From IMG/VR virus record IMGVR_UViG_3300003097_000006: DNA of 64,000 bases; one strand, given 5' to 3'. Below are positions 1 through 64,000 of the stretch, piece after piece (positions within the stretch are counted from its first letter, which is position 1; each line of letters starts with the position of its first letter). Below the pieces are notes generated by a model that had not been told where the DNA came from, did no database searches, and saw nothing but the letters and a program-made list of their open reading frames with translations. The position numbers and the translations under genes were made by a program. The stretch comes from a virus. Taxonomy: Duplodnaviria; Heunggongvirae; Uroviricota; Caudoviricetes.

Positions 1-293
1 CCGCCAGCATTTACACGGAAGTTCTGCATACCACGACGCAGAGAACCATACGTTGCGATGAAAGTTTTGCCCTCAGATGGGAAGATTACGTTTTTAACTA
101 CGTCAGTCATTTTCTTTTCCTGTTCAGGGATATAGTGTCGGAACTCGACAAAACGCCAAGTATTCATGTAGTGCAGTGCGAGACTTTTAGCCTCTTCGTA
201 CTGAAGGCCACTTCCAATTACGTGGCCATCTTCACCCTTGCCCATACGTCCAATGAGCATGAAACGGTATTTTGGGTCGTTAAGATTTCCCAT
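1..293 (-). CDS. gamma-glutamyl cyclotransferase (AIG2/GGCT)-like protein, partial; runs off the window start
   Basis: The minus-strand reading frame is open from the ATG at 291-293 to position 1. The translation ends ...KTFIATYGSLRRGMQNFRVNAGG, and YGSLRRG is the hallmark N-terminal motif of the AIG2/GGCT fold. An alternative internal start (MTDVV, ATG at 108-110) has an AGGAAAAG ribosome-binding site. Confidence 0.5.
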   Translation of the reverse strand, partial: MGNLNDPKYRFMLIGRMGKGEDGHVIGSGLQYEEAKSLALHYMNTWRFVEFRHYIPEQEKKMTDVVKNVIFPSEGKTFIATYGSLRRGMQNFRVNAG

Positions 294-468
294 TCACAAC
301 CTTCCTACTATTGAGACTGTTGAGCAGGTTTCTGGAAAAATTAAAGGACATTGTATCAAACACCCCTTCACCCTTAGGACCAGCTTTAACTGTTTTCTCT
401 AAGTTTTCACGGAGCTTTCGCCCATTCTCTTCCATTTGAGCTTTGTGTTTTTCATCAAACAGAGCCAC
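280..468 (-). CDS. hypothetical protein (62 aa)
   Basis: ORF from the six-frame track on the strand shared by the whole block. Lys/Glu-rich, no recognisable motif. Confidence 0.35.
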   Translation of the reverse strand: MALFDEKHKAQMEENGRKLRENLEKTVKAGPKGEGVFDTMSFNFSRNLLNSLNSRKVVNGKS

Positions 469-823
469 TTTTACCCTCCGACCAGATTGGCGACAGAGAT
501 TTCAAGAATGAAAACACTTCTTTATCGCTCTTGAAACGTTTAATACCTTTGTGACGTTGAATACCTTCACCGACCATTTGAATGTACTCAAACGCATCAT
601 CAAATGAGAAGAATTCAAACTCTTCACCGCTGTAACGGTTCTTCGTTAAACGCCAAGACAGTGTTGCATCGTAGTCACAATCAATGACGTATTCTGCAAA
701 CCGAATAAGGTCACGGTAATACCGATGGGTTAGTTCATCGGCGGCCTCTTCAAAATCACAGAAGTCATATGGCTCCTCTTCCAAGAAAGCATATAACTTA
801 CCCTGAATTACCAGAATTGTCAT
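455..823 (-). CDS. hypothetical acidic protein (122 aa)
   Basis: Minus-strand ORF tightly packed against its neighbours. No recognisable motif. Confidence 0.5.
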   Translation of the reverse strand: MTILVIQGKLYAFLEEEPYDFCDFEEAADELTHRYYRDLIRFAEYVIDCDYDATLSWRLTKNRYSGEEFEFFSFDDAFEYIQMVGEGIQRHKGIKRFKSDKEVFSFLKSLSPIWSEGKSGSV

Positions 824-875
824 GTTAAAATCGCCTTGTACGCCAACCAGGCGTCTTGACTTTTGACATACACCC

Positions 876-1160
876 TCACTTGATGCTTACAGATACATCA
901 AACACAGAGGTTGGACCATCTCCACAATTCATAATGTTACTACCAGTCATAACAACAACCTTTGTGACTTTATGTTTTGCAGCGAATGCAGCAATGGCTT
1001 CCGTTAGTGCAGTATATGAATTCACATACCCAATATCGTCACAAGACCTCATGTTTGGAGAAGTCAGGGAACAATACGGACCTTTACCGGCAATAACAGA
1101 ATCAATCAACTGCTTTTTGTTGGTTTCATTCTTCGTCACAGTAGTGAACCTCAGCAACAC
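876..1160 (-). CDS. hypothetical protein (94 aa)
   Basis: Minus-strand ORF. It overlaps the 3' end of the upstream ORF 1126..1446 by 35 nt in another frame. Confidence 0.4.
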   Translation of the reverse strand: MLLRFTTVTKNETNKKQLIDSVIAGKGPYCSLTSPNMRSCDDIGYVNSYTALTEAIAAFAAKHKVTKVVVMTGSNIMNCGDGPTSVFDVSVSIK

Positions 1161-1446
1161 GGGTCACTGATTTCTTGGTCGGGTTGATACTCGAACCTTG
1201 ATACCAGCGAGAATCAGAAGAAAGTACATGACCAACCTCTGCTTCTTCAGCAGGCAGAATGGCCACATTACAGGTTTCACCCATTGCATCTTTCATATGA
1301 CTGAAAGGGTTCAGAGAGAAACGTTCGATTTTGTTACACACAGTAACTTTACAGAGACGCTGATTCTTCAGTTCATCTTTCAGAGATGCTGCTGAACCAA
1401 ACGAAACGCCTAAACCAATTACTGCAACAAGTAAAGCCTTTTTCAT
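1126..1446 (-). CDS. hypothetical secreted protein (106 aa) with N-terminal signal peptide
   Basis: N-terminus MKKALLVAVIGLGVSFGSAAS is a typical Sec signal peptide. Confidence 0.5.
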   Translation of the reverse strand: MKKALLVAVIGLGVSFGSAASLKDELKNQRLCKVTVCNKIERFSLNPFSHMKDAMGETCNVAILPAEEAEVGHVLSSDSRWYQGSSINPTKKSVTRVAEVHYCDEE

Positions 1447-1650
1447 TTAATCATTACCTTTTCTTTTAAAGTTAGAACCTACAAGAGTCCCTCTACTTCT
1501 TATTGTGGAAGTAGATACTGAGAATTGATTTCCCGTCTTTGGATTAAAAACATCACAACTTGAAGACCAGCAATATAATATTACCAGATGTTGTCCAGTT
1601 TTACCATCCATTTTAACAACAAGCCCTGGGCACAGGAAAGTATCTTTCAT
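1447..1650 (-). CDS. hypothetical protein (67 aa)
   Basis: Minus-strand ORF abutting its neighbours. Confidence 0.4.
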   Translation of the reverse strand: MKDTFLCPGLVVKMDGKTGQHLVILYCWSSSCDVFNPKTGNQFSVSTSTIRSRGTLVGSNFKRKGND

Positions 1651-1893
1651 TCAACCTCCGAGCCACTGGCTCATTGTTTTTTCGATGTACTCACACTGAA
1701 CATCTGTTGCACCTGTAGAGAATTGTTCATGCAACATACACTCCCAGAATGGATTAAAGACCTCAATCCACGTTGTTCCGTTTGAGAAGTGTGTTCTGTA
1801 GATAACACATCCATTGTTCCAAACAGAATCAATTGCTTTCTTCAGACGTTCATTTTCCATGAGCACCTCATTATTGGCTCCAAGTTTTACCAA
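1651..1893 (-). CDS. hypothetical protein (80 aa)
   Basis: Minus-strand ORF abutting its neighbours. Confidence 0.45.
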   Translation of the reverse strand: MVKLGANNEVLMENERLKKAIDSVWNNGCVIYRTHFSNGTTWIEVFNPFWECMLHEQFSTGATDVQCEYIEKTMSQWLGG

Positions 1894-1974
1894 TTAAACT
1901 AATGTTTCAGAGACAACAGGTTGTAATTGATGTTCCTACGCATCCTGATTTCGAGTCAGGAATTGGAGACGATT

Positions 1975-2033
1975 TGGTGGAGGAGACGGGGGTCGAACCC
2001 GCACAATTAATCCTATACCGACAGGACTCCCCC
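1975..2033 (-). ncRNA. tRNA-like element of unclear identity: T-arm, 7-bp acceptor helix and encoded CCA, no canonical D-arm
   Basis: The reverse complement reads GGGGGAG-TCCTGTCGGTATAGGATTAATTGT-GCGGG-TTCGACC-CCCGT-CTCCTCC-A-CCA. The T-loop (TTCGACC), the acceptor pairing GGGGGAG/CTCCTCC and the terminal ACCA are clear, but only about 59 nt lie between the acceptor strands. Confidence 0.3.
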
Positions 2034-2117
2034 TGAATTTGGGCGAGTTTGTTTAAAGAGGGTTGACTCGCTTACCTCTCCCACACGTTCTCGGTTTGGG
2101 TTTCGAGAACTTACGCC

Positions 2118-2195
2118 TGGTGGATACTTCGGGACTCCAACCCGAGTCTCAGGACCTAAAGCCCTGCGCGCATATGCTTACATCGCCTAGTACCC
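2118..2195 (-). tRNA. atypical tRNA, anticodon UUA as folded (would read the UAA ochre codon); candidate suppressor tRNA
   Basis: The reverse complement folds as: acceptor GGGTACT/AGTATCC; D-stem GCG/CGC; anticodon stem CAGGG/TCCTG; loop CTTTAGG (U33, anticodon TTA); variable loop AGAC; T-arm TCGGG-TTGGAGT-CCCGA; discriminator A plus CCA. Atypical features are A8 and no GG in the D-loop. Confidence 0.45.
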
Positions 2196-2366
2196 GTTTA
2201 TGTTTGCAAGTCCGTGTCGTTAATACGGCTCTCCGGGCTCATGCGACCCAGCGCATTTTGTATACTCTATGCTAACTTGCTAAGTGGTGAATTGAAGCAT
2301 AATTACCGCTATACGACCACCCTTTCGGGCAGGTTGGTTCTGACCCAACGTCTCTTCAATTCAAAA

Positions 2367-2455
2367 TGGTTGGGGTGGTGGGATTTGAACCCACACTCCA
2401 CTTAAGGAGACACATTCTTAGTGTGCTGCGTACGCCTTTCCGCCACACCCCATTA
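2367..2455 (-). tRNA. type-II tRNA (Leu-like) with a long variable arm; anticodon AAG as folded
   Basis: The reverse complement has acceptor TGGGGTG/CACCCCA, D-stem GCG/CGC with loop GAAAGGCGTA, anticodon stem GCACA/TGTGT, loop CTAAGAA, variable arm CTCC-TTAAGT-GGAG, T-arm GTGGG-TTCAAAT-CCCAC and a terminal ACCA. Confidence 0.5.
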
Positions 2456-2500
2456 ATTCATATTCGACAAAGGCCACTCCGAAGAATGACCTTTAGCAAA

Positions 2501-3079
2501 TTACTCAGGCTTGGCCTTGAGTTTGACGACTCGTAACTGTTTGGTCTGAGCGGTGCGCTTGTATTCATCCAGAGAATCCGGAGATACAGTCATAGCGCCC
2601 CAACCTTCAACACGAACATTAATACGAACCATCTTATCATACAACTCCTTGATTTGTGCTGGAGTTTCAATCTTATCACCCTGTACCTGGTTAACCACAA
2701 CTACAGTTTTACCAGTGGATTTCAGACCTTTCTTCACAACACGAGCAGTTACATGATAACCAACAATTACCTCAGTTGTTTCAATGTCAAGGAATTCATC
2801 AGTCAGGTCAATAATATTGGCATCTTTACGACGACCAATATCATATACGCTGCCAACACGGAAACTATCACCAATGTCATAGACACGGATGCCAGTTAAC
2901 TGGGAGCTTGCATATGCTTCTGCACTGCCATAGTTACGAACCATATAAGAATGCTGATTAGCAGACTGACGGACGTAGTTGCTATGATAGGCATCATAGA
3001 TTGACTTTAACTGAGCGAATACATCATCTTTCTCAGTGGAGATGGACATGATGTTGCCAGAATTAACAGTGATAAACAT
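2501..3079 (-). CDS. hypothetical protein (192 aa)
   Basis: The ORF is preceded by the conserved promoter-like box at 3094-3117 and by an AAGGAAC ribosome-binding site. Confidence 0.6.
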   Translation of the reverse strand: MFITVNSGNIMSISTEKDDVFAQLKSIYDAYHSNYVRQSANQHSYMVRNYGSAEAYASSQLTGIRVYDIGDSFRVGSVYDIGRRKDANIIDLTDEFLDIETTEVIVGYHVTARVVKKGLKSTGKTVVVVNQVQGDKIETPAQIKELYDKMVRINVRVEGWGAMTVSPDSLDEYKRTAQTKQLRVVKLKAKPE

Positions 3080-3093
3080 GAGAATATAGTTCC

Positions 3094-3117
3094 TTTATAT
3101 TATGTGGATTTACTGTA
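3094..3117 (-). promoter_or_regulatory. conserved promoter-like box (GTAAATCCACATAATATAAAGGA on the minus strand) 15 nt upstream of gene 2501..3079
   Basis: It is one of four near-identical copies (3094, 16073, 29037, 34976). Each contains a TATAAT-like element and three sit directly upstream of a ribosome-binding site and start codon. Confidence 0.5.
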
Positions 3118-3136
3118 CAATCTTTGTACAGGTCTA

Positions 3137-3652
3137 TTACAGACGGGTTACTACGTTTTCGTAAGTGGTTACAGCTTTACGAGCCACTTTACCGTGCAAG
3201 CGACACCAGAAGAACTCGCCGCCGTGACGCTCAGCCATAGAGTGAGCAACAGCACGAGCCTGCTTTTCACTTTCCAGAACTACGCGAGGTGGCAGGTTTG
3301 AAGTCGGGCACCAGATGATATACTTACCTGGAACATCATCATCGTCTTTCTCTGGAATTGCTTTAGCGCCGTTAGGGCAAAGCTTCTCTTCCAGATACAT
3401 TGCAGTACCATACACCAATGTCCAACAATACTGGCGAAGCTTCTCTTTAGTTACTTCACGAGTACAGTTGAAAGTACGAATAACATTGCCATCGACGTCG
3501 AAATAAGTAACGTCGGTGCTATTAGAGTTAGCACCCGGTTTCAGTTCGATAGCACCTGCAATATTGCTACCGCGTTTAAGGAGAATTCGGTCACCGGTTT
3601 TAAATACATAGGACGGGCCACGAGCCGGAATCAGAGTGTGCTTAACGGTCAT
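3137..3652 (-). CDS. hypothetical protein (171 aa)
   Basis: Minus-strand ORF. Contains a DDDD acidic patch and no recognisable motif. Confidence 0.6.
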   Translation of the reverse strand: MTVKHTLIPARGPSYVFKTGDRILLKRGSNIAGAIELKPGANSNSTDVTYFDVDGNVIRTFNCTREVTKEKLRQYCWTLVYGTAMYLEEKLCPNGAKAIPEKDDDDVPGKYIIWCPTSNLPPRVVLESEKQARAVAHSMAERHGGEFFWCRLHGKVARKAVTTYENVVTRL

Positions 3653-3858
3653 TATTTACCTACCTTGGTAACTGCTTCGATGATGTGAGAAGGGAATGAT
3701 GCAACCAACTGCATGTTGGACTGACCTTTATCGTTCACACCGCTTTCATAGAACTTGGTGTGAGCTGGGTCAATTTGAACCATATCCGCATGAAATGTCT
3801 GAGCTCTACGGTCAACCTCAGATTTCAGGAACTCTACTTTGTACTTAACCTTTGCCAT
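3652..3858 (-). CDS. hypothetical protein (68 aa)
   Basis: Minus-strand ORF whose stop overlaps the next start. Confidence 0.5.
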   Translation of the reverse strand: MAKVKYKVEFLKSEVDRRAQTFHADMVQIDPAHTKFYESGVNDKGQSNMQLVASFPSHIIEAVTKVGK

Positions 3859-3860
3859 TG

Positions 3861-4046
3861 TTAAACCTCAACGACTGATTTGATTTGCTCTAATGGATAG
3901 AGCGCGATTGTATCATAGCGATTTTCACCACTACGAATGGTTTCTTTCTCTTTAAGAATCTGCACAGATGCAGAATCTGTCCAGAGCTTAGTGCCGTTAT
4001 GACGAACCTTCTCGTCATTGTACAGTGTTACTTCGTAGACTTTCAT
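3861..4046 (-). CDS. hypothetical protein (61 aa)
   Basis: Minus-strand ORF. Confidence 0.45.
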   Translation of the reverse strand: MKVYEVTLYNDEKVRHNGTKLWTDSASVQILKEKETIRSGENRYDTIALYPLEQIKSVVEV

Positions 4047-4047
4047 G

Positions 4048-4275
4048 TTACGACCACGCTGGTGTCATGTCCTTCAAGGCAAAGTCACGAACCTGGTCTT
4101 TATCCACGTCGAGCGCCTTCAGGAGCCACTGGTCCTCAGGATGCCACTCCGTGTGGCCGAACCAGATGTTGATGGGGATGATTCTGCGTTCAGCAGTTTC
4201 ACCACGATAGTTGGTATAGGTGACCCGGTGTGGAACACCGAGCACCATCAACTTAGGACGGTACTCGTTTGCCAT
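4048..4275 (-). CDS. hypothetical protein (75 aa)
   Basis: Minus-strand ORF. The plus-strand ORF 4045..4278 lying antisense to it is taken as spurious. Confidence 0.45.
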   Translation of the reverse strand: MANEYRPKLMVLGVPHRVTYTNYRGETAERRIIPINIWFGHTEWHPEDQWLLKALDVDKDQVRDFALKDMTPAWS

Positions 4276-4595
4276 TAGAAAGGTATCTTGTCGTCAAAGC
4301 CAATCATAGACTGAGCAATACGCTCAATCTCCCTGTCACGCATCTGCTGACGGAAGCACATCTTGTCATATATTTCAATGACCTTTCGTACTTTATCATC
4401 AATGGTGATTTTAGGCTTCACATCGTCAATGAAATGAAGCCTTCGGAAAGGCATGACCAAGTACACAAACTTCGCAGCTTCGAGATTAGTGCGAAGGCAT
4501 ACTCGGTCACCATTGCTCAACTTATAATACACAGAGGTGCTCCAGAATTGTTGCGTCTGATGCCGCGACTGGAACCTCCCAGCCAACGATTTCAA
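4275..4595 (-). CDS. hypothetical protein (106 aa); start uncertain
   Basis: Minus-strand ORF overlapping the 3' end of the ATP-grasp gene by about 74 nt. An internal Met would remove the overlap. Confidence 0.4.
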   Translation of the reverse strand: MKSLAGRFQSRHQTQQFWSTSVYYKLSNGDRVCLRTNLEAAKFVYLVMPFRRLHFIDDVKPKITIDDKVRKVIEIYDKMCFRQQMRDREIERIAQSMIGFDDKIPF

Positions 4596-5781
4596 AGTGA
4601 GACATGCTTACGTCGTACTTACCAACAGTACGCTCACCGTCAACAGTGATTAAATAAACACCGTTGTTTTGGAGAGTTGGAGTGCTATTTGCCAACTGAA
4701 CAGCACGTTCGCCATTACGACGGCTCTGGTTGCTTTGGGTACGGTTTACAGGAGTTGCCCGTAAGTTTTGTGCAGAATCGCCGGACAGCGCAAAGTTTTC
4801 ATCAGCAGCAACTTCTTGTTCAGGAGCCGGTGCTGGCGCTGGGGCAGGTGCAGCTTCACGCTGTAAAGTCTGACGAACGGTACGTGTCTGAGCAGAAGGT
4901 GTGTTGTTCACTTCACGCTGAAGTTCGTCCAGAGAAGGGGCAGGCATCACCTCTTCAACTTCCTGGCCGTTCAGGAGACGCAGCACGTTTGATGCGAAGG
5001 TTGTCAGGTTAGTGCCTGTCATACCTGGAGCGGTATTTACTTCCAGAACCCATGCTTCATCACGACGAGTGATTACATCAACTGCACCGTAATCCAGACC
5101 CAGAGCCTGAATAGCTTTCAGCGCTTCACGCTTAGCCTCTTCATTAAGCTGAGCCATTTGGGTGGCATAAATCCAGCCGGTATGGTAGTTGCGAACTACG
5201 CCAGAATATTCCGGCATGTCAGCGTAACCATCACGACGCTTTTTCTGCTGAACGTAGGTGATTTTACCTTTCATGACGTGAATACGGAACTCACGACGGT
5301 CTGCGGTAATACCACGAGTGTACAACTGGGCGCTTACCGCTGATTCAGAAGTCTGGACACCACCGATGTTTCCCAGGCTGGAAGGGTCGCGGTGACAGGC
5401 AACGATGCCCTCGCCTGAATGGCCCTGGAGTCTTGTGCGGGCATAGACAAGTTCACCGCTGTCAACCCACTCTTGGGCGGTTGTGCGTGAAGTGGTGAAG
5501 TCGACAGTTTTGACTCCAGCATCTGCAAAAGTTCGGAAAGCGGTTGATTTATTGGAAGCGTTGCCAATGCGATGTCCTGGGTTGAGAACGGTAGCACGAC
5601 CGATTACGTGAGAAGGCATGTTGGAATCACCATAGTTAATGATGATATCACCAGCACGGCCTGTGAAATTGGAGTTGTTGCGACGAATTTTAATCAGGTT
5701 GTCACCCTGTGCAGCCACTTCAACTTTCAGTGCATTTACAGTGTCAGAAGCCGCGTGAGACCAGATTGCTAAACGTGCCAT
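4522..5781 (-). CDS. ATP-grasp family ligase (RimK-like) with PAPAPAPAPE linker and extra C-terminal domain
   Basis: The segment ...GAVDVITRRDEAWVLEVNTAPGMTG matches the ExN..PG C-terminal ATP-grasp motif, and the N-terminal half fits an ATP-grasp fold. A (PA)4 linker precedes an approximately 100-aa tail. It sits in a cluster with the GATase and amidoligases. Confidence 0.65.
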   Translation of the reverse strand: MARLAIWSHAASDTVNALKVEVAAQGDNLIKIRRNNSNFTGRAGDIIINYGDSNMPSHVIGRATVLNPGHRIGNASNKSTAFRTFADAGVKTVDFTTSRTTAQEWVDSGELVYARTRLQGHSGEGIVACHRDPSSLGNIGGVQTSESAVSAQLYTRGITADRREFRIHVMKGKITYVQQKKRRDGYADMPEYSGVVRNYHTGWIYATQMAQLNEEAKREALKAIQALGLDYGAVDVITRRDEAWVLEVNTAPGMTGTNLTTFASNVLRLLNGQEVEEVMPAPSLDELQREVNNTPSAQTRTVRQTLQREAAPAPAPAPAPEQEVAADENFALSGDSAQNLRATPVNRTQSNQSRRNGERAVQLANSTPTLQNNGVYLITVDGERTVGKYDVSMSHFEIVGWEVPVAASDATILEHLCVL

Positions 5782-5858
5782 TTTGTATTTACCTTTTCAT
5801 CTATTGGTTGGGAAGAATCTACATTATAAGAGGCTCCGAAGAACCTCTGAAATATAGA

Positions 5859-6110
5859 CTACGCCTCTTTCAAAGCAAGAAGACTTGCAACAATATCACG
5901 ATTCTTAGTTTTAAGACCCGCAATCTCGTCGTCTATAAGGCTGTAGTGATAGGTGAGCATCATCAGTGAAAGTTCGCCATTCGTATGGGAAATCATCTGA
6001 TTGACGTAATACAACTTCTCCTCAAGAAGCTCACCAATACGCTTAAGGTTGTCTTTGCAGAGAGCATCGCTCTCCGCTTTCAACTCCTTCATTACATCCT
6101 TATCGGACAT
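5859..6110 (-). CDS. hypothetical coiled-coil protein (83 aa)
   Basis: Minus-strand ORF. Confidence 0.5.
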   Translation of the reverse strand: MSDKDVMKELKAESDALCKDNLKRIGELLEEKLYYVNQMISHTNGELSLMMLTYHYSLIDDEIAGLKTKNRDIVASLLALKEA

Positions 6111-6340
6111 TAGACCTTAATACCTTTCAGTCGGCAATAATCGGCCAGCATCATGTGAATTGACACTGGATAAGGGATGGCCACTTTAACTCCCTTCTGT
6201 TCTTCGTGGAGACGGACTTGGTAGTCACGTACCGCTCGGAGCATATCTGAACCAAAGTCGGTCATTGGCACTTTACGTACTACAACCGGATTGTCCAGGC
6301 GGAGCATTTTAACTTCTTTCATTGAATTATCCATATTCAT
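6110..6340 (-). CDS. hypothetical protein (76 aa)
   Basis: Minus-strand ORF abutting its neighbours. Confidence 0.5.
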   Translation of the reverse strand: MNMDNSMKEVKMLRLDNPVVVRKVPMTDFGSDMLRAVRDYQVRLHEEQKGVKVAIPYPVSIHMMLADYCRLKGIKV

Positions 6341-6349
6341 CTTTACCTA

Positions 6350-8299
6350 TTACTTGTTGTGGCTTGGAACCATTCCCAGTTCCAATTTTTTAGCGCAGGT
6401 TTCACAGCAAGGTGTGCTACCTACGAATTCTGTCGTTGCTGCCTTTTTGAATGGAATTTTATCATGACACCAAGAGCAGGTGTTCATTTCATTCCACTGA
6501 GACAGCGTGACCTTCATCCCATTTTGAAGAGTTTTACGATACGTCAGAATTGGACGAACGTTGCCCTTCGGTTTGTTAGCGTATTTGTTTGCAAAGCACT
6601 GCAAACAGACACACTCTTTTTCTGACTCTGCATCAACTGGAAGTTCAGTCGAACATTCGATACACTCGAAGCGAAGTTCTCCCAGTTGAGGCTCCCCCTT
6701 TGATTGTGACTCCTTTGGTTCAAGGCCGTCAATAAGACCGGCATCTACGCAGGCGTCACAGTAGGCGAAGTCACGGAACACAGTGGCATCAGCCATGAAG
6801 TCGAAGGGGATTGGAGAGCCACAATTTCCGCAGGAATTTAAACAATCGTGTCTCTCCCACTCCTTTTTTGTATAGACGCTACCATCTCTGGTTACGTCCA
6901 TTTCGTTACCGTCTGATTCCTCTTCTTCCATTTCTGGGTCTTGAGGGACGTCAACGTCGTCAGGAGTGTGTGTCTGAGCAATCAGCGCAGTTCCACGAAC
7001 AGTTGATGCAATGATATGTTCCATTTCATCATCTTCATCAAAATCATCATCCAAAGGAATTGGAGTGACATTGACAGTTTCGTCACGAACATCGCTGACA
7101 ATCAGAGTCAGAATGTAGTTGGCTTCATAAGCCGAGATAACTTTACCAGAGTACAGTTGCTCACCGCCATAGATGTTTTTATCAACACCATGACCCTGAA
7201 CTTCGATGTACTCACCTTCACCAATCCAGCCGGTCAGTTGACCACGCTCAGGATTTTTCGGATATGGTTCGAACTGGAATGCTTCGAACTTAATACGGTC
7301 ACCGATTACAGCATCAACGCCGTGGCTCTGAAGCATCTCATTTAACTGATGATGCTTTTCGAGCGTGGCTCTCATTTCTGATGTTTGATGAGTGTTGCTA
7401 GAAACGCGGTTTGGATAGCTGTTAGCCCCTCGATTATTGTGGGGCCAGCGGCTGTCGTAGTCGTCGTAGTCGTCGTCATACGAGTTATAGCCGCCCGAAT
7501 TCCAGTTGCGATAGTTGTAAGAATAGGTGGAGCGAAAGGTTGGAAGCTCATGCTTCACCTCCTCCCTAAACTTCAGCCCATCGGCGGTATCAAAGATATA
7601 CTGAACACCAACTTCGAGTTCAAACTCTTTTTCAATCGTCGGATTGAACTTCCGGCGAGACATAATCCATTTAATCATGTCTTTTTCGGAAGCACCATAC
7701 CAGTCACCGGTATTGGTTTTCATCATGTAGAAAGGACGCTCATCGTTTCGGATGAAATTCAGAGTGTTCTCTTTAGCATCATGCCAAACCAGAACGAACG
7801 CACCATGCAATTTCTTGATGGTTTCAGCGATACCGATTGTAGCAATCGAATAGCAGACATTTTCACTGTCTACTTCGAAACGCTTGTGGTCTGGTAACAA
7901 AGACTGGTCAACCAGTGAACCATTGTGAACCAGGGTGATATGCTCATGTTGGAAAGGGTGAGCGTTTTTGTCGTTAACCGCACCGGCAGTTGCATAACGG
8001 TTGTGACCAACCATGAACTTCGGATTGATTGAAGACGTCGTTGTTGCCTTCGTAACAGGGTTAACATTTTTGGTTTTGTGTTCTTTAACATCATCCCAGA
8101 TTTGGGAACGAACAAACATGTCACCTGGGATTGCTTTCTTTGCAATCTTAATGAAAGCTTGTTCATTATACGGCTTGTAATAAGCCATGACGCCAGTTGA
8201 GTGTTCACCACGGAAAGTGTCAGCAAACAACATGTTTTCAAAACGTTCGATATTAGCCGACGAAAGTGTCACGCCGCCCACAAATACGATTCCACACAT
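6350..8299 (-). CDS. class-II (Ntn) glutamine amidotransferase fused to a C-terminal array of CxxC zinc ribbons
   Basis: The protein starts MCGIVFVGG with a Cys2 nucleophile and carries GHNRYATAG, both characteristic of GATase class II (GlmS/AsnB/PurF-like). A Tyr/Asp/Asn-rich low-complexity linker follows. The C-terminus has at least 5 CxxC pairs (CGNCG, CDAC, CIEC, CLQC, CSWC, CETC). Confidence 0.7.
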   Translation of the reverse strand: MCGIVFVGGVTLSSANIERFENMLFADTFRGEHSTGVMAYYKPYNEQAFIKIAKKAIPGDMFVRSQIWDDVKEHKTKNVNPVTKATTTSSINPKFMVGHNRYATAGAVNDKNAHPFQHEHITLVHNGSLVDQSLLPDHKRFEVDSENVCYSIATIGIAETIKKLHGAFVLVWHDAKENTLNFIRNDERPFYMMKTNTGDWYGASEKDMIKWIMSRRKFNPTIEKEFELEVGVQYIFDTADGLKFREEVKHELPTFRSTYSYNYRNWNSGGYNSYDDDYDDYDSRWPHNNRGANSYPNRVSSNTHQTSEMRATLEKHHQLNEMLQSHGVDAVIGDRIKFEAFQFEPYPKNPERGQLTGWIGEGEYIEVQGHGVDKNIYGGEQLYSGKVISAYEANYILTLIVSDVRDETVNVTPIPLDDDFDEDDEMEHIIASTVRGTALIAQTHTPDDVDVPQDPEMEEEESDGNEMDVTRDGSVYTKKEWERHDCLNSCGNCGSPIPFDFMADATVFRDFAYCDACVDAGLIDGLEPKESQSKGEPQLGELRFECIECSTELPVDAESEKECVCLQCFANKYANKPKGNVRPILTYRKTLQNGMKVTLSQWNEMNTCSWCHDKIPFKKAATTEFVGSTPCCETCAKKLELGMVPSHNK

Positions 8300-8366
8300 G
8301 GGAAAGTTTCCTCTTGAAACATTTAAAGAAGGGGCTTTATGCCCCTATGATGGACGATAGTTCGTC

Positions 8367-10070
8367 TCAGAAGTTGGCTGTATCTTCGTCGTCTTCTTCG
8401 TCGTAACCTTCGTACTCTTCATCATCGTCTTCAAAAGAAGCACGACGTGGGGCCGGTTGAGGTACACTGCGGGAAGAGTAGAACTCACGATAGAGTTGAC
8501 GATGTTGATTCGGCAACTGACGAGGCACGAACCAGTCAGAGTCGAAGGTAATGCCGCGTTCACGACATTTCTCTTGCAACTCAGCCAACCATTCGAATGT
8601 AATTACATCCGGTGCTGAATCTGGGAACAACCACATACCGTCAGTATGTCGGCGCAATTCACGCTGAAGATGGTTGATATATGGGCTTTCAACCGTCACA
8701 CGCATTCTGCGAGATGTATCATCGGTTTCGTTACGAACGTTGTGAACGTAAACATTACGACGACGACACTTAGCCAGAGAAACCACATCGTGAGCCAGCT
8801 TATAACCAATCTCCATGTCTTGCTCAAAGTCCGGTAAGACTTTAGGCAGACCTTTGCGAATCGCTTGGTGAAGCGGAATCGTCATGAGATATTCGATGAA
8901 CGATGAATCATCGCCTTCGAAGTTCATTGCTAACTCTTTCAGCGAGAGGAAGCGGTTGACCAGGCGAATCAAACGACCTTTACGCCACTTCGCTTCACTG
9001 ATGCGGAACTCGATGGAACCGAAGCTCTGCATTGGAAGCAAGTTCAAGGACGTGTACTTGTCCCAGTTTGAAGCGATGCTACGCATGAAGTTCTGGTCGT
9101 CTTGTTCCCACGCACGAGCCAGAATAGCCAACTGGTCTTGGGCAAAGCCCAAAGCAACACAGAAGTTATTCTTGTAACGATGCCACCCTGAACATTTGAA
9201 CAGGATACGCTCGTAAACAATGTACGCCAGAATCATTCGCTTCAACTGAGGAGCAGTCATGTTACGAACGTCTACGTGGACATGAGTTGAACAACGCCAA
9301 GACTCATCCGGAGAGTTCGTGAACAAGAAGCTGTCGATTTCAATCGCAGCATTGTACAGGTCGCGTCCACCCCACGGAGATGAGCAGACAAATTCCATTC
9401 CGGAATTACGCAGAGAACCATCTGACTTAGCTTCCCAATACTGGAAGTTAGGGGGGTTGGAGGTCATGTTCTCCAATTCAATCTCAACCCCAGCGAGATT
9501 CTGACCCACAATCAGTGGGTGACTCTCAATTGTCGGATACGACGCTCGTTGTCCAAAAACCTGAGCAACAGTAACCATATTATTATCAACCTCTACGTTA
9601 CCAGATATGAAGTTTTCCTGATTAACACTTCCAAAGCTTCCGTTGCCTTGGCGAGGGTGGTCCTCATCAGACCAGTGGTAGACACCACTAACAGCACCAG
9701 GTGCATCATCAACCGGTTCTGTGTGAGCTGCTTGGAAGGGGTCAGAAGTTAGACTACCAGAACCCCCTCCAAAGGCGTGTGCAAATTGGGCATATCGACT
9801 GATTCCACCATTAGTACGTGAACGTGATGATACAGACTGAACTGTACGTTGACCGGATTCAGCTTCTGCTCTTGCACGTTCTTGACGTTCTCGGATTCGA
9901 GCTAAATCTCTGTCCCACATTGCCTGCCACTCATTTACCGCCCTTGTGGCATCTTCTGTTGGTGGAGCAGGTGGTGGAGCAGAAGCCTCACGGGCCTCTG
10001 CTTCTAAACGATTCCGGTCATTTTCAGACCGGATATGAGCCATTAACTCGTCGAAACTACGGTTTGGCAT
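8367..10070 (-). CDS. glutamine-synthetase-fold amidoligase (Amidoligase_2-like) with low-complexity N-terminus and acidic C-terminal tail
   Basis: Motifs VEIELENM, SGMEFVCSSP, THVHVDV and GSIEFRISEAKWRKGR give the Glu/Glu, HxH and ExR constellation of GS-like/GCS2 amidoligases. The protein is 567 aa. Confidence 0.6.
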   Translation of the reverse strand: MPNRSFDELMAHIRSENDRNRLEAEAREASAPPPAPPTEDATRAVNEWQAMWDRDLARIRERQERARAEAESGQRTVQSVSSRSRTNGGISRYAQFAHAFGGGSGSLTSDPFQAAHTEPVDDAPGAVSGVYHWSDEDHPRQGNGSFGSVNQENFISGNVEVDNNMVTVAQVFGQRASYPTIESHPLIVGQNLAGVEIELENMTSNPPNFQYWEAKSDGSLRNSGMEFVCSSPWGGRDLYNAAIEIDSFLFTNSPDESWRCSTHVHVDVRNMTAPQLKRMILAYIVYERILFKCSGWHRYKNNFCVALGFAQDQLAILARAWEQDDQNFMRSIASNWDKYTSLNLLPMQSFGSIEFRISEAKWRKGRLIRLVNRFLSLKELAMNFEGDDSSFIEYLMTIPLHQAIRKGLPKVLPDFEQDMEIGYKLAHDVVSLAKCRRRNVYVHNVRNETDDTSRRMRVTVESPYINHLQRELRRHTDGMWLFPDSAPDVITFEWLAELQEKCRERGITFDSDWFVPRQLPNQHRQLYREFYSSRSVPQPAPRRASFEDDDEEYEGYDEEDDEDTANF

Positions 10071-10648
10071 TCTGGGTACTCCTGACTCACTGAACGAAGC
10101 AAATGAGCCGCCTCTGGGAACAGCTCAATGCCTTCCCCGACGAACTTACCGATGTACACGTCTTTATAACGCAAATCATCATCAGTTTTGAGGAAGACGT
10201 TGCCAGACACTTCAGGATACTTGTGCTCACTAAAGAACTCAGCGATTGTATCCCAATCGAACACTGGCATTCCGCAAACACGGCGACTTGTCAGACCTTT
10301 CTTGGTCGAACGATTCGCACGATACGAAACCCAATAATAACGATTACGCCACTTAATGTAGCGAGAGTCTGGAAGTTCCAGAACCAACTTCTCGTCAGTG
10401 TGAGGAACTGAACGGTTTTCGTAATTACCGTTCGGATAACGAACTGTTCCGTGGAACACCAGAGCATCCAGTGCATCATCAGAGAAACCTAAAGTCTCAC
10501 GGTCAGATGCACTCATTGCTCGCAGGTTCATCACATTGTTATCGTGAGTTACCGCTTCAATTTGAAACGGCAACAAACCATGTTCAGGGTCACGATAACC
10601 GACGTAAGTCGAACAGTAATACATTCCGAAATCGTCGGATAAAGCCAT
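10043..10648 (-). CDS. hypothetical protein (201 aa) located between the two amidoligase paralogs
   Basis: Minus-strand ORF with no recognisable motif. Its position suggests it belongs to the ligase cluster. Confidence 0.55.
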   Translation of the reverse strand: MALSDDFGMYYCSTYVGYRDPEHGLLPFQIEAVTHDNNVMNLRAMSASDRETLGFSDDALDALVFHGTVRYPNGNYENRSVPHTDEKLVLELPDSRYIKWRNRYYWVSYRANRSTKKGLTSRRVCGMPVFDWDTIAEFFSEHKYPEVSGNVFLKTDDDLRYKDVYIGKFVGEGIELFPEAAHLLRSVSQEYPECQTVVSTS

Positions 10649-10658
10649 CTTGTGCTCC

Positions 10659-11462
10659 TTAGCAGATGTTCAACATACGGATGAACTGTTCCGCCATGTG
10701 TTTGTCGTTGTTGTTGATTGCCTTCTGAATATCTTCAGGGTTAACAATCGACACCATCTCCATGTAATCACCCTGAGACATGTCGAACGCTTTATGAGCC
10801 TGTTCCCAAGCCCAGCGACGATTATCGTCATTGGCAATCCAGAAGTTAGACAGAACACGATATTCAATACCGTACTCTTTGAAACGGCAAGCACCCGCTT
10901 TGCCATACAGCTCTTTACGACGGTCGTCGCCGTCCAGAAGAAGTGCAGGCAGACCCAGATAGTAATCACACATTACACCCATAACCTTCTGAAGTTCAGA
11001 GGTTACAGGAACCACACCGCTTACGCCAATGTGAATGTGACCACCTGCTGTACGGAGGCCTGGGTCAGCAGCAGCCGGTTTAGGGTTACGCATACCGGTC
11101 AGAGCATTGTAATCCGGCTCACAACCGAATACGAATGCATCTTTGTGGAATGATAATAACTCTTCCGGCGTGAAGATGTGAGAACTCACACCGAGAATAA
11201 CTTCGTGACCAACTTCTGCAACAGCCTCTTGACATAAGTCAATGCCGCGCTTAATGTTGTCATTGAAGCCGTCAAAATCACCATGCGGGTTGGTATCAAA
11301 CTCAACCAGCACGTTATCTTCCTGAATACGAATGTCGTCCGTGACTACCTTTTTGTTGTACTTGTCCGCTCCCAGCAGACCTGCAACTGAACTGATAAGG
11401 TTGCTGCTCACATTACGGGTGAACAGTTCAGGGTCAGTTGCCAACAAAATGACTTTAGACAT
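10659..11462 (-). CDS. second glutamine-synthetase-fold amidoligase paralog (267 aa)
   Basis: VLVEFDTNPHGDFDG, GGHIHIG and EYGIEYRVL reproduce the E-x-E, HxH and E-x-R pattern of GS-like amidoligases. Confidence 0.55.
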   Translation of the reverse strand: MSKVILLATDPELFTRNVSSNLISSVAGLLGADKYNKKVVTDDIRIQEDNVLVEFDTNPHGDFDGFNDNIKRGIDLCQEAVAEVGHEVILGVSSHIFTPEELLSFHKDAFVFGCEPDYNALTGMRNPKPAAADPGLRTAGGHIHIGVSGVVPVTSELQKVMGVMCDYYLGLPALLLDGDDRRKELYGKAGACRFKEYGIEYRVLSNFWIANDDNRRWAWEQAHKAFDMSQGDYMEMVSIVNPEDIQKAINNNDKHMAEQFIRMLNIC

Positions 11463-11476
11463 TTCTATATCCTTAA

Positions 11477-12550
11477 TTAAAGACGTGGTGGAATGTTGTT
11501 ATCGGTACAGAATTGAGCAAGACGCTCAATAAGAAGCTCAGCCTTCTCATCGCTTAAGCTCTCCTGTAGATATGTGATATCATCTAAGAAAAACTTAAAC
11601 CCAAGAACACTGTTCCATTGTTGAATTTCTTCATCAATGGGAACATCCCCCGGAATACTGAACACGTCAATCATGTGCCAATATTTACGAGGACACATTG
11701 GTACTCGGTCTTCACGACCCCAGTTTTGAAGCTCAGCAGCAACATCACGGCTCTTTGTCGTGAAGTTCCAAAGGAACCCTTCATAACGTTCGTCGAACCA
11801 GATTTCGTTTCTGCGGAACCATTCTTCGCGGAAGTAGCCTTTAGACTCACTCCACTTGTGCTGCTTCCACCGGAAAGCTTCCAGATTCTGACCCATAAGG
11901 TTCAGGAACCCTTGACGACCCAGTGTATCAGGACTACACCAGTTATACTCACCGGTTTGTGTGTTCTGAATTACAGCTTTAGGAGCACGACCGAAAGTAC
12001 CTGGCATCACATCAATGTAAACCATGTGCGCCACAACAGCCGCGAAACGAGGACGATAACCTTTGTTCAGTAACCAACGATAACCCATTGCGAAGTTACC
12101 GTATTGAGCCAAGTTACGGAAAAGGTAGAGAGCCAACATGATTTGGTCGGCAGTGTGGTCTTTGATATGCACACGAATGCCGCCGATGAGGGGGTGGACA
12201 GTCACAAGACCTGCCAACATTGGCAAGTCTTCAACCAAATCCTTCATCATGTTCAGAAAGTTACGGTTTGCGGTTTTACGAGCATCGGTTCGAGATACGT
12301 CGCTAGGCCAGTCACGAGTCGAGTAATCAGACTGGTCGTAGCACCAAATTGGATGAATCCCATGAAGAGAGTCATACAAAATGAATGCATGGTCAGAGCC
12401 ATCACGGTCTAACAGACTGTGTACGTTGCTTCCAGAGAAGCTGAACGGTCTCTGCTCATGCCAACGGGCGTTTCCCATAACCCCGAAGCAAATGGATTCG
12501 TTTGAAAAACGGTTCCCATCCTTGAAAACCACACTGTAACGTACTGACAT
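11477..12550 (-). CDS. hypothetical protein (357 aa)
   Basis: Minus-strand ORF, Trp-rich, no recognisable motif. Confidence 0.55.
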   Translation of the reverse strand: MSVRYSVVFKDGNRFSNESICFGVMGNARWHEQRPFSFSGSNVHSLLDRDGSDHAFILYDSLHGIHPIWCYDQSDYSTRDWPSDVSRTDARKTANRNFLNMMKDLVEDLPMLAGLVTVHPLIGGIRVHIKDHTADQIMLALYLFRNLAQYGNFAMGYRWLLNKGYRPRFAAVVAHMVYIDVMPGTFGRAPKAVIQNTQTGEYNWCSPDTLGRQGFLNLMGQNLEAFRWKQHKWSESKGYFREEWFRRNEIWFDERYEGFLWNFTTKSRDVAAELQNWGREDRVPMCPRKYWHMIDVFSIPGDVPIDEEIQQWNSVLGFKFFLDDITYLQESLSDEKAELLIERLAQFCTDNNIPPRL

Positions 12551-12551
12551 T

Positions 12552-13463
12552 TTATTCCCCTTTATTATCTTTCAGTACTTTCTCCCACACCGCCTGAGCA
12601 AGCTTCAGGAATTCACTTTCAACAAAGCGATGATGGTTTCCAAAACTGTTGTTGATAGTCAACAGTTCAGTTTTATCCCAATCTTCCGGGATGTTTTCCA
12701 GAGACGTTAACATCGTTGTATCAGTCAGAGTACAACGACGACCGGTACGTGGGTTAACTGGAGCAGAACCATCCCCGTAGTTACCATAACGACCGTAACC
12801 CTGCTCTGTATCACCGAACACGCCTTGATAGATTTTACCTAATCCACCTTCCATCATGTTGATGAGGTCAGCAACGGTTACTTCGTCACCGAATACACAT
12901 TCATCTCCACCCTGACCTTGCCAGAACGAGTATTCGGATGAACCGAAGCTCTTATTGCACTGATAGGTCATTGCCATGACGAACGAGAATGGAACATCGA
13001 AACCGGCAGTACGCAGAATCATGTACGAGTTCCCGAATGAGCTGTACTCAATCAGGTTACGCAGCATCATTGCGCCCATCACAGTAGTCTGCATGTTTTG
13101 GTCAGCCAGTGGAATATAAATATCACCGGTATCAAAACCGCCAAGTTCCAGACCTGGATAACTCTCATCTTCATCCAGAATCTTAAACCCACTGAAATAC
13201 TGAGGGAATGCTGCCAGAATTTCTGGAAGCTCCTGATTAATCAGCTGAGTTCCATCGCACCCAGATGGGCCAGGTGACCAAACCATATGGCTCAATTCAC
13301 CAGATGAGAAACCACTGAGAGGACCGGCTACATACTCGTCCTCTTCGTCATCCCATTGTTCGTTATCTTCATCCCACTGTTCGATGTAGGATAAAAATCC
13401 AAAGCAAGGTTTTGAAAACTCTTCACTTGCACCTCGCTTATTAAACACCGTAGCCATTACCAT
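12552..13463 (-). CDS. hypothetical protein (303 aa), acidic N-terminus
   Basis: Minus-strand ORF, Gly/Tyr-rich, no recognisable motif. Confidence 0.55.
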   Translation of the reverse strand: MVMATVFNKRGASEEFSKPCFGFLSYIEQWDEDNEQWDDEEDEYVAGPLSGFSSGELSHMVWSPGPSGCDGTQLINQELPEILAAFPQYFSGFKILDEDESYPGLELGGFDTGDIYIPLADQNMQTTVMGAMMLRNLIEYSSFGNSYMILRTAGFDVPFSFVMAMTYQCNKSFGSSEYSFWQGQGGDECVFGDEVTVADLINMMEGGLGKIYQGVFGDTEQGYGRYGNYGDGSAPVNPRTGRRCTLTDTTMLTSLENIPEDWDKTELLTINNSFGNHHRFVESEFLKLAQAVWEKVLKDNKGE

Positions 13464-13540
13464 TGTATTGTTACCTCTTTAGTAAGATTCATCAAGAGCC
13501 CCTCCCGAGGGGAGAGGCGCTTTGAGTATCCGACTAATTA

Positions 13541-13936
13541 TTAGTTAGCCGCTTCTTTTGCTTTGGCTTCTTCCCAAGCCGCATCAAGCGCCAGGACTTT
13601 ACCAGTCTGCGCATCGATGAATTGGGACATCTGAACACGATGGAATTTGTATTGCAGCGCGTCGGCCATCAGTTCGGTATACTGCTGGGCCAGGAAGCTA
13701 CGAGCCGCTACCAGCGCTTTCTGAGAATGACCACCTTTACCTTCACGGATTTTCAGGTTCAGGTCACGCAGGTTTTCGGAGATGATTTTACGCAGCACTT
13801 TTGCAGCGGTGGTTTCGACGTTGAAACGGAAACGGTCGCGGCGGGCACGGGTCAGGATGGAACCTTCGGATTTAACAACTTCGCCCAGAGCGATTGCAGC
13901 AGTGATTACGATTTTGGAAGTAGTGGTAGTAGTCAT
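13541..13936 (-). CDS. hypothetical protein (131 aa)
   Basis: Minus-strand ORF. A GC-rich hairpin lies downstream at about 13494-13512. Confidence 0.55.
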   Translation of the reverse strand: MTTTTTSKIVITAAIALGEVVKSEGSILTRARRDRFRFNVETTAAKVLRKIISENLRDLNLKIREGKGGHSQKALVAARSFLAQQYTELMADALQYKFHRVQMSQFIDAQTGKVLALDAAWEEAKAKEAAN

Positions 13937-14011
13937 GGTTAAATACCTTTTATCGATTTGACTTGGATTGGGAAGATTTTACTACAGTTTCAAACTGGTA
14001 CTGCCGGGTGA

Positions 14012-14209
14012 TTAGCCCAGCAGGTTGTCAAAGAAAGCTTTTACTTTGGAGATTTTAGCGCCTTCGGCTTCGCACTCAGCGACTTGCTTCTGAGCTTTTT
14101 CAAGCTCCGCATTGTTGAAGTCTTCCGCAGCTTGCAGTTCTTCCTGCGCTTTGGTGAAGGTCTTCATTGCTGAAGCGAAGGTTGGTTTACCGGTGATAGC
14201 TGTCAACAT
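14012..14209 (-). CDS. hypothetical protein (65 aa)
   Basis: Minus-strand ORF. Confidence 0.45.
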   Translation of the reverse strand: MLTAITGKPTFASAMKTFTKAQEELQAAEDFNNAELEKAQKQVAECEAEGAKISKVKAFFDNLLG

Positions 14210-14221
14210 TGGTGAATCCTC

Positions 14222-14479
14222 TTAGATTTTAGCGTTAAGTTCGACGACTGATGCCGCCTGGAAGGTTGATTGTGATGTGATGTGAGGCTGCACAACAACA
14301 CCATTGCTCAAGTCAACTAAGCTGAAGGTAGAAGAATGAGAACCTTCAAACTTAATCTTCATGAACATTGTTTCTGTCAGGATTGTATCCTGAGCTGTTT
14401 TCATGCGGACAACTTGTCCACATCCTACATCTGAAAAACTAACCCAGGGGTTTCCCCCTGAATTAATAGTTACTTTCAT
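14222..14479 (-). CDS. hypothetical protein (85 aa)
   Basis: Minus-strand ORF. Confidence 0.45.
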   Translation of the reverse strand: MKVTINSGGNPWVSFSDVGCGQVVRMKTAQDTILTETMFMKIKFEGSHSSTFSLVDLSNGVVVQPHITSQSTFQAASVVELNAKI

Positions 14480-14483
14480 AGTC

Positions 14484-14972
14484 CTATTCTCTTAAGAAGT
14501 AATGGTTACCGTACTTGTAAGCACGTTTACCTTTAGCCCAATAGGGTCTGTCGCTCCCACTGTAGAAGTGAACAAACTTGTACTTGGGAATGTAACCGGG
14601 CTTCATTACTTTGTACGCAACTTGAGCAGCTTGGAAATACGCATGACGTTCCTTGTCACCAAACTTTCGTTCAGCGAACAGCTTCTCTTGATAACGTATC
14701 AAACCATTGAAGTCTTTGGATTTAAGGCGTTTAGTCCAGTTAAACTGGTTGGACTGTAGAACAACTTTGCAAACGTCATTCGGGTACTTTTCGTTATGAA
14801 CACGAGTTATCACTGTATCAGCGACAATCTCCATGCCCTTAGTACCTTCGCCTCCGGCCTCCGTGTAAATGTTAAGGGTGAGTGCTAACCAGCACACTAA
14901 AAAGCTCATCGGGGATTGACTCTCCTTATAGCCGCCATTGAGTTTAAAAAAGGACTCTGTTTCCAGAGCCAA
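14484..14972 (-). CDS. cell-wall hydrolase (SleB/Hydrolase_2-like); candidate endolysin with N-terminal hydrophobic (possible signal-anchor-release) segment
   Basis: TEAGGEGTKGMEIVADTVITRVHNEKYPNDVCKVVLQSNQFNWT matches the conserved block of the SleB family (EAxGE...NRV...VVxQxxQFS). The N-terminus MSFLVCWLALTLNIYT is hydrophobic. Confidence 0.6.
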   Translation of the reverse strand: MALETESFFKLNGGYKESQSPMSFLVCWLALTLNIYTEAGGEGTKGMEIVADTVITRVHNEKYPNDVCKVVLQSNQFNWTKRLKSKDFNGLIRYQEKLFAERKFGDKERHAYFQAAQVAYKVMKPGYIPKYKFVHFYSGSDRPYWAKGKRAYKYGNHYFLRE

Positions 14973-15153
14973 ACTTTAAAGCCAATGTAAACTGTGGATA
15001 ACCTGTTCTTTTACTCTATTCGGCGGATGTTCGAGCATTTGCTCTCCCTAGCACCGAAGCCATACGGCAATTGTTTAAAAGAATAGGTTAGTGAGTTACC
15101 CTGTTAAAATAACTCCAATAGCCCTCTCGTAAGAAGGCTATAAGTGTTACTTA

Positions 15154-15390
15154 TTAGAAAGTTACAGTGGCCTCTGGCCAAGGCATAACTTTTTGAATAC
15201 CCTCAAACCAATGAGGGTTACCATTGGCTAAAGAGATGCAGTTAACATTATATTGAACTTCATCTTCTTCAATTCTAACCAAAGGTTCAGTTTTTAAATA
15301 GGTTGAAGTAGAGCCATCAACTGTAAAAACTTCTCCACACTGAACCTCTTTAAACTCAACCCGGGTTTTGGGTTTTGGTGATATTTTCAT
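15154..15390 (-). CDS. hypothetical protein (78 aa)
   Basis: Minus-strand ORF. Confidence 0.4.
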   Translation of the reverse strand: MKISPKPKTRVEFKEVQCGEVFTVDGSTSTYLKTEPLVRIEEDEVQYNVNCISLANGNPHWFEGIQKVMPWPEATVTF

Positions 15391-15839
15391 TCAACCTCCA
15401 TACGAGGGCAGTATTTATCTTTGTAACCCTGCCACATGGCAGACACCCAACCTTGCTTCTTGGTCTTTGGTTTCTTGTCACGATACAGCAAACGTTGGAA
15501 CCCAGTAACCAATTTGGAAATGCACCAAGCCACTGAAAAGAATGCCGCAACTAAAGATGCAACAAAAGCAGCACCAGCGAAAGGTGCAGCAAAGTATTTC
15601 CAGGTTGGGATTAATTCCCAATGGTCGCCAAAATTATCCATCTCTTGCAACGGAACAGTTCCCACAAGAGAGGCAGCAGCAATCAGGAATGAACCCAAAA
15701 GCGCAATGAGAAAGAAGTGCTTAACAGTTTTCCAGAAGTATGGGCAAAAATTAGTCTGTTCATCCCACCACCAACCCGGTTGGTCTGACACTGATTTGTT
15801 GAATCGATGAATCCAACTGTTCTTATTGATTTTAATCAT
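15387..15839 (-). CDS. membrane protein with 2 predicted transmembrane helices (start trimmed to the internal Met MIKINK)
   Basis: Hydrophobic segments FFLIALLGSFLIAAASLVG and AAPFAGAAFVASLVAAFFSVAW. The ORF track start at 15956 would overlap the upstream gene by about 120 nt. Confidence 0.45.
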   Translation of the reverse strand: MIKINKNSWIHRFNKSVSDQPGWWWDEQTNFCPYFWKTVKHFFLIALLGSFLIAAASLVGTVPLQEMDNFGDHWELIPTWKYFAAPFAGAAFVASLVAAFFSVAWCISKLVTGFQRLLYRDKKPKTKKQGWVSAMWQGYKDKYCPRMEVE

Positions 15840-16065
15840 CTTCAAAGTGCTCCATCTTATATGTTGCACGAACACGTTGCATGTTCTTACCGCTGTATGC
15901 CTCGCGCTTCTCAACGCACTCTTCAGAGTTCTTTGCATACACTGGATAGTCTTCATAGTTGAAGGTATCAGTTACAACAATTAAGAACTCAGAACCTTGA
16001 GCCTTGCCACGAAGAATCCAGTCACGTAGTTCGCCACGATGGGGAAGTGGAAATTTACCTTTCAT
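15832..16065 (-). CDS. hypothetical protein (77 aa), start at the internal ATG downstream of the promoter-like box
   Basis: The track ORF 15832..16095 reads through the conserved box. ATG 16063-16065 is preceded by an AGAGG ribosome-binding site and by the box at 16073-16093. Confidence 0.5.
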   Translation of the reverse strand: MKGKFPLPHRGELRDWILRGKAQGSEFLIVVTDTFNYEDYPVYAKNSEECVEKREAYSGKNMQRVRATYKMEHFEDD

Positions 16066-16072
16066 AGAACCT

Positions 16073-16093
16073 CTTATATTATGTGGATTTACC
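16073..16093 (-). promoter_or_regulatory. conserved promoter-like box, copy 2 (GGTAAATCCACATAATATAAG on the minus strand)
   Basis: Identical core to the box at 3094. It lies immediately upstream of the ribosome-binding site and ATG of gene 15832..16065. Confidence 0.5.
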
Positions 16094-16264
16094 AAAGACG
16101 TAATTGTTTACCTCTTCAATGCTCCTGGTTTCTAATACTGTTCTCCAATCAAAGCAACGACCATACCCTCTTCTGTCGTCACCATCCATCCACTTTTGCA
16201 CATGGAATAGAGTTAGATGTTCATGTTGTAAAACACGAACACCATCTCCCGAATATATTAACAC
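16079..16264 (-). CDS. hypothetical small protein (61 aa, GTG start)
   Basis: A strong AGGAGGT Shine-Dalgarno sequence sits 7 nt upstream of GTG 16262-16264. It is in frame with the C-terminal part of the track ORF 16079..16354, and its stop lies inside the promoter-like box. Confidence 0.4.
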   Translation of the reverse strand: MLIYSGDGVRVLQHEHLTLFHVQKWMDGDDRRGYGRCFDWRTVLETRSIEEVNNYVFGKST

Positions 16265-16274
16265 TGTTGACCTC

Positions 16275-16448
16275 CTACTTATTGCAAGCCCAGAACGCAC
16301 CCTGAAGCGCTGCAAAGATGCCACCAACGAATGCCATACCCAGTGCATTGTCACCAGACCGGCACAGTAGTAAGATGAAAACGAAGATAAGAGTAAGCAG
16401 GAATGTAATCACTGCACTATAACCAAACAAACGACAAGCAGTTATCAT
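16275..16448 (-). CDS. small hydrophobic membrane protein (57 aa); candidate holin or lysis accessory
   Basis: ATG 16446-16448 overlaps the stop of the upstream HTH gene in an ATGA arrangement. The translation MITACRLFGYSAVITFLLTLIFVFILLLCRSGDNALGMAFVGGIFAALQGAFWACNK contains two hydrophobic stretches. It is below the 60-aa track cutoff. Confidence 0.4.
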   Translation of the reverse strand: MITACRLFGYSAVITFLLTLIFVFILLLCRSGDNALGMAFVGGIFAALQGAFWACNK

Positions 16449-16759
16449 TTCTTTCTAAGCCTCAGTGACACATCAAGTACATAACAAGCATGGTATGAAA
16501 GAGAAGCAAGGGAGCGACCCAGTTTTTTAGCCATAGTAGCTCTTGACATACGACCTGCCCAACGACGGACATAAGCCTCTTCTTCTTTTGTCCACACTTT
16601 CTTGTGGTAGGCAATCGAGATTCCATAATTGGAAGCCGTCCGCTTAATTGTTTTAACAGTTACCCCGAAGTGTTTAGCAATCGTCTCGACTGAAACCTTC
16701 GTGCCCATCTCGGTCAGTTCATCCAACCGTTCATCAGTCCAGAATTTTTTACGACCCAT
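16445..16759 (-). CDS. helix-turn-helix DNA-binding protein (about 104 aa)
   Basis: VSVETIAKHFGVTVKTIKRTASNYGIS is HTH-like. ATG 16757-16759 has an AGAGGTGG ribosome-binding site; the track start 16765 is GTG. Confidence 0.55.
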   Translation of the reverse strand: MGRKKFWTDERLDELTEMGTKVSVETIAKHFGVTVKTIKRTASNYGISIAYHKKVWTKEEEAYVRRWAGRMSRATMAKKLGRSLASLSYHACYVLDVSLRLRKK

Positions 16760-16781
16760 AACCACCTCTAACGATTTAATA

Positions 16782-16803
16782 AAGGGCTCCCTAAGGAACC
16801 CTT
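16782..16803 (-). other. conserved hairpin, copy 1 (AAGGGTTCCTTAGGGAGCCCTT on the minus strand)
   Basis: An 8-bp stem with a 6-nt loop. A near-identical sequence occurs at 25625-25646. No U-tract follows. Confidence 0.4.
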
Positions 16804-16895
16804 GATAAACATTCAGAGAGAGTCTACATCAAAGGCCACCAAAAGCACGATACCGAATGCGATACATGCTAATGTTAAAAGCAAGCCCCAATCCA

Positions 16896-17117
16896 TCACC
16901 CCTCCTTAGAAACACTTCCAGAAAATTTAACCTTGAAGTATTTCTTCAAATGCTCCACAGACATATACGCCAGCACAACATCAATGCCAGCACCCAGCAC
17001 TGATGCGTTGCGTACATCGTAGATAAACAGGAAGAACAGAATAACTAAAAACACCATATGTGCATACGGTGTATTCAGAAAGTCTGCAACCTTATTCAGC
17101 TTTGACTTAAAGCTCAA
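16896..17117 (-). CDS. small membrane protein (73 aa)
   Basis: Hydrophobic segment HMVFLVILFFLFIY. Its start overlaps the NAMPT stop. Confidence 0.45.
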   Translation of the reverse strand: MSFKSKLNKVADFLNTPYAHMVFLVILFFLFIYDVRNASVLGAGIDVVLAYMSVEHLKKYFKVKFSGSVSKEG

Positions 17118-18784
17118 AACAGCCCCTTAGCTACGGCTTCTTTCACCGTGCGGTCAACGTATGATTCGATACGTGCCAGCACTTCATCACCGCTTTCAGT
17201 GAAGATTTCACCGTTGCGGTAGATAGTTACCAGCGCAGTGTCTGCTTCTTCTTCAACAGTAGCCTGGTCTTTGAAAGTCCAGTTACCGTTTTCATCGACG
17301 AAGTGAGCCATCAAGCCTTTAGCAGACTTTTTGGTGCCATCGTCAGTTGCAGGGTCTTTGAAGATTTCGCGGGCTTCACCATTAACGATGCCCCACGTCG
17401 CTTTCATAGCCCAGCCCAGCGTGTCACGAGTGACATACTGATAGGTGAACGAGCCGATACCCAGCACAACGTTGCTAGAGGCAAAGCCCTTAGCTTTGAG
17501 ACGCTGGAAGATTTCGAGCTGACGTTCCAGAGAGATTGAATCGCCGTAAATCAGGCCGATTTGAGGAGCGAGGACTTTGTAGCCTTTGGAGTTGATTTCA
17601 CCACCAAAAGTATCCCACAGAATCTGAATCGCACCTTTCACTTCCGCTTCTGACTTTTTAGTCACGCAGAAGTAACCGCCGTTGAAGTACGCATAGGTGA
17701 AGTATTCATCACCAATCTGTACAACATACGAACCATTTTCCGGCAGGTCGTTAGCATCATCCAGCATCCACTGACGTGCAATGTTCTCGTCTTTGAAACG
17801 AGCCACAACAGTGAATCCACAGATAATGTCTTCCGGAACACCGGAATCAGGACGAACAACCAGCTTACCATCACGTTCCATGATGATATCTTTGATGCTC
17901 GGCAGGGTGATTGTCAGAACATCCCAGAAGTTCCAGGTGTCAGACACGACCGACAGAATACCGGTAGTGTAGACTTCGGTCAGAAGACGAATGAACGTCT
18001 GGCGCTCATCATCTTTACCACCCATGCACATTACTGAATGCTCAGTAGCATTTACAGAGCCACCACGACCAGCTTCGGTCGGATAATGCTCATTGAAACG
18101 CTCACGGGCAAACACAGAGTCTGTCCCGTTGTAAGCCATCATATGACCAATACCGGTCAGACTGTTAGCCCACATGCCCATGCTCCCACGAGCAGCAAAG
18201 TCATGACCCTGCCACTGAACGTGGTCGTTGTTGTCGCAGGTCAGCTCAGCGAAGTATTCGCTCATCAGACGGAAGCTGAGTGCAGTCGTTGCAGAGGTAG
18301 CAACAGGCCACAGTTCAGCGCTCATCAACGTTTCCAAATAGTTCGGAATCCAGTAGAAATCGTCGATGGTGTTGATGATGGTAATCGGAGGACATTTAAC
18401 TTCCACCACATTACCTTCCGGCACTGCTTTAACGTGAATCGGCAGGTAGCCGAGTTTGTGCAGTTCATAGAACGGCTTCACGTCATAGTCGGTGTACAAA
18501 TAACTGTTAACCGATGCACGGAATTTCTCAACCACTTCTTCAGCGGGTTGGTTAAAGAAGTTGGTCTGAAACTCGTCGACCAGCCACTGAAGCATGAAGG
18601 TCTGAGCACCAACCCAAAGGATTGGAGAACCAGCTTCACCACGGAGGGCTTTGAAGAACGGAGATTTCAGATACTTGTTCGCACGAGGCGTAAAGTTACT
18701 GTACACGCGAGTAGTACCTTCTGGGTACTGAGCGCGGTGACCGAGTTTATAGCCGTCAATCGCAAAGATAGGACTAATTTTCAT
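17114..18784 (-). CDS. nadV: nicotinamide phosphoribosyltransferase (NAMPT/NadV-like)
   Basis: The N-terminus ...SPIFAIDGYKLGHRAQYPEGTTRVYSNFTPR matches the conserved NAMPT N-terminal block (DSYK..H...YP). Size is about 556 aa. The start is trimmed to Met15, giving a TAATG overlap with the Prs stop. Confidence 0.8.
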   Translation of the reverse strand: MKISPIFAIDGYKLGHRAQYPEGTTRVYSNFTPRANKYLKSPFFKALRGEAGSPILWVGAQTFMLQWLVDEFQTNFFNQPAEEVVEKFRASVNSYLYTDYDVKPFYELHKLGYLPIHVKAVPEGNVVEVKCPPITIINTIDDFYWIPNYLETLMSAELWPVATSATTALSFRLMSEYFAELTCDNNDHVQWQGHDFAARGSMGMWANSLTGIGHMMAYNGTDSVFARERFNEHYPTEAGRGGSVNATEHSVMCMGGKDDERQTFIRLLTEVYTTGILSVVSDTWNFWDVLTITLPSIKDIIMERDGKLVVRPDSGVPEDIICGFTVVARFKDENIARQWMLDDANDLPENGSYVVQIGDEYFTYAYFNGGYFCVTKKSEAEVKGAIQILWDTFGGEINSKGYKVLAPQIGLIYGDSISLERQLEIFQRLKAKGFASSNVVLGIGSFTYQYVTRDTLGWAMKATWGIVNGEAREIFKDPATDDGTKKSAKGLMAHFVDENGNWTFKDQATVEEEADTALVTIYRNGEIFTESGDEVLARIESYVDRTVKEAVAKGLF

Positions 18785-19674
18785 TAGACACCTGAGTAGT
18801 TGAGTGTACGAGCCAAATGTCCGCAATCATAGATGCGAACCTGCGGGTTGTCTTCGTGAGGTTTCTCACAGAAGGACACTGAGTTTGTAGTGTAGATTTT
18901 ATCCACACCACGACTGAGCAGGTGGTCGTAACCTTTACTAAAGATTCCGTGAGTTACCACCAGTTCGACTGTCTTAGCCCCAGCCTTTTTCAGGGCTTCG
19001 GCAGCACCGATGAAGGTCATACCACCGTCGCAAATATCATCGAAGATAACGCAACGACGGCCTTCAAGAGAAGACAGTGAACAGTCAACGATACGCATAC
19101 CGACAATATTGCCAGTCGCCACGTCACGCTCTTTATCCAGAACAACCAAGCCGATACTCGGCACGACCTTCTGAATACCATGAATTTTCTTCAGAGCACC
19201 GGCATCAGGAGAAACGATTACAATATCGTCACCCTGGGTTAAGCCATAGTGAAGAGGGTTGATTTGAAGCAAACGAGCCTGAGGAATGTTGAACACATTG
19301 TCAATCAAACCTGGGCCAACATCAGAGTGAGCATCAAACACGATGATTGAATCGAGTTCAAGTGCATTTAACTGCTTAGCGAACACTTTAAGAGTGAACG
19401 CATCGTTCTGAACCATGCGACGGTCTTGACGTGCATATGGCAGATACGGCATGAACAGGCAGATACGCATACGCGGATTGATGAATCGCAGAATATCTAC
19501 CACGCAAGCAACTTCAAAGAATTGATGTTGCGGGTCAGTGTCAGCCGTAACACTGATTGTAGCGCTTTCACATTGACGAGGCAGAACCCCTAACAACTGA
19601 ACACGCAAAGCACCGTCACTGAAACGTCCAGATTCGATGGATACATCGAGCGAATTAACCTTAAGATTAATCAT
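18784..19674 (-). CDS. prs: ribose-phosphate pyrophosphokinase (PRPP synthetase)
   Basis: PYLPYARQDRR, FDAHSD and VIFDDICDGGMT are the classic Prs motifs. The start is trimmed to MINLKV (ATG 19672-19674) with an AGAGG ribosome-binding site. Confidence 0.8.
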   Translation of the reverse strand: MINLKVNSLDVSIESGRFSDGALRVQLLGVLPRQCESATISVTADTDPQHQFFEVACVVDILRFINPRMRICLFMPYLPYARQDRRMVQNDAFTLKVFAKQLNALELDSIIVFDAHSDVGPGLIDNVFNIPQARLLQINPLHYGLTQGDDIVIVSPDAGALKKIHGIQKVVPSIGLVVLDKERDVATGNIVGMRIVDCSLSSLEGRRCVIFDDICDGGMTFIGAAEALKKAGAKTVELVVTHGIFSKGYDHLLSRGVDKIYTTNSVSFCEKPHEDNPQVRIYDCGHLARTLNYSGV

Positions 19675-20009
19675 ATTGCCTCTGTATGAAGGGTGGTAAC
19701 CACACTGCCAGCCTGGCCTAAAAACACGGGAACAGAAAATCCACATAAAAGGTTTTACCCAGGATTTTAAGAGCCTTACAAACTATCGTTTGATGGTCGC
19801 CGTCTGGGCAACCAATGAGGCTTATTCAACTAACTTTTAATTGAGCGCCATGCCCATACTGAGTGTTAACAGCTGAGTCTTAAGTTTTAACCCGGTGCGG
19901 TTTTACGGCTGCCCGGTTAGCCCCTAGGTTTCAATTAGCAGTTGAATGCCACTATCGCTGTGGCTTGCGTTCTGTTTTAGTTTTAACAGCAGGTGATTAC
20001 CGATTTTGT

Positions 20010-20651
20010 TTACGCCGCTGGGACTTCGATTTGAGTCGCTGCGTTTGTTTCGTTCAGTGCAACGTCGACTTCCTGCTCGAACACCTCAATTTCGTTCAAC
20101 TGAGTTGTGATGAACTGTTGCAGGTCAACCGGTGCAACGATGGAAGGAGTACCACGCTTACGCATGTCTTCAATCGTCGTCTTCACCAGGTCTTCGTTCG
20201 TATTGTCGGCCTGTTCTTTCGAATAGGCGTCGATACGGTTTTCAAGCTCAGTCTTCTTCGTACCAACCGTCGCTGATACTGAACGGAGCTGCATCTGAAG
20301 GCGTAACAGGAACGCTTTGCGACTCACGACGAATTTCTTCATCTCAATCGCTTCCGCCAGCGTGTATGTCTTTTCGCCAACCTTCACAGTAGTTTGTGCA
20401 TTAGCCGTAACCACTGCTCGCTTGACCAACTCACGGCGAAGGATTAACGCTTGCAGTGAGTCGAAGTTACCTTTCAGCGCTGCTTTGAGCGATTCAAGGT
20501 CTTTGAAAGTGTTATCATTAGGTTTGGCGAGTTCGCCTTCACCCAACACAACACTCACAACTGGTAGGGCTGCCGCACGTTCAATGCGACCTCCCAGTGA
20601 TTTCAATTCTACCAACGCACGAGCGATGGAGATTTTAGTTGTTCCCGACAT
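20010..20651 (-). CDS. hypothetical protein (about 213 aa, start at MSGTTK)
   Basis: ATG 20649-20651 has an AAGAGG ribosome-binding site. The track start 20720 overlaps the upstream gene. Confidence 0.5.
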   Translation of the reverse strand: MSGTTKISIARALVELKSLGGRIERAAALPVVSVVLGEGELAKPNDNTFKDLESLKAALKGNFDSLQALILRRELVKRAVVTANAQTTVKVGEKTYTLAEAIEMKKFVVSRKAFLLRLQMQLRSVSATVGTKKTELENRIDAYSKEQADNTNEDLVKTTIEDMRKRGTPSIVAPVDLQQFITTQLNEIEVFEQEVDVALNETNAATQIEVPAA

Positions 20652-21363
20652 TTTGAAGACCTCTTGGGGGTGGAGTAACAAATTTGCGATGGTCGAAATC
20701 AAGCCCTTCAATTTCACCAATCACACGGTAAGTTGTGTTCATAGTTTCAATGAACCAAACCTGAGCAATGCAGTAAATCTGTTTGATACTGCTGGTGTGG
20801 ATGTGAGTACCATCACGGAATGGATGATGCCCCGTGGTCATTTTATCATCAAAGATATTGCCCCACGCTATCGCACGACTCTTGTCCAGGTTGTACTGGA
20901 TGAAGCAACGACCAAGTCGAGCATCAAAGTGATGCTGCTTAGGTGCTTTAATCAAACCGGTAAGCAGTGGATTTTCATCCGCTGTAAACGATGAGAATGC
21001 GTTACGTTCATACATGATTTTGAAGTCACGAGCGAACTGACGCAGGCGGTTTGGGTTAAGACGCAGTACGTTCTTCTGGAAGCCACGTAACTGAACCGGG
21101 TCCATTAACTTCATGGAACCATCAACAGCGACACGGCTACCGACTGAGGTTGCCATGCACAGGTATTCATAACGACCACACCAGACATACAACAGTTGAC
21201 CGATTTCGAATTCAGTGAAGTCAGTCAACTCTGCCAGCACTTTGGTAGTGCCAATTGCCAGAGGTTCAGGGAACTTCTTATTGAACAGATGAGGAAAACG
21301 CTCAATCAGTTCAGGCATACGGCGGCTGTAGAAATCATATTGAACAGGAGAAACTGGACGCAT
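20635..21363 (-). CDS. ProQ/FinO-domain RNA-binding-like protein with an unknown C-terminal domain
   Basis: The N-terminus ...MPELIERFPHLFNKKFPEPLAIGTTKVLAEL resembles the ProQ N-terminal block (ERFPHCF...PLKIG). ATG 21361-21363 has a GAGAGGTG ribosome-binding site. Confidence 0.5.
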   Translation of the reverse strand: MRPVSPVQYDFYSRRMPELIERFPHLFNKKFPEPLAIGTTKVLAELTDFTEFEIGQLLYVWCGRYEYLCMATSVGSRVAVDGSMKLMDPVQLRGFQKNVLRLNPNRLRQFARDFKIMYERNAFSSFTADENPLLTGLIKAPKQHHFDARLGRCFIQYNLDKSRAIAWGNIFDDKMTTGHHPFRDGTHIHTSSIKQIYCIAQVWFIETMNTTYRVIGEIEGLDFDHRKFVTPPPRGLQNVGNN

Positions 21364-21456
21364 CTTAACACCTCTCATTGTTAGTTGACATATAACTAAT
21401 AAAGCCCACTTATCAACCACCCCTCTAAGAAGGGAAGCTGTAAATGGGCTTGATAG

Positions 21457-21579
21457 TTACATGAGTGATTTAATCTTATCCACTGCCAATTGCACAGCAG
21501 ATACAAACAAGGCAATCAGAATTGCTCCGATGCCACCTTTAATTGCAACCACCACACAATCAACAATGAATTGAGACAT
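21457..21579 (-). CDS. small hydrophobic peptide (40 aa) upstream of the SPFH gene
   Basis: An AGGTGA ribosome-binding site precedes ATG 21577-21579. The translation is MSQFIVDCVVVAIKGGIGAILIALFVSAVQLAVDKIKSLM. It is below the ORF-track cutoff. Confidence 0.3.
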   Translation of the reverse strand: MSQFIVDCVVVAIKGGIGAILIALFVSAVQLAVDKIKSLM

Positions 21580-21593
21580 GAATCACCTATGAA

Positions 21594-22514
21594 TTATTTG
21601 GAACGACTGTCGAAGATGGTAGAACCGGCGTAGCCAGCACCCATAACAGTGTTCGGAACGCCACCCTGGTATTTATCAGCAATGGTCTGCTGAACATCCA
21701 GTTCTTTCCAGCGAATCATCTCAGGTGTGATGGTCTGCTGAAGGGCACGGTTAGCTTCTGCTTCTTTCTTAGCTGCGTACAGCTTAGCATCAGCATCACG
21801 TTCGTTCGCCTGAGCGGCGTTAGCACGAGACTCTTTCGCTGCTACAGAAGTAACAACTTGCTGTTGAGCAATCTGTTCTTTCTTAGCCAGTTCAGCTTTC
21901 TCAGCGTTCACCTCTTCTTCACGAATCTTGGTGTTAGTCACCTGAGTCATGATTACTTCCGGCAGGGTGATGTCCTGCAAGAAGATTTCCTTAACGGTAT
22001 AACCGTAAGGACGGGCATACGCTTCGATTTCTGCTTTCACAGAATCTTGCAACTGAGCCTGGATTTCAGCATTGAAAAGGTCTTGAGCTTTCGGCACTGA
22101 CTTACCGAACTCGCGGACAGTAGAGAGCAATTTCTGCTCAACATACTTATCCAGCGCCTGGTCCTGAGTACCAGCGTTGATGCGGTTCATTGGCGCTTTA
22201 GAGCCATCAAACTGCAACATGACAGTCATATCCACAGTGGATTTGAACTTGTCCTGGCTAGGAACCTGGAGCTTGTCGTATGAGATTTTAATATCCTTCG
22301 TGGAGAAGGTATCAAAACTTGCAAACGGGTTCACGATGTGGAAGCCCGGCTTGACAGGTGCAGTTGAAACTTTACCCAGGAAGGTCTGAGTCTTAACCGT
22401 ACCGTCTTGCACAACGGTGTAGGAGTTGAGGCCAACAATCAGTGCAACGACTGCAACCAGACCACCTAAACCCCACTTCTTAAACTTCTTGAACAAGTCT
22501 TGCTCACGAGACAT
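21594..22514 (-). CDS. SPFH/band-7 (HflK/C, stomatin/prohibitin-like) membrane protein
   Basis: An N-terminal transmembrane segment (GLGGLVAVVALIVGL) is followed by YTVVQDGTVKTQTFLGKV, typical of the band-7 core. The C-terminus is a long Ala/Glu/Lys-rich coiled coil. Confidence 0.65.
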   Translation of the reverse strand: MSREQDLFKKFKKWGLGGLVAVVALIVGLNSYTVVQDGTVKTQTFLGKVSTAPVKPGFHIVNPFASFDTFSTKDIKISYDKLQVPSQDKFKSTVDMTVMLQFDGSKAPMNRINAGTQDQALDKYVEQKLLSTVREFGKSVPKAQDLFNAEIQAQLQDSVKAEIEAYARPYGYTVKEIFLQDITLPEVIMTQVTNTKIREEEVNAEKAELAKKEQIAQQQVVTSVAAKESRANAAQANERDADAKLYAAKKEAEANRALQQTITPEMIRWKELDVQQTIADKYQGGVPNTVMGAGYAGSTIFDSRSK

Positions 22515-22599
22515 GGATTAACCTTATCAGTTAGTTGTTGAAACCGGAGCCAACATGACTCCGAACAAACCCTCTCGTAAGAGGGCTTGCGCAGAGCAC

Positions 22600-23808
22600 T
22601 TAGCTGAACAGACGTTCCAGCATGTCTTTCTCAGTCTTCGCCTTCATAGGCTCGACGATTACAGTGAACAGCTTGCCGTCAACCTGACGTTCGAAGCGAG
22701 CACCTTTTGTAGTGCTGAAGGTGTCGGTCGCTGTATCCAGGCGCAGGTAGGCTTTGAATGGGGTTTCAAAGTCTTCCAGGTCTTCTTCAGTAGGTTCACG
22801 CTCTTTGGAGATTTCCACCAGTTCACGGTTGTAGTGATAGCAGTTGGATTTGCCCATCGCGCTGATGAAGGTCGCCATGTCTTTCCAGTTATCGAGTTCG
22901 AACCCGATGTTGAACAAGTGGCTACCTTCGTGTACAGCAACCAGGTCAACCATAACGTGAGCGTCATGAACTTTCAGCTCTTCGTCACCCCAGGTAACTT
23001 TGGTGGTGCGGCAGTGCATACGAGTTGCTTCACCCAGAGTCACGTTCATGTCCAGAATCAGGTCAACGAAGTTGGCGTCAGGGTAACGGTTGAGTTCTTC
23101 AACAACAGACTGCAACACGTCGAAGGACATGTCAGTGCTGATACCCCAGAACACGCGGATTTTCGGCAGGAAGTCTTTATTGACCAGCACGTCGTTACAG
23201 TAGCCAATCAGAACTTCTTCTTCCAGCTTGACGTAACGCCAGTGATAGAAGAAACGGCTTGGACGAGACAGCAGGAATTCACTGACCTGACCATCGTTGG
23301 TAGTCGCCAGGAACAGCTTGTTGTTAACGCCAGTGCCGTCCAGCAGGGACAGGAGGCCGTTCTGTTTGTCGTGGTCGTTGTATTTCTTCTCGAACTCGTC
23401 GATGAATACGACAACCGGCTGAGTGATGGAGTTCATGAACTGGTTGAACTCAGTACCCATGTACGCTTCTTCAATCAGAAGAACAGGTTTGTCTTCTTCA
23501 AGCGCCAGGGCGCAGATGGTACGGGACAGCAGGGTTTTGCCAGAGCCTTTGTTACCAGACAGCAGTACGCCGGTGTTCTTGTCCGTGCGGCTGTTGAAGG
23601 TGTTCAGCACTTTACGAGCACGAGGCTCAACAGTACCGTACAGCTTCTCAGGCAGAGTCATGTCAGCCTGACGACGCAGGAAGAAACCGCCAGCCATAGG
23701 GTTGTAATCAACCACATAGACGCCGGTTGGGATAGCAGGAATCTCATCACCACGGTCAGACGCAGTGAATACATTCTTGCCACGGGCTACAAAATGTTGC
23801 TGTTCCAT
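22600..23808 (-). CDS. classical AAA ATPase with unknown C-terminal domain
   Basis: Walker A (LLSGNKGSGKTLL), Walker B (VVVFIDEFE), sensor-1 (ATTN) and arginine finger (LLSRPSRFF). It lies immediately upstream of the SPFH gene on the same strand. Confidence 0.7.
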   Translation of the reverse strand: MEQQHFVARGKNVFTASDRGDEIPAIPTGVYVVDYNPMAGGFFLRRQADMTLPEKLYGTVEPRARKVLNTFNSRTDKNTGVLLSGNKGSGKTLLSRTICALALEEDKPVLLIEEAYMGTEFNQFMNSITQPVVVFIDEFEKKYNDHDKQNGLLSLLDGTGVNNKLFLATTNDGQVSEFLLSRPSRFFYHWRYVKLEEEVLIGYCNDVLVNKDFLPKIRVFWGISTDMSFDVLQSVVEELNRYPDANFVDLILDMNVTLGEATRMHCRTTKVTWGDEELKVHDAHVMVDLVAVHEGSHLFNIGFELDNWKDMATFISAMGKSNCYHYNRELVEISKEREPTEEDLEDFETPFKAYLRLDTATDTFSTTKGARFERQVDGKLFTVIVEPMKAKTEKDMLERLFS

Positions 23809-23876
23809 GTTACTTCCTCTTTTGTTTGCATTACAGTAAAAGTGAATAAGCCCTCTCGAAAGAAGGCTTAAGCAAA

Positions 23877-24065
23877 TTACTGTCCGTTTGTACGGATTAC
23901 CAGTGTGCTATCACGTTCTGCCATTTGCAGAGTTTCAACCAATGCAATTGCTGCATTGAGACCTTCCATAGCGAGCCGGTAGCCTTTCTCGTAAGAGGTG
24001 GCGGATTGGGCTCCATCACGCTGAGATTTCAGGTGATATAGAGTGGATGGGTTAATGATTGACAC
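23877..24065 (-). CDS. hypothetical protein (62 aa)
   Basis: Minus-strand ORF. Confidence 0.4.
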   Translation of the reverse strand: MSIINPSTLYHLKSQRDGAQSATSYEKGYRLAMEGLNAAIALVETLQMAERDSTLVIRTNGQ

Positions 24066-24068
24066 TAA

Positions 24069-24287
24069 CTACCTCACTGAATTATTGATTTCGTCTACAC
24101 GGTCACAATGGATAAGGAAACTTTCTTTAGCTTTATACCAGCTTTCAGTTCCATAATTCCAAATACCGTAGAATTTTAGAAGATTTCGATAATACACCAT
24201 TTCACGACGGTGCATGACGTATGCTTCACCCATACTAATGGTGTTACGTTTTACCAACATCTTCTTTGTTTGCCATAAGGTAATCAT
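24069..24287 (-). CDS. hypothetical protein (72 aa)
   Basis: Minus-strand ORF. Its ATG overlaps the stop of an upstream 30-aa membrane peptide (24284..24376) in an ATGA arrangement. Confidence 0.45.
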   Translation of the reverse strand: MITLWQTKKMLVKRNTISMGEAYVMHRREMVYYRNLLKFYGIWNYGTESWYKAKESFLIHCDRVDEINNSVR

Positions 24288-24368
24288 GGCTTTTTACCAC
24301 AATGGCCTTCGACAAATATCCAGATTACAACACCAACAGCAAGTAGTGCGTAATCAATCCACCAGTAG

Positions 24369-24584
24369 TCAGACATAATAGTGGAACTCCTTGTTGTGGA
24401 AGATAAATTTCTTACCAAGCAAAGTGCCCACCAAAACGGGAGACGTCACAGTAGTTTTAACTTCGAGAACAACCATTGATTCATTTTCAATCTTCAGTGG
24501 CTTGTTCTTCTTTTGCTTCTTTTTCATTGACTGGCTCCGGTACACAACGTGGGTTGGATTTTGGGAACCAGTGAATGCGACCAT
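24369..24584 (-). CDS. hypothetical basic protein (71 aa)
   Basis: Minus-strand ORF. Confidence 0.4.
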   Translation of the reverse strand: MVAFTGSQNPTHVVYRSQSMKKKQKKNKPLKIENESMVVLEVKTTVTSPVLVGTLLGKKFIFHNKEFHYYV

Positions 24585-24613
24585 CAGATTGGCGAATGCC
24601 GAATCCAGGAAGA

Positions 24614-25033
24614 TTAATCACCTGTTCCAGGTTTGCTGACACCATTGAAACGACCTCGCTTCATGACTCTCGCTTGTTCTGCTAAGCGAAATGCCCTACC
24701 TGCTTCTGCTGCCTGACGTTGTGATTCTTTAACCACACGTAAAGCATCCTGCTGCAATTTGTTATTCATTCGACGCTGAAGAACCATAATGCACTTCTTC
24801 AGAATCGCAATCTTAACAGCGTCAGGAATCTTATTGAGTCGCAGGAATTTATCAACGAAAGACTTGGCGTTGTTATATTCTTTACGAACAAAGACAACGT
24901 TGCTTTCCGTATAATCCAACAATGGGTCAAGACGTTCAAATGTAACGTCATGCACATCACTGAATTCTTCGCCTGAGTAGTAGCATGTTCCATCACCTTT
25001 GCGGAACAGCTTAACCATTTTCTCAAGGCTCAT
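24614..25033 (-). CDS. hypothetical protein (about 139 aa, start at MSLEKM)
   Basis: ATG 25031-25033 has an AAAGG ribosome-binding site. The track start 25225 overlaps the upstream gene by more than 100 nt. Confidence 0.45.
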   Translation of the reverse strand: MSLEKMVKLFRKGDGTCYYSGEEFSDVHDVTFERLDPLLDYTESNVVFVRKEYNNAKSFVDKFLRLNKIPDAVKIAILKKCIMVLQRRMNNKLQQDALRVVKESQRQAAEAGRAFRLAEQARVMKRGRFNGVSKPGTGD

Positions 25034-25106
25034 TTTAACCTTTGGCTCATTGCTTGCACCACGGTCGCAGTTAGCATACTTGGCGGCAATCAACCGGCTG
25101 ATAGCA

Positions 25107-25421
25107 CTATCGGTCAAAGTCGAGTACAACACTCCCTTTCTCCTCAATCTCAGCCATAACTTTATTATACTCACGAACAGTTCGAACGAGAGCAGCTTTA
25201 GGATTATCCTGCATGGCAATCCCAACGATTACGCCCTGTACCTGAATATCAGTACACCACGTATTAGTAATTGTTGCTGCGCAACCAACCAGCTTAGGTT
25301 TGGTTCGAGCTTTTCGACCTTCTAGGTCTGCAACACGCTCTTCCATTAACATTGTGAGAATCATTGTCTCAAGAGCGTCTTCATACATCTCTAACTTTTT
25401 GTCAGGAAAAATCATTCGCAT
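25107..25421 (-). CDS. hypothetical protein (104 aa)
   Basis: Minus-strand ORF. Confidence 0.5.
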   Translation of the reverse strand: MRMIFPDKKLEMYEDALETMILTMLMEERVADLEGRKARTKPKLVGCAATITNTWCTDIQVQGVIVGIAMQDNPKAALVRTVREYNKVMAEIEEKGSVVLDFDR

Positions 25422-25624
25422 AAGTCCTATTTTAAAATAGGGAGGCGGGGACGAGCCGCCTTTATCCCTAGAAGCATGTAAGACCTAACAAACCCTACCC
25501 CGTCCGAAATGAGGGGATACGATTCTAAGGGGCGGTAAATTACCCGGCCTACGTTTCGCATTGTTTAAGTTAGTGTCACCTTTCGGTGACGGTTAGGTGT
25601 CAAGGTTATCTAATCCTCAACTCA

Positions 25625-25646
25625 AAGGGCTCTCTAAAGAACCCTT
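25625..25646 (-). other. conserved hairpin, copy 2 (AAGGGTTCTTTAGAGAGCCCTT on the minus strand), 12 nt after the stop of gene 25658..25900
   Basis: Same stem as the copy at 16782-16803. Possible RNA processing or regulatory site. Confidence 0.4.
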
Positions 25647-25657
25647 CACGTTGTAGG

Positions 25658-25900
25658 TTAGAGTGTAATTGTCACTTTTGCAGTTTTAACAATTACACAC
25701 AATACACTGTTAATAGGTGCAATCATGTCGCCAGATTCAAGATTGGCTAACATTGTTCGTTTGCTAAAATCTGACTTATTAACATAACTGGATTCGTCTG
25801 GGTTAAGGACTAAGTAATGCTTGTCGTTAACTTCAACCACATCACCAGATTTAGCAGAACCAACTGAAACCTTTTTATAATTCGTAACTTCGACTTTCAT
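25658..25900 (-). CDS. hypothetical protein (80 aa)
   Basis: Minus-strand ORF. Confidence 0.5.
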   Translation of the reverse strand: MKVEVTNYKKVSVGSAKSGDVVEVNDKHYLVLNPDESSYVNKSDFSKRTMLANLESGDMIAPINSVLCVIVKTAKVTITL

Positions 25901-25901
25901 C

Positions 25902-26318
25902 TTAGTCCCCTAGTTTAAGACCCCAATCAGACCAATGAAGCTTGTGAGCCTCGTTATTAGTCTCGATGGAGTCAATAAGAGCCTGATAAGCTTTCTGCTG
26001 ACTTTCTGGAAGCTTCAAGATGATATGATAATTACCAAACCAATGGTATTGACCATACGTTCTAGGAACACCCATTTCAGACATGCAGATTCCAGTTACC
26101 AAGAACGAATGAGCGTACTCGCTGTGAGTATTCACTGAGGATGAGATTCTGAGAATCAAATCTCTGTGGACTTGCTCATAACTTGGCTTGGACAGCCTAC
26201 CATCAAAAATCGGTATAACCCAATCACCCGGTTTCAACTCTTTGAGGTCTTTAACTCTCAGAGGATGATTAAGGTACTTATTGAGGTACTCAGGTATAAT
26301 CGACATGGCGGCCATCAC
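25902..26318 (-). CDS. hypothetical protein (138 aa)
   Basis: Minus-strand ORF. Confidence 0.55.
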   Translation of the reverse strand: MMAAMSIIPEYLNKYLNHPLRVKDLKELKPGDWVIPIFDGRLSKPSYEQVHRDLILRISSSVNTHSEYAHSFLVTGICMSEMGVPRTYGQYHWFGNYHIILKLPESQQKAYQALIDSIETNNEAHKLHWSDWGLKLGD

Positions 26319-26324
26319 AGTAGT
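26313..26324 (-). repeat. 12-mer ACTACTGTGATG (minus strand), copy a of a 4-copy motif
   Basis: Spans the junction between the 50-aa ORF stop and the 25902..26318 start. Confidence 0.5.
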
Positions 26325-26476
26325 TACTGGAGTTTAGGCTCCGAGTGAAGATTACGAGAAGGCTCATAACGGTCATACGTTTTTGAGCCACCAGACTGCT
26401 TGATACTTGCGAAGCGGTCATGATTGAGCGCCTCGATAATATCTTTGCAGAAGAAGTCTTTAATGTGTTTCCACAT
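26324..26476 (-). CDS. hypothetical small protein (50 aa)
   Basis: A TGAGGT ribosome-binding site precedes ATG 26474-26476. The translation is MWKHIKDFFCKDIIEALNHD... It lies between tRNA-Cys and gene 25902..26318. Confidence 0.3.
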   Translation of the reverse strand: MWKHIKDFFCKDIIEALNHDRFASIKQSGGSKTYDRYEPSRNLHSEPKLQ

Positions 26477-26490
26477 AAATACCTCAGAAA

Positions 26491-26566
26491 TGGAGGATAG
26501 CACCCGATTCGAACGGGTGTGATTCGGATTTGCAATCCGATGCCTAAGCCACTCAGCCAGCTACCC
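26491..26566 (-). tRNA. tRNA-Cys (GCA)
   Basis: The reverse complement has acceptor GGGTAGC/GCTATCC, anticodon arm TCGGA-TTGCAAA-TCCGA (anticodon GCA), T-arm ACCCG-TTCGAAT-CGGGT, discriminator U73 (typical of tRNA-Cys) and an encoded CCA. Confidence 0.7.
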
Positions 26567-26572
26567 TATGAA

Positions 26573-26803
26573 TTATTTCAGGATGATATCAACGTCCAAC
26601 AGGTGCTTGACCCGCTGAGTGCAGGAGAAGTGCTTGAACCCGCCTTCCACATCAACAGCGTTAAAGTTAATCCCACGATGGCTTAGGTCTTTTGAATCGT
26701 TGACCTTAATGAACACGTTTGAATCAACCTGGAAGTATGACCAAAGAGGCAACTCACTGAAAGTTGCCTTTGCTTTAGTTTTATCAATCACTTTGATAGA
26801 CAT
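26573..26803 (-). CDS. hypothetical protein (76 aa)
   Basis: Minus-strand ORF. Confidence 0.5.
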   Translation of the reverse strand: MSIKVIDKTKAKATFSELPLWSYFQVDSNVFIKVNDSKDLSHRGINFNAVDVEGGFKHFSCTQRVKHLLDVDIILK

Positions 26804-26820
26804 GATATCACCCCTTGTGA

Positions 26821-27015
26821 TTATTCGCCTACAGACACACCGGTGCGGAAGCTTTTAGCACCCAGACGATTCATTGCCTTACGTGCCTGACGCTGGAGCT
26901 GAGCGCCCAGAACATCAACACGCTTGTTGGACTTGCGCTTGTAACCGTTGCGGGAGGTTGCCGGTTTAGCGAAAACTTTAGAGCTGGAATCTTGTTTCTT
27001 AGCACCTTTAGCCAT
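26821..27015 (-). CDS. small highly basic protein (64 aa)
   Basis: Lys/Arg-rich (AKGAKKQDSSSK...KRKSNKR). Possible nucleic-acid-binding protein. Confidence 0.5.
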   Translation of the reverse strand: MAKGAKKQDSSSKVFAKPATSRNGYKRKSNKRVDVLGAQLQRQARKAMNRLGAKSFRTGVSVGE

Positions 27016-27050
27016 TTTGAATCTCTCTTTGTTAGTTTGGTTAATTAAGT

Positions 27051-27133
27051 TGGAGCGGGCATCAGGAGTCGAACCTGAATCAGTTGCGCACCACTGTATG
27101 CCTACAATGGACTGATAATCCTATATTACCCGC
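27051..27133 (-). tRNA. probable tRNA (about 83 nt), anticodon arm not resolvable by eye
   Basis: The reverse complement has a 7-bp acceptor GCGGGTA/TGCCCGC, T-arm TCAGG-TTCGACT-CCTGA, discriminator U and an encoded CCA. The 48-nt core does not fold canonically. Confidence 0.4.
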
Positions 27134-27138
27134 TGAGG

Positions 27139-27217
27139 TGGGACGACCGAGGATTCGAACCTCGTACTGACTACGTAACAGCGCGCCTTCTGTAGCCAGC
27201 AACTACCTGCATCATCC
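27139..27217 (-). tRNA. probable tRNA (about 79 nt), anticodon arm not resolvable by eye
   Basis: The reverse complement has acceptor GGATGAT/GTCGTCC (with G-U pairs), T-arm CGAGG-TTCGAAT-CCTCG, discriminator C and an encoded CCA. The core is non-canonical, with GCGCGC and CTACGTAG palindromes. Confidence 0.4.
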
Positions 27218-27726
27218 ATCGAGCCCCCTTTCCTTAATACAGAGTAGGGAGAACACTCCGGTCGTTTCGATTATGAAGGCGACTCACCCTTCACGAGCGC
27301 ATTGGCGATTAAGCTGCTACTCGGAACGCATTATCATTTGCATTTATCTTTGTGGTCTGTTTCTTAAAAACCGCATAGACGCTACGACGATAACGAAAAC
27401 CTTTAAGAACTCTCGTGAGAACTCTTAGAGCTTTTCGTTGCCGCCTGTATCGTAGACGGCACACGCCCTATCAAGGGAAGCATTCTTAGTTCGAGTCACA
27501 TTCTCGGTTAAATTTACTGCTTCGGACTAGCTCGGATAGATTTCATAGTTTCTTTTCCGGATTCGCGGAGGTTAATGGGCGATGCCGAGTTTTGTTAGAG
27601 CAGGTTTTCTCGGAAACTGCTTGTCAGATGTTTGTTAACCCAGTTGTCTCTGGAAGGCTTGTACCGTCAACCCCTATTGGCGAGGTGAGATTGATAGTCT
27701 CATAGGGGCTGGCAGGTGGCGTCCGA

Positions 27727-27906
27727 TTACACCAACTGAGTCCCGAAAGGACGGGTTTGCTCAATCATGTTGATGTTACGGACAATGCCGCGAAGAATAA
27801 CCGCTTCAGATTTGAGAGCACCATTGCTGATGCTTTCCATCTTGGAAGGGCGATTCATACGCTTTTCAGCGTTGCGGCGAAATGCTTTGAGGTTACGAGA
27901 ATTCAT
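27727..27906 (-). CDS. hypothetical basic protein (about 59 aa)
   Basis: ATG 27904-27906 overlaps the 3' end of the zinc-finger gene by 14 nt. The translation is MNSRNLKAFRRNAEKRMNRPSK... It is below the ORF-track cutoff. Confidence 0.3.
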   Translation of the reverse strand: MNSRNLKAFRRNAEKRMNRPSKMESISNGALKSEAVILRGIVRNINMIEQTRPFGTQLV

Positions 27907-28108
27907 TTATGTCTTCCTTAATTTGCATGAGGAGGGTTTCTTTAGGTACAGCACAACCCGTACCATCGCAGGAGGTGCATGTCCAAGAGTTATAGGACAT
28001 GTCACCAGGTTCGGCATCGTCACACTGACCTGTTCCGTGACAAACGGGACACTTCATGGCCTCGACGTGGCGCTTTAAATTCTGGTAAAAGCCGGTAGGC
28101 TGAGGCAT
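27893..28108 (-). CDS. small zinc-finger protein (71 aa)
   Basis: CPVCHGTGQC...CTSCDGTGC. An AGGAG ribosome-binding site lies 9 nt upstream of ATG 28106-28108. Confidence 0.5.
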   Translation of the reverse strand: MPQPTGFYQNLKRHVEAMKCPVCHGTGQCDDAEPGDMSYNSWTCTSCDGTGCAVPKETLLMQIKEDINEFS

Positions 28109-28343
28109 TGAATCGTGCTCCTGTAAAGATTAAACCTTCACCAGAGCATTGATATGGCGTCAGGTCAGTGGCTTTGAAGAACATCTCACGAGCAACAGCA
28201 CGTAACTTGTTTACCATGCTTGTGTTTGAATCATGACGATACAGACAAAGACTGAGTTTGTAGAAAGTCCCCTTACACTTGAAGTACAAGGCATCGCGGT
28301 CTTTGTCGATTGATTTTTTATAAACTGTAACTATAACAGCCAT
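28020..28343 (-). CDS. hypothetical protein (about 107 aa); overlaps the zinc-finger gene by 89 nt in another frame
   Basis: The track ORF 28020..28538 is trimmed to the internal Met directly after the stop of the 28345..28644 gene. Confidence 0.35.
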   Translation of the reverse strand: MAVIVTVYKKSIDKDRDALYFKCKGTFYKLSLCLYRHDSNTSMVNKLRAVAREMFFKATDLTPYQCSGEGLIFTGARFNASAYRLLPEFKAPRRGHEVSRLSRNRSV

Positions 28344-28344
28344 T

Positions 28345-28644
28345 TTATTTTCTCCAGACCGGTTTGACTTTACCAGGGTTAAACCAGTCCCACTTGGAAC
28401 TATAAACCCCTTTTGCTGGGCCATATATTGATACTCCATTCTTTTTTGGATAGGAGCGATAGCCTTTCCACCAGACACGCTTGAGATAACCATCAGCGTC
28501 CAACTCACCGATACGAACATAGCCACGCTTAGTAGCATAACGTTTTGCAGTGAGCAGGTTATGTCTGACGTAGACCACTTCGTTTTTCTTAGTCATAATG
28601 ACATAAGTTTCAGCGGGGAATTTGAACACTGAGTCAGCCGTCAT
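28345..28644 (-). CDS. hypothetical protein (99 aa)
   Basis: Minus-strand ORF. Basic and Trp/Tyr-rich. Confidence 0.5.
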   Translation of the reverse strand: MTADSVFKFPAETYVIMTKKNEVVYVRHNLLTAKRYATKRGYVRIGELDADGYLKRVWWKGYRSYPKKNGVSIYGPAKGVYSSKWDWFNPGKVKPVWRK

Positions 28645-28649
28645 AGTAG

Positions 28650-29018
28650 TTAAGCCTTTTCTAAGAGCTTGTCACTCTCACGTTTAAATTCTTCAATCAA
28701 ACCATCATCAGGTTCAATAGGCATTAAATGCTTTTCAGCAATTAATGCGTAATCATCTGGTATGTTTGAATTGTAAATTTCAGGATTCTTTCTGAACCCC
28801 TCACTGCGGATGAGCCACAGGTTGATATCACATCGACGGATTTTAAAAGTTTTACCTGGGAAGATTACACAACTTCCCACCCAAGTCCCTTCTTCATCCA
28901 CCTCATGTGCAGCGAATCGCTGAACCAGAGTAACTGACTTACCGACTAAATGCTTTTTGCCGTAGTTAGTACGAGCATTAATTACAAGAGCATTTTCACC
29001 AGGAATTAAACCTTTCAC
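28650..29018 (-). CDS. hypothetical protein (122 aa, GTG start)
   Basis: An AAGGAG ribosome-binding site lies 7 nt upstream of GTG 29016-29018. The promoter-like box at 29037-29059 is immediately upstream. Confidence 0.55.
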   Translation of the reverse strand: MKGLIPGENALVINARTNYGKKHLVGKSVTLVQRFAAHEVDEEGTWVGSCVIFPGKTFKIRRCDINLWLIRSEGFRKNPEIYNSNIPDDYALIAEKHLMPIEPDDGLIEEFKRESDKLLEKA

Positions 29019-29036
29019 AGTGAACTCCTTATTATA

Positions 29037-29059
29037 TGTGGATTAACTGACTAATAAAT
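29037..29059 (-). promoter_or_regulatory. conserved promoter-like box, copy 3 (GTTAATCCACATATAATAAGGAG on the minus strand)
   Basis: Contains an exact TATAAT. It is directly followed by the ribosome-binding site and start of gene 28650..29018. Confidence 0.5.
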
Positions 29060-29342
29060 ACTCAGAGAATACTCATTAGTGAGTTGCCAGTCTCTTCCTG
29101 GCCGTCAAACCTAATCGGTGTCATAGCGGTTAACTATGTATGCGAGGTAAATCTCCATGTGGGAGCAAAACCTCCACCTAACTCATTCATTCCTATTCCA
29201 ACGTGCTCGGCCAAAGGAGGAGACCTTATCTGTACAACGAGTTGGTAGACTCACAGAGGGCTACATTGGGGAATTGTCCCATTTCAGAGAATTGACGATG
29301 AGCTGCCGCCTTCAGCAACGCAGACTAGCGTCTACAGCAGTG

Positions 29343-29501
29343 TTATTTTTCGGTCAGATAACGAATATCTGCCAGGATTTTGAATTGTTGCCCACAGTGT
29401 GTGCAGGTAACACGAATCTGGTCGAACTGACGTACACGATATGCAATCGTCCACGGTGTAACTTCTTTCTTACCCTCGCAATGAGGACAAGTAACAAACA
29501 T
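29343..29501 (-). CDS. small zinc-ribbon protein (52 aa)
   Basis: The translation MFVTCPHCEGKK...VTCTHCGQQF has two CxxC pairs. It is below the ORF-track cutoff. Confidence 0.4.
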   Translation of the reverse strand: MFVTCPHCEGKKEVTPWTIAYRVRQFDQIRVTCTHCGQQFKILADIRYLTEK

Positions 29502-29502
29502 C

Positions 29503-29685
29503 TTATCCACTTTTGATTACCTCTGTTTTAAATGTGTAGTCTGCACGAATATTGAATTCGGTTTCGCAGCCAGAGCATTTACGTTTAATGGGAGCGCCAG
29601 CCTTAACAAGACCTGAGACGCTATCTGATAAATTACCCCGTGTACCACACACAGGGCAGAAGAAAGCATTTTTGAAAATATCCAT
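29503..29685 (-). CDS. small zinc-ribbon protein (60 aa, start at MDIFKN)
   Basis: FFCPVCGTRG...KCSGCETEF. The track ORF 29503..29784 is trimmed so that it abuts the upstream 60-aa gene. Confidence 0.45.
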   Translation of the reverse strand: MDIFKNAFFCPVCGTRGNLSDSVSGLVKAGAPIKRKCSGCETEFNIRADYTFKTEVIKSG

Positions 29686-29686
29686 G

Positions 29687-29869
29687 CTACCAACCACGGA
29701 TAGTGTTGTTACGGCGTACAGAGTACTCTTCTTCACGCAGACGGCGAAGATTCTCGCTAATCTGTTGTGTTTCAGATTTCTCATTCTTCTTATTCAGAAG
29801 ACGCTCACGACGGTCTAAGTCACGCTCAGTCTGTCCGATAACAGCAGGTTTCATTTCTTTGGTATCCAT
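29687..29869 (-). CDS. hypothetical Arg/Glu-rich protein (60 aa)
   Basis: Minus-strand ORF fitting exactly between its neighbours. Confidence 0.4.
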   Translation of the reverse strand: MDTKEMKPAVIGQTERDLDRRERLLNKKNEKSETQQISENLRRLREEEYSVRRNNTIRGW

Positions 29870-30228
29870 CTTCTCTGTTGGAAATTAATGCTCCGAGCAT
29901 ACAGCGCCAAATGATTTGCACGATTGGCGATAACTTCAAGCGGGATGTCACCCTGCTCAAGCCCGGCGTCACAGTAGTACTTCTGGTGCAGACAAACACC
30001 CATCGCATACTCTCGACGGTTCTGCCAGATAGTAAAGAAGTCGTCTAACATTTCATCACTGAACTTGATGTATGGGTCAGACTTCATTCGGTTGATTGCC
30101 TCCGGTGATAGAGGCAACGGAGAGTGAGGCTTCATTGTGTGAGGGTAAATGTCACACATCATCGGCTTCACTGCTTTGTAATTCTCGTACTGCTCAGGGG
30201 TGAAGTGCGTTATCTCTGCCCGTACCAT
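29851..30228 (-). CDS. hypothetical protein (125 aa)
   Basis: Minus-strand ORF. Confidence 0.5.
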   Translation of the reverse strand: MVRAEITHFTPEQYENYKAVKPMMCDIYPHTMKPHSPLPLSPEAINRMKSDPYIKFSDEMLDDFFTIWQNRREYAMGVCLHQKYYCDAGLEQGDIPLEVIANRANHLALYARSINFQQRRWIPKK

Positions 30229-30592
30229 TTAGAACCTTCGATTTATTAGCCTCACCTACAACATAATACGAACCCCAAAGAGGTGTATAAATCTTGCAAG
30301 ACTGAGAAGGGTTTAAGTCACAACCTGTTTGCTCTTCTGCGAGACGAAGTACATCGACTAACGTCGCTTCTGTCTTTGATTTCGCACCCATCTCGATAGC
30401 TTCAAGATAACTATCGAAAACCATATCAAGACAAGTATCAGAGTCGCTTTGATTAGCAGCATCACACACCACCTTAGCGTCGTCGTTCATTTCATCAACG
30501 ATAGCTTGCGGCAGGAATACATCTGATTCATGTGCAAGCGCAGGAGCTGGATGACAAGCAGTCATCAACAGAATTAAAAGTAAACGTTTCAC
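30194..30592 (-). CDS. hypothetical secreted protein (132 aa) with signal peptide
   Basis: MKRLLLILLMTACHPAPALA is a signal peptide. Several Cys residues are present. Confidence 0.5.
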   Translation of the reverse strand: MKRLLLILLMTACHPAPALAHESDVFLPQAIVDEMNDDAKVVCDAANQSDSDTCLDMVFDSYLEAIEMGAKSKTEATLVDVLRLAEEQTGCDLNPSQSCKIYTPLWGSYYVVGEANKSKVLNGTGRDNALHP

Positions 30593-30595
30593 TAC

Positions 30596-30856
30596 TCACC
30601 TCAGTTGGCTGTCTTTCGAGCCTCTACGATTGTATCCAGAAGCAACCATACGGTCATTACCAGATTGGCAGCGGATACAGTGTGTGCAGCCCGGAACAGC
30701 TAATCGGCGGGCTTTAGGAATTGTCCGACCACAAGCTAAGCAATGGGTTCGAGCCTGTCCTCTCTTGATTTGAGAGCGAGCAAAGTCAACAGCATTATCC
30801 ACTGTAGCTTGAATAGTCTCTTGATGGTTGTCTACAGAACCGAACCCAACAGCCAT
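30596..30856 (-). CDS. DksA/TraR-family C4 zinc-finger protein
   Basis: CLACGRTIPKARRLAVPGCTHCIRCQ is the CxxC-x17-CxxC signature of the DksA/TraR family. Confidence 0.6.
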   Translation of the reverse strand: MAVGFGSVDNHQETIQATVDNAVDFARSQIKRGQARTHCLACGRTIPKARRLAVPGCTHCIRCQSGNDRMVASGYNRRGSKDSQLR

Positions 30857-31098
30857 TACTTGATTACCTCTAATGATTTGATGCTACGGGCTTCTACTAC
30901 CCCGTCAGACCACTTAACCCACACACGCTGGATGTTACCAGTGAATGCTGTAATAGTCCCAAACACCTGCTGGGTTGGTCGTGCATAGCGATAAAGCACT
31001 TTCTTATTTAACAGCACTTCACGCTGTACCTGGTTGACAGGTGCGCCGTTGTTGTTATCAAGAGAGGCTTTTAATAATTGGAAAGCTGATTGACGCAT
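30856..31098 (-). CDS. hypothetical protein (80 aa)
   Basis: Minus-strand ORF. Confidence 0.5.
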   Translation of the reverse strand: MRQSAFQLLKASLDNNNGAPVNQVQREVLLNKKVLYRYARPTQQVFGTITAFTGNIQRVWVKWSDGVVEARSIKSLEVIK

Positions 31099-31188
31099 GA
31101 TTTACATCCCCAAAGCTGCGGCAAATAACAGGCCGCCAAACACACCAGTGGCGCACAACGCAACCACACCAGACACAACAGAACGCGC

Positions 31189-31200
31189 CGTCACAGTAGT
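31189..31200 (-). repeat. 12-mer ACTACTGTGACG (minus strand), copy b
   Basis: Lies inside a small hydrophobic ORF (31102..31308 frame) and encodes the peptide N-T-T-V-T-A. Confidence 0.5.
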
Positions 31201-31201
31201 A

Positions 31202-31609
31202 TTACGAGTTGCCATGAGTGAGCACCTTAACCATTGCATATGGATTGATTGAAGTAATGTCGCCAGTTTCCAGAACTTTGGCACGAACTTCGGAGAAATC
31301 ACCCTCATTTTCGAGGATTAAAAACGTTTCAGAGTTGAAGTTGTTCTTATCATCTGCCATACGAACAACATCATTCACATCAAGTGCGCCAGCTTCGACT
31401 GGTTCGACTGCCTGAGTAGGCAGGAATTCGCACCGTGCATACGGCTGAAACTTCATGATACGCTTAGTATCTTCTTGAATGGCAAGCACATTGTCGTACT
31501 CACCATACATACGAATACACACGAACACCGCGCCGTTTGCTGTAAAACGTTCGCCGATATTCAATTCAAACATTTCTTTACGCATAGTTTTAGTCATGAT
31601 TAACTCCAA
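31202..31609 (-). CDS. hypothetical protein (135 aa)
   Basis: Minus-strand ORF. Overlaps the small hydrophobic ORF 31102..31308. Confidence 0.5.
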   Translation of the reverse strand: MELIMTKTMRKEMFELNIGERFTANGAVFVCIRMYGEYDNVLAIQEDTKRIMKFQPYARCEFLPTQAVEPVEAGALDVNDVVRMADDKNNFNSETFLILENEGDFSEVRAKVLETGDITSINPYAMVKVLTHGNS

Positions 31610-31788
31610 ATATCACGTTTAACAGTGAGATTGATTTGTGGTTTGCTACCAAACAAAGCCACACGAATCAGAGGCCACAGGGCAAGGATAAAGAAAACGC
31701 TTGCCAACATGTTGCCGCCCATGAGCCAGAAGAAGGCAGCCAGGATAAGGAACAATACAGACAGAGCAACAGTCAGAAACGTTTTCAT
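31600..31788 (-). CDS. small membrane protein (62 aa, 2 transmembrane helices)
   Basis: LTVALSVLFLILAAFFWLMGG and ASVFFILALWPLIRVALFG. Confidence 0.45.
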   Translation of the reverse strand: MKTFLTVALSVLFLILAAFFWLMGGNMLASVFFILALWPLIRVALFGSKPQINLTVKRDIWS

Positions 31789-31790
31789 AA

Positions 31791-32360
31791 TTAACCCTTA
31801 AACAGATTCCAGTGAACACGGAGTGCTTCCATGTCCAACTTAACACGGTGTTCTTTCAACTCTGTACCTTCATACAAAGCTGAATATGGATGATAGCAGT
31901 TGAAGTGTACTTTCATAGTGTCAGGGTCAACACTCATAAGTCCACGTTCAAACAGGATACGCAGAGTCGTGTCAAACAGTATTCCATTTGACGTACCATC
32001 ACCACCAGTAGGACGAATCATTGCAGCCTGCAAGCATTTGTCAATCTTATGACCCGTTACAGCACACTTACCACCAAAGTTAGCCATGACACGCTTATGG
32101 AATGTCATGAATTCAGTTTTAGGCGTTGCAGGAGCTGGAACATTTGCTTTGCTGGGCGGCGTCACAGTAGTTTGTGACACCTGGCGGTGACGGTGAAGTT
32201 GTGGGCGATAAGTTACCGTCTCTTCTGTTGCCCGCTGCTCTGCCTCAATACGTGCTTGACGTTGACGCTGAGCTTTTGTCGGTTTGTTTAACAGATTGTT
32301 TTGAGCCTTGAGCATATCAGCAATGATACGGTCTTGCTCCTCACGAGACGGCATATTCAT
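31791..32360 (-). CDS. HNH endonuclease (HNH_2-like) with basic N-terminal region
   Basis: GGKCAVTGHKIDKCLQAAMIRP...SNGILFDTTLRILFERGLMSVDP matches the HNH_2 pattern (C..TG....L.AAHI.P....NG..L....H.LFD.G). Confidence 0.6.
   Translation of the reverse strand: MNMPSREEQDRIIADMLKAQNNLLNKPTKAQRQRQARIEAEQRATEETVTYRPQLHRHRQVSQTTVTPPSKANVPAPATPKTEFMTFHKRVMANFGGKCAVTGHKIDKCLQAAMIRPTGGDGTSNGILFDTTLRILFERGLMSVDPDTMKVHFNCYHPYSALYEGTELKEHRVKLDMEALRVHWNLFKG
32160..32171 (-). repeat. 12-mer ACTACTGTGACG (minus strand), copy c, inside the palindrome GTCACAAACTACTGTGAC
   Basis: Lies inside the HNH gene and encodes the peptide Q-T-T-V-T-P. Confidence 0.5.
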
Positions 32361-32361
32361 T

Positions 32362-32571
32362 TTAAAATCCCCACACGTTATTCGTGTAACTCACACCTGT
32401 AGGCCGTGACGTGTCCGCCATTGACCTATCGTGTGCTTTCTTGATGTTAGCCTTGAGTTGTTTTCTCTCGGCCTGTAAACGTTTGTAGAGCTTTTTGCTC
32501 TTGACACGCGGAACACAGCGGCCTTTACACTTTTGAAGATGTTCGAGGTCGTTCCACGTTTTACTAGCCAT
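32362..32571 (-). CDS. hypothetical basic protein (about 70 aa, start at MASKTW)
   Basis: The track ORF 32362..32727 is trimmed. ATG 32569-32571 overlaps the stop of gene 32564..32932 by 8 nt. Confidence 0.35.
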   Translation of the reverse strand: MASKTWNDLEHLQKCKGRCVPRVKSKKLYKRLQAERKQLKANIKKAHDRSMADTSRPTGVSYTNNVWGF

Positions 32572-32932
32572 GACGCTTGCCCTTTGCAAACTTAGAGGAC
32601 TGGCGACGTGCTTTGTGAATCTTTGGCTTAGGTGTGCCACGAACACCACGACGATTAGGCGCAGCATTCTTTTCAGCCAGCATTTCAGGCGTATATGTAC
32701 GCTCGTCACCCAGCTTGATTGTTTCACCTGACACTTTGGTCTTAAAGCCGTGTTGACTCACCTGGTAGTGCAGACATTTACGCTTACGACCGTCTAAGAG
32801 CTTTGTAGTCAGTTCACTAGCAGTCTTACGACCACCCACAGGAGAAAGAGCTTGCTTGCGTTTAGGCTGGCGAGATTTACCCTTTGGTTTGACTGCGTAG
32901 ATTGACGCATTCATGATGAATTGAACAGACAT
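32564..32932 (-). CDS. hypothetical highly basic protein (122 aa)
   Basis: An AAGGGG ribosome-binding site is present. Lys/Arg-rich. The 12-mer motif copy d lies about 30 nt upstream. Confidence 0.5.
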   Translation of the reverse strand: MSVQFIMNASIYAVKPKGKSRQPKRKQALSPVGGRKTASELTTKLLDGRKRKCLHYQVSQHGFKTKVSGETIKLGDERTYTPEMLAEKNAAPNRRGVRGTPKPKIHKARRQSSKFAKGKRHG

Positions 32933-32963
32933 ACTAACCCCTTGTCAGTTGATAGGCGCACCC

Positions 32964-32975
32964 GTCACAGTAGTT
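32964..32975 (-). repeat. 12-mer ACTACTGTGACG (minus strand), copy d, flanked by GGTGCGCC direct repeats
   Basis: Non-coding position between the 41-aa ORF and gene 32564..32932. Confidence 0.5.
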
Positions 32976-32993
32976 TCGAGGCGCACCAGTGCT

Positions 32994-33118
32994 TAGATAA
33001 ACATACTTGCAACAATCATTGCAGCGATAATCAATCCGGCAAACTTTGCCCAGAATGCTGCCACACCTTCATGAATGTTAATATCACCGTATTCAACGGT
33101 GTACTTGTTACGCTTCAT
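32994..33118 (-). CDS. small membrane-anchored peptide (41 aa)
   Basis: A strong AGGAG ribosome-binding site lies 8 nt upstream of ATG 33116-33118. The translation MKRNKYTVEYGDINIHEGVAAFWAKFAGLIIAAMIVASMFI is hydrophobic at the C-terminus. It is below the ORF-track cutoff. Confidence 0.3.
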
Positions 33119-33187
33119 AACATTACTCCTATTGTTACCAGTGAATTTAATAAAGCCCCTGCTATCAGAGGCTTGATAATCCCACTG

Positions 33188-33805
33188 TTACGCCGCTTTT
33201 TTCTCTGCTTTGTTGCGCAGTTCACGGACGTTATCAGCCGCAAACATATCGCTAACAGCTTTCAGTGCCATGTTACGCAGCACGTCGATGTTAGCGCCGC
33301 TGTCAATCGCAGCCTGGATTTGAGACTGGATAGATGTACGGATTGCTTTTGCAGACTTATCCATGTCGTAGGATTTTTCAGTACGTGCCACGGTCTTTTT
33401 ATCGTGCAGCAGGGAGGTATGTTCCGCTTCGATGAAAGACTTAACAAAGGTACGGAAAGCAACCTTTTCTTCTTTCGTGGTCGCAACTTCGCCTTTTTCG
33501 GCGTTAGGTTTCCAGTTAACCACGGTGTAAGCCTTCTCTTTCTTATCAGCGGACGTGTTGTCTTTATCCAGCTTGATAGTCAGTTTAGCCATACGTGGCA
33601 GCAGGTCATTAATGACCGCCTTTTGTAACTGAGGGAAACGCTTGATAGCGTTCACGAAAAATTCAATGTTGGCCGGGTTACAGGAGTCTTTGCCCCAATA
33701 ATCAGACACAACTACTTCGAAAGACTTAACCAGACCACGGGAACCTTCACGGAAATTCTTGACGGATTCCAGAATCAGAGTTTGGGTAGCATTCAGTTTA
33801 GCCAT
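33188..33805 (-). CDS. hypothetical protein (about 205 aa); first gene of the leftward block
   Basis: ATG 33803-33805 has a GAGGTG ribosome-binding site. The track start at 33901 has no ribosome-binding site. Lys/Glu-rich, no recognisable motif. Confidence 0.55.
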   Translation of the reverse strand: MAKLNATQTLILESVKNFREGSRGLVKSFEVVVSDYWGKDSCNPANIEFFVNAIKRFPQLQKAVINDLLPRMAKLTIKLDKDNTSADKKEKAYTVVNWKPNAEKGEVATTKEEKVAFRTFVKSFIEAEHTSLLHDKKTVARTEKSYDMDKSAKAIRTSIQSQIQAAIDSGANIDVLRNMALKAVSDMFAADNVRELRNKAEKKAA

Positions 33806-34975
33806 GATAACACCTCGATAATTAACCATTTGATTTGAAGGAAGCAACGCGCTTCGGTGGATAGACCTCGCCTCATAAGATTTAAGGTCTACCCGAAACA
33901 CACTACAACCAGCCGCCGGAGAGTCCAGGAGCTGGAAGGTACAACTCTAGCCGGTATCAGCTTGACCGGCAACGCTCGACAGCTACGCTCATGACTGCAT
34001 GAGGAAACGGCTTAATCCGTTCGGTCGCTATCAATTTTGTTACACTATCCAGTAACCAGGACAATCACGCGCCTAATGGATACGGGAGGCGAGAACCTTT
34101 GCACTTTACATGATTAATTTCTTTCCCCTTTATACTCCCGACAATCAGCAATTAAACCAGTGTTATTTGATTCAGGGAAACGCCGCACACACAAAAGGCA
34201 GCGTGATAATCAAATCACCGCCGCGCTATTGTTTAACGTGGTATTGTTGTTTCCCGTTGTCGCATTCTTTGCTTAACGCTTTCGGGAGTTAGTCGCAATT
34301 AGTAGACAAACTGCACGCCTAGCTATCGCTTTCACCTTTCGGATTTTTAATCTATAGCGGCTATTCTATTCACCGCCGACCAATTCCGAGATACAGAAAA
34401 CCATGCCAATTCACCCAATCATATAGCCTGACTGCTGCTAGGTTAGAATATTGGATGCCTTGCCTACAGTGCCAGCCTGATACAGAACAGCTACACTTTC
34501 AGAAGCAAAGGGCTACGCGCTCTTAAGTTTAGTCAGTGTCTTATTGCATCGTCGGATTTTGTCTATCATCTTGCCCGACTAGCTCACCACACTACGATAA
34601 AGAATCACCAGTAAAGAGTCTACAGTTTGCCCTACCAACTGACTAGACCAGTCAGATTATAGGGTATAACTTGCAAACGGTGACGCCTCGGTACTTTGAG
34701 GAAACGCCTTGTCACCCTGGCTATCTCGCAACACGTTCGGTAAACAATTCTAAATTACCCGCCGTGTCTATCGCCTTGCCTTATTGCTTATGGCTTAATC
34801 CGCATCCCATTACAGGACGGATTATCACATTGACCAGGGGAAAATATCCATTGGCCTGATTTTTACCTTGCCATTAGGCGCTAGTCGATTCATTCCCTAG
34901 CTTTTCGGACGGCGTTAGTGATTCGCTGCCTAGTATCAGTAAAACTATGGCTATCTGATACGTTCAAATTTTATA

Positions 34976-34999
34976 CAGTAAATCCACATATAATAAGAG
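34976..34999 (+). promoter_or_regulatory. conserved promoter-like box, copy 4 (CAGTAAATCCACATATAATAAGAG), pointing rightward into ORF-free DNA
   Basis: Same box as upstream of three minus-strand genes, but here in the plus orientation. The only downstream ATG (35001) is followed by a stop after 2 codons. Confidence 0.45.
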
Positions 35000-36039
35000 A
35001 CTTACTTTATGGAATGATATTCTTAACTCATGCCGTTTTGCTTTCGGTAGCTTGCTTATATGCTCATACGTCATAACTCGCAAAGCGTTACATCGCTCAT
35101 GCCCTATCGTGTCTTATACAGTTTCGGTTACTTTGCTATTCAGCTTCACCTATCCGATACCAGGTAGCTACTTTACGTTTCCGCTTCACTATCTGATGTA
35201 AGTCACTATACAGTGTCTTTTCCGTAGTGTCTAGCTTTATTTTCACTTTTTTTCATCTGATTTTCTAGATGAAAGTGAATCGCTTAACACGTTGTCAGAT
35301 TAACCAGGATTAAAAACCTTGTCAATCCATCTAGGATAAAAATTTACCCTTTTATCGTTCGGCGTTTTGTATCGCCTCCCGATGAATTGAATATTAGAGA
35401 CTCCTGGTTTTACTTGCAAGCGTTTATTTTAAAAAAGATTAAAATAGTTACTAACTCACTGATTAATAAGGGAATTTATTTTCACTTATTTTCTACCTAT
35501 TTCATAACTCATTGATTTATAACGATTAATTCCAATCCACCAGGTTTTAAAATATGAATAAGTCTTTGACTATCACAATTCAATCTATCTTGTCTATAGG
35601 ATAAGTCTTAATAATCACCGCATGAATACAACAATGTGATAAGTCATTGATTAACATGCGATTTGTTATCCCATACGCATAAAATCTATACACTGAAAAG
35701 AGAAAAGATTAAAAGAATCAATAACATACGAATTAATCCTTATATAACAGTCGCTTATATTAAAACGTGGTATTTTCCAGCCCCTGAAATGGTAGAATCT
35801 ATCAATCAATAGTTAATCAATAGGTTTAACCGATGGAACGTGATGGATAATGAAACATCATTTCAGGACGTATGAAACGAAAGGTTAGCCATTAATGAAC
35901 CGGCGTTTTAGTTTTGTAAAATAACGGGGATGTTATAACGTAACAATATCTTTACTGTACATAATTACATGATGGATAAATCCCCAGGTTATCAGCTCAT
36001 AGCACTGTATGAATAGCCATGCTGTATGGATACCCAGTA

Positions 36040-36100
36040 TTACCAGTGTGATTATATACGTGTGAAACTATATCGTGTGGAATGATACCGTGTGGATATT
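36040..36100. repeat. three direct repeats of CGTGTGRA spaced about 15 bp apart (tacgtgtgaaact / atcgtgtggaatg / accgtgtggatat)
   Basis: Seen directly in the sequence. A candidate protein-binding array. Confidence 0.4.
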
Positions 36101-36184
36101 AATGATTAGCTAACTAACAATGATTCCCGTGTCACTGTATCAGTACACTAGTACAAGGGATTGTAATGTTATAGTGTAACAGAT

Positions 36185-36193
36185 GGGGGGGGG
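36185..36193. repeat. G9 homopolymer tract followed by the perfect 12-bp palindrome ATGTTATAACAT (36202-36213)
   Basis: Seen directly. Candidate slipped-strand or sequencing-error hotspot in non-coding DNA. Confidence 0.5.
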
Positions 36194-36622
36194 TAGTGTG
36201 ATGTTATAACATAAAGGGATTGTACTGGATGGATGTACAGCTAAGAGGCTAAGTGTTTGATATTTATAGGGAATTAGCGTATCAGCGTACTAGTGCAGAG
36301 AGGACGACCCACTTCCCCCTTTTCGTGTGCGTGTTTGACCGTACGCCTCCTATACCACCGCGTGTGAGTTCAATAATGAGGATATCCTGACTTGATATAA
36401 GGGTGTGTGAATGACCCCGCATCAATGTTCCGTGTACTTACATATCTTTATTTTATTTCTTTTCAGTGTAAAGGGTAAGATTTCCAGAAAATTTGAACTA
36501 AAGTTCATGGGCGAAGGGGAAAGGGGTTCAGGGATATTCACTATCCTTGTTTAATCCTCTTCTTATCTAACTCTTTCACTCAATTTCCCTTCTCAAAAGA
36601 GCCCGTCCTCTGTCTAAGGTAT

Positions 36623-36715
36623 GACCTCCCATCAAACGCTGATAAGAATGACATCCCATCAATCAGTGACCAATATGATATCCCATCTATCAGTGTAAAT
36701 ATGAATAGCCATCAA
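36623..36715. repeat. iteron-like array of four direct repeats of TCCCATCWATCAGTG spaced about 26-28 bp apart; candidate replication origin or regulator-binding array
   Basis: The four units read cctCCCATCAAacgctg, caTCCCATCAATCAGTG, taTCCCATCTATCAGTG and tagCCATCAATGtttt. The neighbouring sequence TTTTCAGTGTAAAG recurs at 36461 and 36729. Confidence 0.5.
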
Positions 36716-36856
36716 TGTTTTCAATCTTTTTCAGTGTAAAGTTGTAATGTTTTCTTCTTAACAGTGCTATAAGTCAATGTAGCATCTGTAAGGATATGAA
36801 TTCTATGACAGATGGGTGGAAGGTGGGAGCTACATTAGTTGAAGGAGTGATGTGTA

Positions 36857-37252
36857 ATGGCTGATAACGATAATGAACTGATTGATTCTATTATTGAAGG
36901 TCGCTCCGTCAAGACTGGACAGTTTGTCAAGGGTAATACAGCAGGTAAGGGAAGACCTAAAGGTTCGAGAAACAAAATGACTCAACGAATGTTGAATCGT
37001 GTTGCTGAACGAAGTGAAGACGGTCTGTCAATGGAAGAAATCATGATGGATATCGCCCAAGACCCTAACATGCCCGCTGAGTTAAGATTCAAAGCTGCGG
37101 CTAAAGTTTCTGACCTCGTTTATCCGAAAGCATCCTCTGTTGAAGTTAAGATGGACGAGAAAGAGAGCATGACTAAAGAACAAATTGACGCTCGACTCAA
37201 AGCTTTGCTTGCTGGCAATGTTGTTGAGACGAAGGAAGAAGACGAAGACTAA
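36857..37252 (+). CDS. putative terminase small subunit or DNA-binding packaging protein (131 aa)
   Basis: First gene of the rightward block, upstream of the large terminase. The basic segment GNTAGKGRPKGSRNKMTQRMLNRV resembles small-terminase N-termini, and the C-terminus is acidic. A GAAGGAG ribosome-binding site is present. Confidence 0.45.
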   Translation: MADNDNELIDSIIEGRSVKTGQFVKGNTAGKGRPKGSRNKMTQRMLNRVAERSEDGLSMEEIMMDIAQDPNMPAELRFKAAAKVSDLVYPKASSVEVKMDEKESMTKEQIDARLKALLAGNVVETKEEDED

Positions 37253-37257
37253 GGTAG

Positions 37258-37497
37258 GTGACTATGATTGGACTGCTGTTTGATATTTTGATTCCTCGAT
37301 TTGTCACTGAACCTTTCTGCTTGAGTGGTAATGACAATGAAGGCTATGATGCTGTTTGTGCTTACCGATATCGAGAAGAAGGTGAGCGGTTCGATAAAGT
37401 CGCTGATATAAGTTACTTCAATCTCTTCGGGTTGATGTTGTTCATCAAGGTTAGACAAGATACAGTACGTAATTTTTCACGAGAAGACGTGCTGTAA
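37258..37497 (+). CDS. hypothetical protein (79 aa)
   Basis: Plus-strand ORF. A stem-loop (CTGGTAT-13 nt-ATACCAG, 37524-37551) follows it, ahead of the tRNA array. Confidence 0.45.
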   Translation: MTMIGLLFDILIPRFVTEPFCLSGNDNEGYDAVCAYRYREEGERFDKVADISYFNLFGLMLFIKVRQDTVRNFSREDVL

Positions 37498-37561
37498 ATC
37501 AGGATACCTTAGGACGTCTTTCGCTGGTATAGACGATTAAAGAATACCAGCCGCGAAATTC

Positions 37562-37638
37562 GTTTCCATAGCTTAATTGGATAGAGCAACAGCCTTCTAA
37601 GCTGTCGGTTGAAGGTTCGAATCCTTCTGGGAACGCCA
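37562..37638 (+). tRNA. tRNA-Arg (UCU)
   Basis: Acceptor GTTTCCA/TGGGAAC, D-arm GCTT-AATTGGATA-GAGC, anticodon arm ACAGC-CTTCTAA-GCTGT, T-arm GAAGG-TTCGAAT-CCTTC, then GCCA. Confidence 0.75.
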
Positions 37639-37643
37639 GATAT

Positions 37644-37733
37644 AGAGAAGTGGCCGAGTGGCTTAAGGCACCATCTTGGAAAGGTGGCAACTCTTAATTG
37701 GGTACGTGAGTTCGAATCTCACCTTCTCTGCCA
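37644..37733 (+). tRNA. tRNA-Ser (GGA), type II
   Basis: Acceptor AGAGAAG/CTTCTCT, anticodon arm CCATC-TTGGAAA-GGTGG, long variable arm CAACTCTTAATTGGGTAC, T-arm GTGAG-TTCGAAT-CTCAC, then GCCA. Confidence 0.7.
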
Positions 37734-37737
37734 AATT

Positions 37738-37813
37738 GGACGATAAGCACATGTGGATGTGCGGTGAGCTGTTAACTCAATGGTAGTTGGTTCGAATCCA
37801 ACATCGTCCGCCA
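37738..37813 (+). tRNA. tRNA-Asn (GUU)
   Basis: Acceptor GGACGAT/ATCGTCC, D-arm GCAC-ATGTGGAT-GTGC, anticodon loop CTGTTAA, T-arm GTTGG-TTCGAAT-CCAAC, then GCCA. Confidence 0.75.
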
Positions 37814-37819
37814 AAATTT

Positions 37820-37896
37820 CTCCGACTAGCTCAATTGGCTAGAGTACACCGTTTGGGGCGGTGGGGTTCAAGGTTCGAGTCCTTGGTTGGAGACCA
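37820..37896 (+). tRNA. tRNA-Pro (UGG)
   Basis: Acceptor CTCCGAC/GTTGGAG, D-arm GCTC-AATTGGCTA-GAGT, anticodon arm CACCG-TTTGGGG-CGGTG, T-arm CAAGG-TTCGAGT-CCTTG, then ACCA. Confidence 0.75.
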
Positions 37897-37902
37897 AACA
37901 AT

Positions 37903-37976
37903 AGGGATGTAGTGTAACGGTAGCACATCGGACTTTGAATCCGATAGCCTAGGTTCGAAACCTAGCGTCCCTGCCA
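37903..37976 (+). tRNA. tRNA-Gln (UUG)
   Basis: Acceptor AGGGATG/CGTCCCT, D-arm GTGT-AACGGTA-GCAC, anticodon arm TCGGA-CTTTGAA-TCCGA, T-arm CTAGG-TTCGAAA-CCTAG, then GCCA. Confidence 0.7.
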
Positions 37977-37983
37977 AACAAAT

Positions 37984-38057
37984 GGGTGATTCGTATAGTG
38001 GTATTACGCTGGATTCCAAACCCAGTCACCGGAGTTCGATTCTTCGATTGCCCGCCA
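37984..38057 (+). tRNA. tRNA-Trp (CCA)
   Basis: Acceptor GGGTGAT/ATTGCCC, anticodon arm CTGGA-TTCCAAA-CCCAG, T-arm CGGAG-TTCGATT-CTTCG, then GCCA. Confidence 0.65.
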
Positions 38058-38060
38058 AAT

Positions 38061-38138
38061 TGCGAGTTACAGTTCTGGTTGAACTGGTCAGTCTCATAAA
38101 CTGAATAAAGGTAGGTTCGATTCCTGCACTCGCCTCCA
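38061..38138 (+). tRNA. tRNA-Met or tRNA-Ile2 (CAU)
   Basis: Acceptor TGCGAGT/ACTCGCC with a U1-C72 mismatch, D-arm CAGT-TCTGGTTGA-ACTG, anticodon arm TCAGT-CTCATAA-ACTGA, T-arm GTAGG-TTCGATT-CCTGC, then TCCA. Confidence 0.65.
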
Positions 38139-38159
38139 CATTAAGGACTATCTTTACCA

Positions 38160-38315
38160 ATGAATGAAAAAGTTAAATCCGTAATCTACAAAGATGGGAA
38201 TGTTATAGTTCACATTGGTAAAGATGGTTTTGATTCAACACGATTCTTTGTATTCTCAAAGGAAACTGCTAAAGAAGTGGTCGAAGTGTTGAATGAGTTT
38301 ATTCGCAAACATAGC
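38160..38315 (+). CDS. small ORF (51 aa) embedded in the tRNA array; its 3' end overlaps the last tRNA
   Basis: An AAGGA ribosome-binding site lies 13 nt upstream of ATG 38160. The translation is MNEKVKSVIYKDGNVIVHIGKDGFDSTRFFVFSKETAKEVVEVLNEFIRKHS, and the TGA stop falls inside tRNA 38305..38379. It is below the ORF-track cutoff. Confidence 0.35.
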
Positions 38316-38379
38316 TGAGATGGATTAGCGCTTGCCTGAAGAGCTTGAGAGCTTGGTTCGATTCCAAGTGTTTGCACCA
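38305..38379 (+). tRNA. tRNA-Phe-like (GAA) with a weak anticodon stem (two U-U mismatches); possibly degenerate
   Basis: Acceptor GCAAACA/TGTTTGC, D-arm GCTG-AGATGGAT-TAGC, anticodon region CTTGC-CTGAAGA-GCTTG, T-arm CTTGG-TTCGATT-CCAAG, then ACCA. Confidence 0.5.
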
Positions 38380-38468
38380 AATAACGAACGGTAAAAATTT
38401 TGCGCGTTCGCTTCGCAGATGTTAAAGGGTCGCCACATGGGGCGCGTCTGTATTGGAGGTTTAGTAAA

Positions 38469-39953
38469 ATGGATTTTGATAACATCGATTTCGACAACTT
38501 GCCGGAACATGTTAAGTGGGAGATTATTGACTTACTAGAGGAAAGAGAAAGGGTCATTAAGTATAATCGTATTAACACTTTCATGCCATACAAGTTTCAA
38601 AAAGATTTTTATAAAGCAAGTGCAAAGTATAAGAGGCGCTTTCTGTGCGCGGCTAACCGTGTGGGTAAATCCTACTCCGAAGCTGTAGAAGTGTACTATC
38701 ACTTGTCTGGTCTGTACCCTGAATGGTGGGAAGGGCACAAGTTTAACAAGCCAATTCTTTGTTGGTCTGTCGGTATTACAGGGGATTCGACGCGAAAGGT
38801 TCTTCAAAAAGAATTGTTCGGTACTCCTATGGGTAAAGACACCGATGCCTTAGGCACTGGTGCTATTCCGCGTGACCTGATTGATATTGATAACATTGAG
38901 AAAGACGGTAACATCATCAAGATTGCTAAGATTAAGCATCATGACGCCAATGGTCACTTCGATGGTTGGTCTACTCTCGAATTCCGTTCAACTCAACAGG
39001 GTGAACACGTACTGATGGGTGCGACAGTTGATTATATCTGGCTTGACGAAGAAGACCCATTCAAATCTATGGAAATCTATGCTCAGTGCGTTACTCGTAC
39101 TGCTACGACTGGTGGTTTGATTACCATCACAGCGACACCTGAGAACGGTTTGACGAAACTGGTAGACCTGTTCATGAAAGATATGTCGGGCTATTTATAT
39201 TTTCAGAACGCTACATGGGATGATGCACCGCACTTAGATGAGGAAACTAAAAAAGAATTGCTGGCGTCTATTCCATCTTGGCAACACGAAATGCGAAGCA
39301 GGGGTATACCAATGATGGGTGAAGGTCTTATTTATGACATTCCTGAATCAATGATTGCTATGGAACCAATTGAGATTCCACAACATTGGCGTAGGATTTG
39401 TGCTATTGATATCGGTATTAGTCACGATACTGCTGCTGTTTGGACAGCTTATGACGCTGCAACAGACACAATTTATGTATATGACTGCTACCACGCAGAT
39501 GCGGGAGTTCCTGCAATGCATGCCACTGCAATTAATGCGAGAGGCAACTGGATTCCTGTTATTCTTCCGCACGATGCTGACAACACCGAACGTGGCTCAG
39601 GTCGTAGCGTAGCATCTTACTATGCAGAAGCGGGCGTCAATGTTATGCCTGAAACGTTTTACAATCCTCTGGATTGGACTGGTAAGAAGAATAACTTTGT
39701 TGAACCAGGCATTATGGAGATTCTTCAAAGGATGAAGACTGGTCGATTCAAAGTATTCAGTACTTGCGGTCGGTTCTTCGAAGAATTACGTCGTTATCAC
39801 CGTAAGGACGGTAAAATCGTTAAAGACTTCGATGATACGATGGATGCTACCCGATATTCAGCACTCTCTGTTGTTGCACGAGGATTAAGTGCGGGTGAAG
39901 CAAGCGCTGGCTACAACGCTGCGTACAATGACGGCTGGAATTATAACTATTAA
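38469..39953 (+). CDS. terL: terminase large subunit
   Basis: Walker A-like CAANRVGKS, Walker B YIWLDEED, and a C-terminal nuclease-like region. A GGAGGT ribosome-binding site lies 9 nt upstream of ATG 38469. The track start at 38400 has no ribosome-binding site. Confidence 0.8.
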   Translation: MDFDNIDFDNLPEHVKWEIIDLLEERERVIKYNRINTFMPYKFQKDFYKASAKYKRRFLCAANRVGKSYSEAVEVYYHLSGLYPEWWEGHKFNKPILCWSVGITGDSTRKVLQKELFGTPMGKDTDALGTGAIPRDLIDIDNIEKDGNIIKIAKIKHHDANGHFDGWSTLEFRSTQQGEHVLMGATVDYIWLDEEDPFKSMEIYAQCVTRTATTGGLITITATPENGLTKLVDLFMKDMSGYLYFQNATWDDAPHLDEETKKELLASIPSWQHEMRSRGIPMMGEGLIYDIPESMIAMEPIEIPQHWRRICAIDIGISHDTAAVWTAYDAATDTIYVYDCYHADAGVPAMHATAINARGNWIPVILPHDADNTERGSGRSVASYYAEAGVNVMPETFYNPLDWTGKKNNFVEPGIMEILQRMKTGRFKVFSTCGRFFEELRRYHRKDGKIVKDFDDTMDATRYSALSVVARGLSAGEASAGYNAAYNDGWNYNY

Positions 39954-39972
39954 TTTTTGAGGAGTGTTAAGA

Positions 39973-42324
39973 ATGTCAGATTGCAAGATTACTGGCAACG
40001 TTATGCTTGACGACGAGACCCTGAGTACTCTCCAATATCAGGTTGGTACTTATTATAACCACGCAATTGGTTATCATGAGGGCGAGTTAGGTGTACGTGC
40101 TCGAATGGGTTGGGAATACTACTACGGAAACCTCCCAGAACCCGTCACACGCGGTTCTTCACGTTGGGTTGACCGAAGTGTATGGGAAAGTGTCAACGGC
40201 ACGTTACAGGAGCTTGTGAGCGTTTTCACGAGTGGTGAGGATGCAGTTAAGTTCTCCCCAATGCACTCGAAAGATGCTGATGCTGCTATGGCTGCCACTA
40301 AGATGGTAAATAAAATTCTTCTGCGTGATAATCCAGGTTTCAACGTACTGCATGACGCCTTTAAGGAATGTCTTGTTGCACGTAACTCCTTTATCAAACG
40401 CTATTGGAAAACAGAAAAGAAAACTTTCACTGAAGAGTTTGAAGGTTTGACTAAAGATGAATTGGACTTGTATCTGTCTCAAGTTGAAGGTGACATCATT
40501 GAATTCACTGCTGAACTGGAAGATTTGTCCGAGAAAGAAGAACACGTAATCGAAACTCATGCTGACGAACAAGAAGATGATGAGCAAGATTTCAATAAGA
40601 TTCAGGATGAAGAGCCTGCTAAACCACCAATGCCTAAAGAGTCCGATGGATTTGAACAAGGTATTGAGAATGAGTTTGCTCAGGAAGATAAACCTACCGA
40701 AGACGTAAAAGAAGAAAAAGCTCCGAAAGGTGTGATGGCTACTGACGAACCTAAAGATGGTGAGAATGATAAAGAAGAACGATTCTCTGGTCAAGTCACA
40801 TATGAAATCACAACTGAAGGTGTTTGTGTTGAGTACGTACCATTTGAGGAAGTAATCGTTGAGCCAACCGCACGGTCACTCAAAGATGCTAACTATATTG
40901 GTCACCGAGTTCGTAAGAGTAAAGATGAATTGTTACTAATGGGTTTTGATGCTGAAGCAATTGAGAACCTAAACCCTGCGTCTTCAGACATCGAAGCTGG
41001 TGTTATTGCTAACTCCCGCGTAAACAACTTGAACCCTTTGAACGTGAGTGATGTTCTTTCTGTTGGTGATGAGAAAGCAGACAAGCTGTGGTTACATGAG
41101 AACTACATCAAGACGTCTCTTGTTGCTGATAGAATGGAAATCCTTCAAGTCTTCACGTTGAATGGTCAGATTTTAGAAGTCAACCGTGTAAACGAGTTTC
41201 CTTTTGAAACGATGACTCCATTCCCAATCCCAGGTTCTATTTGGGGTGAATCTGTTTTCGATATTACGAAAGATGTTCAGGATTTGACTACTACTTTAGT
41301 ACGTGGTGTCATTGATAATATCATGAACGCTAACTTCCGTCGTTACGAAGCAGTTAAAGGTCAGTATGACCGTGAATCACTTCTGAATAACAGACCAGGT
41401 GCTGTGATTGAAGTTCTTTCTCAAGGTGCGGTTACACCTTTCCAACATCACCAGCTTCCTGCTGGCGTCGACTCCTTGCTTGAGTACATCAATGGCAAGA
41501 AAGAAGAACGTACTGGTGTTTCAAAGGTTGGCCAAGGTCTTGACCCTAACGTGTTTAAAAATGACAACTCAACCGCCACTGTAAATATGGTAATGTCCGC
41601 TGCACAAAACCGTCTGCGTATGGTTGCACGTAACATTGCTCAGCGTGGTATGATGAGTCTGATGCTGTCAATCTATAACTTGGTACGTGAGAATGGCAAA
41701 GCTCCTATCTTTGTCGAAACTGCTAACGGTACGGTCACACTTGACCCACGTAAGCTGCCTCATCGTTCTGAAATGATTGTTGCTGTTGCCGTTGGTGATG
41801 GTGAGCGTAAAGAAAGAGCTGCTGCTCTCCAAGGTTTGATGATGAGTATGACTCAGGTTCCGCAGTTACAACAGTTCCTGCAACCTCAGAACGCTTATCA
41901 CCTTGCTGCTCAACTGTTTGAATCTATGGGTGTGTACGATGTTGAGAACTACTTAACTCCACTCGACCAGATTCCACCACCACAACCAGACCCAATCCAA
42001 GAGCTTACTATCCAGCAATTGCAGGAACAGATTAAGCAGATTGGTGTACAGACTCAGAAACTTATTTCCGATGTTAATAACGAAGACAGAAAATCCGAGT
42101 TCGAGCAACAAAGAGCTGCTGATGAGATGTCGCTTAAGATGGGCGAGTCGAAGAGCAATGCTGATATGAATGCTGAGAAGATGGCACTCGAACGAGCAAA
42201 ACTGGATTTAGAACGTGACCGTGTTAATCTCGAAAGAGAGAAGATTGAGCTTAAACGTCAAGAGATGTTAATGGAAGCTCAAATCGAAGCACGTCAGGTA
42301 CGTCCAGTATCTATCGGGAGATAA
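39973..42324 (+). CDS. portal protein (about 783 aa)
   Basis: Immediately downstream of terL and of the size expected for a portal. A GAGGAG ribosome-binding site lies 8 nt upstream of ATG 39973 (the track start 39964 is GTG). The C-terminus is a coiled coil. Confidence 0.6.
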   Translation: MSDCKITGNVMLDDETLSTLQYQVGTYYNHAIGYHEGELGVRARMGWEYYYGNLPEPVTRGSSRWVDRSVWESVNGTLQELVSVFTSGEDAVKFSPMHSKDADAAMAATKMVNKILLRDNPGFNVLHDAFKECLVARNSFIKRYWKTEKKTFTEEFEGLTKDELDLYLSQVEGDIIEFTAELEDLSEKEEHVIETHADEQEDDEQDFNKIQDEEPAKPPMPKESDGFEQGIENEFAQEDKPTEDVKEEKAPKGVMATDEPKDGENDKEERFSGQVTYEITTEGVCVEYVPFEEVIVEPTARSLKDANYIGHRVRKSKDELLLMGFDAEAIENLNPASSDIEAGVIANSRVNNLNPLNVSDVLSVGDEKADKLWLHENYIKTSLVADRMEILQVFTLNGQILEVNRVNEFPFETMTPFPIPGSIWGESVFDITKDVQDLTTTLVRGVIDNIMNANFRRYEAVKGQYDRESLLNNRPGAVIEVLSQGAVTPFQHHQLPAGVDSLLEYINGKKEERTGVSKVGQGLDPNVFKNDNSTATVNMVMSAAQNRLRMVARNIAQRGMMSLMLSIYNLVRENGKAPIFVETANGTVTLDPRKLPHRSEMIVAVAVGDGERKERAAALQGLMMSMTQVPQLQQFLQPQNAYHLAAQLFESMGVYDVENYLTPLDQIPPPQPDPIQELTIQQLQEQIKQIGVQTQKLISDVNNEDRKSEFEQQRAADEMSLKMGESKSNADMNAEKMALERAKLDLERDRVNLEREKIELKRQEMLMEAQIEARQVRPVSIGR

Positions 42325-42326
42325 TT

Positions 42327-42554
42327 TTGGATAGTTCTCTGATTTACAAACTTAAAAACTTGATGGAGGGGGACGACCTCTCCATCCTTTTACAAAGTAT
42401 TAAACATGATATTGCCCTGAGTATAGTTCACACTGCCTTCGACGAAAAGGTCAAGAGGGAAGAGCTATACATGCTAACTAAAGCTATAGATGGTTTACAG
42501 GTTAAGCTTCAGGAGTATGTTAACGAATATGACAAGATTCAGGAGAGTGAATAA
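42327..42554 (+). CDS. hypothetical protein (75 aa)
   Basis: Plus-strand ORF between the portal and scaffold genes. Confidence 0.5.
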   Translation: MDSSLIYKLKNLMEGDDLSILLQSIKHDIALSIVHTAFDEKVKREELYMLTKAIDGLQVKLQEYVNEYDKIQESE

Positions 42555-43612
42555 TGGCTAATGACGCTATCGAAGTAACCAATCAAGAAGTAACCAACCC
42601 TATGTTTATCGACACTGACAACTTCAACTTCTTCGATTTGGAAGACGTTGTGCAGGAAGATACTAACGAGTTGGGTTATTCCACCAAACAAACTGGCAAA
42701 GACCTCATGACCAAAGATGAAATCTCTGACCTCGTAGGTGAAGATGAGGAAGAATCTGAGGAAGAAGAGCACGATGAGCTCCCAGATGAGGGTGATGAGG
42801 ACGAAAATGATGAGTCCGAGGAAACTGAGGAAGGCGAAGTCGAAGTAACCGATGAAGACGGTGAAGAAGTTGACTTTGAATCCTATGAAGTAACCCTGCC
42901 GTCAGGCGAAGTTGTAGTTCTGAGTGAAGCTATTCAGGGTTATAAAGCTGCTGCTGAATTGAAAGCTGAACGTGAAGAGTTTGAAACAACTCGTGATGCG
43001 TTTGCACAAGAATCAGAGAAAGTTGCTAAATATCTTGAACTGGCTCGTCTTGAAGCTGACCGTGTTATCGAAGATTATGAAGATTTCGATTGGGCTGCTT
43101 ATAAGAAAGACGACCCTGTAGGTTATGTTGAGAACCGTGAGTTCCTTGACCGCTATAAAGCTCGTCGTCAGGAAATTCTGGCTGCTCAGCAAGAACTCGA
43201 AGAAGAAAAAGCTGCTAAGGATGCAGAAGAGTTTAAAGTCAAGGCTCGTGAAGCGGGTGTAGTTCTGGCTCGTGATATCCCTGGCTGGAATAACGACCTG
43301 TATCAGCAACTGATGGTTTACGCTGTAGAGAACGGTGCTAACGCTGAAGAAATCGCTAACTCTGTTGACCCAACTATCTTTAAGATTCTGTATAAAGCTA
43401 TGCAGTATGAGAAAGGTAAGCAGGTTGTTAAGGCGAAAGTTAAACGTGTTGGTGGTTCTCCGAAGAAAGTTGCTACCCCATCTGCTAAACCTGCTCCTAC
43501 TTCAGAGGCTACCCAGAAGGGTGCTGCTAAGAAAGCAATCATCAAGAAAATGGAGAATGGCGGTCTGAACGAACGTGAACTGCGTAATTCCTTCAATTTC
43601 CTGGAAGATTAA
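42554..43612 (+). CDS. scaffolding protein (acidic, coiled-coil, 352 aa)
   Basis: Contains poly-Glu/Asp stretches (EDEEESEEEEHDELPDEGDEDENDESEETEEGE) followed by long helical segments. It lies directly upstream of the capsid gene. Confidence 0.55.
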   Translation: MANDAIEVTNQEVTNPMFIDTDNFNFFDLEDVVQEDTNELGYSTKQTGKDLMTKDEISDLVGEDEEESEEEEHDELPDEGDEDENDESEETEEGEVEVTDEDGEEVDFESYEVTLPSGEVVVLSEAIQGYKAAAELKAEREEFETTRDAFAQESEKVAKYLELARLEADRVIEDYEDFDWAAYKKDDPVGYVENREFLDRYKARRQEILAAQQELEEEKAAKDAEEFKVKAREAGVVLARDIPGWNNDLYQQLMVYAVENGANAEEIANSVDPTIFKILYKAMQYEKGKQVVKAKVKRVGGSPKKVATPSAKPAPTSEATQKGAAKKAIIKKMENGGLNERELRNSFNFLED

Positions 43613-43736
43613 TAGGTTAATCTGTAAGGCAATGTAACAAAACGTACTATAATAGTATGTTAACAACAAGGAAATGCCTTGTGTGCTTAACTCAAGCCGC
43701 AAGGCAACTACAATATATTCAGAGGAGAATTCTCTA

Positions 43737-44675
43737 ATGGCAGATACTACTTTAGTTTCTTACGACCTGAACGGTAAGAAACTCTCTTTTGCAAACTGGA
43801 TTTCGAACCTGTCTCCTACTGAGACCCCGTTCGTATCTATGACTGGTAAAGAAGCAATCAATCAGACCCTGTTCCAATGGCAGACTGATACCCTTGAAAC
43901 TGCGAATGCGAACAACGCCGTAGTTGAAGGTTCTGCTGCTGAAGCACCAGTTCGTAGCTCTACCACTGTACTGTCCAACGTTACCCAGATTCTGCGTAAA
44001 GTTGTTCGTGTTTCTGACACTGCTAACGCTCTGGCGAACTATGGCCGTGGTCAAGAACTCCAGTACCAGATGGAAAAAGCTGGTAAAGAAATCAAACGTG
44101 ACCTCGAAGTTGCGCTGCTGCGTAACGGTGCGAAGGTTGATGGTTCTGGCACTGTAGCACGTAAGACCGCTGGCTTTAAAGCTCTGGTTGCTGCTAAAGA
44201 TGCTGCTGACCCAGATACCGGTGCAGTAGTTCACAAAGAAACTGCGGCTTCTGGTGTAATTACCGAAGCAGAGCTGTTTGACCTGACATACAACCTGTAC
44301 CTGTCCGGTTCTAACGCTAACATCATCATGTTCCACCCGAAACACGCAAGCTTCTTCGCGTCTCTGATGGAAACTCCGGCTGCTGGTGCAAACCGTATGA
44401 AGATGTTCGATGGTCAAGATACCAAGTTCAACCAGTACGTTTCTACCGTAGTTGACCCGCTGGGTCAGTTGTTCAAACTGATTCCTAACCGTTGGATGGG
44501 CGAAGCTGATGTTTACTTCTTCACTCCTTCTGACTGGACTCAGATGGTACTGCGCGCTCCACAGCGTACCAAACTGGCGAAAGACGGTTCCTACGAAAAA
44601 TGGATGGTTGAGATGGAAGTTGGTCTGCGTCACCGCAACCCGTATGCTTCCGGCATCCTGTCTATCAAAGCTTAA
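43737..44675 (+). CDS. major capsid protein, lambda gpE-like (312 aa)
   Basis: A GAGGAG ribosome-binding site is present. NANIIMFHPKHASFFASL resembles the lambda gpE block NIIVFDPKGWALFRSF. A strong intrinsic terminator follows the gene. Confidence 0.75.
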   Translation: MADTTLVSYDLNGKKLSFANWISNLSPTETPFVSMTGKEAINQTLFQWQTDTLETANANNAVVEGSAAEAPVRSSTTVLSNVTQILRKVVRVSDTANALANYGRGQELQYQMEKAGKEIKRDLEVALLRNGAKVDGSGTVARKTAGFKALVAAKDAADPDTGAVVHKETAASGVITEAELFDLTYNLYLSGSNANIIMFHPKHASFFASLMETPAAGANRMKMFDGQDTKFNQYVSTVVDPLGQLFKLIPNRWMGEADVYFFTPSDWTQMVLRAPQRTKLAKDGSYEKWMVEMEVGLRHRNPYASGILSIKA

Positions 44676-44695
44676 TCGTAAGTTTTGAAACCTTT

Positions 44696-44728
44696 AAAGG
44701 GGAGGAGAAATCCTCTCCTTTTTTTTTT
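44696..44728 (+). terminator. Rho-independent terminator after the major capsid gene
   Basis: A 10-bp stem AAAGGGGAGG/CCTCTCCTTT with loop AGAAAT, followed by T10. Confidence 0.75.
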
Positions 44729-44752
44729 GAAAAAGTTCTAGGAGAATACTAG

Positions 44753-46510
44753 ATGGCAGATACCACATTAGTATCCTATGACCTGAATGGTAAGAAACTT
44801 TCATTTGCGAACTGGATTTCCAATCTGTCCCCAGATGAAACACCCTTCGTGTCCATGACAGGCAAGGAGAGCATTGCTCAAACTCTTTTCCAATGGCAGA
44901 CTGACTCGCTCGAAGCAGCCGTTGATAATAACGCAGTTGTTGAAGGCTCACAAGCTGAAGCACCTATTAGAAAAACAACCCTGACACTCAACAACGTTAC
45001 TCAAATCCTTCGCAAAGTAGTTAAAGTTTCCGATACATCTCAGAGCTTGGCTAACTATGGTCGTGGTAATGAACTGAAGTATCAAATGGAGAAAGCAGGT
45101 AAAGAGATTAAGCGTGACTTGGAAGTAATTTTCCTTTCTGCTCAAGATAGAGTAGATGGTGATGCAACTACCATTCCTCGCAAAACCGCAGCATTCCAGA
45201 AACTTGTTGCAGCATTTGAAGTAGCAGACCCAGACACAGGTGCTATCGTTCATAAGGCAATGGCAGGTGAAACTCCTACCGAATCCGAAATCTTTGATAT
45301 CACTTACAACCTGTATCTGTCAGGCTCCAAAGCAAACATTATCATGTTCCATCCTAAGTTTGCTTCCTTCTTCAGTTCACTGATGGAAGTTTCTCAGACT
45401 GGCAACCGTGTTAAACTGTTTGATGGTGAAGATACTCGTTACAACAAATATGTGACTGAAGTGGTTGACCCACTGGGTTGCACTTATAAGCTGGTTCCAA
45501 ACCGTTGGATGCCAGAAAAAGCAATCTACTTCCTCAGTGCATCTGATTGGACTCAAATGGTTCTCCGTGCTCCAGAAAGAACTAAGCTTGCAAAAGACGG
45601 TTCTTATGAGAAGTGGATGTTGGAAATGGAAGTTGGTCTGAGACACCGTCACCCTTATGCCTCTGGTATTCTGGTAACTGCAAGTGCTGCTCCGGCTGAC
45701 CCAGTTGCCTCAATTGCACTGAACAACACAAACTTCTACGGCGGTTTGAATGCTCTGCAAGTTGGTGCTGCTGCTACTTCCGATGCTGTTGCTGCTACAA
45801 CCTCTACAGCTAACGTAACTATTCTGCCATCTGGTGCAAACCAAGCGTTTACTGCCGTGAGCTCTGCTCCTGCTGTTGCAACGGTTGCAATCCAAGGTAG
45901 TTCTGTTAAGATTACTGCTGTGAGTGCTGGTACTGCAACCCTGACTGTTACTTCTGTTGGTGACCCGACTAAGACTGCAACTGCTACAATTACTGTTTAT
46001 GATAGAAGTGTTTCTACTGATTCCTTCTCTAATCAGCCGTTGTATGTAGGTCAGACTCAGACTATCGGTAAGTCAATCGATGTTTCAACCCCTGCTCCAA
46101 CTTGGAGTTACGTATCTCTGGATACATCGGTTGCGACAGTTAACAGTTCTGGTGTGACTACTGCTGTTGGTTCTGGCTTTACCCGTATCCGTGCAATCGC
46201 TGCTGTAAACGGTATTCGCTTCTTCGACCAATCTGGTATTGATGTTGAAGCTGCTGTAGTGGTGACTGCAACTGGTGGTGCTGCAACTGTTGCCTCTGGC
46301 TCTACAGTAAATCTTGCTTCTGCATTTAGTGCAACCCCTGCATCTGCTCAGACTAAGGGCTTCACTTATGCATCCAGCAATGACACTAACGCAAGCGTAG
46401 ATGCTTCTGGTGTTGTGACTGGTAAAGTTGCTAGTACAAGTGTTACAATTACTGCAACTTCTAAAGCAGACACAACTAAGTCCGCAACTAAAGTTGTAAA
46501 CGTGACCTAA
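44753..46510 (+). CDS. capsid-protein paralog with C-terminal tandem Ig-like (Big_2-type) domains (585 aa)
   Basis: The first roughly 310 aa are about 70% identical in protein sequence to gene 43737..44675 but heavily diverged at synonymous sites. The C-terminal roughly 270 aa are Thr/Ala/Val/Ser-rich repeats (ITAVSAGTATLTVTSVGDPTKTATATITV etc.). Confidence 0.7.
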   Translation: MADTTLVSYDLNGKKLSFANWISNLSPDETPFVSMTGKESIAQTLFQWQTDSLEAAVDNNAVVEGSQAEAPIRKTTLTLNNVTQILRKVVKVSDTSQSLANYGRGNELKYQMEKAGKEIKRDLEVIFLSAQDRVDGDATTIPRKTAAFQKLVAAFEVADPDTGAIVHKAMAGETPTESEIFDITYNLYLSGSKANIIMFHPKFASFFSSLMEVSQTGNRVKLFDGEDTRYNKYVTEVVDPLGCTYKLVPNRWMPEKAIYFLSASDWTQMVLRAPERTKLAKDGSYEKWMLEMEVGLRHRHPYASGILVTASAAPADPVASIALNNTNFYGGLNALQVGAAATSDAVAATTSTANVTILPSGANQAFTAVSSAPAVATVAIQGSSVKITAVSAGTATLTVTSVGDPTKTATATITVYDRSVSTDSFSNQPLYVGQTQTIGKSIDVSTPAPTWSYVSLDTSVATVNSSGVTTAVGSGFTRIRAIAAVNGIRFFDQSGIDVEAAVVVTATGGAATVASGSTVNLASAFSATPASAQTKGFTYASSNDTNASVDASGVVTGKVASTSVTITATSKADTTKSATKVVNVT

Positions 46511-46523
46511 TACGTCAACCTAA

Positions 46524-46554
46524 GAGGGGCAGGGGTAATCCCCTCCCCTTTTTT
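46524..46554 (+). terminator. Rho-independent terminator after the Ig-decorated capsid paralog
   Basis: GAGGGGCAGGGG-TAAT-CCCCTCCCC followed by TTTTTT. Confidence 0.6.
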
Positions 46555-46572
46555 CGTTTCTGGAGGTTAATA

Positions 46573-46857
46573 ATGGCTGTACCAGCTCCGCTGTACAAAC
46601 TTAACTATCCTATCGAATCTGCTGAAGCTAAGAAGTTCTGGTCTTCTAATCTGAAGTTGAACAGAATCAAAGCAATCATCGCTTTCTCTCTTGATTTAGA
46701 GAACGCCAATGACAACTTGAGAAGATATGGATATTCCAAACAATATAGAAATCGCGCATTGAGAGCATTTGGCCAATACGTGAATAATCCAACAATGGCA
46801 GGTGTTCCCTTCAACCAGTTGGAAGACAAATGGTGGGAAGAAATGCCATACGCATAA
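46573..46857 (+). CDS. hypothetical virion protein (94 aa)
   Basis: A GGAGG ribosome-binding site is present. Located in the structural module. Confidence 0.55.
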   Translation: MAVPAPLYKLNYPIESAEAKKFWSSNLKLNRIKAIIAFSLDLENANDNLRRYGYSKQYRNRALRAFGQYVNNPTMAGVPFNQLEDKWWEEMPYA

Positions 46858-46871
46858 GATAAGGAGTTAAC

Positions 46872-47063
46872 ATGTGGGCTTTCTTTGTTAAAGCCCTCGT
46901 GGCATTTGGGTACAACCTAATGGTAGCGCTTGTTGGTGAGGCGATGATTCAGTGGGTGTTCTTCAAAGTGACACGTTGGCTTGCCTCTAAGACCAAAACC
47001 AAAGTCGATGATGAGTTTATCGAAAAGTTAGAAGATAACTACAAACGCGGTAAGGGTGGTTAA
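46872..47063 (+). CDS. small membrane protein (63 aa)
   Basis: The N-terminal hydrophobic segment FFVKALVAFGYNLMVALVGEAMIQWVFF is followed by a charged tail. Confidence 0.5.
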   Translation: MWAFFVKALVAFGYNLMVALVGEAMIQWVFFKVTRWLASKTKTKVDDEFIEKLEDNYKRGKGG

Positions 47064-47108
47064 TAATCGGAACTAAGAGAGTATGCAAGTGCTCTCTTTG
47101 GAGGAAAG

Positions 47109-47798
47109 ATGAATCAGATTAACAACTATAAAGATTTAAAAGATGCTGTACAACTCTGGCTTAACCGTCGAGACCCTGCAACCGTGAACAACATCCCAAT
47201 GTTTATTAACTTTGCAGAGAAACAATTCACTCGATTAGTTAAATTGCCATATTATGAAACTGGTGTTAACTTTACCATTGACGACCAGTTCAACTACGTA
47301 GTAATCCCTCAAGACTTCCTGAGTGCAAAACATGTCATGGTAAATGGTAAGCCATATAACCGTACAGATGTTGAAACATTCATGAGACTTAAGAACATGG
47401 GCAACTTCAGTGATGTTCAACAAGCATCTACTGACCCGAACCCAAGCCAAGACGTCCTCAAGTCGGGTTCGACCTCAGAGAAGAATTACTTCTTCACTCG
47501 TATCGGTGAACAAATCCACTTCCTTCCAACTCCAGTTCCTGGTGATGTGATTGAGTTGATTTACTCACAAGATATCCCAGAGATGACGTTTGATAATGAC
47601 CAACCATATTCACTATTGATTGCTCCAGACGTTCTGATGTACCTGTCACTGAGACACGCTTCAATTTTCCTCCGTGATAATGAACAAGAACAATTCTGGA
47701 TGTCTAAAGCCCAAGAAGCAGCTGAATCCTTGAAACAGCAGCTCGACGAAGCCGAATGGTCTGGTTCTGCTCTTGTTGTTCCATTCTTTGACCGATAA
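47109..47798 (+). CDS. hypothetical structural protein (229 aa)
   Basis: Plus-strand ORF with a GGAGGA ribosome-binding site. Confidence 0.55.
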   Translation: MNQINNYKDLKDAVQLWLNRRDPATVNNIPMFINFAEKQFTRLVKLPYYETGVNFTIDDQFNYVVIPQDFLSAKHVMVNGKPYNRTDVETFMRLKNMGNFSDVQQASTDPNPSQDVLKSGSTSEKNYFFTRIGEQIHFLPTPVPGDVIELIYSQDIPEMTFDNDQPYSLLIAPDVLMYLSLRHASIFLRDNEQEQFWMSKAQEAAESLKQQLDEAEWSGSALVVPFFDR

Positions 47799-47807
47799 GG
47801 AGTAATA

Positions 47808-48569
47808 ATGGCTACGTTACCAACTAAACCAGATGCGTTTACACAACCAGCATCTGAGGATATTTCAAACTTGGGGGTCAACGTAGCCCCCTTTGCTTGG
47901 ACTACCAATGATATTACCAGTGTTAAAGACATTCTGACCTATGTTCAGACTGCACTTCAAGCTGCTGAATCTGCTCAAGCAAATGCTGCTGTAGCTACTG
48001 CTGCTGTTGACAGGATTAACCTATTGGATTCACAATATCAAGTCAAGCTTCAAGACATTGACCAAATGTATGATAATATGGTCACCCTGTCAAATAACGT
48101 AACTGTTACGAACGCTGATTTGATTCAGTATCGTGACCAAACTAAAGCATACCGAGATACAACCCAAGCCATGTACACTGAAGTTATTGGATTGAGAGAT
48201 GATATCTTAACTTATGCACTTCAAGCAATTTATAAGTACTTTGCTAACAACAACCCCGGTGCTTCTGGTTCATTGGCACTTAACGTTGCAGATGGTACAG
48301 TACAGTTTTTCAAATTGCAACAACCTTCTACCACATTTAACATTGCAACCTTCACAGACCCAGTAAGTACTTGTCGACAAATCACTTTGATTCTTCAGCA
48401 AGGTACTGGTGCAAACCAAGTGACTTGGCCTTCTAAGGTTAGATGGAACAACAACAGGACTCCAGTTCTGTCATACGTTAAGGATAAGGTTGACTTTATC
48501 ACACTTTTAACTAAAGACTCAGGTGCCACTTGGTACGGTTTCTACAACGGGGGTTGGTTCAATGCTTAA
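47808..48569 (+). CDS. tail-fibre-like protein with conserved N-terminal anchor motif (253 aa)
   Basis: The N-terminal block FAWTTNDITSVKDILTYVQTALQAAESAQANA is shared with gene 51456..51914. Confidence 0.55.
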   Translation: MATLPTKPDAFTQPASEDISNLGVNVAPFAWTTNDITSVKDILTYVQTALQAAESAQANAAVATAAVDRINLLDSQYQVKLQDIDQMYDNMVTLSNNVTVTNADLIQYRDQTKAYRDTTQAMYTEVIGLRDDILTYALQAIYKYFANNNPGASGSLALNVADGTVQFFKLQQPSTTFNIATFTDPVSTCRQITLILQQGTGANQVTWPSKVRWNNNRTPVLSYVKDKVDFITLLTKDSGATWYGFYNGGWFNA

Positions 48570-51459
48570 TGCTTTATCGAATGCTAACTTTGACCAGAAC
48601 GATGTTGAATCAATGATGCAGGGACATTTGCTGTTCCTGCAAAAGAATACTGGTAGAACGGATGATGCTACTCAGCAACACTACGTTTTCAACCCAGAAA
48701 TGATTCTCTCGAACAACAGGCACTTCATTGCAAGGGCCCAGATGGAAGCACAGCCAAACGGTGATGCTACAACTGAAGGTCAGTCACTCCAAATCATTGG
48801 TTTCTGTTATGCATATATGGCTACAGGTGTTCCTGAATATCTACAAGCAGCAAGAGATTGTTTTGATGCGTACATTGACCACTTCTATGCAGGACAACCA
48901 ATTCCAAACTCACCTCAGCGTTACATCTGTAACTGGCTGGTGAATGGTAAAGAACCTGTACTGGCTAACTGGCCTGTAGACCTTGAATTTCCGACTCACT
49001 CCGGTTTCAAAGGTGTGATGATGAATTTCACCAATGGTAGAACTCAAATCCCTCATGGTGCTCCATATTGGGGCGAGTACGTTGATAAGGTTACGTTTGC
49101 TTTTGATGGTGCATTAGGTTGGGATTCAATTGTAGGTGCAGTTAAGGGTATCAACCCCGACGGTTCTACGGACTGGAACTCTGATGGTGTTCAATACGAT
49201 TGTGAATGGGTAATCTCGTACACTGGTCAGAAGATTACTGGTGATGCTTGGAAGGGTAATGACATTGATGGGAATTATCGTGAAGGGTCTGGCTGGATTC
49301 TGTCTGAAGGTCATCCAACATCTGAAATCGGTACAGTTCAACTCGGTAACAAGAACGTCCAAGGTAATCACAAGTTAAACTGGGGTAACAGGCAGCCAGT
49401 TGAGCATGGTGGTTATATGATGCAAAGGAATGAAGTGTGGCATAACCGTCCACTCAACGTTCCAGTAGCAGTTGACAAAGGTGATGGTCAAGGTCGTCCA
49501 TACGGTCAGCTCGGTAACGCATCTGATGCCGAACAGTGGTTTGCTGATGCTGCTTATTTGCTGTATAAGATTACTGGTGAGTCAAAATACTGGACTGTTT
49601 GGCAATGTGTTATTGAAACGGTAACTGAATACTCCAACATTGACGCTGTAGATAGATTCTTCCGTCAAGAAGTTGGTGCAAACACTCCGTGGACTGATGG
49701 CATCTCTTATGACTACCAATATCCATCTGGAAACAAGGTTGGTTACATTCGTGACGAGAACGGCTACATCGGCGTCACAGTAGCTGAGGGTGGTTCTAAC
49801 ACAATGGAGCAACAGGCCGTTTGGTATCTGTGTGATAACAACTCTAAGGTGAGAACTACGATTGGAGGGAGAGGTAACTTAGGTGAAAACCTGAACGTTG
49901 AAGTGACAATTAGTATGGCTAATAGTAAAACTGAGCCTGAAGCTAATTGGACTATTTGGAAGGCGAATTTGCCGTACCCATCAGAACAGCCGAACATTAT
50001 CGACACTAAGATGAATGAATTCCTTCAATTAAGACGTGAAGACGGTTCTGAATTCGTAATGGCAGATAGTCGCTCTGTTGTAAACTATGGTGCTTCTGAG
50101 AACACAATGATGTTCCAAGATAATATCATTGATGGTCGTACAGCACAAGTTTCCTACAACACTTTGCGTAACTCTGGTTCTGGTGTGATTATTGGTTTCT
50201 GGTTGCTGGAAAGCAAGAGACTTGATGTTACTTCAATCGTTATGAAAAGTAACATGGGGTTAGATATCGGAATCACTGACGATAACGGTTGGTACTGGCA
50301 CTGGCAGGTTCCTTCGACTGGTAACCAATGGAAAGAAGTTTCACTACCTCGCTCTGGTTTGATTATTAATGATTATCAAGCGAACCCTGGTACCCCTCCA
50401 TCAGCTCCGTCTTATACAACTGTAGACCAAATTGAGATTACTCAGACTAGTAACAACCCAAGTGGTGAGTTTACTTGGTATTCAGTGAACGAAATGCCAA
50501 GACGTTATAATCTGGGTAAACGTTACTTGATGAAATACTCAATGAACGTTCGTAACTCTGACTCTGGTTTCAGTTATAAGGTTGGTGACTGTATGGTTGT
50601 GGACTATCTGGATGGTGACCTGTTCTGTACTCCAGGTGTTATTCCATTCTCAAATATCTACACCGAGGGTTCTCAACAGTTTGATGGTTGGCATGGTATG
50701 CCTTATCCTGGCTATCAATATCCATTTGTTTGGTTATTCAGGCCCAACTTTAAAACCAGACTGAATAACATGGTCGAGTTTATGTATCAATCTCAAACTT
50801 GGTTCCAAGGTAGATTTGGTACTCTCGGGCCAGGTGCTTCAGCCTATATCTGGAACCGTTGGGATAACTACAAATATGGTACACCAGATACCTGGACTAT
50901 GTACCACTGGGGTAGTGACCACGCTTGGGCAGGTTATCAGCCTCGTGCTTACTTTGGTGCTGCTCGTGCTTGGTACGAATTGGTACTTGAAGGGGAAACT
51001 GTTCCACCGAAACTGATTACATATGTTGAAAACTGGACTAAGTTCCTGTCTAAGACAATGGAAGCGAATGGTGGTTACTCTCCAACTGACTTTACAACAG
51101 ATGGTAGGGTAATTTGTGACCCCAATGACTTTACTGGTCATATGTGCGGTTTGTTCTTGGCAGGTGCTTGTATCTCATATTTGGCAGGTGCTAAAACCCC
51201 TGGTATTGAGAATCTGATTGAAATGTTAGCTGCTGAACTGAGCAGAAACTATCAAATCACCCCAACCCCAGACCATGTGATGAACGGCTCTTGGAGTCCT
51301 GCACTGAGATTGGGTACTGGTTCTGGTCCAGAAAACAATGGTATGTTCTTTGGCTTCTGGTCTGGTGAAATCCTGAGAGGCTTAGGCTTATACCTTCTTT
51401 ATAAGAAACTGTCTCCTAAAGATGACATGTACGAATACTCACAGGAGGAACATTCATGA
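48562..51459 (+). CDS. large tail protein, possibly a tailspike or receptor-binding protein (about 965 aa)
   Basis: The ATG at 48562 overlaps the stop of the previous gene. Trp/Gly/Asn-rich sequence typical of fibre or spike beta-structure. No enzymatic motif recognised. Confidence 0.6.
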   Translation: MLNALSNANFDQNDVESMMQGHLLFLQKNTGRTDDATQQHYVFNPEMILSNNRHFIARAQMEAQPNGDATTEGQSLQIIGFCYAYMATGVPEYLQAARDCFDAYIDHFYAGQPIPNSPQRYICNWLVNGKEPVLANWPVDLEFPTHSGFKGVMMNFTNGRTQIPHGAPYWGEYVDKVTFAFDGALGWDSIVGAVKGINPDGSTDWNSDGVQYDCEWVISYTGQKITGDAWKGNDIDGNYREGSGWILSEGHPTSEIGTVQLGNKNVQGNHKLNWGNRQPVEHGGYMMQRNEVWHNRPLNVPVAVDKGDGQGRPYGQLGNASDAEQWFADAAYLLYKITGESKYWTVWQCVIETVTEYSNIDAVDRFFRQEVGANTPWTDGISYDYQYPSGNKVGYIRDENGYIGVTVAEGGSNTMEQQAVWYLCDNNSKVRTTIGGRGNLGENLNVEVTISMANSKTEPEANWTIWKANLPYPSEQPNIIDTKMNEFLQLRREDGSEFVMADSRSVVNYGASENTMMFQDNIIDGRTAQVSYNTLRNSGSGVIIGFWLLESKRLDVTSIVMKSNMGLDIGITDDNGWYWHWQVPSTGNQWKEVSLPRSGLIINDYQANPGTPPSAPSYTTVDQIEITQTSNNPSGEFTWYSVNEMPRRYNLGKRYLMKYSMNVRNSDSGFSYKVGDCMVVDYLDGDLFCTPGVIPFSNIYTEGSQQFDGWHGMPYPGYQYPFVWLFRPNFKTRLNNMVEFMYQSQTWFQGRFGTLGPGASAYIWNRWDNYKYGTPDTWTMYHWGSDHAWAGYQPRAYFGAARAWYELVLEGETVPPKLITYVENWTKFLSKTMEANGGYSPTDFTTDGRVICDPNDFTGHMCGLFLAGACISYLAGAKTPGIENLIEMLAAELSRNYQITPTPDHVMNGSWSPALRLGTGSGPENNGMFFGFWSGEILRGLGLYLLYKKLSPKDDMYEYSQEEHS

Positions 51460-51914
51460 GTTTCTACAGCGCAAACGGGGTCAAGAGAGTCTATGACGTT
51501 CAAGCGGTTCTCGATGGTGACCCCGATATCGTAAGAGTAAGGGAGGCTAACGTCTCCCAGTTTGGTTGGACAACTAATGACCTCAAATCTGTAAAAGACT
51601 TGGTGACATGGGTTGCCGTAGCAATTGAAGCTGCTGAATCGGCTCAGGCAAACGCAAAGTACGTTGAAGACTCAGTCCAATACGTTCAAGACCGTTCTGC
51701 TGAAGTTGATAACAGTGTTTCAGACGCAAACACGATGTTGGCAAGTGTGACCTCACTCTACAATGATTTCATTCCCAAGTACAACACCTTCAATACGAAC
51801 TATGCAGACTTTACTTCCAAGTATGCAGACTTCCTGGTCAAGTACGCTGATTTCATTGAGAAATTCAACATCTGGGCTGCTTCGAATCTTCCAGACGCTC
51901 CTATTACTCCATAA
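51456..51914 (+). CDS. small fibre-associated protein sharing the N-terminal anchor motif (152 aa)
   Basis: FGWTTNDLKSVKDLVTWVAVAIEAAESAQANA. The C-terminus has three YADF repeats. Confidence 0.55.
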   Translation: MSFYSANGVKRVYDVQAVLDGDPDIVRVREANVSQFGWTTNDLKSVKDLVTWVAVAIEAAESAQANAKYVEDSVQYVQDRSAEVDNSVSDANTMLASVTSLYNDFIPKYNTFNTNYADFTSKYADFLVKYADFIEKFNIWAASNLPDAPITP

Positions 51915-52009
51915 TCAATTGACAAAAGCTGCTTTTAGTGCTGATTGGTAAGAACTCTTACTGAAAGGCACTAAAAGTTGTGTCAAGTGGAAAATAATGG
52001 GATACTGAA

Positions 52010-52279
52010 ATGTTTGAAGACAGCATAAGAAATATTCTTATTGGTGTAGCCACTTCTCTATCGGTTGCATCAATCGCAGTGGGCGTTAACACTTATGTTG
52101 ACGTTCAAATACTGAAAAATAACCAGTCCGAGCAAAAGGATACTGTAAAGACAATCCAAGAAATCCTTAATCGGATAGATAAAACTCAGGCTGTTCAAAG
52201 TGAAACAATTAAGACCCTATCTGACGTGGTTCAGAGAATAAACAGGGAAAACAAGGACGATTCGGGAGGTTCTAAATGA
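52010..52279 (+). CDS. hypothetical protein with N-terminal transmembrane segment (89 aa)
   Basis: ILIGVATSLSVASIAVGV is followed by a coiled-coil segment. Confidence 0.5.
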   Translation: MFEDSIRNILIGVATSLSVASIAVGVNTYVDVQILKNNQSEQKDTVKTIQEILNRIDKTQAVQSETIKTLSDVVQRINRENKDDSGGSK

Positions 52280-53103
52280 CTGTAGAAACTGGTGCTAGTT
52301 TCATCAACCAATTGAATGAAACGTACCCTCGAAAAAGTGACCTCATCAAAGAGGGTGATGACCACCTGAGACTTATTAAACAGGTTCTCAAGCAGACTCT
52401 CCCGAACTTTGACCGAGCAATCACTATGACTGGCGCAACTCTGAACCTGTTGAACACGGTTCTGACGCCAACCGCTGATACACTAACAATAAATACAGGC
52501 GTGAAGGCGGTCGCCAACAAGACATATGATTTTGCTGCTAACAAGCTAACAAACGTAGCCAACCCATCAAACCCCCAAGATGTTGTTACTCTTAACTATC
52601 TGACTGGTGGTGCAGGTGCTCAAGTTGCTTGGCCTGTTGGTTCTATTTACATGAGTGTAGATACTCGTAACCCATCAGCCTATATGGGCTTTGGTACTTG
52701 GGTTCAGTTTGCTTCTGGCAGATGTATCATTGGTTCTGGTACGACTGTTGATGGTCGTGGTGAATCAAGGGTGTTTAACCTGAACCAAACCGGTGGTAAC
52801 TACCAGCATCAGCTGTCTACTGCCGAAATGCCCAGCCACTCTCATGGACACAACCTTTCAGGTACTACTTCCGTTGAAGGTGCTCACAACCATGCTATTA
52901 GAACAGGTAGTCAGCGTATGTCAATCGATGACGTTCGTGGTAACTGGTTCCGTGCAAACGACCAAGTCAACTACACTGAATATGCCGGTGCTCACAGCCA
53001 CGTTGTAACAATTGCAGGTGGTATTTCAGCGACAGGTGGTAATGCTTCACACAATATTACTCAACCATACGTTGTTGTTAACATCTGGAGAAGAACTGCG
53101 TAA
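52276..53103 (+). CDS. tail fibre protein with phage tail-collar domain
   Basis: GSIYMSVDTRNPSAYMGFGTWVQFASGRCIIGSG...LSTAEMPSHSHGH is the tail-collar signature. Confidence 0.65.
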   Translation: MTVETGASFINQLNETYPRKSDLIKEGDDHLRLIKQVLKQTLPNFDRAITMTGATLNLLNTVLTPTADTLTINTGVKAVANKTYDFAANKLTNVANPSNPQDVVTLNYLTGGAGAQVAWPVGSIYMSVDTRNPSAYMGFGTWVQFASGRCIIGSGTTVDGRGESRVFNLNQTGGNYQHQLSTAEMPSHSHGHNLSGTTSVEGAHNHAIRTGSQRMSIDDVRGNWFRANDQVNYTEYAGAHSHVVTIAGGISATGGNASHNITQPYVVVNIWRRTA

Positions 53104-53112
53104 GGAGTTACA

Positions 53113-54825
53113 ATGCCTATTTTTAGATTAAGAGGTCTTGGTAACAAGGGTGTCGTAACAGACACCCCTCCTTTTGATTTACCACCTGATACTTGGTCAG
53201 ACGCTCGAAATGTTCGTTTCCAAGCTGGTAGGGTTCAAAAGGTTGGAGGCAATAAGCCAGCTGTTACTCGAAACATGCCAGCAAATAGGGTTCCACTTTC
53301 AATCGTCCAAAGACCATTGAGTGAATCTATTATTTATGGCGCTTATAACCCTGCAACTCTTCGTGGAGATTTGTGGAGAATTGAAGGTCCAACTCACACT
53401 AACATCAGTAAAAGAAACTCTGGTGGCACTGGCCCAATCGACTACGAAGTACGTCCATCTCAAACTTGGGATTATACAACCCTTTCTAACACGGTAATTT
53501 TCTCAACCCCTCTGACAAACCCACAAGGTCTTGCTCCAGGTAAAGAGTATTTTGAAGACTTGCCAGGTTGGGGTATTCCTAAAAAGTCAGCACCGGGTGA
53601 AGTTAAGGATTGGAAAGCAAACAGAATTAGAGCCTATAAAAACTATTTATTGTGCTTAGGTATTATAGAAACTGGTACAGAATACCACCAACGCGTTAGA
53701 TGGTCTAACGTTGCTTATCTTAACAGCTTGCCACCAGATTGGTATGAAGATGATGAAACGGGTGATGGTGGTTTTAACGACCTCACAGACTCCCAATCTC
53801 ATATTATTGACGGAAGACCTCTCCGAGATTCATTTGTCATTTATACCAACCGAGATACGTTCATTATGGACTATGTTGGTGGTACGATGGTGTTTAACTT
53901 CCGTAAAATCTTTGCTGACTCTGGTATTCTGGCTCCAAACTGTTGTGTGGAATTCGAAGGTAAACACTTTGTTATCAGTGAAGAAGACATTTTTGTTCAT
54001 AATGGCTCTACAAGACAATCAGTTGCGACTGGTAGGATTAAGGAGAAGCTGATGAATGAAATATCATCTGTTAACTTCTTGGCAACTAAAGTTTACTCTT
54101 ATCCAACAAGAAAAGAGATTTGGATTACTTATGTTGGCCCAGGTAATACAGCAAACCCTGGTGGTACTGGTGATGATAACTTCGCATGTGACAAAGTAGC
54201 GATTTGGTCATGGCAGTATGACACTTGGTCATTTGCAGATTTGCCTAATATCTACGACATTGGTATGGGTATTCCACCCGATACAGATGCTCGTATTTGG
54301 GACCAATACAACCCAGATGGTACTCCTGGTGAAGACGGTCCAGAGTGGGACTCTACATCTGTTGAAGAGGATGTATGGGAGCAATTTTCTCAGACATTTA
54401 CAGCACATGTGATGTTTGCCCCATCAAGTGATGGGTTCTTCTATAATCTAGACACTGGCTACTTCAGTTATTCATATAACCCAACAACTCACTTGTTTGA
54501 CAGGGTTCCAGTTGTTTGTGAGGTAACAAAACAAGCAATTGATATGGATGAACAAGAACCAGATATCAGTTACTACAAATGGTGGAGGGCAGTATATCCA
54601 CAAATGGCAGGTTCAGGAACCGTCAGGTTCTTTGTTGGTGGCTCTGATAATCCATACAAAGACCCAGATTGGGATTCAACACAAGATTATATTATCGGTG
54701 TTGATACAAAAGTGGACTGCTTCAGTAACTATCGTTATCCAGCGATTAAGATTCAAGATACCGCAGAAGGTGCTTGGAGCTTTACTGGATTTGATGTTGA
54801 ATACTTCAGAGAAGGTAATAGATAA
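53113..54825 (+). CDS. hypothetical tail protein (570 aa)
   Basis: Plus-strand ORF in the tail-fibre cluster. Confidence 0.6.
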   Translation: MPIFRLRGLGNKGVVTDTPPFDLPPDTWSDARNVRFQAGRVQKVGGNKPAVTRNMPANRVPLSIVQRPLSESIIYGAYNPATLRGDLWRIEGPTHTNISKRNSGGTGPIDYEVRPSQTWDYTTLSNTVIFSTPLTNPQGLAPGKEYFEDLPGWGIPKKSAPGEVKDWKANRIRAYKNYLLCLGIIETGTEYHQRVRWSNVAYLNSLPPDWYEDDETGDGGFNDLTDSQSHIIDGRPLRDSFVIYTNRDTFIMDYVGGTMVFNFRKIFADSGILAPNCCVEFEGKHFVISEEDIFVHNGSTRQSVATGRIKEKLMNEISSVNFLATKVYSYPTRKEIWITYVGPGNTANPGGTGDDNFACDKVAIWSWQYDTWSFADLPNIYDIGMGIPPDTDARIWDQYNPDGTPGEDGPEWDSTSVEEDVWEQFSQTFTAHVMFAPSSDGFFYNLDTGYFSYSYNPTTHLFDRVPVVCEVTKQAIDMDEQEPDISYYKWWRAVYPQMAGSGTVRFFVGGSDNPYKDPDWDSTQDYIIGVDTKVDCFSNYRYPAIKIQDTAEGAWSFTGFDVEYFREGNR

Positions 54826-55040
54826 TGGCAGATGCTATTGACAGGACAAAACAGCCATACCGACTTTATAAGCCACTGTTCCTTGATGTGAACCATTTGA
54901 AGATGGACTTGGACCGAGAGTTCGAGTCTGTCTCTCAGGCTTTGATTTGGGTGACTTCAAACATGAACATCATTGTTGATGCTCTTAATACACTACTTCC
55001 ACCAGGCAGTAAAATTGAACTGGTGTATCCTACTAAGTAA
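54825..55040 (+). CDS. hypothetical protein (71 aa)
   Basis: Plus-strand ORF with an ATGA overlap with the upstream gene. Confidence 0.45.
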   Translation: MADAIDRTKQPYRLYKPLFLDVNHLKMDLDREFESVSQALIWVTSNMNIIVDALNTLLPPGSKIELVYPTK

Positions 55041-55050
55041 GGAGTAAGAA

Positions 55051-56292
55051 ATGGGTAAATCTAAGTCTCAGACTCAGAAGACGAGTTCTAAAACTGAGAA
55101 CAATCCGTGGGGGCCTGCCCAAGACCAACTCAAAGATATTTTGAGTGAAGCTCAGAAACAGTACGAGGCTACAGGTGGTCTTGATGGTAACTGGATTGAT
55201 AAACAGTTTCCAGACTTGACACCAGAGATGAAAAACTCTTTACAGAATCTTGCATCATCTGGGAATCTAAATCAAGTCGCTGACAACATCAATGCCATTA
55301 CAGCGGGTGGTGCTGGTAACGTTAATAACGCTTCCAATGCATTAACTGGTTTGGCTCAAGGTGGTATCACAGGCCAGCAAGTAAATGACCTGGCAGCACA
55401 ACTTTATGACAATGACACTGTTAATTCTCAAATTTCTAACCTGACAGATGATGTCAATAAGAACTACGATAAACAGGTTCAAGGTCTTAACCAAGCCGCT
55501 GTATCTTCTGGTAACATGGGCTCCTCTCGTGCTGGTGTTGCTCAAGGTGTTATGGCAGGGGAAGCAAACAAAGCAATTGCAAAAGGTACTGCTGATATTC
55601 AAAACACTGCAAGGACGAATGCTTATAACCAAGCACTTGGGACTTTGCAGGGCAATCAGCAAACAAACCTGAATGCTGCTGGTCAGTTGGGCCAGTTGGG
55701 TATGAATCAAGGTTCTCTCCAAGCTGGTAACGCTGGTATTTACCAGAATATCCTCCAGAACGAAGCAACTGCTGCTAATACCACTCAAACGCAAGCTCAA
55801 GGTCAAGCCGAAAACAATTGGTTTAACCAAATGGGTCAAGCTAATGCAGGTTGGGATAACTTGTCCAAATATCTGCAAATGGTTGGTGCAATTGGTGGAA
55901 TGGGTGGCACTTCCAACACCACTGGTAAGACCACAGCATCTGGTGGTGGCGGTGGTATGTTTAACTCCATTCTTGGTATGGGCTCTACTGGTGCTGGTAT
56001 TATCGGTGCTGGTGCTCAAGCAGGTTGGTGGTCTGACGCTTCCATGAAGAAGAATGTTAAGAAAACCGGCAAGACTAAAGATGGTACGAACACCTATGAG
56101 TGGGAGTGGAACAAGGCTGGTGAGAAGAAGGGTATGAAAGGTAAAGGTTCTGGTGTACTTGCACAAGATGTTGCCAAATCTAACCCAGAAGCAGTTAAGA
56201 AAACTCCGGATGGTAAGCTGATGGTTGATTATGATAAAACCCAGGTTACTCCGAAGAACTCTAAAGCTAAGAAGAAAAAGGGTAAAAAATAA
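55051..56292 (+). CDS. Gly/Asn/Gln-rich fibre-like protein with C-terminal intramolecular chaperone (peptidase S74-like) domain
   Basis: The C-terminus ...WWSDASMKKNVKKTGKTKDGTNTYEWEW...VLAQDVAKSNPEAVK resembles the S(D)xxLKxN(V/I) autoproteolytic chaperone block of fibre and endosialidase C-termini. Confidence 0.55.
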   Translation: MGKSKSQTQKTSSKTENNPWGPAQDQLKDILSEAQKQYEATGGLDGNWIDKQFPDLTPEMKNSLQNLASSGNLNQVADNINAITAGGAGNVNNASNALTGLAQGGITGQQVNDLAAQLYDNDTVNSQISNLTDDVNKNYDKQVQGLNQAAVSSGNMGSSRAGVAQGVMAGEANKAIAKGTADIQNTARTNAYNQALGTLQGNQQTNLNAAGQLGQLGMNQGSLQAGNAGIYQNILQNEATAANTTQTQAQGQAENNWFNQMGQANAGWDNLSKYLQMVGAIGGMGGTSNTTGKTTASGGGGGMFNSILGMGSTGAGIIGAGAQAGWWSDASMKKNVKKTGKTKDGTNTYEWEWNKAGEKKGMKGKGSGVLAQDVAKSNPEAVKKTPDGKLMVDYDKTQVTPKNSKAKKKKGKK

Positions 56293-56324
56293 GGGGGCTT
56301 CGGCCCTCTTTTTAAGGAGGAGTA

Positions 56325-57236
56325 ATGGGTAACCTTTTAAAAGATGGTTTAGATTACGTCAAAATGACTGCTTGGGACCAACCTACTGGCATTCTTAAAG
56401 ATGTTGGTAAGGGTGATATTGGTGGTGCTTTTGGTAAGTGGAAACATACCTTTGGTGATAACAACGACGGTGAAGAAAAACTGCTTGGTGATGTGGGTAT
56501 TCGTGGATGGGTTGGCAGACACCCCACTGAATCAGCGGGCGCTGTTGTAGGTTCTATCTTTGGTGGTATTTATGCAGCCGGTGCTTATGGTGCTACCGCA
56601 GCAGCGGGCTCTGGTGCAGCCGCAGGTGCAGGTGGTGGAGCTGCCGCTACTGGTTCTTCTGCTTTAGGTGGAATTGGTGCAGGAGCTTACATGGCTCCAG
56701 CAGCTTCAGGTGGTGTAGCAACCACAGGTTCTGGTGCTGGTTTGGCATCTTCTGGTGCTCTTTCTGCTGCTTCAGCAAATGCTCCATCAACAATGGCACT
56801 GATTAACATGGGTAATGCTGGTGTTGGTGCTTCTGGTGCTACTGCTGGTGCTTCCAGTTTTACACCTGCTATGTTGACAACTCAAGGTGCTGCTGCATCT
56901 GGTGGTACTTATGGAGCTGCTTCTGCCCCTGCTGCAACTCTCAGTGTTCCTGCTGCTTCTGCAAGTACATATTCCCCATCATCTTTAGGTGCGGTTGAAT
57001 CTGTTAAAGGTGCTAGCAGTGGTATGAATGCTGGGGATTGGAATAACATTGCAAGATTGATGAATTCCATCAAACAACCAGAACAACAACAGCAACAACT
57101 TAGTCCTGCACCTGGTGGCAGAGCACCTGGCGGTAGTTTCAACTTTGACCGTAAGGCTTTCCAAAATCAGGCACTAACAAAGACGTACAGTGACTTATAT
57201 AACAACCCGACTCGGGCTGCTAATATTAAATTCTAA
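56325..57236 (+). CDS. Gly/Ala-rich low-complexity virion protein (303 aa)
   Basis: Long (G/A/S)n tracts. A GGAGGAG ribosome-binding site is present. Confidence 0.55.
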   Translation: MGNLLKDGLDYVKMTAWDQPTGILKDVGKGDIGGAFGKWKHTFGDNNDGEEKLLGDVGIRGWVGRHPTESAGAVVGSIFGGIYAAGAYGATAAAGSGAAAGAGGGAAATGSSALGGIGAGAYMAPAASGGVATTGSGAGLASSGALSAASANAPSTMALINMGNAGVGASGATAGASSFTPAMLTTQGAAASGGTYGAASAPAATLSVPAASASTYSPSSLGAVESVKGASSGMNAGDWNNIARLMNSIKQPEQQQQQLSPAPGGRAPGGSFNFDRKAFQNQALTKTYSDLYNNPTRAANIKF

Positions 57237-57246
57237 GGAGAGTTAG

Positions 57247-57795
57247 ATGGCCACTAATGCTTACTTAGAGCGTATGAATCAACTCCGTTCTGAAAGACGT
57301 CAGAATACAACTAGACAGCTAGAAGAAGCGGGCGTTCCGATTCGTCGCCCTCAAGAACATCAAGCTCCTGTTTCACCTTCAGGTGTTCCAACAGGACAAG
57401 CTCCGATTCCTCAAGAAGACGAGTCCTATAAAGATACTCACTTTTATAACGCATTTGAAGGTTATAAAGGTCAAGACCCTTACTTTGGTGGTGTAGTTGA
57501 TGAACTAACTCAACTAGCTACTGGATTGAGGGAGCAAGTTAAACTTGGCTATATGCCAGAACAAGTTGCTCGTCAAAGACTTACTCAGTTTGTTGGTGAT
57601 ACACAACAACACTTCATCAGAAACAAACCTAAGATTCAAGAAGAAGAGAAAAATCGTCAGATGCAGGCACTTCTTGGTGCTCTGACTCAGGTTTCTGGTG
57701 CTCAGGGTGGTCAAGAGCAACAACCACAGCAGCCTCAAGAGATTCCTCCTGAAGGCGTTTCCGCTCAACAAGCAGCTCAGATGGAGGGGCAATAA
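57247..57795 (+). CDS. Gln/Pro-rich protein (182 aa)
   Basis: Plus-strand ORF. Confidence 0.55.
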   Translation: MATNAYLERMNQLRSERRQNTTRQLEEAGVPIRRPQEHQAPVSPSGVPTGQAPIPQEDESYKDTHFYNAFEGYKGQDPYFGGVVDELTQLATGLREQVKLGYMPEQVARQRLTQFVGDTQQHFIRNKPKIQEEEKNRQMQALLGALTQVSGAQGGQEQQPQQPQEIPPEGVSAQQAAQMEGQ

Positions 57796-59426
57796 TGGCT
57801 GATTCACCTAGTTTAATGACTTACGCTATTGGCGCTTTAAACCCTCAAGTGGCTTACGGTGCTGGTATGCAGAACGTCAAAAGGGTTGTTAGTCCAGTGA
57901 TTAACACATCCTTGGCAGAGAATGATTTTAAAGAGGCCAATGGCCGATATCCTAATTCCGCTGAAGAACGTGATGCTTGGATTAAATCCCAAGGTCAGGG
58001 TGAACGGGACAGACGTGCTGCTCAACAGCAACCTACTCCAGATAACCCAGAAAACGCTGTTCAGCAACAACTTCCACTTGGTCCAGCGACTGAAGTAAGT
58101 GCTCAAGACCAAGCCGCTCAGCAAAGAGGTGTTTTAAGCACCGAATTGCAGAATCAAACTCAGAAGAAAGTAGATGCTACTGCTGCTGGTTACACTGATG
58201 TACCAGATGCTGCATCTAACCCTGTTGGTAACTTAGCTGCTAGAAATAGCAACAAAGCTGCTGGTATTGGTGGCTCTTCTGGTCAAATTAACTTTGGTGA
58301 AGGTGGTCCAAAAGCACCTACTGTTCAACAACAGCAGAACATGCAATTAGACCAGACTGGTAAACAACAAGCATTCAGTATGAAAGATATGCCTGCTTGG
58401 TACGAGTCTAACTCCTTCAACTATGGCTTAATCTCATTTGGTCTTAATCTACTGTCCGGTAATGATTTGGCAACATCTTTTAATGCTGCTGGTCAAGCTT
58501 TTGGTGACATGTATGGTCAAGAACGTAGACAAGCATGGGCACAAGATTTGATTTCTCAGGGTTACTCTCCTACAGAAGTTGAAGAATATGTTCGTACTGG
58601 TAAGTCTGATGTACTGACTGACCCAATGAAGAAACAAGCTCAACAGATTCAAATGCAGACTAATCTGCAACAGCTTAACAATCTGCAATACGAAAACTCA
58701 GACGAAATGCGTCAATACAAACTTGACCAAGATACGTTTGACCGTAATATCAAGATTCAACAACTTGATGATGCTCGTGCTGCTAGAGCTGAAACTGCTG
58801 CATTGCGTCGTGAACAAATGGCTGCTGCTGCTGAAGATAGAGCTTATCGCCGTCAAGAACGTGCTGATAAAGAAGCTGCTAAAGGTCAAGAGTATAAAGA
58901 GAACTTGGCGAAAGCTGAAAACTGGTATACTCGTGCTAGACAGGGTTATAAGAACTACGAAGACACTGTTAAAGGGTATGGTGGTACTGACAATATTTAC
59001 TCTAATAATGCGTTTGGTAAGTTAACACAAGGTGCTATGACCGATATGATTTTCTCCGGTGATACTACTAAAGAAGTTGCTGCTAAACAACTTGATGAGA
59101 AATTTGTTACCACAGTTAACCGTGAACGTGAGTTCCTTGCTCCACTGCTGCGTAAAGACTCTGGTGCTGCCATTTCTCAGAGTGAATGGAAAACCACAGG
59201 TGAGATTTACTTCCCACGTCCTGGTGATACCAAACAAGCCCAAGAGCAGAAAGCTCAGTCTCGTGTTGTTGCAATGATGTCTATGAACCCTCACGCCTCT
59301 GGCGAAATGAGGAGTGCAGTTGATAACTACACTATGGGTAATTTAAGAGCCCTCAAAGAGTCAAGAGGTAAGGTTTATGCTCAAACTCTTGATGGACAGT
59401 GGTTCGAAATTAACCAAAACAAATAA
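57795..59426 (+). CDS. Gln-rich coiled-coil protein, putative internal virion protein (543 aa)
   Basis: Plus-strand ORF. Confidence 0.6.
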   Translation: MADSPSLMTYAIGALNPQVAYGAGMQNVKRVVSPVINTSLAENDFKEANGRYPNSAEERDAWIKSQGQGERDRRAAQQQPTPDNPENAVQQQLPLGPATEVSAQDQAAQQRGVLSTELQNQTQKKVDATAAGYTDVPDAASNPVGNLAARNSNKAAGIGGSSGQINFGEGGPKAPTVQQQQNMQLDQTGKQQAFSMKDMPAWYESNSFNYGLISFGLNLLSGNDLATSFNAAGQAFGDMYGQERRQAWAQDLISQGYSPTEVEEYVRTGKSDVLTDPMKKQAQQIQMQTNLQQLNNLQYENSDEMRQYKLDQDTFDRNIKIQQLDDARAARAETAALRREQMAAAAEDRAYRRQERADKEAAKGQEYKENLAKAENWYTRARQGYKNYEDTVKGYGGTDNIYSNNAFGKLTQGAMTDMIFSGDTTKEVAAKQLDEKFVTTVNREREFLAPLLRKDSGAAISQSEWKTTGEIYFPRPGDTKQAQEQKAQSRVVAMMSMNPHASGEMRSAVDNYTMGNLRALKESRGKVYAQTLDGQWFEINQNK

Positions 59427-59437
59427 TGGAGATATGA

Positions 59438-62400
59438 ATGAACTTAGTAACTGACCCAGAACTGTTAAAGGAGTTAAATTCTGGATTTGGGGAGCTTCCG
59501 AGCTCTCCGTCAGTTTCACCACAGGGTGAGACGACGCCAGATACACAAACTCAAAGCGCTCCACAGGAAGGTCGTAGCTGGGGTTTATATAACCAGGAAG
59601 ATGGTTCTATTATGGATGCCATTGGTTCTGGTTTAACTCGTTTAGGAAGAGCAACAGCCGCTGGCTTTGTACCTTCTGGTGACGATGATATGTCCGATTA
59701 TGCTATCTCCCGTGCTCGTATTGCGAGTCAAGAGAATAAGCAAGATATGGATAAACTTGGTTATGCAGGTCAGGTTGCTGCTGGTGCAGCTACTTATGCC
59801 CCTGTAATTGCCGCTGGTCTTGCTAACCCTGTAGCGGGTGCTGCAATGATGGGTAGTGCTACGACTGCTGATGCTCTTGCATCTCAGATTGATAACAACC
59901 AAGATGTAAACCTTGACGATGCCATTGGTGCGGGGATTGTATCTGCTGGTGCTGATTTAGCCACTATGGGCGTAGCATCAAAAGGTATGGATATTGCTAA
60001 AACGTTAACTAGTCCACTTCGTCGTGGTGCTGCTGGCACTGCTGTACAAGCAGCTCAAGGGGCTTCCTCTAACGCAGCGTCTCAGGTGGCTGTTAACCTA
60101 GCTTCTGGTAGACCTTGGAATGAAGGTCTGGAAGAGGCTGCTGGTATTGGTGCTGTTGCAGGTGGTGGTTTACACGCATCTCTTGCAGGTTTAAACTACA
60201 GAACTGGTACTCCTAAGAACCAAGGTGGTCAGAAAGCTATTGAAGACCAAGTTAAGTTCGAAACTAAGTCTGGCATTCAACCTTCTAATGATTATCGTAA
60301 TCAGGTTTATGAATACGGTAACAAACGTCATGAGTATGACACTGATATTGACAACATTGACATTGATGATTTGAAAACCCTTGATACGGCTGTAAAGGCT
60401 AAAGTTGGGTTGTCAATGGAGAATGGTACTGCAACCGCTGTTCAGGATGCAGCTAAAGTTTATGAAAAGTTCAAGTTCCCTAATACGATTAATATTTGGG
60501 ACATCTCAGCTGGTCATGGTATTGCAAGTCCTGAAACTGGTAACATTGCTCGTGATTGGTTTAAAGCTACTCCACAAGAGTTGTCTGATGCTGGTGAATC
60601 AATTACCAGAGCTCGTCAAACAATGACTGGTCGTGCTAAAGCTCGTGAAGCAGGTGAGTTTGATACAGCATTCTCAGAGAAGTTGAAAAACTCTTATGAT
60701 GAAGCTCAAACTGACATGTATAACCGTGCTAAATCAAACCACAATCTGATTGAAACTATTCGTGCAAACTCTCGTGATGCTGAACGTGGCATGAAAGACA
60801 ACTTAACTGACCTGTCTCGTAGCCTAGATTCATATCAGAAAATGGTTCGTGATGCCAATAATGGACATGCTCCAGATTTGGATACACTTCGTCGTACATC
60901 TGAAGACATTGAGCGTCTGTCTAAACTCACTGGTACTCGTGACCAACTTAAATCACTGATTGGTGATTCTGAAAGATTTGACCCAGTTAGTAACTTGCAG
61001 ACTGCTTTGATTGTAGCTAAGGGTACAAAGAAACTGGATACTTCTATCCAGAATGCTAACCCTAACTCAATGAAGGTTTCTTCTGCTGCTGGTAACATGA
61101 TTGACGCTGCATCTGTTGCGACTGGCCAGTTCTGGATTCCAATGGTTCGTCATACTGCTAAAGAAATTGGCGGTAAGATGTCTCAACGTAGACTTCGTAA
61201 AGCTAAGGAAGCTGGTTCAGAAATGACTCGTTCCCTGGCACAAGAGCCTGCTGGTTTCCGTAACAGAGCTGCTGAAGCTGGTGATTTTAAAGGTGGTGCT
61301 GCTGAGGCTGCTGCTGATTTAGAATCAATGGGTATTAATACCGGCGGTGCTAAGCAGCAAGTTGAGAAGGATGTTTGGGGTCGTGAAGTTGAGCAACCAA
61401 CTCAGAGTCAAGATATGCCACCTCCGGCAGAACCGATTCCTGAGACTGCTCCAGTAGCTCCTCAAGAACCTGAGCTTGATGTTTGGGGTCGTCCGAAAGA
61501 GTTTACTGACCTGACTGGTCGAAATGTACGTGATGCTGAAGCCGAAGCTATTGCTAGACGTCAAGCTGAAGAAGCTGCTGCTAATGAGCCTACTCCTGTA
61601 GACCCAGAAGTATTAGCTGCTGAAAGGGCTAGACAAGCTGCTGCACTTTCTCAAGATGCTCGTGTCGATTCACAAAGACGTGCTCCTGTTCAAGAAGTTG
61701 AACCTGAACCCGCACCAGTCCGTAGTGAAGAAGAAATTGCCGCTGAAGCAGATAGAATCAGGGCAGAGGAAGAGGCTGCATTTTCTGCTCGTGAACAAGA
61801 AATTGCTTCACGTAACGCTGATAACGCTGCTAATGCTCGTGTTGAATCTCAACGTAGAACTCCACAAGAACAACCTGCTACAACTCCAGAAGAAGCTGAA
61901 GCATTGGCTCAAGCTCTTGTTGAAAGCAATCGTCGTAAAACTGAAAATGCTCGTGTAGATAATGCTCGTCGTGCCCCTAAAGAGGAAACCACTACAGAAC
62001 CTACACAGGAAGCTCCTAGAGCGACTGAAGAAGCAGAAACACCTGAAGCTAAGGCTGAGCCAGAGAAGGTCACAGAGCCTGAACTGGAGAGCGAGAAACA
62101 AGGTGTTAAATCTTCTGAATTGGTTAGACGTCCTATCTCTGACAGACTGGATGAGATTAAAAATCTCCCTGCTAAAGAGAAGAACACTATGCCTGTTATT
62201 AACGAAACTCAGAGACTTCGTCGTCAACTGAAAGAAGTTAATAAGGCAGTTAGCAACAGAGCAACTGCTCAGTCTATTCCAGAAGAGAATGTTTGGAGAA
62301 TCATCGAACGTCAAGGCGGTATTGATGAAGTCTTTGCAAATGGTAACTCTGCTGAGCGTGGTCTGAACTTGCTGTTGCAGAAGGATAAAGTTGAAGTTGC

Positions 62401-63964
62401 TCGTAGAGCTGAAGTTGAAGCTAAGGCTGCTGAGAACGCTGTTGATAATGCTGTTTCTGGTAAGTCAGACGGCACAGTAGTTGACCCAGAAGTTACTATT
62501 GAGGCAATGAAGAAAGACTTTATCTCGAAGGGTGTTTCTGAAGAGACCTTTGCTGAGGCTAGAACTAAGGCAGCACAGGATTTGGGAGAAGATTACACAC
62601 CGACTCAATTGGCGAACGTAGTTAAAGTTCTGGCAAGAGAGAAGGCCGCTAAGGCGCGTGAAGCTGCTAAGGCAGGCAAGAAGGGTGAAAGTAAGACAGT
62701 TCGTCCAACTAAGGCTGAAAAAGGCCCAGAACGCACTATGGAGAACTCTTGGAATGACATTAACAAATACGCTAAAGATAGCGGTGTTGATACAGACCCA
62801 GAGGTCCAGAAGGCTATCAGAGAAGCTATGAATGCTGGTAACAGATTACGCTCCACGTTTGCACCACTGAGTGATGCTGCTGAACGTAAACTGTATAACC
62901 TGATTGATAGAACTGCTGATAATGCTAACAGGTCTCCAGAGCAGGCTCGTACAATGCAAACTTCATGGGATGAGATTAATGGTTATGCCCAGGCACTTGG
63001 TGTTGAAGGTGAACCTGAAATCCGCAAAGCCCTTAAAAAGGCTATGAACCCAGGTAACAAGAAACGTTCTGCATTTGGCCCATTAAGCCAGTCAAAAGAG
63101 CGTGAAATGTACAACATGATTGACGACTTCATCAAAGGTCAGGAAGAAGCTTATGAGGCCGCTTTGGCGAGACCTAAAACTGAGCAGCCTGCTGAACTGG
63201 GTGAATGGCGTAAGAAAGTTGCAGACCTGAAGAAACGCCGTGCAAGAGTTTCAAACTTCAATGAATGGCAGAATCAGAAAGCCAATGCTCGTAAAAAGGC
63301 TGCGGAAGAAAAGATTCGTCAGGAAGATATTCGTAAGGAGAGACTTGAAGCAGAAGCGAAGAAGGCAGAGGAAGAGGCTTCTAAGGCTGACCAAGTTGTA
63401 GAAAACCTGGAAAAAGCCAAAGAGAGGCAGATTGAGGATGCTAAAGAAGCAGTTAGAGAAGAGTTTGCTGACAAGCAGCTCGACAATGATGTAATCACTG
63501 AAGCGGGTACTAATCTGTTTGAGAAACTGGCTGATAAGGTGCATAACACTGACTCACCAGATTACGTCAAACTCAAAGCTGTTATGGATGTAATCTCTGA
63601 AAACTTGACCACTGGCCCGTTCCGTAAAGGCGAGCGTGACCCTCAGAGAGCACTTTTTAACGCTCAGAAAGCTTTGTTTGATGGTTTACAGCGTAAAGCT
63701 GAATTCCCTAACAATCCAGAACTCTGGTTATCTACCACTGAACGTAACGCTATCGGTGAAGCCTACACCGGTAAAGTTGGTTCTAAAGATTATGGTAGTA
63801 TGTATCAGAAACTTCGTTCTGGTCTGTTCGAAGATGAAAACACTCGTGAATACGTACACCTGCCAATCGAAGCGATTAATAAGAAGATTAAAAATCTTCG
63901 TAAACGCAGAGAAGGTGCTCGTGACCTGAGTGAGGGTGCAATCAACGTTCAAGATATTAAGTAA
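59438..63964 (+). CDS. very large internal virion or ejection protein (1508 aa) with a Gly/Ala-rich N-terminus, ARV(D/E)SQRR(A/T)P repeats and long charged coiled coils
   Basis: Three copies of NARV(D/E)xxRRxP lie within about 300 nt (61650-61990). No tail tube, sheath or tape-measure genes precede it, which fits a short-tailed virion with large core proteins. Confidence 0.65.
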   Translation: MNLVTDPELLKELNSGFGELPSSPSVSPQGETTPDTQTQSAPQEGRSWGLYNQEDGSIMDAIGSGLTRLGRATAAGFVPSGDDDMSDYAISRARIASQENKQDMDKLGYAGQVAAGAATYAPVIAAGLANPVAGAAMMGSATTADALASQIDNNQDVNLDDAIGAGIVSAGADLATMGVASKGMDIAKTLTSPLRRGAAGTAVQAAQGASSNAASQVAVNLASGRPWNEGLEEAAGIGAVAGGGLHASLAGLNYRTGTPKNQGGQKAIEDQVKFETKSGIQPSNDYRNQVYEYGNKRHEYDTDIDNIDIDDLKTLDTAVKAKVGLSMENGTATAVQDAAKVYEKFKFPNTINIWDISAGHGIASPETGNIARDWFKATPQELSDAGESITRARQTMTGRAKAREAGEFDTAFSEKLKNSYDEAQTDMYNRAKSNHNLIETIRANSRDAERGMKDNLTDLSRSLDSYQKMVRDANNGHAPDLDTLRRTSEDIERLSKLTGTRDQLKSLIGDSERFDPVSNLQTALIVAKGTKKLDTSIQNANPNSMKVSSAAGNMIDAASVATGQFWIPMVRHTAKEIGGKMSQRRLRKAKEAGSEMTRSLAQEPAGFRNRAAEAGDFKGGAAEAAADLESMGINTGGAKQQVEKDVWGREVEQPTQSQDMPPPAEPIPETAPVAPQEPELDVWGRPKEFTDLTGRNVRDAEAEAIARRQAEEAAANEPTPVDPEVLAAERARQAAALSQDARVDSQRRAPVQEVEPEPAPVRSEEEIAAEADRIRAEEEAAFSAREQEIASRNADNAANARVESQRRTPQEQPATTPEEAEALAQALVESNRRKTENARVDNARRAPKEETTTEPTQEAPRATEEAETPEAKAEPEKVTEPELESEKQGVKSSELVRRPISDRLDEIKNLPAKEKNTMPVINETQRLRRQLKEVNKAVSNRATAQSIPEENVWRIIERQGGIDEVFANGNSAERGLNLLLQKDKVEVARRAEVEAKAAENAVDNAVSGKSDGTVVDPEVTIEAMKKDFISKGVSEETFAEARTKAAQDLGEDYTPTQLANVVKVLAREKAAKAREAAKAGKKGESKTVRPTKAEKGPERTMENSWNDINKYAKDSGVDTDPEVQKAIREAMNAGNRLRSTFAPLSDAAERKLYNLIDRTADNANRSPEQARTMQTSWDEINGYAQALGVEGEPEIRKALKKAMNPGNKKRSAFGPLSQSKEREMYNMIDDFIKGQEEAYEAALARPKTEQPAELGEWRKKVADLKKRRARVSNFNEWQNQKANARKKAAEEKIRQEDIRKERLEAEAKKAEEEASKADQVVENLEKAKERQIEDAKEAVREEFADKQLDNDVITEAGTNLFEKLADKVHNTDSPDYVKLKAVMDVISENLTTGPFRKGERDPQRALFNAQKALFDGLQRKAEFPNNPELWLSTTERNAIGEAYTGKVGSKDYGSMYQKLRSGLFEDENTREYVHLPIEAINKKIKNLRKRREGARDLSEGAINVQDIK

Positions 63965-63982
63965 TTGTAAGGAAGGTGTGTG

Positions 63983-64000
63983 ATGGGCACTAATATAATT
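63983..64000 (+). CDS. start of next gene, runs off the window end
   Basis: A GGAAGG ribosome-binding site followed by ATG GGC ACT AAT ATA ATT. Confidence 0.3.

Follow-up and report, generated by a model that had tools for sequence, protein, structure and literature searches.

The window, a 64,000-nucleotide stretch of viral DNA (IMG/VR record IMGVR_UViG_3300003097_000006), contains what we regard, with a probability of about 0.7, as one conserved, phage-restricted cassette for ATP- and glutamine-dependent amide-bond chemistry around glutamate or gamma-glutamyl linkages. Its three ligases (a RimK-type ATP-grasp ligase, a phiEco32-type COOH-NH2 ligase and an Amidoligase_2 enzyme) have intact catalytic motifs, with catalytic residues that are invariant or nearly so across about 80–87 homologues per enzyme. 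The cassette is real, widespread and conserved, and it is the previously published phage amidoligase/glutamine amidotransferase/ATP-grasp set; the grouping is not new, as it can be traced to the computer analysis in which Iyer, Abhiman, Burroughs & Aravind 2009 (Mol Biosyst 5:1636) described the phage amidoligase system of phiEco32-like and LUZ24-like phages. The features are as follows.

1..293, minus strand: GGACT/AIG2-like gamma-glutamyl(amine) cyclotransferase (GGCT), N-terminal part, identical to the N-terminus of 7-11 gp086
4522..5781, minus strand: RimK-family ATP-grasp ligase, alpha-L-glutamate-ligase-like (Pfam RimK)
5823..5851, minus strand: candidate sigma-70-like promoter preceding the ATP-grasp gene (TTCAGA-17-TATAAT, 10/12 matches)
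6110..6340, minus strand: DUF7195, 76-aa accessory protein (Pfam DUF7195, 4.4e-36)
6350..8299, minus strand: class-II (Ntn) glutamine amidotransferase, GATase (Pfam GATase_6, 5.4e-15; protein starts MCGIV)
8367..10070, minus strand: Amidoligase_2 carboxylate-amine ligase (Pfam Amidoligase_2 and phrog_7469)
10043..10648, minus strand: 201-aa accessory protein p201 (phrog_4877), with its 3′ end overlapping the amidoligase start by 28 nt
10659..11462, minus strand: phiEco32-type COOH-NH2 ligase (type 2), the signature gene of the cassette (Pfam PF14395)
11477..12550, minus strand: 357-aa protein p357, the first of two paralogues encoded just upstream of the COOH-NH2 ligase gene
12552..13463, minus strand: 303-aa protein p303, paralogue of p357 (hhalign)

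The DNA of the window is ~97% identical to that of Salmonella phage 7-11. The initial annotation had placed five genes (the two amidoligases, GATase, ATP-grasp ligase and GGCT) on one strand, and this is borne out; all five ORFs are on the minus strand at the positions it gave, and ORF lengths equal those of 7-11 gp099 and gp102–gp105. Four of the five products are already named in the 7-11 RefSeq record and the fifth, an amidoligase, is named by SeKF_80. The phiEco32 gp80–86-type system, those of LUZ24, PaP3, tf and UFV-P2 (the last with identical cassette order), and 7-11 gp086 with gp099–gp107 have the same genes in the same order, and the window has no essential difference from the published system. 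In this lineage a stretch of ~4.2 kb with tRNA genes and small lineage-specific ORFs separates the GGCT gene from the rest, and the GATase, ATP-grasp ligase and amidoligase have long extra regions missing from the shorter LUZ24-type proteins.

Gene order and distribution

Co-conservation in related phages, as the initial annotation supposed, is found throughout: the ATP-grasp, GATase, Amidoligase_2 and COOH-NH2 ligase genes occur together in 40/40 full loci, these being related phage loci flanked by 7 kb or more on either side. The sampling, with 88 loci picked by similarity to one gene and close relatives included, means that the counts do not represent independent events. The conserved order is COOH-NH2 ligase–p201–Amidoligase_2–GATase–(DUF7195)–ATP-grasp–(GGCT), and it is kept across Grimontviridae, Gordonclarkvirinae, Bruynoghevirus and Zobellviridae; in a crAss-like phage the genes are present but rearranged. 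The genes are tightly packed or overlapping, with start and stop codons that overlap or abut. The distance of the GGCT gene from the others in this window is what might be expected of unrelated auxiliary genes that are neighbours by chance, but the constant presence of the four enzymes, an order conserved across distant phage families and the overlapping codons make chance a scarcely credible explanation, already contradicted by synteny.

The COOH-NH2 ligase is present in 303 of 50,697 phage records; IMG/VR has at least 569 stretches with it, and 4,537 cluster representatives match it. Among 185,579 species genomes it occurs in only 36 contigs, mostly MAG or phage-like; the family is essentially phage-restricted and essentially absent from cellular genomes.

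Enzymes of the cassette

The family assignments made in the initial annotation hold by Pfam, PHROG and a search with full-length gp086. The COOH-NH2 ligase belongs to Pfam COOH-NH2_lig (PF14395, named after phiEco32; 1.2e-9, 38.2 bits against a cut-off of 25) and matches phrog_3815 (1.4e-108), with residues D10, E12, E54, H142, H144, E200 and R202 invariant in 86/86 sequences. The second ligase is barely over the Pfam Amidoligase_2 cut-off (22.6 bits against 22; 1.1e-4) and matches phrog_7469, the PHROG ‘amidoligase enzyme’ (5.7e-90). Its catalytic region (approximately residues 165–465) lies between an N-terminal extension of ~165 aa, charged or disordered, and an acidic C-terminal tail; all 87 sequences share E196, E198, E226, H263 and H265, and 83/87 have E354 and R356. 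Pfam family membership and the E-x-E, H-x-H and E-x-R motifs predict a glutamine synthetase (GS) fold for both ligases. Counting against the preferred reading, hhalign finds no link between the two families; neither has a sequence relative in the PDB.

The GATase domain spans residues 1 to ~240 of its protein and is followed by a linker of low complexity, a small region rich in beta structure and, further, three CxxC...CxxC pairs. An MCG N-terminus is found in 68/86 homologues, and R30, H99, R101, N126, G127 and D144 are conserved. No synthase domain is recognisable in this protein by Pfam or NCBIfam, and it is a stand-alone class-II glutaminase domain encoded beside Amidoligase_2, whose gene adjoins it almost always. 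The annotation ‘GlmS’ is over-specific, since NCBIfam scores for GlmS, PurF and AsnB are ten-fold below their cut-offs; there is weak EgtC-like similarity (NCBIfam).

The ATP-grasp ligase matches Pfam RimK (3.1e-7, 30.6 bits against a cut-off of 21), and its nearest PDB entries are RimK structures (7qys/7qyr). In 80 homologues K78, E164, R166, K180, D235 and E247 are found in 80/80 and N249 in 79/80. Pfam, NCBIfam and PDB all place it closest to the alpha-L-glutamate ligases RimK, MptN and CofF, with catalytic residues conserved, but the NCBIfam matches (MptN and rimK_fam, about 2e-11) fall far short of the equivalog cut-offs (43 bits against 143–350) and the protein is therefore not an orthologue of these enzymes. 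There is no support for its database name, ‘ribosomal protein S6 glutaminyl transferase’. Past residue ~280 the protein extends through a PAPAPAPAPA linker into a further small domain at the C-terminus. The 7-11 record annotates a promoter at the place corresponding to the candidate at 5823..5851; the total count of promoter-like sites is no higher than chance.

Accessory proteins and genomic context

Interleaved ORFs had been suggested as substrates or accessory factors; of these, 10043..10648, 6110..6340 and the pair within 11477..13463 alone are co-conserved. That pair, initially given as one ORF, is two genes. The ORFs 2501..3079 and 3137..3652 are confined to 3–4 closely related loci and are lineage-specific, outside the cassette. 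By hhalign p303 is related to the p357 family (probability 92%, E 5e-7), and one iterated profile unites the two window proteins with both Kuravirus-type upstream proteins; the analogous upstream pair of crAss-like cr108_1 is also paralogous (E 5e-10). This family is phage-only, with a fold not seen in the PDB. The p201 gene is present in 33/40 full loci, and its product models as small SH3/Tudor-like (Tudor/Sm/SH3-like) barrels and has no conserved catalytic residues; on this model it is probably a non-catalytic adaptor rather than an enzyme. DUF7195 (16/40 full loci; no sequence relative in the PDB) is always encoded between the GATase and ATP-grasp genes, and never co-occurs with an alternative small Zn-ribbon protein, ‘c8’.

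In most lineages examined the cassette is followed directly by primase/helicase and DNA polymerase genes, and in cr108_1 it is inside the replication module. MurT/GatD is a precedent for glutamine-dependent iso-Glu amidation in peptidoglycan, and the ATP-grasp ligase is also similar to D-Ala-D-Ala ligase, as might be expected if the cassette modified a peptidoglycan or envelope precursor (e.g. stem-peptide glutamate amidation or extension) so as to block superinfection or tune lysis. This proposal, quoted in PMC10580990 and credited there to Iyer et al. 2009, is unlikely given that the phages infect hosts with very different envelopes (Enterobacteria, Pseudomonas and Vibrio, together with the Crassvirales (crAss-like) phage of human faeces) and that the cassette occurs in a marine OM43 phage (PMC10580990). 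Replication genes, not lysis genes, always adjoin the cassette, and a Pfam scan finds no Mur-ligase or membrane-associated component in it.

The same adjacency would suit modification of nucleic acid (DNA base hypermodification, or nucleotide or tRNA modification), although it may merely reflect shared genome architecture. The p201 barrels and the CxxC pairs of the GATase also point this way, and amidoligase and amidotransferase genes have been described beside thymidine-hypermodification genes on metagenomic contigs (Lee et al. 2021, PMC8989533). However, among 14 window ORFs in or near the cassette, plus 7-11 gp085 and gp086, a scan finds neither 5-HMUDK nor aGPT-Pplase nor any other family known to modify DNA, and Nanopore data revealed nicks in a LUZ24-type relative, with hypermodifications in other phages (Winklervirus; PMC11780129); we consider this slightly less likely again than an envelope role.

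Gamma-glutamyl chemistry and the acceptor

The GGCT gene is cut by the window edge, and 1..293 represents the first 97 codons of a 220-aa protein. The fragment alone has no Pfam match, but full-length 7-11 gp086 matches GGACT/AIG2 (5.5e-17) and phrog_2520 (3.7e-41); an extra N-terminal domain of ~60 aa precedes the GGACT domain, which starts with YGSLRRG (residues 82–88). GGCT is a member of the cassette, as first proposed, but an optional one (19/40 loci). Among the 40 full loci, 15 have GGCT only, 19 have only a Peptidase_C26 gamma-glutamyl hydrolase (the family of PuuD and gamma-glutamyl hydrolases), four have both and two neither. The two genes mostly replace each other, two unrelated gamma-glutamyl-amide-cleaving folds filling one functional slot, and this near-complementarity supports the earlier suggestion that the cassette builds and trims gamma-glutamyl linkages.

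In such a scheme the ATP-grasp and COOH-NH2 ligases would add glutamate-type units to a carboxylate or amine of an acceptor, Amidoligase_2 with the GATase would convert a carboxylate to a carboxamide or transfer a gamma-glutamyl unit, and GGCT (C26 in other phages) would remove gamma-glutamyl groups as an eraser or in a deprotection step. The literature searched contains no experimental substrate or product of the cassette and no biochemical or genetic result defining one, in agreement with the initial annotation. The class of acceptor (protein, carrier, metabolite, cell wall or DNA) is something we infer. We favour one that is a protein or protein-held (a small carrier, or a target of host or phage origin) because of the conserved non-catalytic proteins (p201, DUF7195 and p357/p303) and the long non-catalytic extensions of the enzymes; a free metabolite is almost as likely, because small molecules, too, are substrates of RimK-family enzymes and of C26 hydrolases.

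It is possible, if tentative, that the whole cassette is a biosynthetic route to some free small molecule, with a gamma-glutamyl peptide, a gamma-glutamyl-polyamine and an amidated glutathione-like thiol as candidates, or that it remodels host glutamine, glutamate or polyamine pools; the non-catalytic proteins would then serve as scaffolds only. The fixed order of four distinct enzymes that form or transfer amides has the look of a multi-step pathway, the cofactor-tailing ligases MptN and CofF are among the best NCBIfam similarities of the ATP-grasp ligase, and both the C26 peptidase of related loci and the EgtC-like trace in the GATase fit as well. The combination of GCL, ATP-grasp and GGCT follows gamma-glutamyl cycle logic, and the butirosin pathway pairs the ATP-grasp BtrJ with the GGCT-like BtrG. 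However, simple metabolite pathways do not usually have several conserved partners that are not enzymes, or enzymes with long extensions that are disordered or acidic, the Pfam scan finds no transporter or precursor-supply gene in the cassette, and NCBIfam gives no equivalog-level match to known small-molecule enzymes. Cassette logic is like that of Puu/Pau (the GS-like ligase PuuA with the Peptidase_C26 PuuD), the gamma-glutamyl cycle, EgtA/EgtC and BtrJ/BtrG, in which ATP-dependent gamma-glutamyl ligation is followed by C26, Ntn-GATase-like or GGCT-like removal. The phage cassette shares the C26 or GGCT trimming step, alternating among phages, but differs in having two extra ligases and phage-only partners, and its proteins show equivalog-level similarity to none of the enzymes just named.

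Two further known systems offer parallels. In pupylation the GS/GCL-fold ligase PafA and the deamidase Dop act on a C-terminal Glu/Gln tag (Pup), and the cassette likewise has carboxylate-amine ligases that could form gamma-glutamyl isopeptides and a linkage-reversing enzyme. Counting against the favoured protein acceptor, no small protein with a conserved C-terminal Glu/Gln tag is found in the window, where DUF7195 ends ...GIKV. In the LysW/LysX amino-group carrier protein system LysW adjoins LysX, and in 15/40 related loci the 70-aa acidic-tailed c8 similarly follows the RimK-like ATP-grasp gene, but this window has no c8, the C-terminal residue of c8 is not a conserved one, and the c8 profile finds no match in the CxxC region of the window GATase. 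Missense changes in amidoligase and GATase genes in two independently evolved Pseudomonas phage lines (PMC11450229) are consistent with the preferred reading of the cassette as a single amide-bond system.

Composition and conservation of the amidoligase cassette

The left end of the window carries a conserved, phage-restricted gene set encoding three predicted ATP-dependent carboxylate-amine ligases with intact motifs, a stand-alone glutaminase domain whose gene adjoins that of one ligase (Amidoligase_2), a non-catalytic partner, and a predicted gamma-glutamyl-cleaving enzyme. The cassette is already known, having been published in 2009 (Iyer 2009), and is already annotated in the nearest relative. 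Its members and adjoining genes are as follows.

1..293, minus strand: GGACT/AIG2-like gamma-glutamylcyclotransferase (GGCT), first 97 codons, cut by the window edge; the fragment alone has no Pfam match
4522..5781, minus strand: ATP-grasp protein (Pfam RimK, 3.1e-7, 30.6 bits against a cut-off of 21; PHROG, 1.9e-159)
6110..6340, minus strand: DUF7195 protein (Pfam, 4.4e-36)
6350..8299, minus strand: class-II (Ntn) glutamine amidotransferase (GATase) (GATase_6, 5.4e-15, 56 bits against a cut-off of 27; PHROG, 1.2e-191)
8367..10070, minus strand: Amidoligase_2 (PF12224; a borderline 22.6 bits against a Pfam cut-off of 22; phrog_7469, 5.7e-90)
10043..10648, minus strand: 201-residue protein (p201)
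10659..11462, minus strand: COOH-NH2 ligase type 2 (PF14395, 'phage phiEco32-like'; 38.2 bits against 25; PHROG, 1.4e-108)
11477..12550, minus strand: p357
12552..13463, minus strand: p303

Positions 1–12000 are 96.9% identical over 93% of their length to Salmonella phage 7-11 (NC_015938; Moazamivirus, Grimontviridae) and 95.7–96.8% identical to phages SeKF_80 and SE131. The relevant genes all lie on the minus strand, with the same lengths as 7-11 genes gp099 and gp102–gp107; gp103 is listed as a hypothetical protein in the 7-11 record and the same gene as 'amidoligase enzyme' in that of SeKF_80. Only 34 kb of the linear 7-11 record remain after the matching start point, compared with 64 kb in the window, so the source genome is probably permuted with respect to the 7-11 sequence as deposited. 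The sign of the GC skew switches near 36 kb of the window.

The initial annotation had placed five of these ORFs in the amidoligase (two), GATase-II, ATP-grasp and GGCT families, and the assignments are borne out by Pfam and PHROG matches for four and, for the fifth, by the GGACT match of its full-length 7-11 counterpart, gp086. The 97-residue GGCT fragment contains the YGSLRRG motif and is identical to the N-terminus of gp086, which at its full 220 residues matches Pfam GGACT/AIG2 at 5.5e-17 (62.9 bits against 22.8); the GGCT region with the catalytic Glu falls beyond the window edge. Homologues of the Amidoligase_2 protein match Pfam clearly (e.g. locus L037 at 6.5e-15). The glutamine-synthetase/GCL-like fold predicted for both ligases rests on Pfam and the classification of Iyer 2009; the PDB contains no sequence relative of either protein, and hhalign finds no link between the two families.

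Residue conservation was examined in ~80–87 homologues per enzyme, drawn from 88 related phage loci that were picked by similarity to one gene and include close relatives. In the COOH-NH2 ligase D10, E12, E54, H142, H144, E200 and R202 are present in all 86 sequences. Amidoligase_2 has the carboxylate-amine-ligase motifs (E-x-E strand, H-x-H and E-F-R), with E196, E198, E226, H263 and H265 kept in 87/87 sequences and E354 and R356 in 83/87. The ATP-grasp protein retains K78, E164, R166, K180, D235 and E247 in 80/80 and N249 in 79/80; its closest relatives are the RimK, MptN and CofF alpha-L-glutamate ligases, at scores far short of those expected for an orthologue. An identity as RimK proper, the ribosomal protein S6 glutamate ligase, was rejected on scores of 25.5 bits against 331 (PRK10446) and 43.5 against 143 (rimK_fam).

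The GATase begins MCGIV, placing the catalytic Cys immediately after the initiator Met (68 of 86 homologues likewise start MCG), and R30, H99, R101, N126, G127 and D144 are each kept in at least 82 of 87 sequences. Past residue ~240 no Pfam or NCBIfam domain is found, and hence no synthase domain; a low-complexity linker leads there into a small beta-rich region and three CxxC pairs. SIS domains are absent, and the scores of GlmS, PurF and AsnB models reach only about a tenth of their cut-offs. The names 'GlmS' and 'S6 glutaminyl transferase' used in the GenBank records of 7-11, SeKF_80 and p2-10_Or1 are over-specific, because the GATase has no synthase domain and the NCBIfam scores are far below equivalog cut-offs; 'GlmS' is best dropped as a name for the GATase.

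Of 50,697 deposited phage genomes, 303 encode the COOH-NH2 ligase; the hosts include Pseudomonas, Escherichia, Vibrio, Aeromonas, Proteus, Salmonella and Cronobacter, and one carrier is a crAss-like phage. In IMG/VR, at least 569 contig stretches contain it. A library of 1.84 billion proteins yields 4,537 cluster representatives at 50% identity (2,910 reaching E<=1e-10). A search of 185,579 species genomes of bacteria and archaea found only 36 loci, nearly all on MAG contigs (about half of them 33–55 kb) or tiny scaffolds, and the family is in effect phage-restricted. Forty of the 88 loci are full, with at least 7 kb on either side of the COOH-NH2 ligase gene; all 40 contain the COOH-NH2 ligase, Amidoligase_2, GATase and ATP-grasp genes in conserved order, in agreement with the co-conservation initially proposed, and the set is seen in several phage families. 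None of nine cassette proteins matches a PADLOC defence-protein profile.

Accessory proteins and the gamma-glutamyl-cleaving enzymes

The p201 gene is present in 33 of the 40 full loci. The stretch 11477..13463, initially described as a single ORF, consists of two genes, p357 and p303. Two other ORFs put forward as candidate substrates or accessory factors (2501..3079 and 3137..3652) occur in only three to four closely related loci and do not belong to the cassette; the whole 4.2 kb between the ATP-grasp and GGCT genes is lineage-specific filler, tRNA genes included. Within it, a 75-residue ORF (4048–4275, minus strand) matches a WYL domain only weakly, under the cut-off (E 0.0019, 18.6 bits against 21.8), and its SeKF_80 counterpart is annotated as an HNH endonuclease.

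Two small proteins, DUF7195 (16 loci) and c8 (15 loci), never share a locus among the 40 full loci. The c8 protein, absent from the window, is a 70-residue product encoded just after the ATP-grasp gene in related loci (L020–L088); a CxC...CxxC Zn-ribbon at its N-terminus is followed by an acidic tail that varies, with Glu or Asp as the last residue in 27 of 37 sequences, and in architecture the protein resembles LysW. The three C-terminal CxxC...CxxC pairs of the GATase were considered as fused copies of c8, an idea rejected because the c8 profile, run with all filters off, gave no match to the GATase even at E<=10. A ribbon-helix-helix reading of DUF7195, made from the alignment by eye, found no supporting match among PDB sequences.

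The occupant of the GGCT slot differs between loci. A Peptidase_C26 (class-I GATase) gene of ~220 codons (match at 5.3e-20), absent from the window, is present in 58 of the 88 loci (among L005–L088), in most cases immediately upstream of the gene for the COOH-NH2 ligase. GGCT is present in 19 of the 40 full loci: 15 have GGCT alone, 19 have C26 alone, four have both and two have neither. The two enzymes that share this slot have unrelated folds, each of which is known for cleavage of gamma-glutamyl amides. This sharing is the best support here for the initial suggestion that the cassette builds and trims gamma-glutamyl linkages, and the largely complementary distribution of GGCT and C26 favors that suggestion.

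Possible functions and acceptors

The ATP-grasp protein and COOH-NH2 ligase may add glutamate-type units, Amidoligase_2 together with the GATase may carry out glutamine-dependent amidation or gamma-glutamyl transfer, and GGCT or C26 would take off gamma-glutamyl groups. The initial annotation stated that no substrate or product had been defined, and our literature search agrees, having turned up genome reports and the 2009 prediction but no substrate, product or phenotype established by experiment; a 2023 paper describes the functions as ones that 'remain to be explored' (PMC10580990). A single experimental hint was found: in a Pseudomonas phage, two lines that had evolved independently each gained missense changes in the genes for the amidoligase and the GATase (PMC11450229).

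A protein-borne acceptor is slightly favored, because the loci encode several conserved non-catalytic proteins and the enzymes have long extensions. Pfam scans of the long homologues (a 774-residue ATP-grasp protein, 591–595-residue amidoligases and a 749-residue GATase) reveal no extra domain pointing to a target. There is also no pupylation-like tag with a conserved C-terminal Glu or Gln: DUF7195, the only small conserved protein of the window, ends ...GIKV, and the C-termini of c8 proteins in other loci are variable with no conserved Glu/Gln tag end. A free metabolite as acceptor or product is almost as likely as a protein. The cell wall is a less likely target, although the 2009 proposal, as cited in the 2023 paper, is that the system modifies it to prevent superinfection (PMC10580990). 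Nucleic acid is likewise less likely: amidoligase and amidotransferase genes have been found beside thymidine-hypermodification genes on metagenomic contigs (Lee et al. 2021; PMC8989533), but no 5-HMUDK or aGPT-Pplase Pfam family is present in 14 window ORFs plus 7-11 gp085 and gp086, in or near the cassette.

The most far-reaching of the candidate readings, to which we assign a probability of roughly 0.3, is a phage-specific system for covalent modification of macromolecules. The ligases and glutaminase would install a glutamate or gamma-glutamyl-amide mark that GGCT or C26 would erase, on a host or phage protein (plausibly of the replication or translation machinery) or on a small carrier, with p201 as an adaptor and the fast-evolving p357 and p303 as recognition subunits or substrates. 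If true, such a macromolecule-marking cassette would represent a previously undescribed type of viral machinery for post-translational modification, one carried by thousands of phage lineages.

The initial finding is real and its reading sound, and it describes no new system. What is added is a parts list of four core enzymes and one adaptor, the interchangeable GGCT and C26 'trimmers', and a phage-only family of paralogues upstream of the ligase gene. The signature ligase is without a known substrate seventeen years after its computational description; cassette carriers include therapy phages (LUZ24/PaP3-type, Kuravirus) that are easily grown, so the question is open to experiment. Interest is moderate, since the function is an old question that is testable in such phages.

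Other features of the window

A ~600 nt gap between small ORFs contains four tRNA or tRNA-like elements (region 1976–2452).

1979–2033, minus strand: 55-nt mini tRNA-like element with an acceptor stem and T arm, without an anticodon arm
2118–2195, minus strand: tRNA-like element called by ARAGORN as 'tRNA-Stop, anticodon UUA', below the Rfam tRNA threshold
2285–2366, minus strand: tRNA-like element with a 10-bp closing stem around three hairpins, folding better than shuffled sequences (z -2.7)
2367–2452, minus strand: tRNA-Leu(AAG)

In all four a CCA-type 3′ end is encoded in the genome (for tRNA-Leu, immediately past the 3′ boundary of the call), and none is annotated in the 7-11 record. Within the third element, 60 nt (2296–2355) are 98% identical in about a dozen Kuttervirus (Vi1-like) phages, Salmonella and E. 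coli phages otherwise unrelated to the window phage, where the matches fall in unannotated or 'hypothetical' stretches.

Five leftwards genes with predicted functions are located further to the right.

17114–18826, minus strand: NAMPT/NAPRTase gene (3.5e-30)
18784–19746, minus strand: PRPP-synthetase-like gene, adjoining and overlapping the NAMPT/NAPRTase gene
20635–21420, minus strand: ProQ/FinO-domain protein (1.1e-6)
21594–22514, minus strand: SPFH/Band-7 protein (1.6e-18)
22600–23808, minus strand: AAA/STAND-like ATPase

The first two form a pair that resembles NARP2, a pathway by which phages reconstitute NAD+ to counter NAD-depleting defences. The ATPase gene is in one leftward block with the ProQ/FinO and SPFH/Band-7 genes.

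Follow-up and report, generated by a model that had tools for sequence, protein, structure and literature searches.

Middle promoters of phage T4 consist of a MotA box and a sigma-70 -10 element without a -35 element, and rely on sigma appropriation by AsiA/MotA. T4-type phages also carry PeSL cassettes, which Arbiol et al. are said to have described in 2010 and in which an early promoter and a stem-loop reportedly bound mobile gene modules. The gp36-dependent middle/late promoters of phiEco32 have a single element, tAATGTAtA (Pavlova et al., summarised in PMC8948821), and at one of them, P6 (AATGTAGA-AGGAG-tataaa-ATG), transcription starts 6-8 bp downstream of it. In phages 7-11 and GAP52, Lavysh et al. 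detected no tAATGTAtA-like elements, and their conclusion was that the promoters of 7-11 fall into two classes only, early and late. The promoters before 7-11 gene 151 were validated by primer extension, and the late promoters are read by SaPh711_gp47 at the consensus GTAAtg-N16-aCTA (PMC8948821). The published 7-11 study used MEME and reported no over-represented motif; the sites described here lay outside what it probed, and the two dedicated 7-11 transcription papers (PMC8948821, PMC4331800) leave them unprobed.

We analyzed a 64,000-nucleotide stretch of DNA (the window), a Moazamivirus sequence ~92% identical to Salmonella phage 7-11. The pattern CAGTWAATCCACATA-WWWWWW-AAGRG occurred in it exactly four times (three minus-strand copies, one plus-strand copy) compared to 0 expected, and these 22-26 bp boxes, A to D, are listed below with their adjoining elements. 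With up to two mismatches, the 21-nt pattern CAGTWAATCCACATAWWATAA gave 4 matches versus 0.00 expected (100 shuffles) and GTAAATCCACATA gave 7 versus 1.56 expected; exact matches to GTAAATCCACATA were found at 3101-3113(-), 16080-16092(-) and 34978-34990(+), and a one-mismatch version, GTTAATCCACATA, at 29035-29047(-). A weight matrix trained solely on copies from other phages picked out exactly four window sites, scoring 30.7-41.1 bits; nothing else there exceeded 5 bits, and the maximum in shuffled sequence was 12.7. The four near-identical copies proposed by an earlier sequence-only reading were thus confirmed by pattern and weight-matrix searches across the window, except that its third copy, placed at 29037-29059, lies ~10 nt further left and starts with GTTAAT rather than GTAAAT.

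Coordinates of the four boxes and the elements adjoining them in the window
Feature	Position	Strand	Description
Box A	3090..3115	-	CAGTAAATCCACATAATATAAAGGAA; upstream of gp094-family gene 2501..3079, ATG at 3079
Hairpin at box A	3113..3131	-	Perfect 7 bp, CTGTACA-aagat-TGTACAG; 3' arm overlaps first bases of box A
Box B	16069..16094	-	TGGTAAATCCACATAATATAAGAGGT; TAA of upstream ORF (16081-16079) inside
Box C	29024..29049	-	CAGTTAATCCACATATAATAAGGAGT; upstream of gp139-family gene 28650..29018, GTG start at 29018
Hairpin at box C	29050..29080	-	14 bp, ACTAATGAGTATTC-tct-GAGTATTTATTAGT; directly 5' of box; z = -2.1
Box D	34976..35001	+	CAGTAAATCCACATATAATAAGAGAC; sole plus-strand copy, in large intergenic region
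Inverted repeat near box D	34933..34961	.	GTATCAG-N15-CTGATAC, 14 nt upstream of D (34976)
Leftward sigma-70 early promoter	35205..35233	-	TAGACA-17-TATAGT; homologous to 7-11 positions 101-129

The box is a conserved, family-wide sequence in 7-11-type phages. Complete relatives carry a fifth copy, E, just beyond the window's extent. There are 5 copies per genome in 7-11, SE131, pSal-SNUABM-01, A24 and ECO319P1, 4 in PKM.Lu.22.1 and Privateer, and 6 in GAP52, and in each genome a single copy, no more and no fewer, is inverted. In the more distant genera Crifsvirus and Privateervirus, equivalent positions are occupied by a variant, TAATTATTGCACAT-TATAAT-AAGAG, with 4-6 copies per genome. The position of box A is kept in 7-11 (58843), SE131, pSal-SNUABM-01 and PKM.Lu.22.1 and holds the variant box in GAP52, A24 and ECO319P1; the place upstream of the gp094-family gene is retained across genera. 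Box B is an invariant 24-nt island between unalignable flanks (alignment A1), at a mosaic junction: 7-11 has a replaced downstream gene, and the window a replaced upstream flank. Furthermore, the upstream half of the box differs from genus to genus, with all copies of one genome carrying the same variant while positions stay unchanged between genera, which is the pattern expected from a phage-encoded recognition factor. Of the TATAAT-like hexamers noted earlier, those of C and D read TATAAT and those of A and B read TAATAT. The most frequent hexamer in Crifsvirus is TATAAT too, in a register shifted by one base relative to CACA. Hexamer variation is exclusively A<->T, which argues for a -10-like or melting function over chance, and a final T is missing from A and E of PKM.Lu.22.1 (TATATA) and C of pSal-SNUABM-01 (TAATAA).

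The boxes are intergenic and oriented the same way as the genes that come after them, and the minus-strand copies all lie within the minus-strand gene cluster, right before start codons or a 5' leader. At A, B and C, three of the four window copies, the box closes at its 3' end with a Shine-Dalgarno sequence (AAGGAG, AAGAGG or AAAGGA); the boxes had been placed 10-15 nt upstream of a ribosome-binding site, whereas their purine-rich end is the Shine-Dalgarno itself. Box B contains that of a 77-aa gene with its ATG at 16065, and the previously reported stop-codon overlap there, by ORF 16079..16354, was borne out. A, B and C are each directly preceded by a hairpin, and for the box core that follows no pairing is predicted; the arms of the box C hairpin differ in SE131 and pSal-SNUABM-01, with pairing, judged by eye, kept. 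By analogy, this arrangement recalls promoter/stem-loop cassettes. Copies without an adjacent gene make up two of the five per genome: D is followed only by ATG-GAA-TGA, and E, which heads a lysis/PnuC cassette in Crifsvirus, would head a ~70-nt terminated RNA without a gene in Moazamivirus. In GAP52, a 50-nt leader separates an E-like copy from the PnuC-like gene that comes next.

The Shine-Dalgarno ends, the predicted unpaired core right behind the hairpin in A, B and C and the A/U-rich stretch would all suit a cassette acting only as RNA within polycistronic mRNA, as a strong ribosome-binding site or translation enhancer, or as an RNase E-type processing site at which a hairpin followed by a single-stranded A/U-rich stretch releases translatable downstream mRNAs. 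However, no ORF follows D or E, and D is antisense to the sole known transcription across it and so cannot work as sense RNA. Moreover, the invariant 5' half would be superfluous for a ribosome-binding site, and its co-variation between genera is unexpected if host ribosomes or host RNases read the site. We regard either form of this explanation as very unlikely.

We compared the box with the known promoter classes of 7-11. A sigma-70 two-hexamer scan found no -35 at any box, and a canonical sigma-70 promoter is ruled out because the -35 hexamer is missing. Nor is it a gp47 late promoter: it misfits the GTAAtg-N16-aCTA consensus, and the late motif is constant across genera, being identical in four of them, whereas the upstream half of the box varies. 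The late motif itself, GTAAGn-N16-cACTA, was found in the window at the published late-gene positions (36475/36744, 43624, 47050, 51948, 57151 and 63967). The box is neither published 7-11 promoter type, and judged from its sequence it looks like a third, previously undescribed class of gene-expression signal.

We propose, with somewhat less than even confidence, that the box is a -35-independent promoter cassette read with a putative phage factor; in this view, Grimontviridae phages have a cis-acting gene-expression cassette of their own, which most likely forms a third promoter class lacking a -35. Host RNA polymerase would melt the A+T-rich TAnnnT hexamer, a putative phage-encoded factor would position the polymerase by reading the invariant 11-14 bp just upstream of it (CAGTWAATCCACA in Moazamivirus, TAATTATTGCACA in Crifsvirus and Privateervirus), and transcription would start at, or just past, the conserved AAGRG. 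A, B and C would re-initiate transcription within the ~40-kb leftward early operon, their distances to the early promoters in 7-11 being 5.8, 18.1 and 31.1 kb, and D would fire rightward, head-on to the sigma-70 early promoters. The earlier suggestion of a phage polymerase or factor is supported in part: the promoter-like anatomy (TAnnnT hexamer, no -35, purine-rich start), the direction of the boxes, the island conservation and the joint change between genera speak for it, but gp47, the sole phage sigma factor, recognises another motif, which is bipartite and unchanged between genera. A phmmer search found no gp47 paralogue as a second sigma, and Pfam and PHROGs searches for a recognition factor returned only a weak D5-like helix-turn-helix protein and a DksA/TraR zinc finger. 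Sigma-70 geometry puts the start inside or after the Shine-Dalgarno, such that with a start 7 nt past the hexamer the adjacent gene would lose it. The hexamers not ending in T, the head-on orientation of D and its distance from gene 1, the gene-less Moazamivirus E and the two-class conclusion of Lavysh et al. also count against a promoter.

Copy D lies 1.85 kb from gene 1, its orientation opposes validated early transcription, and at least two non-promoter readings suit this inverted copy equally well. The transcript from the leftward early promoter at 35205..35233 crosses D in antisense. As D lies 20-200 nt downstream of such a promoter, the early leader RNA includes an anti-box with complementarity to those boxes overlapping ribosome-binding sites, and D could be the functional regulator, the 22-nt anti-box pairing in trans or cis with A, B, C and E and masking their Shine-Dalgarno or creating RNase III substrates. 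A near-consensus leftward promoter was found at this distance in all seven genomes examined, the anti-box starting at +18 in Privateer, +24 in PKM.Lu.22.1, +43 in GAP52 and +89 in 7-11, and the gene 151 promoters are experimentally validated. Predicted duplexes reached -28 to -34 kcal/mol compared to a median of -10 for random targets. The presence of one inverted copy, and no more, per genome fits this scheme, as does the coverage of the ribosome-binding site by the box, and a hairpin with compensating changes adjoins the anti-box: the repeat beside D has the same geometry and other stems in 7-11 (TTAGCGG/CCGCTAA) and in SE131 and pSal-SNUABM-01 (TCTGACA/TGTCAGA). If pairing operates, all copies in a genome would change together because they are complementary to D, with no protein factor involved. 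However, D and its targets differ in the central hexamer in every genus, by A<->T only and without G-U-compatible transitions, and complementarity to D is not maintained at the Shine-Dalgarno end. In GAP52, 50 nt separate the E-like copy from the start codon, and pairing would thus leave the ribosome-binding site exposed; furthermore, no terminator past the anti-box would yield a discrete small RNA, and such an RNA has not been observed. Antisense control is an unlikely account of the box.

Copy D also abuts GenBank record ends and a probable terminal-repeat boundary. The box might then be recognised by terminase or a nickase, D marking the left boundary of a direct terminal repeat and the minus strand being nicked at the other copies, an explanation that we consider decidedly unlikely. 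The 7-11 and pSal-SNUABM-01 records break inside D (ending ...CACATATAA and starting TAAGAGAC...), where an arbitrary break would land in a box with a chance of ~0.1%, and GAP52 breaks 9 nt further on, its first bases, ATTTCTAATCTCACTCG, resembling the experimentally determined start of the 193-bp phiEco32 terminal repeat, AGCCTTTCTCTCACTC. PhageTerm reported redundant ends for SeKF_80, with two preferred forward and several reverse termini, and conserved motifs at localised nicks are documented in phiKMV-like phages and phage tf. On the other hand, the pSal-SNUABM-01 and GAP52 record starts may be copied from 7-11, the A24, ECO319P1, SE131 and SeKF_80 records break elsewhere, and another motif, TACTRTGMC, accounts better for the multiple reverse-strand termini. 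Moreover, a cleavage site needs no Shine-Dalgarno, stop codon, TAnnnT hexamer or exact placement at gene starts.

The core of the box, AAATCCACA / TAATCCACA, resembles the DnaA box TTATCCACA, matching it at 7-8 of 9 positions in Moazamivirus and PKM.Lu.22.1, and the Crifsvirus sequence TATTGCACA matches the relaxed consensus TTWTNCACA at 8 of 9. With the A+T-rich stretch after the core as an unwinding element, it could be a host DnaA site for DnaA-controlled transcription or an auxiliary origin element, and five perfect DnaA boxes 440-620 nt from D in Crifsviruses make it plausible that DnaA is used in that region. Yet an 8/9 match is common by chance and the comparison was post-hoc, the true Crifsvirus DnaA boxes differ clearly from the box (TTATTGCACA), Moazamiviruses lack a DnaA cluster near D, and a genus-specific change is unexpected when a conserved host protein reads the site. 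This reading appears extremely improbable.

Compared with known systems, the box shares with the gp47 late promoters its genome, its nature as a conserved phage-specific signal and, at the 5' end of most boxes, GTAA; however, those promoters are bipartite with a non-conserved 16-nt spacer, whereas the box is a single continuous conserved block, and the spacing to CTA is 17 nt in box A, with CTA missing from B, C and D. The nick motifs of phiKMV-like and tf/LUZ24-like phages (PMC3517423) are likewise ~10-20 bp long, strand-biased and present in a handful per genome, in podoviruses with short terminal repeats and replication genes common to this group, but they are not tied to gene starts, and the tf consensus here is a separate motif outside the box. 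That consensus occurs 11 times on the minus strand of the window and 0 times on the plus strand. Like T4-type PeSLs, the box combines a hairpin with a short conserved promoter-like block between small early genes at mosaic junctions, but PeSLs hold full sigma-70 early promoters including the -35. With T4 middle promoters, the proposed cassette would share the concept of host sigma-70 polymerase, a good -10, a phage-factor site in place of the -35 and internal boosting of the early region; the MotA box is centred at -30, however, while in the box the conserved element directly adjoins the hexamer, at about -13 to -26, and there is no MotA-box sequence and no annotated MotA or AsiA homologue. 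The gp36 promoters of phiEco32 differ in sequence, and their sigma, gp36, is identified while gp47 here reads another motif. They belong to a related phage group, and they too occur in few copies per genome and lack a -35, consisting of one short element that is highly conserved, with the start, as proposed for the box, a few bp downstream; at P6 this element abuts the Shine-Dalgarno, which provides a precedent for a promoter touching a Shine-Dalgarno.

The box, a repeated element of 22-26 bp, belongs to a real and conserved family. The sequence-only reading had claimed four copies, and this was borne out both by a pattern search of the window, in which the longer pattern CAGTWAATCCACATAWWATAA gave 4 matches in the window against 0.00 expected, and by a weight matrix trained solely on box copies from four other phages, which recovered just the four boxes at 30.7-41.1 bits, with the next sites at 5 bits or less and a shuffled-sequence maximum of 12.7 bits. 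The first 20 kb of the window are 92.6% identical to Salmonella phage 7-11 (Moazamivirus, Grimontviridae) over 92% of their length, window position 1 corresponding to ~55,867 in 7-11; leftward-transcribed early genes extend to ~34.3 kb and are followed by a large intergenic region and, from ~36.9 kb, by a rightward late cluster (gene 1, tRNAs, terminase, portal etc.). Start codons follow copies A, B and C at 3079, 16065 and 29018, and inspection of the sequence downstream of plus-strand copy D revealed no gene after it. The box itself ends in the Shine-Dalgarno purines, so that the earlier placement of a ribosome-binding site 10-15 nt beyond the box was wrong, and the interval 29037-29059 assigned to the third copy was off by ~10 nt; the stop-codon overlap claimed for the second copy stands, as the stop of ORF 16079..16354 lies inside box B. 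The A/T-rich hexamer within the box reads TAATAT in A and B and TATAAT in C and D. An extra half-box at 19738(+) was dismissed as a coding coincidence: read on the opposite strand, it is the beginning of the PRPP-synthetase gene, ATGTGGATTTTC. ARAGORN called two tRNAs downstream of the gene that follows box A, a tRNA-Leu and one that may be an ochre suppressor (anticodon TTA), at window 2118-2195(-) and 2367-2452(-), of which Rfam confirms the tRNA-Leu only; the region is an unannotated gap in the 7-11 record, with neither tRNA annotated there, and an Rfam scan of the window gave tRNAs only.

Coordinates of box copies, nick-consensus sites and associated features
Feature	Genome	Position	Strand	Remark
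13-mer GTAAATCCACATA in copy A (3090-3115)	window	3101-3113	-	exact
13-mer GTAAATCCACATA in copy B (16069-16094)	window	16080-16092	-	exact
13-mer GTAAATCCACATA in copy C (29024-29049)	window	29035-29047	-	one mismatch
13-mer GTAAATCCACATA in copy D (34976-35001)	window	34978-34990	+	exact
Copy E	7-11	30509	-	directly after last leftward-cluster gene, ~1.3 kb past window end
Inverted repeat by D	window; 7-11	34933-34961; ~89862-89890		7-bp stem, 15-17-nt loop, 14-23 nt from D
TACTRTGMC sites (5' coordinates)	window	1143, 6763, 16369, 24453, 28648, 29976, 31198, 32169, 32972, 49782, 62479	-	
Candidate nickase gene	window	24614-25132	-	HNH/endonuclease VII matches
Candidate nickase gene	window	31791-32360	-	weak, degenerate HNH_2 domain
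DnaA-box cluster	GAP52; A24; ECO319P1	443-623; 41-221; 310-490		

The same four copies, together with a fifth, copy E, are present in 7-11, SE131 and pSal-SNUABM-01. Copy E is followed by ~70 nt and then by a bidirectional terminator (7-11 30420-30511 for the whole arrangement, outside the window), which would amount to a gene for a small RNA were the box a promoter; an 11-mer scan for antisense targets of a copy-E RNA gave no match besides the box itself. A segment of this 7-11 region, TTATTATCTTACA, is kept in PKM.Lu.22.1, a relative with ~78-82% identity in short patches only (6-21% of queries). Four copies of the box occur in PKM.Lu.22.1; they all read AGTTAATCCACATAT...AAGAG and occupy the D, E, A and C-like positions. 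In the Crifsviruses (GAP52, A24 and ECO319P1) and in the Privateervirus Privateer the box takes a variant form, TAATTATTGCACAT-TATAAT-AAGAG or ...GCACATAATATAAGG, with 4-6 copies per genome. Here too the plus strand of every genome bears a single copy, located in the large intergenic region; another copy is near the end of the leftward cluster, and in the Crifsviruses one copy lies upstream of the gp094-family gene. Common to all variants is a layout of a genus-specific half, CACA(T), six A/T bases that usually read TAnnnT, and AAGRG. The sequence upstream of the box is not conserved, and at locus B the box forms a 24-nt invariant island (alignment A1), the upstream flank being unrelated in the window and the downstream gene different in 7-11. 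An IMG/VR scan with a 16-mer returned at least 120 single chance matches plus 7-11 and was uninformative, while an IMG/VR search for further relatives with the gp094-family protein returned 7-11 only. A box family in phiEco32 was rejected, as just one TTATTGCACTCATAAT was found and no further copies in that genome; this sequence (record position 77249-77264) resembles the Crifsvirus box, and the right terminal repeat is 112 nt downstream of it.

Few phiEco32-like phages have had their transcription programme dissected; phage 7-11 is among them. Lavysh et al. (2022; PMC8948821) mapped late promoters in front of eight genes (1, 8, 12, 16, 22, 28, 48 and 69), all read by the phage sigma factor gp47 (consensus GTAAtg-N16-aCTA), and two sigma-70 early promoters before gene 151; their MEME analysis gave no other over-represented motif in 7-11, and their primer extensions were aimed at sites other than the boxes. 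Guzina and Djordjevic (2015; PMC4331800) predicted TGATGT motifs for the same phage. The box is unreported in both papers, and a literature search with its sequence returned unrelated primer sequences only. Nor is the box a canonical sigma-70 promoter: the hexamers in the window all fit the -10 pattern TAnnnT and those of relatives mostly do (exceptions TATATA and TAATAA), a two-hexamer scan called none of the four window boxes on its own strand, and thus no -35 element, and the TGn of an extended -10 is absent, the bases before the hexamer being CACA. The gp47 motif was found in the window where expected, on the plus strand, and GTAAGn-N16-cACTA occupies late-gene positions in Moazamivirus, PKM.Lu.22.1, GAP52 and Privateer, the same motif throughout. 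Among the window boxes GTAA...CTA occurs only in A, at a spacing of 17 versus 16 in the gp47 late consensus; box C and all PKM.Lu.22.1 copies start with GTTAAT, and the Crifsvirus and Privateer boxes are without GTAA. Whereas gp47 late promoters keep a constant motif across genera around a spacer that is not conserved, the upstream half of the box is genus-specific, and gp47 is therefore unlikely to be its reader. A phmmer search with gp47 and the phiEco32 sigma factor gp36 as queries returned gp47 orthologues only, and no second sigma.

Our favoured but tentative reading is that the box is a promoter-type signal, most likely of a new promoter-like class that we put forward as a candidate mechanism only. 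All copies change together, genus by genus, as expected from a co-evolving recognition factor, which counts in favour of this reading. Furthermore, the exact sigma-70 optimum TATAAT is present in many copies of two genera, at a register relative to CACA that differs between them, and hexamers vary among copies by A-to-T and T-to-A changes only. Box size and layout are like those of phage-specific promoters, the copies are intergenic and oriented like the genes that follow, a hairpin lies directly 5' of A, B and C, and the E-like copy of GAP52 is followed by a 50-nt leader and then a gene. A start inside or after the Shine-Dalgarno is an awkward geometry, for which phiEco32 P6 offers a precedent. 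Spacing in 7-11 (5.8 kb from the early promoters to C, 12.3 kb from C to B, 13.0 kb from B to A and 11.3 kb from A to P69, the first late promoter) would suit internal re-initiation inside the early operon. Candidate recognition factors, no more than guesses, are a D5-like helix-turn-helix protein (window 16445-16765) and a zinc-finger protein of DksA/TraR type (30596-30856); a phyletic-pattern search for proteins in all box-bearing genera and not in phiEco32 gave too many candidates to be of use.

Pairing of antisense RNA is an attractive alternative. All seven genomes examined have a leftward sigma-70 promoter of near-consensus sequence 20-200 nt right of copy D, and the 7-11 counterparts were validated by primer extension (PMC8948821); the early leader RNA would therefore hold the reverse complement of D, here termed the anti-box, which could pair with boxes overlapping ribosome-binding sites. 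Predicted duplexes of the anti-box with A, B and C reach -28 to -34 kcal/mol, an antisense regulator with its targets would show just such a pattern of one inverted copy and several sense copies over ribosome-binding sites, and pairing would explain the coordinated evolution of the boxes without a protein. However, D and the other copies do not stay complementary at the central hexamer or at the Shine-Dalgarno end. The inverted repeat beside D has three kinds of stem, depending on the phage (GTATCAG/CTGATAC, TTAGCGG/CCGCTAA and TCTGACA/TGTCAGA), so that compensating changes conserve the hairpin in the early leader.

Copy D probably also adjoins the terminal-repeat boundary. The GenBank records of 7-11 and pSal-SNUABM-01 break inside D, and that of GAP52 breaks 9 nt later, at first bases similar to the start of the phiEco32 terminal repeat as determined by experiment, which is why D probably abuts the boundary; on the forward strand this would fall at ...TATAA^TAAGAGAC. 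Record ends of A24, ECO319P1 and SeKF_80 were discarded as uninformative, being assembly overlaps or arbitrary breaks. A right boundary at the TACAGTGAC site ~1.1 kb right of D was likewise dropped, because this site is without the extended consensus of the strand-biased motif described below. The antisense and genome-end roles could be joined in a two-part RNA/DNA control system in place of a simple promoter set, a combination that we consider unlikely. Inverted copy D, at the start of the early operon and just beyond the terminal repeat, would also mark the position of the genome-end cut; its 22-nt anti-box, on every early leader RNA, would pair with the ribosome-binding-site-overlapping boxes of selected early genes, timing their translation or processing, and also with copy E at the 3' end. 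No protein specificity factor would then be needed for seed and targets to co-evolve.

The strand-biased motif is TACTRTGMC, the nick consensus that was mapped by experiment in Pseudomonas phage tf (PMC3517423). The minus strand of the window has 11 occurrences of it and the plus strand 0 (1.8 expected), with the extended form ACTACTGTGACG, and the strand ratio is 12-13 to 1 in 7-11, SE131, pSal-SNUABM-01 and PKM.Lu.22.1; Crifsviruses use the variant TACGGTGAC at 8-9 to 1. This bias suggests that the sites are probably site-specific single-strand nicks in 7-11-type phages. The tf/LUZ24-type consensus TACT/RTGMC is not contained in the box and is a separate motif. A PhageTerm report for SeKF_80 lists several reverse-strand termini, which are better explained by TACTRTGMC than by a genome-end role of the boxes. 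Two proteins are candidate nickases. One, annotated as 'Srd / decoy of sigma-70', has further matches (1.6e-12) to PHROGs for HNH endonuclease and endonuclease VII; the other carries an HNH_2 domain that is weak and degenerate, and its own gene includes a TACTGTGAC site.

The box core, AAATCCACA or TAATCCACA, matches the DnaA box TTATCCACA (relaxed TTWTNCACA) at 7-8 of 9 positions, and none of the boxes matches the exact relaxed consensus. Five perfect DnaA boxes cluster 440-620 nt right of copy D in three Crifsviruses, where they may form a DnaA-dependent origin; the Moazamiviruses have no such cluster in that region. In the window, four iteron-like repeats ATGAC(A/C)TCCCATCAA with 27-nt spacing (36616-36716), just upstream of gene 1 and beside late promoter P1, could be a binding array for replication, packaging or a regulator.

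The published 7-11 model has two promoter classes and leaves open how the ~40-kb early operon is transcribed to its end, for which its authors propose an undefined antitermination strategy (PMC8948821). The box is a candidate for the missing control layer: a third family-conserved signal, placed at ~6-13 kb intervals inside the early operon, facing the early promoters and adjoining the probable genome end. Should the box need a phage factor, the two would form a new pairing of a DNA element with a polymerase-redirecting protein; if the box works at the RNA level, the family would be an unusual built-in antisense network. In a lambda-type nut site, boxA (CGCUCUUA) and a boxB hairpin after it lie a short way past an early promoter. 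Read in reverse complement, as on the early RNA, D gives GUCUCUUA, a 6/8 match to the boxA consensus, and the covarying 7-bp hairpin lies 14-23 nt beyond the anti-box end, ~36-45 nt after GUCUCUUA; we know of no N-like protein. T5-type late promoters were dropped as a model for a phage-specific element, because sigma-70 holoenzyme reads T5 promoters of both the early and the late class, the main difference between them being in the discriminator region. The box also differs in sequence from the phiEco32 gp36-type promoter, a single element, tAATGTAtA, read by a sigma without region 4, and Lavysh et al. (PMC8948821) reported none of this kind in 7-11 or GAP52. The annotations of 7-11, SE131, pSal-SNUABM-01, GAP52, A24 and Privateer list no phage RNA polymerase gene. 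In what is a resemblance only, the box is like the promoters of T7-like single-subunit RNA polymerases, both in length (22-26 bp versus a ~23-bp block) and in its succession of a specific half, six A/T bases and AAGRG, which parallels an A+T-rich melting segment and a purine-rich start.

Follow-up and report, generated by a model that had tools for sequence, protein, structure and literature searches.

Class-II glutamine amidotransferases such as GlmS, PurF, and AsnB place a cysteine nucleophile directly after Met1 on an alpha-beta-beta-alpha Ntn fold and carry a fused synthase or acceptor domain; those characterised so far deliver ammonia through a sealed channel. EgtC is a stand-alone Ntn domain of ~230 aa that shares a pathway with a GCS2/GS-type ligase and acts after EgtA. 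In phages, a module of amidoligase, ATP-grasp, GAT-II, and GGCT enzymes was reportedly predicted in 2009 by Iyer, Abhiman, Burroughs, and Aravind. Passages in two later papers (PMC10580990; PMC11945000) relay the prediction of Iyer et al. 2009 together with a cell-wall reading of it. The module of the phiEco32 type includes ligases of Pfam families PF12224 and PF14395, and mass spectrometry identified the amidotransferase, ATP-grasp, and YtfP proteins of SU10, a phiEco32-like phage, as early products (PMC4281155). A literature search returned no biochemical data for any member of the amidotransferase family, only genome papers restating the 2009 prediction.

The window is a 64,000-nucleotide stretch of a Caudoviricetes virus (IMG/VR record IMGVR_UViG_3300003097_000006), and it contains a real phage gene of this family. 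Its features are listed in Table 1. The ORF starts with ATG and holds MCGIVF, GHNRYATAG, and YSYNYRNWNSGGYNSYDDDYDDYDSRW, which are all the strings quoted in an initial annotation of this DNA. No other start codon lies between the upstream stop and the Met of MCGIV, and a GAGGA ribosome-binding site precedes this Met by 9 nt. The region shares ~96% DNA identity with Salmonella phage 7-11, and the protein is 98% identical to its 7-11 counterpart (tblastn), which is annotated there as 'glutamine amidotransferase'. Judged by sequence, it is a homolog of phage 7-11 AEK82017 and phiEco32 gp83. There were 602 homologs at E<=1e-3, and phrog_4736 spans residues 1-571. Conservation was read from an alignment of 61 sequences reaching down to 36% identity. 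AlphaFold (AF2) modelled confident domains strung on linkers of low confidence, and pTM was low (0.51 and 0.42). The initial annotation had described a head, a linker, and a Cys array, all of which were recovered; it had overlooked the barrel (306-406) and the acidic linker (407-465) and did not mention the strand.

Table 1. Features of the amidotransferase gene and its neighbours in the window
Feature	Coordinates	Strand	Description
Whole amidotransferase gene	6350..8299	minus	649-aa class-II amidotransferase / barrel / three-zinc-finger protein
Class-II (Ntn, Cys-nucleophile) glutamine amidotransferase fold, residues 1-257	7529..8299	minus	Pfam, AF2, Foldseek
Disordered Tyr/Trp/Asp/Asn/Ser-rich linker, residues 258-305	7385..7528	minus	pLDDT <50
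Helix and five-stranded beta barrel, residues 306-406	7082..7384	minus	pLDDT 88-97
Disordered acidic linker, residues 407-465	6905..7081	minus	pLDDT <50 over 428-461
Putative zinc finger 1, 'W-Zn', residues 466-521	6737..6904	minus	G..T...W...C490xxC493...IPF...C514xxC517; acidic
Putative zinc finger 2, short LIM-like, residues 541-572	6584..6679	minus	F.C546xxC549...C565xxC568
Putative zinc finger 3, terminal 'W-Zn', residues 587-640	6380..6541	minus	NG..VT...W..MN.C608xxC611...IPF..A...C632xxC635; basic
Amidoligase_2 (GS/GCS2-type carboxylate-amine ligase), 567 aa	8367..10070	minus	upstream neighbour; Pfam PF12224, E 1e-4
phi32_85-like protein, 201 aa	10043..10648	minus	phrog_4877; conserved in module
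COOH-NH2 ligase type 2 ('phage phiEco32-like'), 267 aa	10659..11462	minus	Pfam PF14395, E 1e-9; phrog_3815, E 1e-108
DUF7195 small protein, 76 aa	6110..6340	minus	directly downstream of amidotransferase gene; Pfam PF23825, E 4e-36
RimK-family ATP-grasp ligase, 419 aa	4522..5781	minus	Pfam RimK E 3e-7; phrog_2599 E 2e-159
YtfP/AIG2-type gamma-glutamyl(amine) cyclotransferase-like gene, 5' part	1..293	minus	cut by window edge

The head of the protein has the hallmarks of a class-II enzyme. It was modelled with pLDDT mostly >90 as a four-layer alpha-beta-beta-alpha Ntn fold, and Foldseek matched it to GlmS, PurF, AsnB/ASNS, and EgtC (E 5e-12 to 1e-7), with the GlmS glutaminase domain 1xff at E 5e-12 and a TM of 0.71 (normalised to target). 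Cys occupied position 2 in all 50 aligned homologs that reach the N-terminus, and the ORF has no earlier start codon, so this residue would come first once the initiator Met is removed. The glutamine-binding and oxyanion residues R101, N126, G127, and D144, equivalents of GlmS Arg73, Asn98, Gly99, and Asp123 (alignment to GlmS residues 65-106), were present in 61/61 sequences. The proposal that the N-terminal ~250 aa are a Cys2-nucleophile GATase was thus borne out. Pfam matches (GATase_6/7/4; GATase_6 E 5e-15) were confined to residues 71-209, none was significant past residue 209, and no catalytic domain was detected past residue ~257, in agreement with the earlier statement that no synthetase domain follows. 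Unlike GlmS, PurF, and AsnB, the protein therefore has neither a fused acceptor nor a visible ammonia-channel partner in cis, and a barrel and fingers are found instead; candidate acceptor enzymes are separate genes in the window. By sequence, the Pfam, NCBIfam, and PDB matches of the head were GlmS, PurF, or AsnB, and its NCBIfam scores were all far under the equivalog cut-offs. As a separate observation that speaks against ammonia supply, EgtC-type gamma-glutamyl amidohydrolases, which act without usable ammonia release, share this fold and these conserved residues to the same degree.

The head is followed by two disordered linkers with a barrel between them. The Tyr/Asp/Asn-rich low-complexity stretch noticed earlier corresponds to the first linker. 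Across the 61 homologs its composition is kept while its sequence is not conserved: aromatics make up 17% compared to 10% protein-wide, S/N/Q/G/T make up 46%, and 'YDDDY'-type repeats recur. In the barrel, DSSP assigned a helix (306-325) and strands at 335-345, 352-358, 365-373, 382-393, and 396-406; G357 is invariant, and F338, Y346, G353, E366, and H370 are kept in 90% or more of the sequences. The barrel had no Pfam match and its profile found no PDB sequence relative, so that 'OB-like' describes the strand order of the model only, no search having assigned it to the OB fold. It is acidic (pI 5.0). The second linker has a net charge of -19, with D/E averaging 29% across homologs, and contains TPIPLDDDFDEDDE, a degenerate form of the DDDIPF-type motif of its relatives. 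No Pfam or PHROG entry covers the barrel and finger region.

Of the 17 Cys in the protein, 15 lie within the last 165 residues. They include six CxxC pairs, starting at residues 490, 514, 546, 565, 608, and 632, which form three units with internal spacings of 24, 19, and 24 residues. Paired CxxC motifs stood at matching positions in nearly all of the 120 homologs listed, and on these alignments the array is far beyond chance. C490, C493, C514, and C517 are invariant and the remaining eight ligand Cys were present in 54-60 of 61 sequences, the misses being mostly gaps; the 12 Cys are thus invariant or nearly so down to 36% identity. In finger 1 (pLDDT >90; mean charge -6.4) each of the four Cys, like W481, is either invariant or kept in at least 90% of the sequences. 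The Cys of finger 2 (pLDDT 80-90) were found in 59-60/61 sequences, and those of finger 3 (pLDDT 90-97) in 54-55/61, the rest being gaps. A comparison with hhalign aligned finger 1 with finger 3 at a probability of 98.8% (E 4e-17) and found no homology of finger 2 to either. Fingers 1 and 3 are, by this profile evidence, duplicates of a 52-residue unit.

The initial annotation had proposed at least five CxxC pairs in a zinc-ribbon array. The conserved array of Cys pairs and the suggestion of zinc binding stand; the pairs number six, and the fold is a different one. In all three modelled fingers a helix starts at the second CxxC, and the best structural matches were LIM, FYVE, GATA, L24e, FCS, RING, and ZZ, with no classical zinc ribbon among them. 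Because of the helix position and these matches, the fingers were assigned to the treble-clef type. Two conserved CxxC pairs per unit, modelled with pLDDT 80-97, would make up a generic four-Cys site, and all three four-Cys fingers model as treble-clef and putatively zinc-binding. A zinc ribbon, with two beta-hairpin knuckles, a three-stranded sheet, and no ligand-bearing helix, was not what the models gave; absence of such geometry was the ground on which the initial annotation had said its reading should be dropped, and taken to the letter that ground applies. The fingers resemble LIM domains and other treble-clef fingers (FYVE, GATA, FCS/TRASH, L24e, ZZ, RING), and a profile match to a PINCH LIM domain (E 2e-5) spans finger 2. 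LIM membership, which calls for two contiguous fingers (C2HC + C2C2/C2CH/C2CD) with a two-residue spacer and a score at the Pfam LIM threshold, was rejected, as was an FCS/MYM/TRASH-type finger, for which no Pfam zf-FCS match exceeded the threshold. An Fe-S reading was discarded, with Fer4_11 insignificant (E 0.15) and a spacing unlike that of an Fe-S cluster, as was an HNH nuclease reading of the Cys array.

The W-Zn unit belongs almost only to this phage amidotransferase family. A search of 1.84 billion representative proteins gave 81 matches to the 52-residue unit, and all those checked were amidotransferase fusions or fragments of such. Stand-alone W-Zn proteins were rejected, since the short matches were contig-end fragments or split gene calls; one of them, P0135, overlaps a truncated upstream ORF with another W-Zn unit and is followed by DUF7195. 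No further copies were found in the window. The terminal unit is present in the phiEco32, PaP3, TC6, and VpJYP1 proteins, is kept even in the shortest family members, and is positively charged in 33 of 38 systems. Here fingers 1 and 2 are acidic (pI ~4.2) and only the terminal finger is basic, which disfavours nucleic-acid binding across the whole array; the charges would fit protein-protein docking better. The earlier suggestion that the array may be a protein- or nucleic-acid-binding module is plausible.

Acidic aromatic motifs recur in this system. The amidoligase in the window has an acidic C-terminal tail ending in Phe, DDDEEYEGYDEEDDEDTANF; among 120 amidoligase homologs, 42 had an acidic tail, and 32 of the 42 ended in W or F. 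An internal 'DFDDDIPFD'-type motif, identical to the C-terminal tip of SSB (SSB-Ct sequence: PMC5872125), was found in the amidotransferase linker of 46/120 relatives where 1.5 were expected. The window protein itself contains only IPLDDDFDEDDE, which does not match the DDDIPF pattern. Many relatives resemble bacterial SSB (OB fold, disordered linker, acidic DDDIPF tip) in having a barrel, a low-complexity linker, and this motif. However, the motif is internal, it is degenerate in the window protein, and no sequence similarity to SSB was detected for the barrel, so the likeness is one of resemblance only and carries no claim of membership. The charge of the terminal finger did not co-vary with the acidic amidoligase tail (p = 0.19). 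The linker motif and the amidoligase tail were complementary, a suggestive but weak association (Fisher p = 0.04, with phylogeny ignored) for which the two genes were paired by the length of their contigs.

The initial annotation had also suggested that the amidotransferase domain is not tethered to a classical synthase partner. None is fused to it; nevertheless, its neighbours in every lineage examined include genes for two GS-type amidoligases and an ATP-grasp ligase. In the window, Amidoligase_2, the COOH-NH2 ligase type 2, the ATP-grasp ligase, and the GAT-II gene lie on one strand between 4522 and 11462, in the same order as in phiEco32 and PaP3, and the same four-enzyme set is found in phiEco32, PaP3, TC6, and VpJYP1. 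In these four and in 7-11 the amidotransferase gene is always beside the two amidoligases and the RimK-like ligase, usually with a gamma-glutamyl cyclotransferase, and in 3/5 lineages the amidoligase gene is directly upstream of it. The 7-11 lineage differs from the phiEco32 type in having a duplicated terminal finger and an added LIM-like finger. The Amidoligase_2 gene matched phrog_7469 'amidoligase' (E 6e-90), and one homolog is annotated 'gamma-glutamylcysteine ligase-like'. The ATP-grasp ligase has a Pro/Ala-rich linker and a small C-terminal domain, and matched the NCBIfam MptN / rimK_fam alpha-L-glutamate ligase models (E ~2e-11) under their curated cut-offs. The cyclotransferase-like translation ends in TFIATYGSLRRGMQNFRVNAG, matches the phiEco32 YtfP start ATYGSLRRGQANY, and carries a YGSLRRG motif; the gene is annotated in 7-11 ('similar to phiEco32 conserved YtfP/UPF0131'), phiEco32, and PaP3. 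A phi32_85-like gene lies between the two ligase genes in phiEco32, PaP3, TC6, and VpJYP1; its product had no Pfam match and 13 homologs only, and a 17-sequence profile of these and the four phage counterparts found no PDB relative. DUF7195 holds the same position in phiEco32, PaP3, and one metagenomic contig, and was not detected at the TC6 or VpJYP1 loci. PADLOC defence-system models matched no cluster protein.

The protein is most likely an ammonia-supplying or gamma-glutamyl-hydrolysing subunit whose C-terminal half serves as a docking device. Our main reading, to which we give a probability of roughly 40%, is that it is the Ntn subunit of a conserved early phage enzyme module, supplying ammonia in trans and docking through its C-terminal half. 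Removal of Met1 would make Cys2 the N-terminal nucleophile, which would hydrolyse the gamma-amide of glutamine, or a gamma-glutamyl group, held by R101, N126/G127, and D144. The freed ammonia could then serve in trans the adjacent ATP-dependent ligase or ligases, which would amidate a peptide-like substrate at a carboxylate. The other 390 residues are probably non-catalytic, the two linkers carrying the barrel and three treble-clef fingers as docking modules that may hold the hydrolase near its partner enzymes or target, in place of the synthase domain that is covalently fused in the classical class-II enzymes. At the conserved core of this device would be the basic terminal finger, which may bind acidic, aromatic-ended tails or motifs, for example the C-terminus of the neighbouring amidoligase. 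Flexible tethering of this kind does not itself create the sealed channel of the characterised enzymes.

A possible but doubtful explanation is that the Ntn domain acts like EgtC and removes or trims a gamma-glutamyl group added by the GS/GCS2-type ligases, with no ammonia supply. In this scheme it would operate together with the gamma-glutamyl cyclotransferase, and the choice of a macromolecular substrate would fall to the barrel and fingers. Foldseek matched EgtC structures strongly (E ~3e-8; target-normalised TM ~0.68), the family core is likewise an Ntn domain without a fused synthase, the amidoligase family is GCS2-like, and the module holds a second enzyme of gamma-glutamyl-amide chemistry in YtfP/GGCT. 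However, GlmS, PurF, and AsnB outrank EgtC by sequence, and the EgtC NCBIfam model gave a marginal match (E 2e-3; 17 bits where the cut-off is 219). The window protein is multi-domain, unlike EgtC, and ergothioneine genes are absent here. The residues conserved in the family do not separate the two activities, and there is no evident reason for a phage to add and remove one group.

Modification of cell-wall precursors seems rather unlikely as the explanation in its own right. Here the three ligases would furnish the stem peptides of peptidoglycan with unusual peptide or amide linkages, as a block to superinfection or in preparation for lysis; the amidotransferase would supply ammonia, and the fingers would be structural or serve oligomerisation only. 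This is the only published reading, as conveyed in the passages that relay Iyer et al. 2009 (PMC10580990; PMC11945000), and it is entirely predictive. The early expression of the module genes is consistent with it, glutamate- and glutamine-centred enzymes suit D-Glu/mDAP chemistry, and the Gram-negative stem peptide has three free carboxylates, to which the three ligases may correspond. On the other hand, Pfam and NCBIfam scans matched no module protein to a Mur-ligase or peptidoglycan-enzyme family, and the family-specific, multiplied fingers, the barrel, and the SSB-tip-like motifs are left unexplained. A cell-wall target is compatible with ammonia supply and docking and does not exclude them.

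It is quite improbable that the OB-like barrel and the fingers direct the enzyme to nucleic acid (DNA or RNA) or to the replication machinery, so that the module would modify nucleobases or replication proteins instead of cell-wall peptides. The combination of an OB-like strand order with zinc fingers, the basic terminal finger, the SSB-tip motif in relatives, and the acidic W- or F-ended amidoligase tails point in this direction, and the module adjoins primase/helicase and DNA polymerase genes in 7-11, phiEco32, PaP3, and TC6. In some viral contigs, amidoligase and amidotransferase genes are also found together with genes for thymidine hypermodification (PMC8989533). However, the barrel and fingers 1 and 2 are acidic, the window protein has a degenerate motif only, and the 7-11 annotation lists ThyX and a dCTP deaminase and no known hypermodification enzymes. 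Known SSB-Ct binding, moreover, uses a free C-terminus, whereas the motif here is internal. Apart from these points, SSB-tip-like 'DDDIPF' occurs in many relatives and acidic W/F-ended amidoligase tails in the window lineage. That the barrel, fingers, and acidic aromatic motifs form a targeting device linking the ligase module to the replication machinery or to the SSB interactome of the host, to modify DNA or replication proteins covalently or act in SSB-type condensates and not on the cell wall, as has been supposed since 2009, we regard as very doubtful.

The module was found in at least 321 sequenced phage records, including Kuravirus, Bruynoghevirus, and marine Zobellviridae phages. Bruynoghevirus phages have been isolated and characterised as phage-therapy candidates (PMC11945000). 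The module is expressed early, and every statement about it in the literature goes back to one 2009 prediction. What was annotated as 'glutamine amidotransferase' or 'GlmS-like' can now be turned into testable questions on what the fingers bind, based on three results: the amidotransferase always has a barrel and a family-specific finger, the latter in duplicate here, on disordered linkers; the terminal finger is basic; and acidic aromatic tails or motifs recur. If the partner of the fingers is a ligase, the system would represent a class-II amidotransferase that tethering assembles in trans. If it is the replisome or the SSB network, the presumed cell-wall role of the module would need revision.

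A single ORF with an ATG start (649 aa) was found at 6350..8299 (-), and all the protein strings quoted in the initial annotation are present in its translation. No start codon lies between the upstream stop and the Met of 'MCGIV', which has a GAGGA ribosome-binding site 9 nt upstream. The surrounding region (4500-10100) shows 96.3% DNA identity to Salmonella phage 7-11 (Moazamivirus, Grimontviridae) and to its relatives SeKF_80 and SE131, and the gene matches 7-11 AEK82017, annotated as 'glutamine amidotransferase'; therefore, the sequence was already public. Only amidotransferase models from Pfam matched the protein, all within residues 71-209, and no significant Pfam match was obtained when the later parts were scanned separately. 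The domain division was derived from a 61-sequence alignment (down to 36% identity) and an AlphaFold2 model (mean pLDDT 82).

Domains of the amidotransferase and features of its neighborhood
Feature	Position	Strand	Remarks
Head, class-II amidotransferase fold	residues 1-257		pLDDT mostly >90
Linker 1, disordered	residues 258-305		pLDDT <50
Barrel: long helix and five strands, short helix between strands 3 and 4, OB-like order	residues 306-406		pLDDT 88-97
Linker 2, acidic, disordered	residues 407-465		net charge -19
Three small cysteine modules (fingers 1, 2 and 3), short low-confidence linkers between	residues 466-521, 541-572, 587-640		pLDDT 80-97
Degenerate acidic motif 'IPLDDDFDEDDE'	7040-7081		aa 407-420 region
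YtfP/AIG2-type gamma-glutamyl cyclotransferase-like gene	1-293	(-)	cut by window edge
RimK-family ATP-grasp ligase	4522-5781	(-)
83-aa ORF	5859-6110	(-)
DUF7195	6110-6340	(-)	76 aa
Amidotransferase	6350-8299	(-)
Hairpin GGGGC-ATAAA-GCCCC, then TTCTTTAAAT	8321-8345	(-)	between amidoligase stop and amidotransferase start
Amidoligase_2	8367-10070	(-)
Amidoligase C-terminal tail	8367-8430	(-)	'DDDEEYEGYDEEDDEDTANF'; '...EEDDEDTANF'
phi32_85-like protein	10043-10648	(-)
'Phage phiEco32-like COOH-NH2 ligase type 2'	10659-11462	(-)
Two more conserved proteins of unknown function	11477-13463	(-)	357 aa (11477-12550), 303 aa (12552-13463)
Putative endolysin (7-11 annotation)	14484-14972	(-)	162 aa
570-aa and 320-aa ORFs	17114-19746	(-)

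The head matched the GlmS glutaminase domain in Foldseek (E 5e-12; TM 0.71 to 1xff, normalized to the target), with further matches to PurF, asparagine synthetase, and the stand-alone hydrolase EgtC. Cys2 was found in every one of the 50 homologs with a gene call extending to the N-terminus, and R101, N126, G127, and D144, the equivalents of GlmS Arg73, Asn98, Gly99, and Asp123, were invariant in the 61-sequence alignment. Thus, from its fold matches and conserved residues, the head is a predicted competent Ntn amidohydrolase acting on glutamine or a gamma-glutamyl group. Pfam, fold, and invariant residues agree with the Cys-nucleophile glutamine amidotransferase originally proposed.

The low-complexity stretch noted after the head was confirmed as linker 1, which is disordered in the model. 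Among the 61 homologs, its composition is conserved and its sequence is not: aromatic residues make up 17% compared to 10% protein-wide, S/N/Q/G/T make up 46%, and repeats of the 'YDDDY' type are recurrent. In the same set, Asp+Glu content averages 29% in linker 2. Some homologs have large insertions in this acidic linker and, in homolog P0037 (769 aa), a ~190-residue segment of it looks like a second helix-plus-barrel copy.

The protein contains 17 Cys, 15 of them within the last 165 residues. The initial annotation had counted at least five CxxC pairs; the array is real, but there are six pairs (starts 490, 514, 546, 565, 608, and 632), grouped into three units (spacings 24, 19, and 24 residues). 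Conservation of the pairs in homologs had been set beforehand as a test, and the result was clear: C490, C493, C514, and C517 are invariant and each of the remaining eight ligand Cys occurs in 54-60 of the 61 sequences, with misses mostly due to gaps. The extra Cys at 486, 563, and 631 were without conservation in this alignment. When residues 462-649 were modeled separately, the pLDDT was 88 but the pTM was 0.42; therefore, the modules are individually well defined and not packed together. The zinc-ribbon geometry first suggested was not seen, as the second CxxC of each module lies at the N-terminus of a helix in both models. Foldseek returned no match to the cysteine modules at E<=1e-3 (the insignificant top matches were LIM, RING, and ZZ), while a profile search of PDB sequences returned a PINCH LIM domain (E 2e-5); a classical zinc ribbon was absent from both match lists. 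The modules are best described, on the models, as three four-Cys treble-clef fingers, for which we infer zinc binding. A ~52-residue unit, G..T...W..n.C..C...IPF..A....C..C (the W-Zn unit), is duplicated as fingers 1 and 3 (profile-profile probability 98.8%, E 4e-17); in this comparison, finger 2 is shorter and of another kind. Membership tests for the zinc ribbon, LIM, and FCS families all failed. The fingers are a family-specific treble-clef variant without a Pfam model.

Among 1.84 billion representative proteins, only 81 matched a profile of the W-Zn unit at E<=1e-3. Every match examined contained an amidotransferase domain or was a fragment of such a protein, and no further copies were found elsewhere in the window; therefore, the unit is a family hallmark rather than a generic module. 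For the window protein, 602 homologs were found at E<=1e-3, and tblastn matched 321 phage records, mostly Pseudomonas, Escherichia, Vibrio, and Aeromonas phages, with the alignment covering the head alone or head and barrel in distant lineages. Direct inspection of the sequences revealed a common plan of head, aromatic linker, barrel, acidic linker, and terminal finger. phiEco32 gp83 (676 aa) has two detectable W-Zn units and PaP3 orf45 (517 aa) has one; the proteins of Vibrio phage VpJYP1 (450 aa) and Pseudomonas phage TC6 (437 aa) follow the same plan with a terminal finger. The shortest members (395-460 aa) keep one terminal W-Zn unit, and the maximum in others is three units and 11 CxxC pairs. 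The ancestral protein therefore had one terminal finger only, and its duplication and the insertion of the LIM-like finger 2 took place in the 7-11 lineage.

All the neighbors listed for the module are on the same strand as the amidotransferase gene, and together they are the known phiEco32-type amidoligase module. Gene set and order are the same in phiEco32 and PaP3, whereas TC6 and VpJYP1 have the same set in permuted order. According to later papers, Iyer et al. (2009) predicted that the phage module modifies cell-wall peptides and blocks superinfection (as cited in PMC10580990, PMC11945000, PMC11318856). The only experimental work on the module found in the literature was proteomics of the phiEco32-like phage SU10, where the amidotransferase, ATP-grasp, and YtfP proteins were detected as early products (PMC4281155).

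Several other features of the locus were observed. DUF7195 is the next gene after the amidotransferase in 7-11, phiEco32, PaP3, and one metagenomic contig and was not found at the TC6 and VpJYP1 loci; its strand-then-helix pattern could, as a guess, be ribbon-helix-helix-like. The 357-aa and 303-aa proteins are encoded upstream of the ligase genes, the position also held by their counterparts in phiEco32 (gp87/88) and PaP3 (orf49/50). They are apparently distant paralogs (BLASTP E 0.018 over ~60 residues) and had no Pfam or NCBIfam match. In the ATP-grasp ligase, a low-complexity linker of ~90 residues (including APAPAPAPAP) is accompanied by a small C-terminal domain, and the amidoligase has a ~165-residue N-terminal extension; with the amidotransferase linkers, disordered tethers and additional terminal segments are therefore common to all three large module enzymes of this lineage. 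The hairpin preceding the amidotransferase gene looks like a weak terminator or attenuator and has no annotation in 7-11. In transcriptional order, the putative endolysin (Pfam Hydrolase_2 cell-wall hydrolase domain, E 2e-15) precedes the first module gene (12552-13463) by ~1 kb, a proximity of possible relevance to the cell-wall hypothesis. The 570-aa and 320-aa ORFs, nicotinamide phosphoribosyltransferase and ribose-phosphate pyrophosphokinase by 7-11 annotation, form a predicted phage NAD-salvage pair.

In the best-supported reading, the Ntn head would act in trans with the adjacent ATP-dependent ligases. As a first choice, it would supply ammonia for amidating a carboxylate. Compared to class-II amidotransferases, the head has every testable feature except a fused acceptor domain, and the barrel and fingers on flexible linkers may form a docking device in place of the fused synthase domain of the classical enzymes. 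Alternatively, the head may hydrolyze a gamma-glutamyl amide as EgtC does; the fold and residue data fit an ammonia-donating glutaminase and such a hydrolase alike.

In the in-trans reading, the charge of the docking parts bears on what they may bind. Fingers 1 and 2 (mean charge -6.4 and -3.5) and the barrel (pI 5.0) are all acidic. A basic terminal finger was found in 80% of aligned sequences and 33 of 38 paired systems. This distribution argues against array-wide nucleic-acid binding and would leave the terminal finger available to an acidic ligand.

In bacterial SSB, the C-terminal tip is DDDIPF (PMC5872125), and many family members have a motif of this sequence internally. '[FL][DN]DD[IVA]PF[D]' occurs in the acidic linker of 46 of 120 members, while shuffles predict 1.5 ± 1.3; phiEco32 gp83 (L002:6001-8031) has 'DFDDDIPFD' around aa 405. 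The window protein and the 7-11 clade have only a degenerate motif. The C-terminus of the partner amidoligase is a strongly acidic tail whose last residue is Phe, and such tails were found in 42 of 120 amidoligase homologs, 32 of these ending in W or F. T7 replication proteins also have acidic aromatic-ended tails, and the amidoligase tail resembles these and those of SSB. Among 38 systems paired by contig, 14 had the linker motif only, 10 the tail only, two both, and 12 neither; motif and tail thus rarely co-occur (Fisher p = 0.04, uncorrected for phylogeny). These sequence patterns suggest a functional role in the system for an acidic aromatic peptide, with the basic terminal finger as one candidate receptor. 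No significant co-variation was seen between the charge of the terminal finger and the presence of an acidic amidoligase tail (p = 0.19). The acidic aromatic motifs and tails and the basic terminal finger also keep alive a replisome- or DNA-directed role of the module, as does its position next to primase/helicase and DNA polymerase genes in 7-11, phiEco32, PaP3, and TC6. Against such a role, the 7-11 genome annotation has ThyX and dCTP deaminase and no known hypermodification enzymes.

The gene sequence was already available and the module prediction is an old one. This analysis adds the resolved architecture of a barrel, a duplicated specific finger, and a LIM-like finger, its universality in the family, the near-exclusive association of the finger with the amidotransferase, and the acidic-motif lead. 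The interest would be greater if the docking partner proved to be the replication or SSB machinery.
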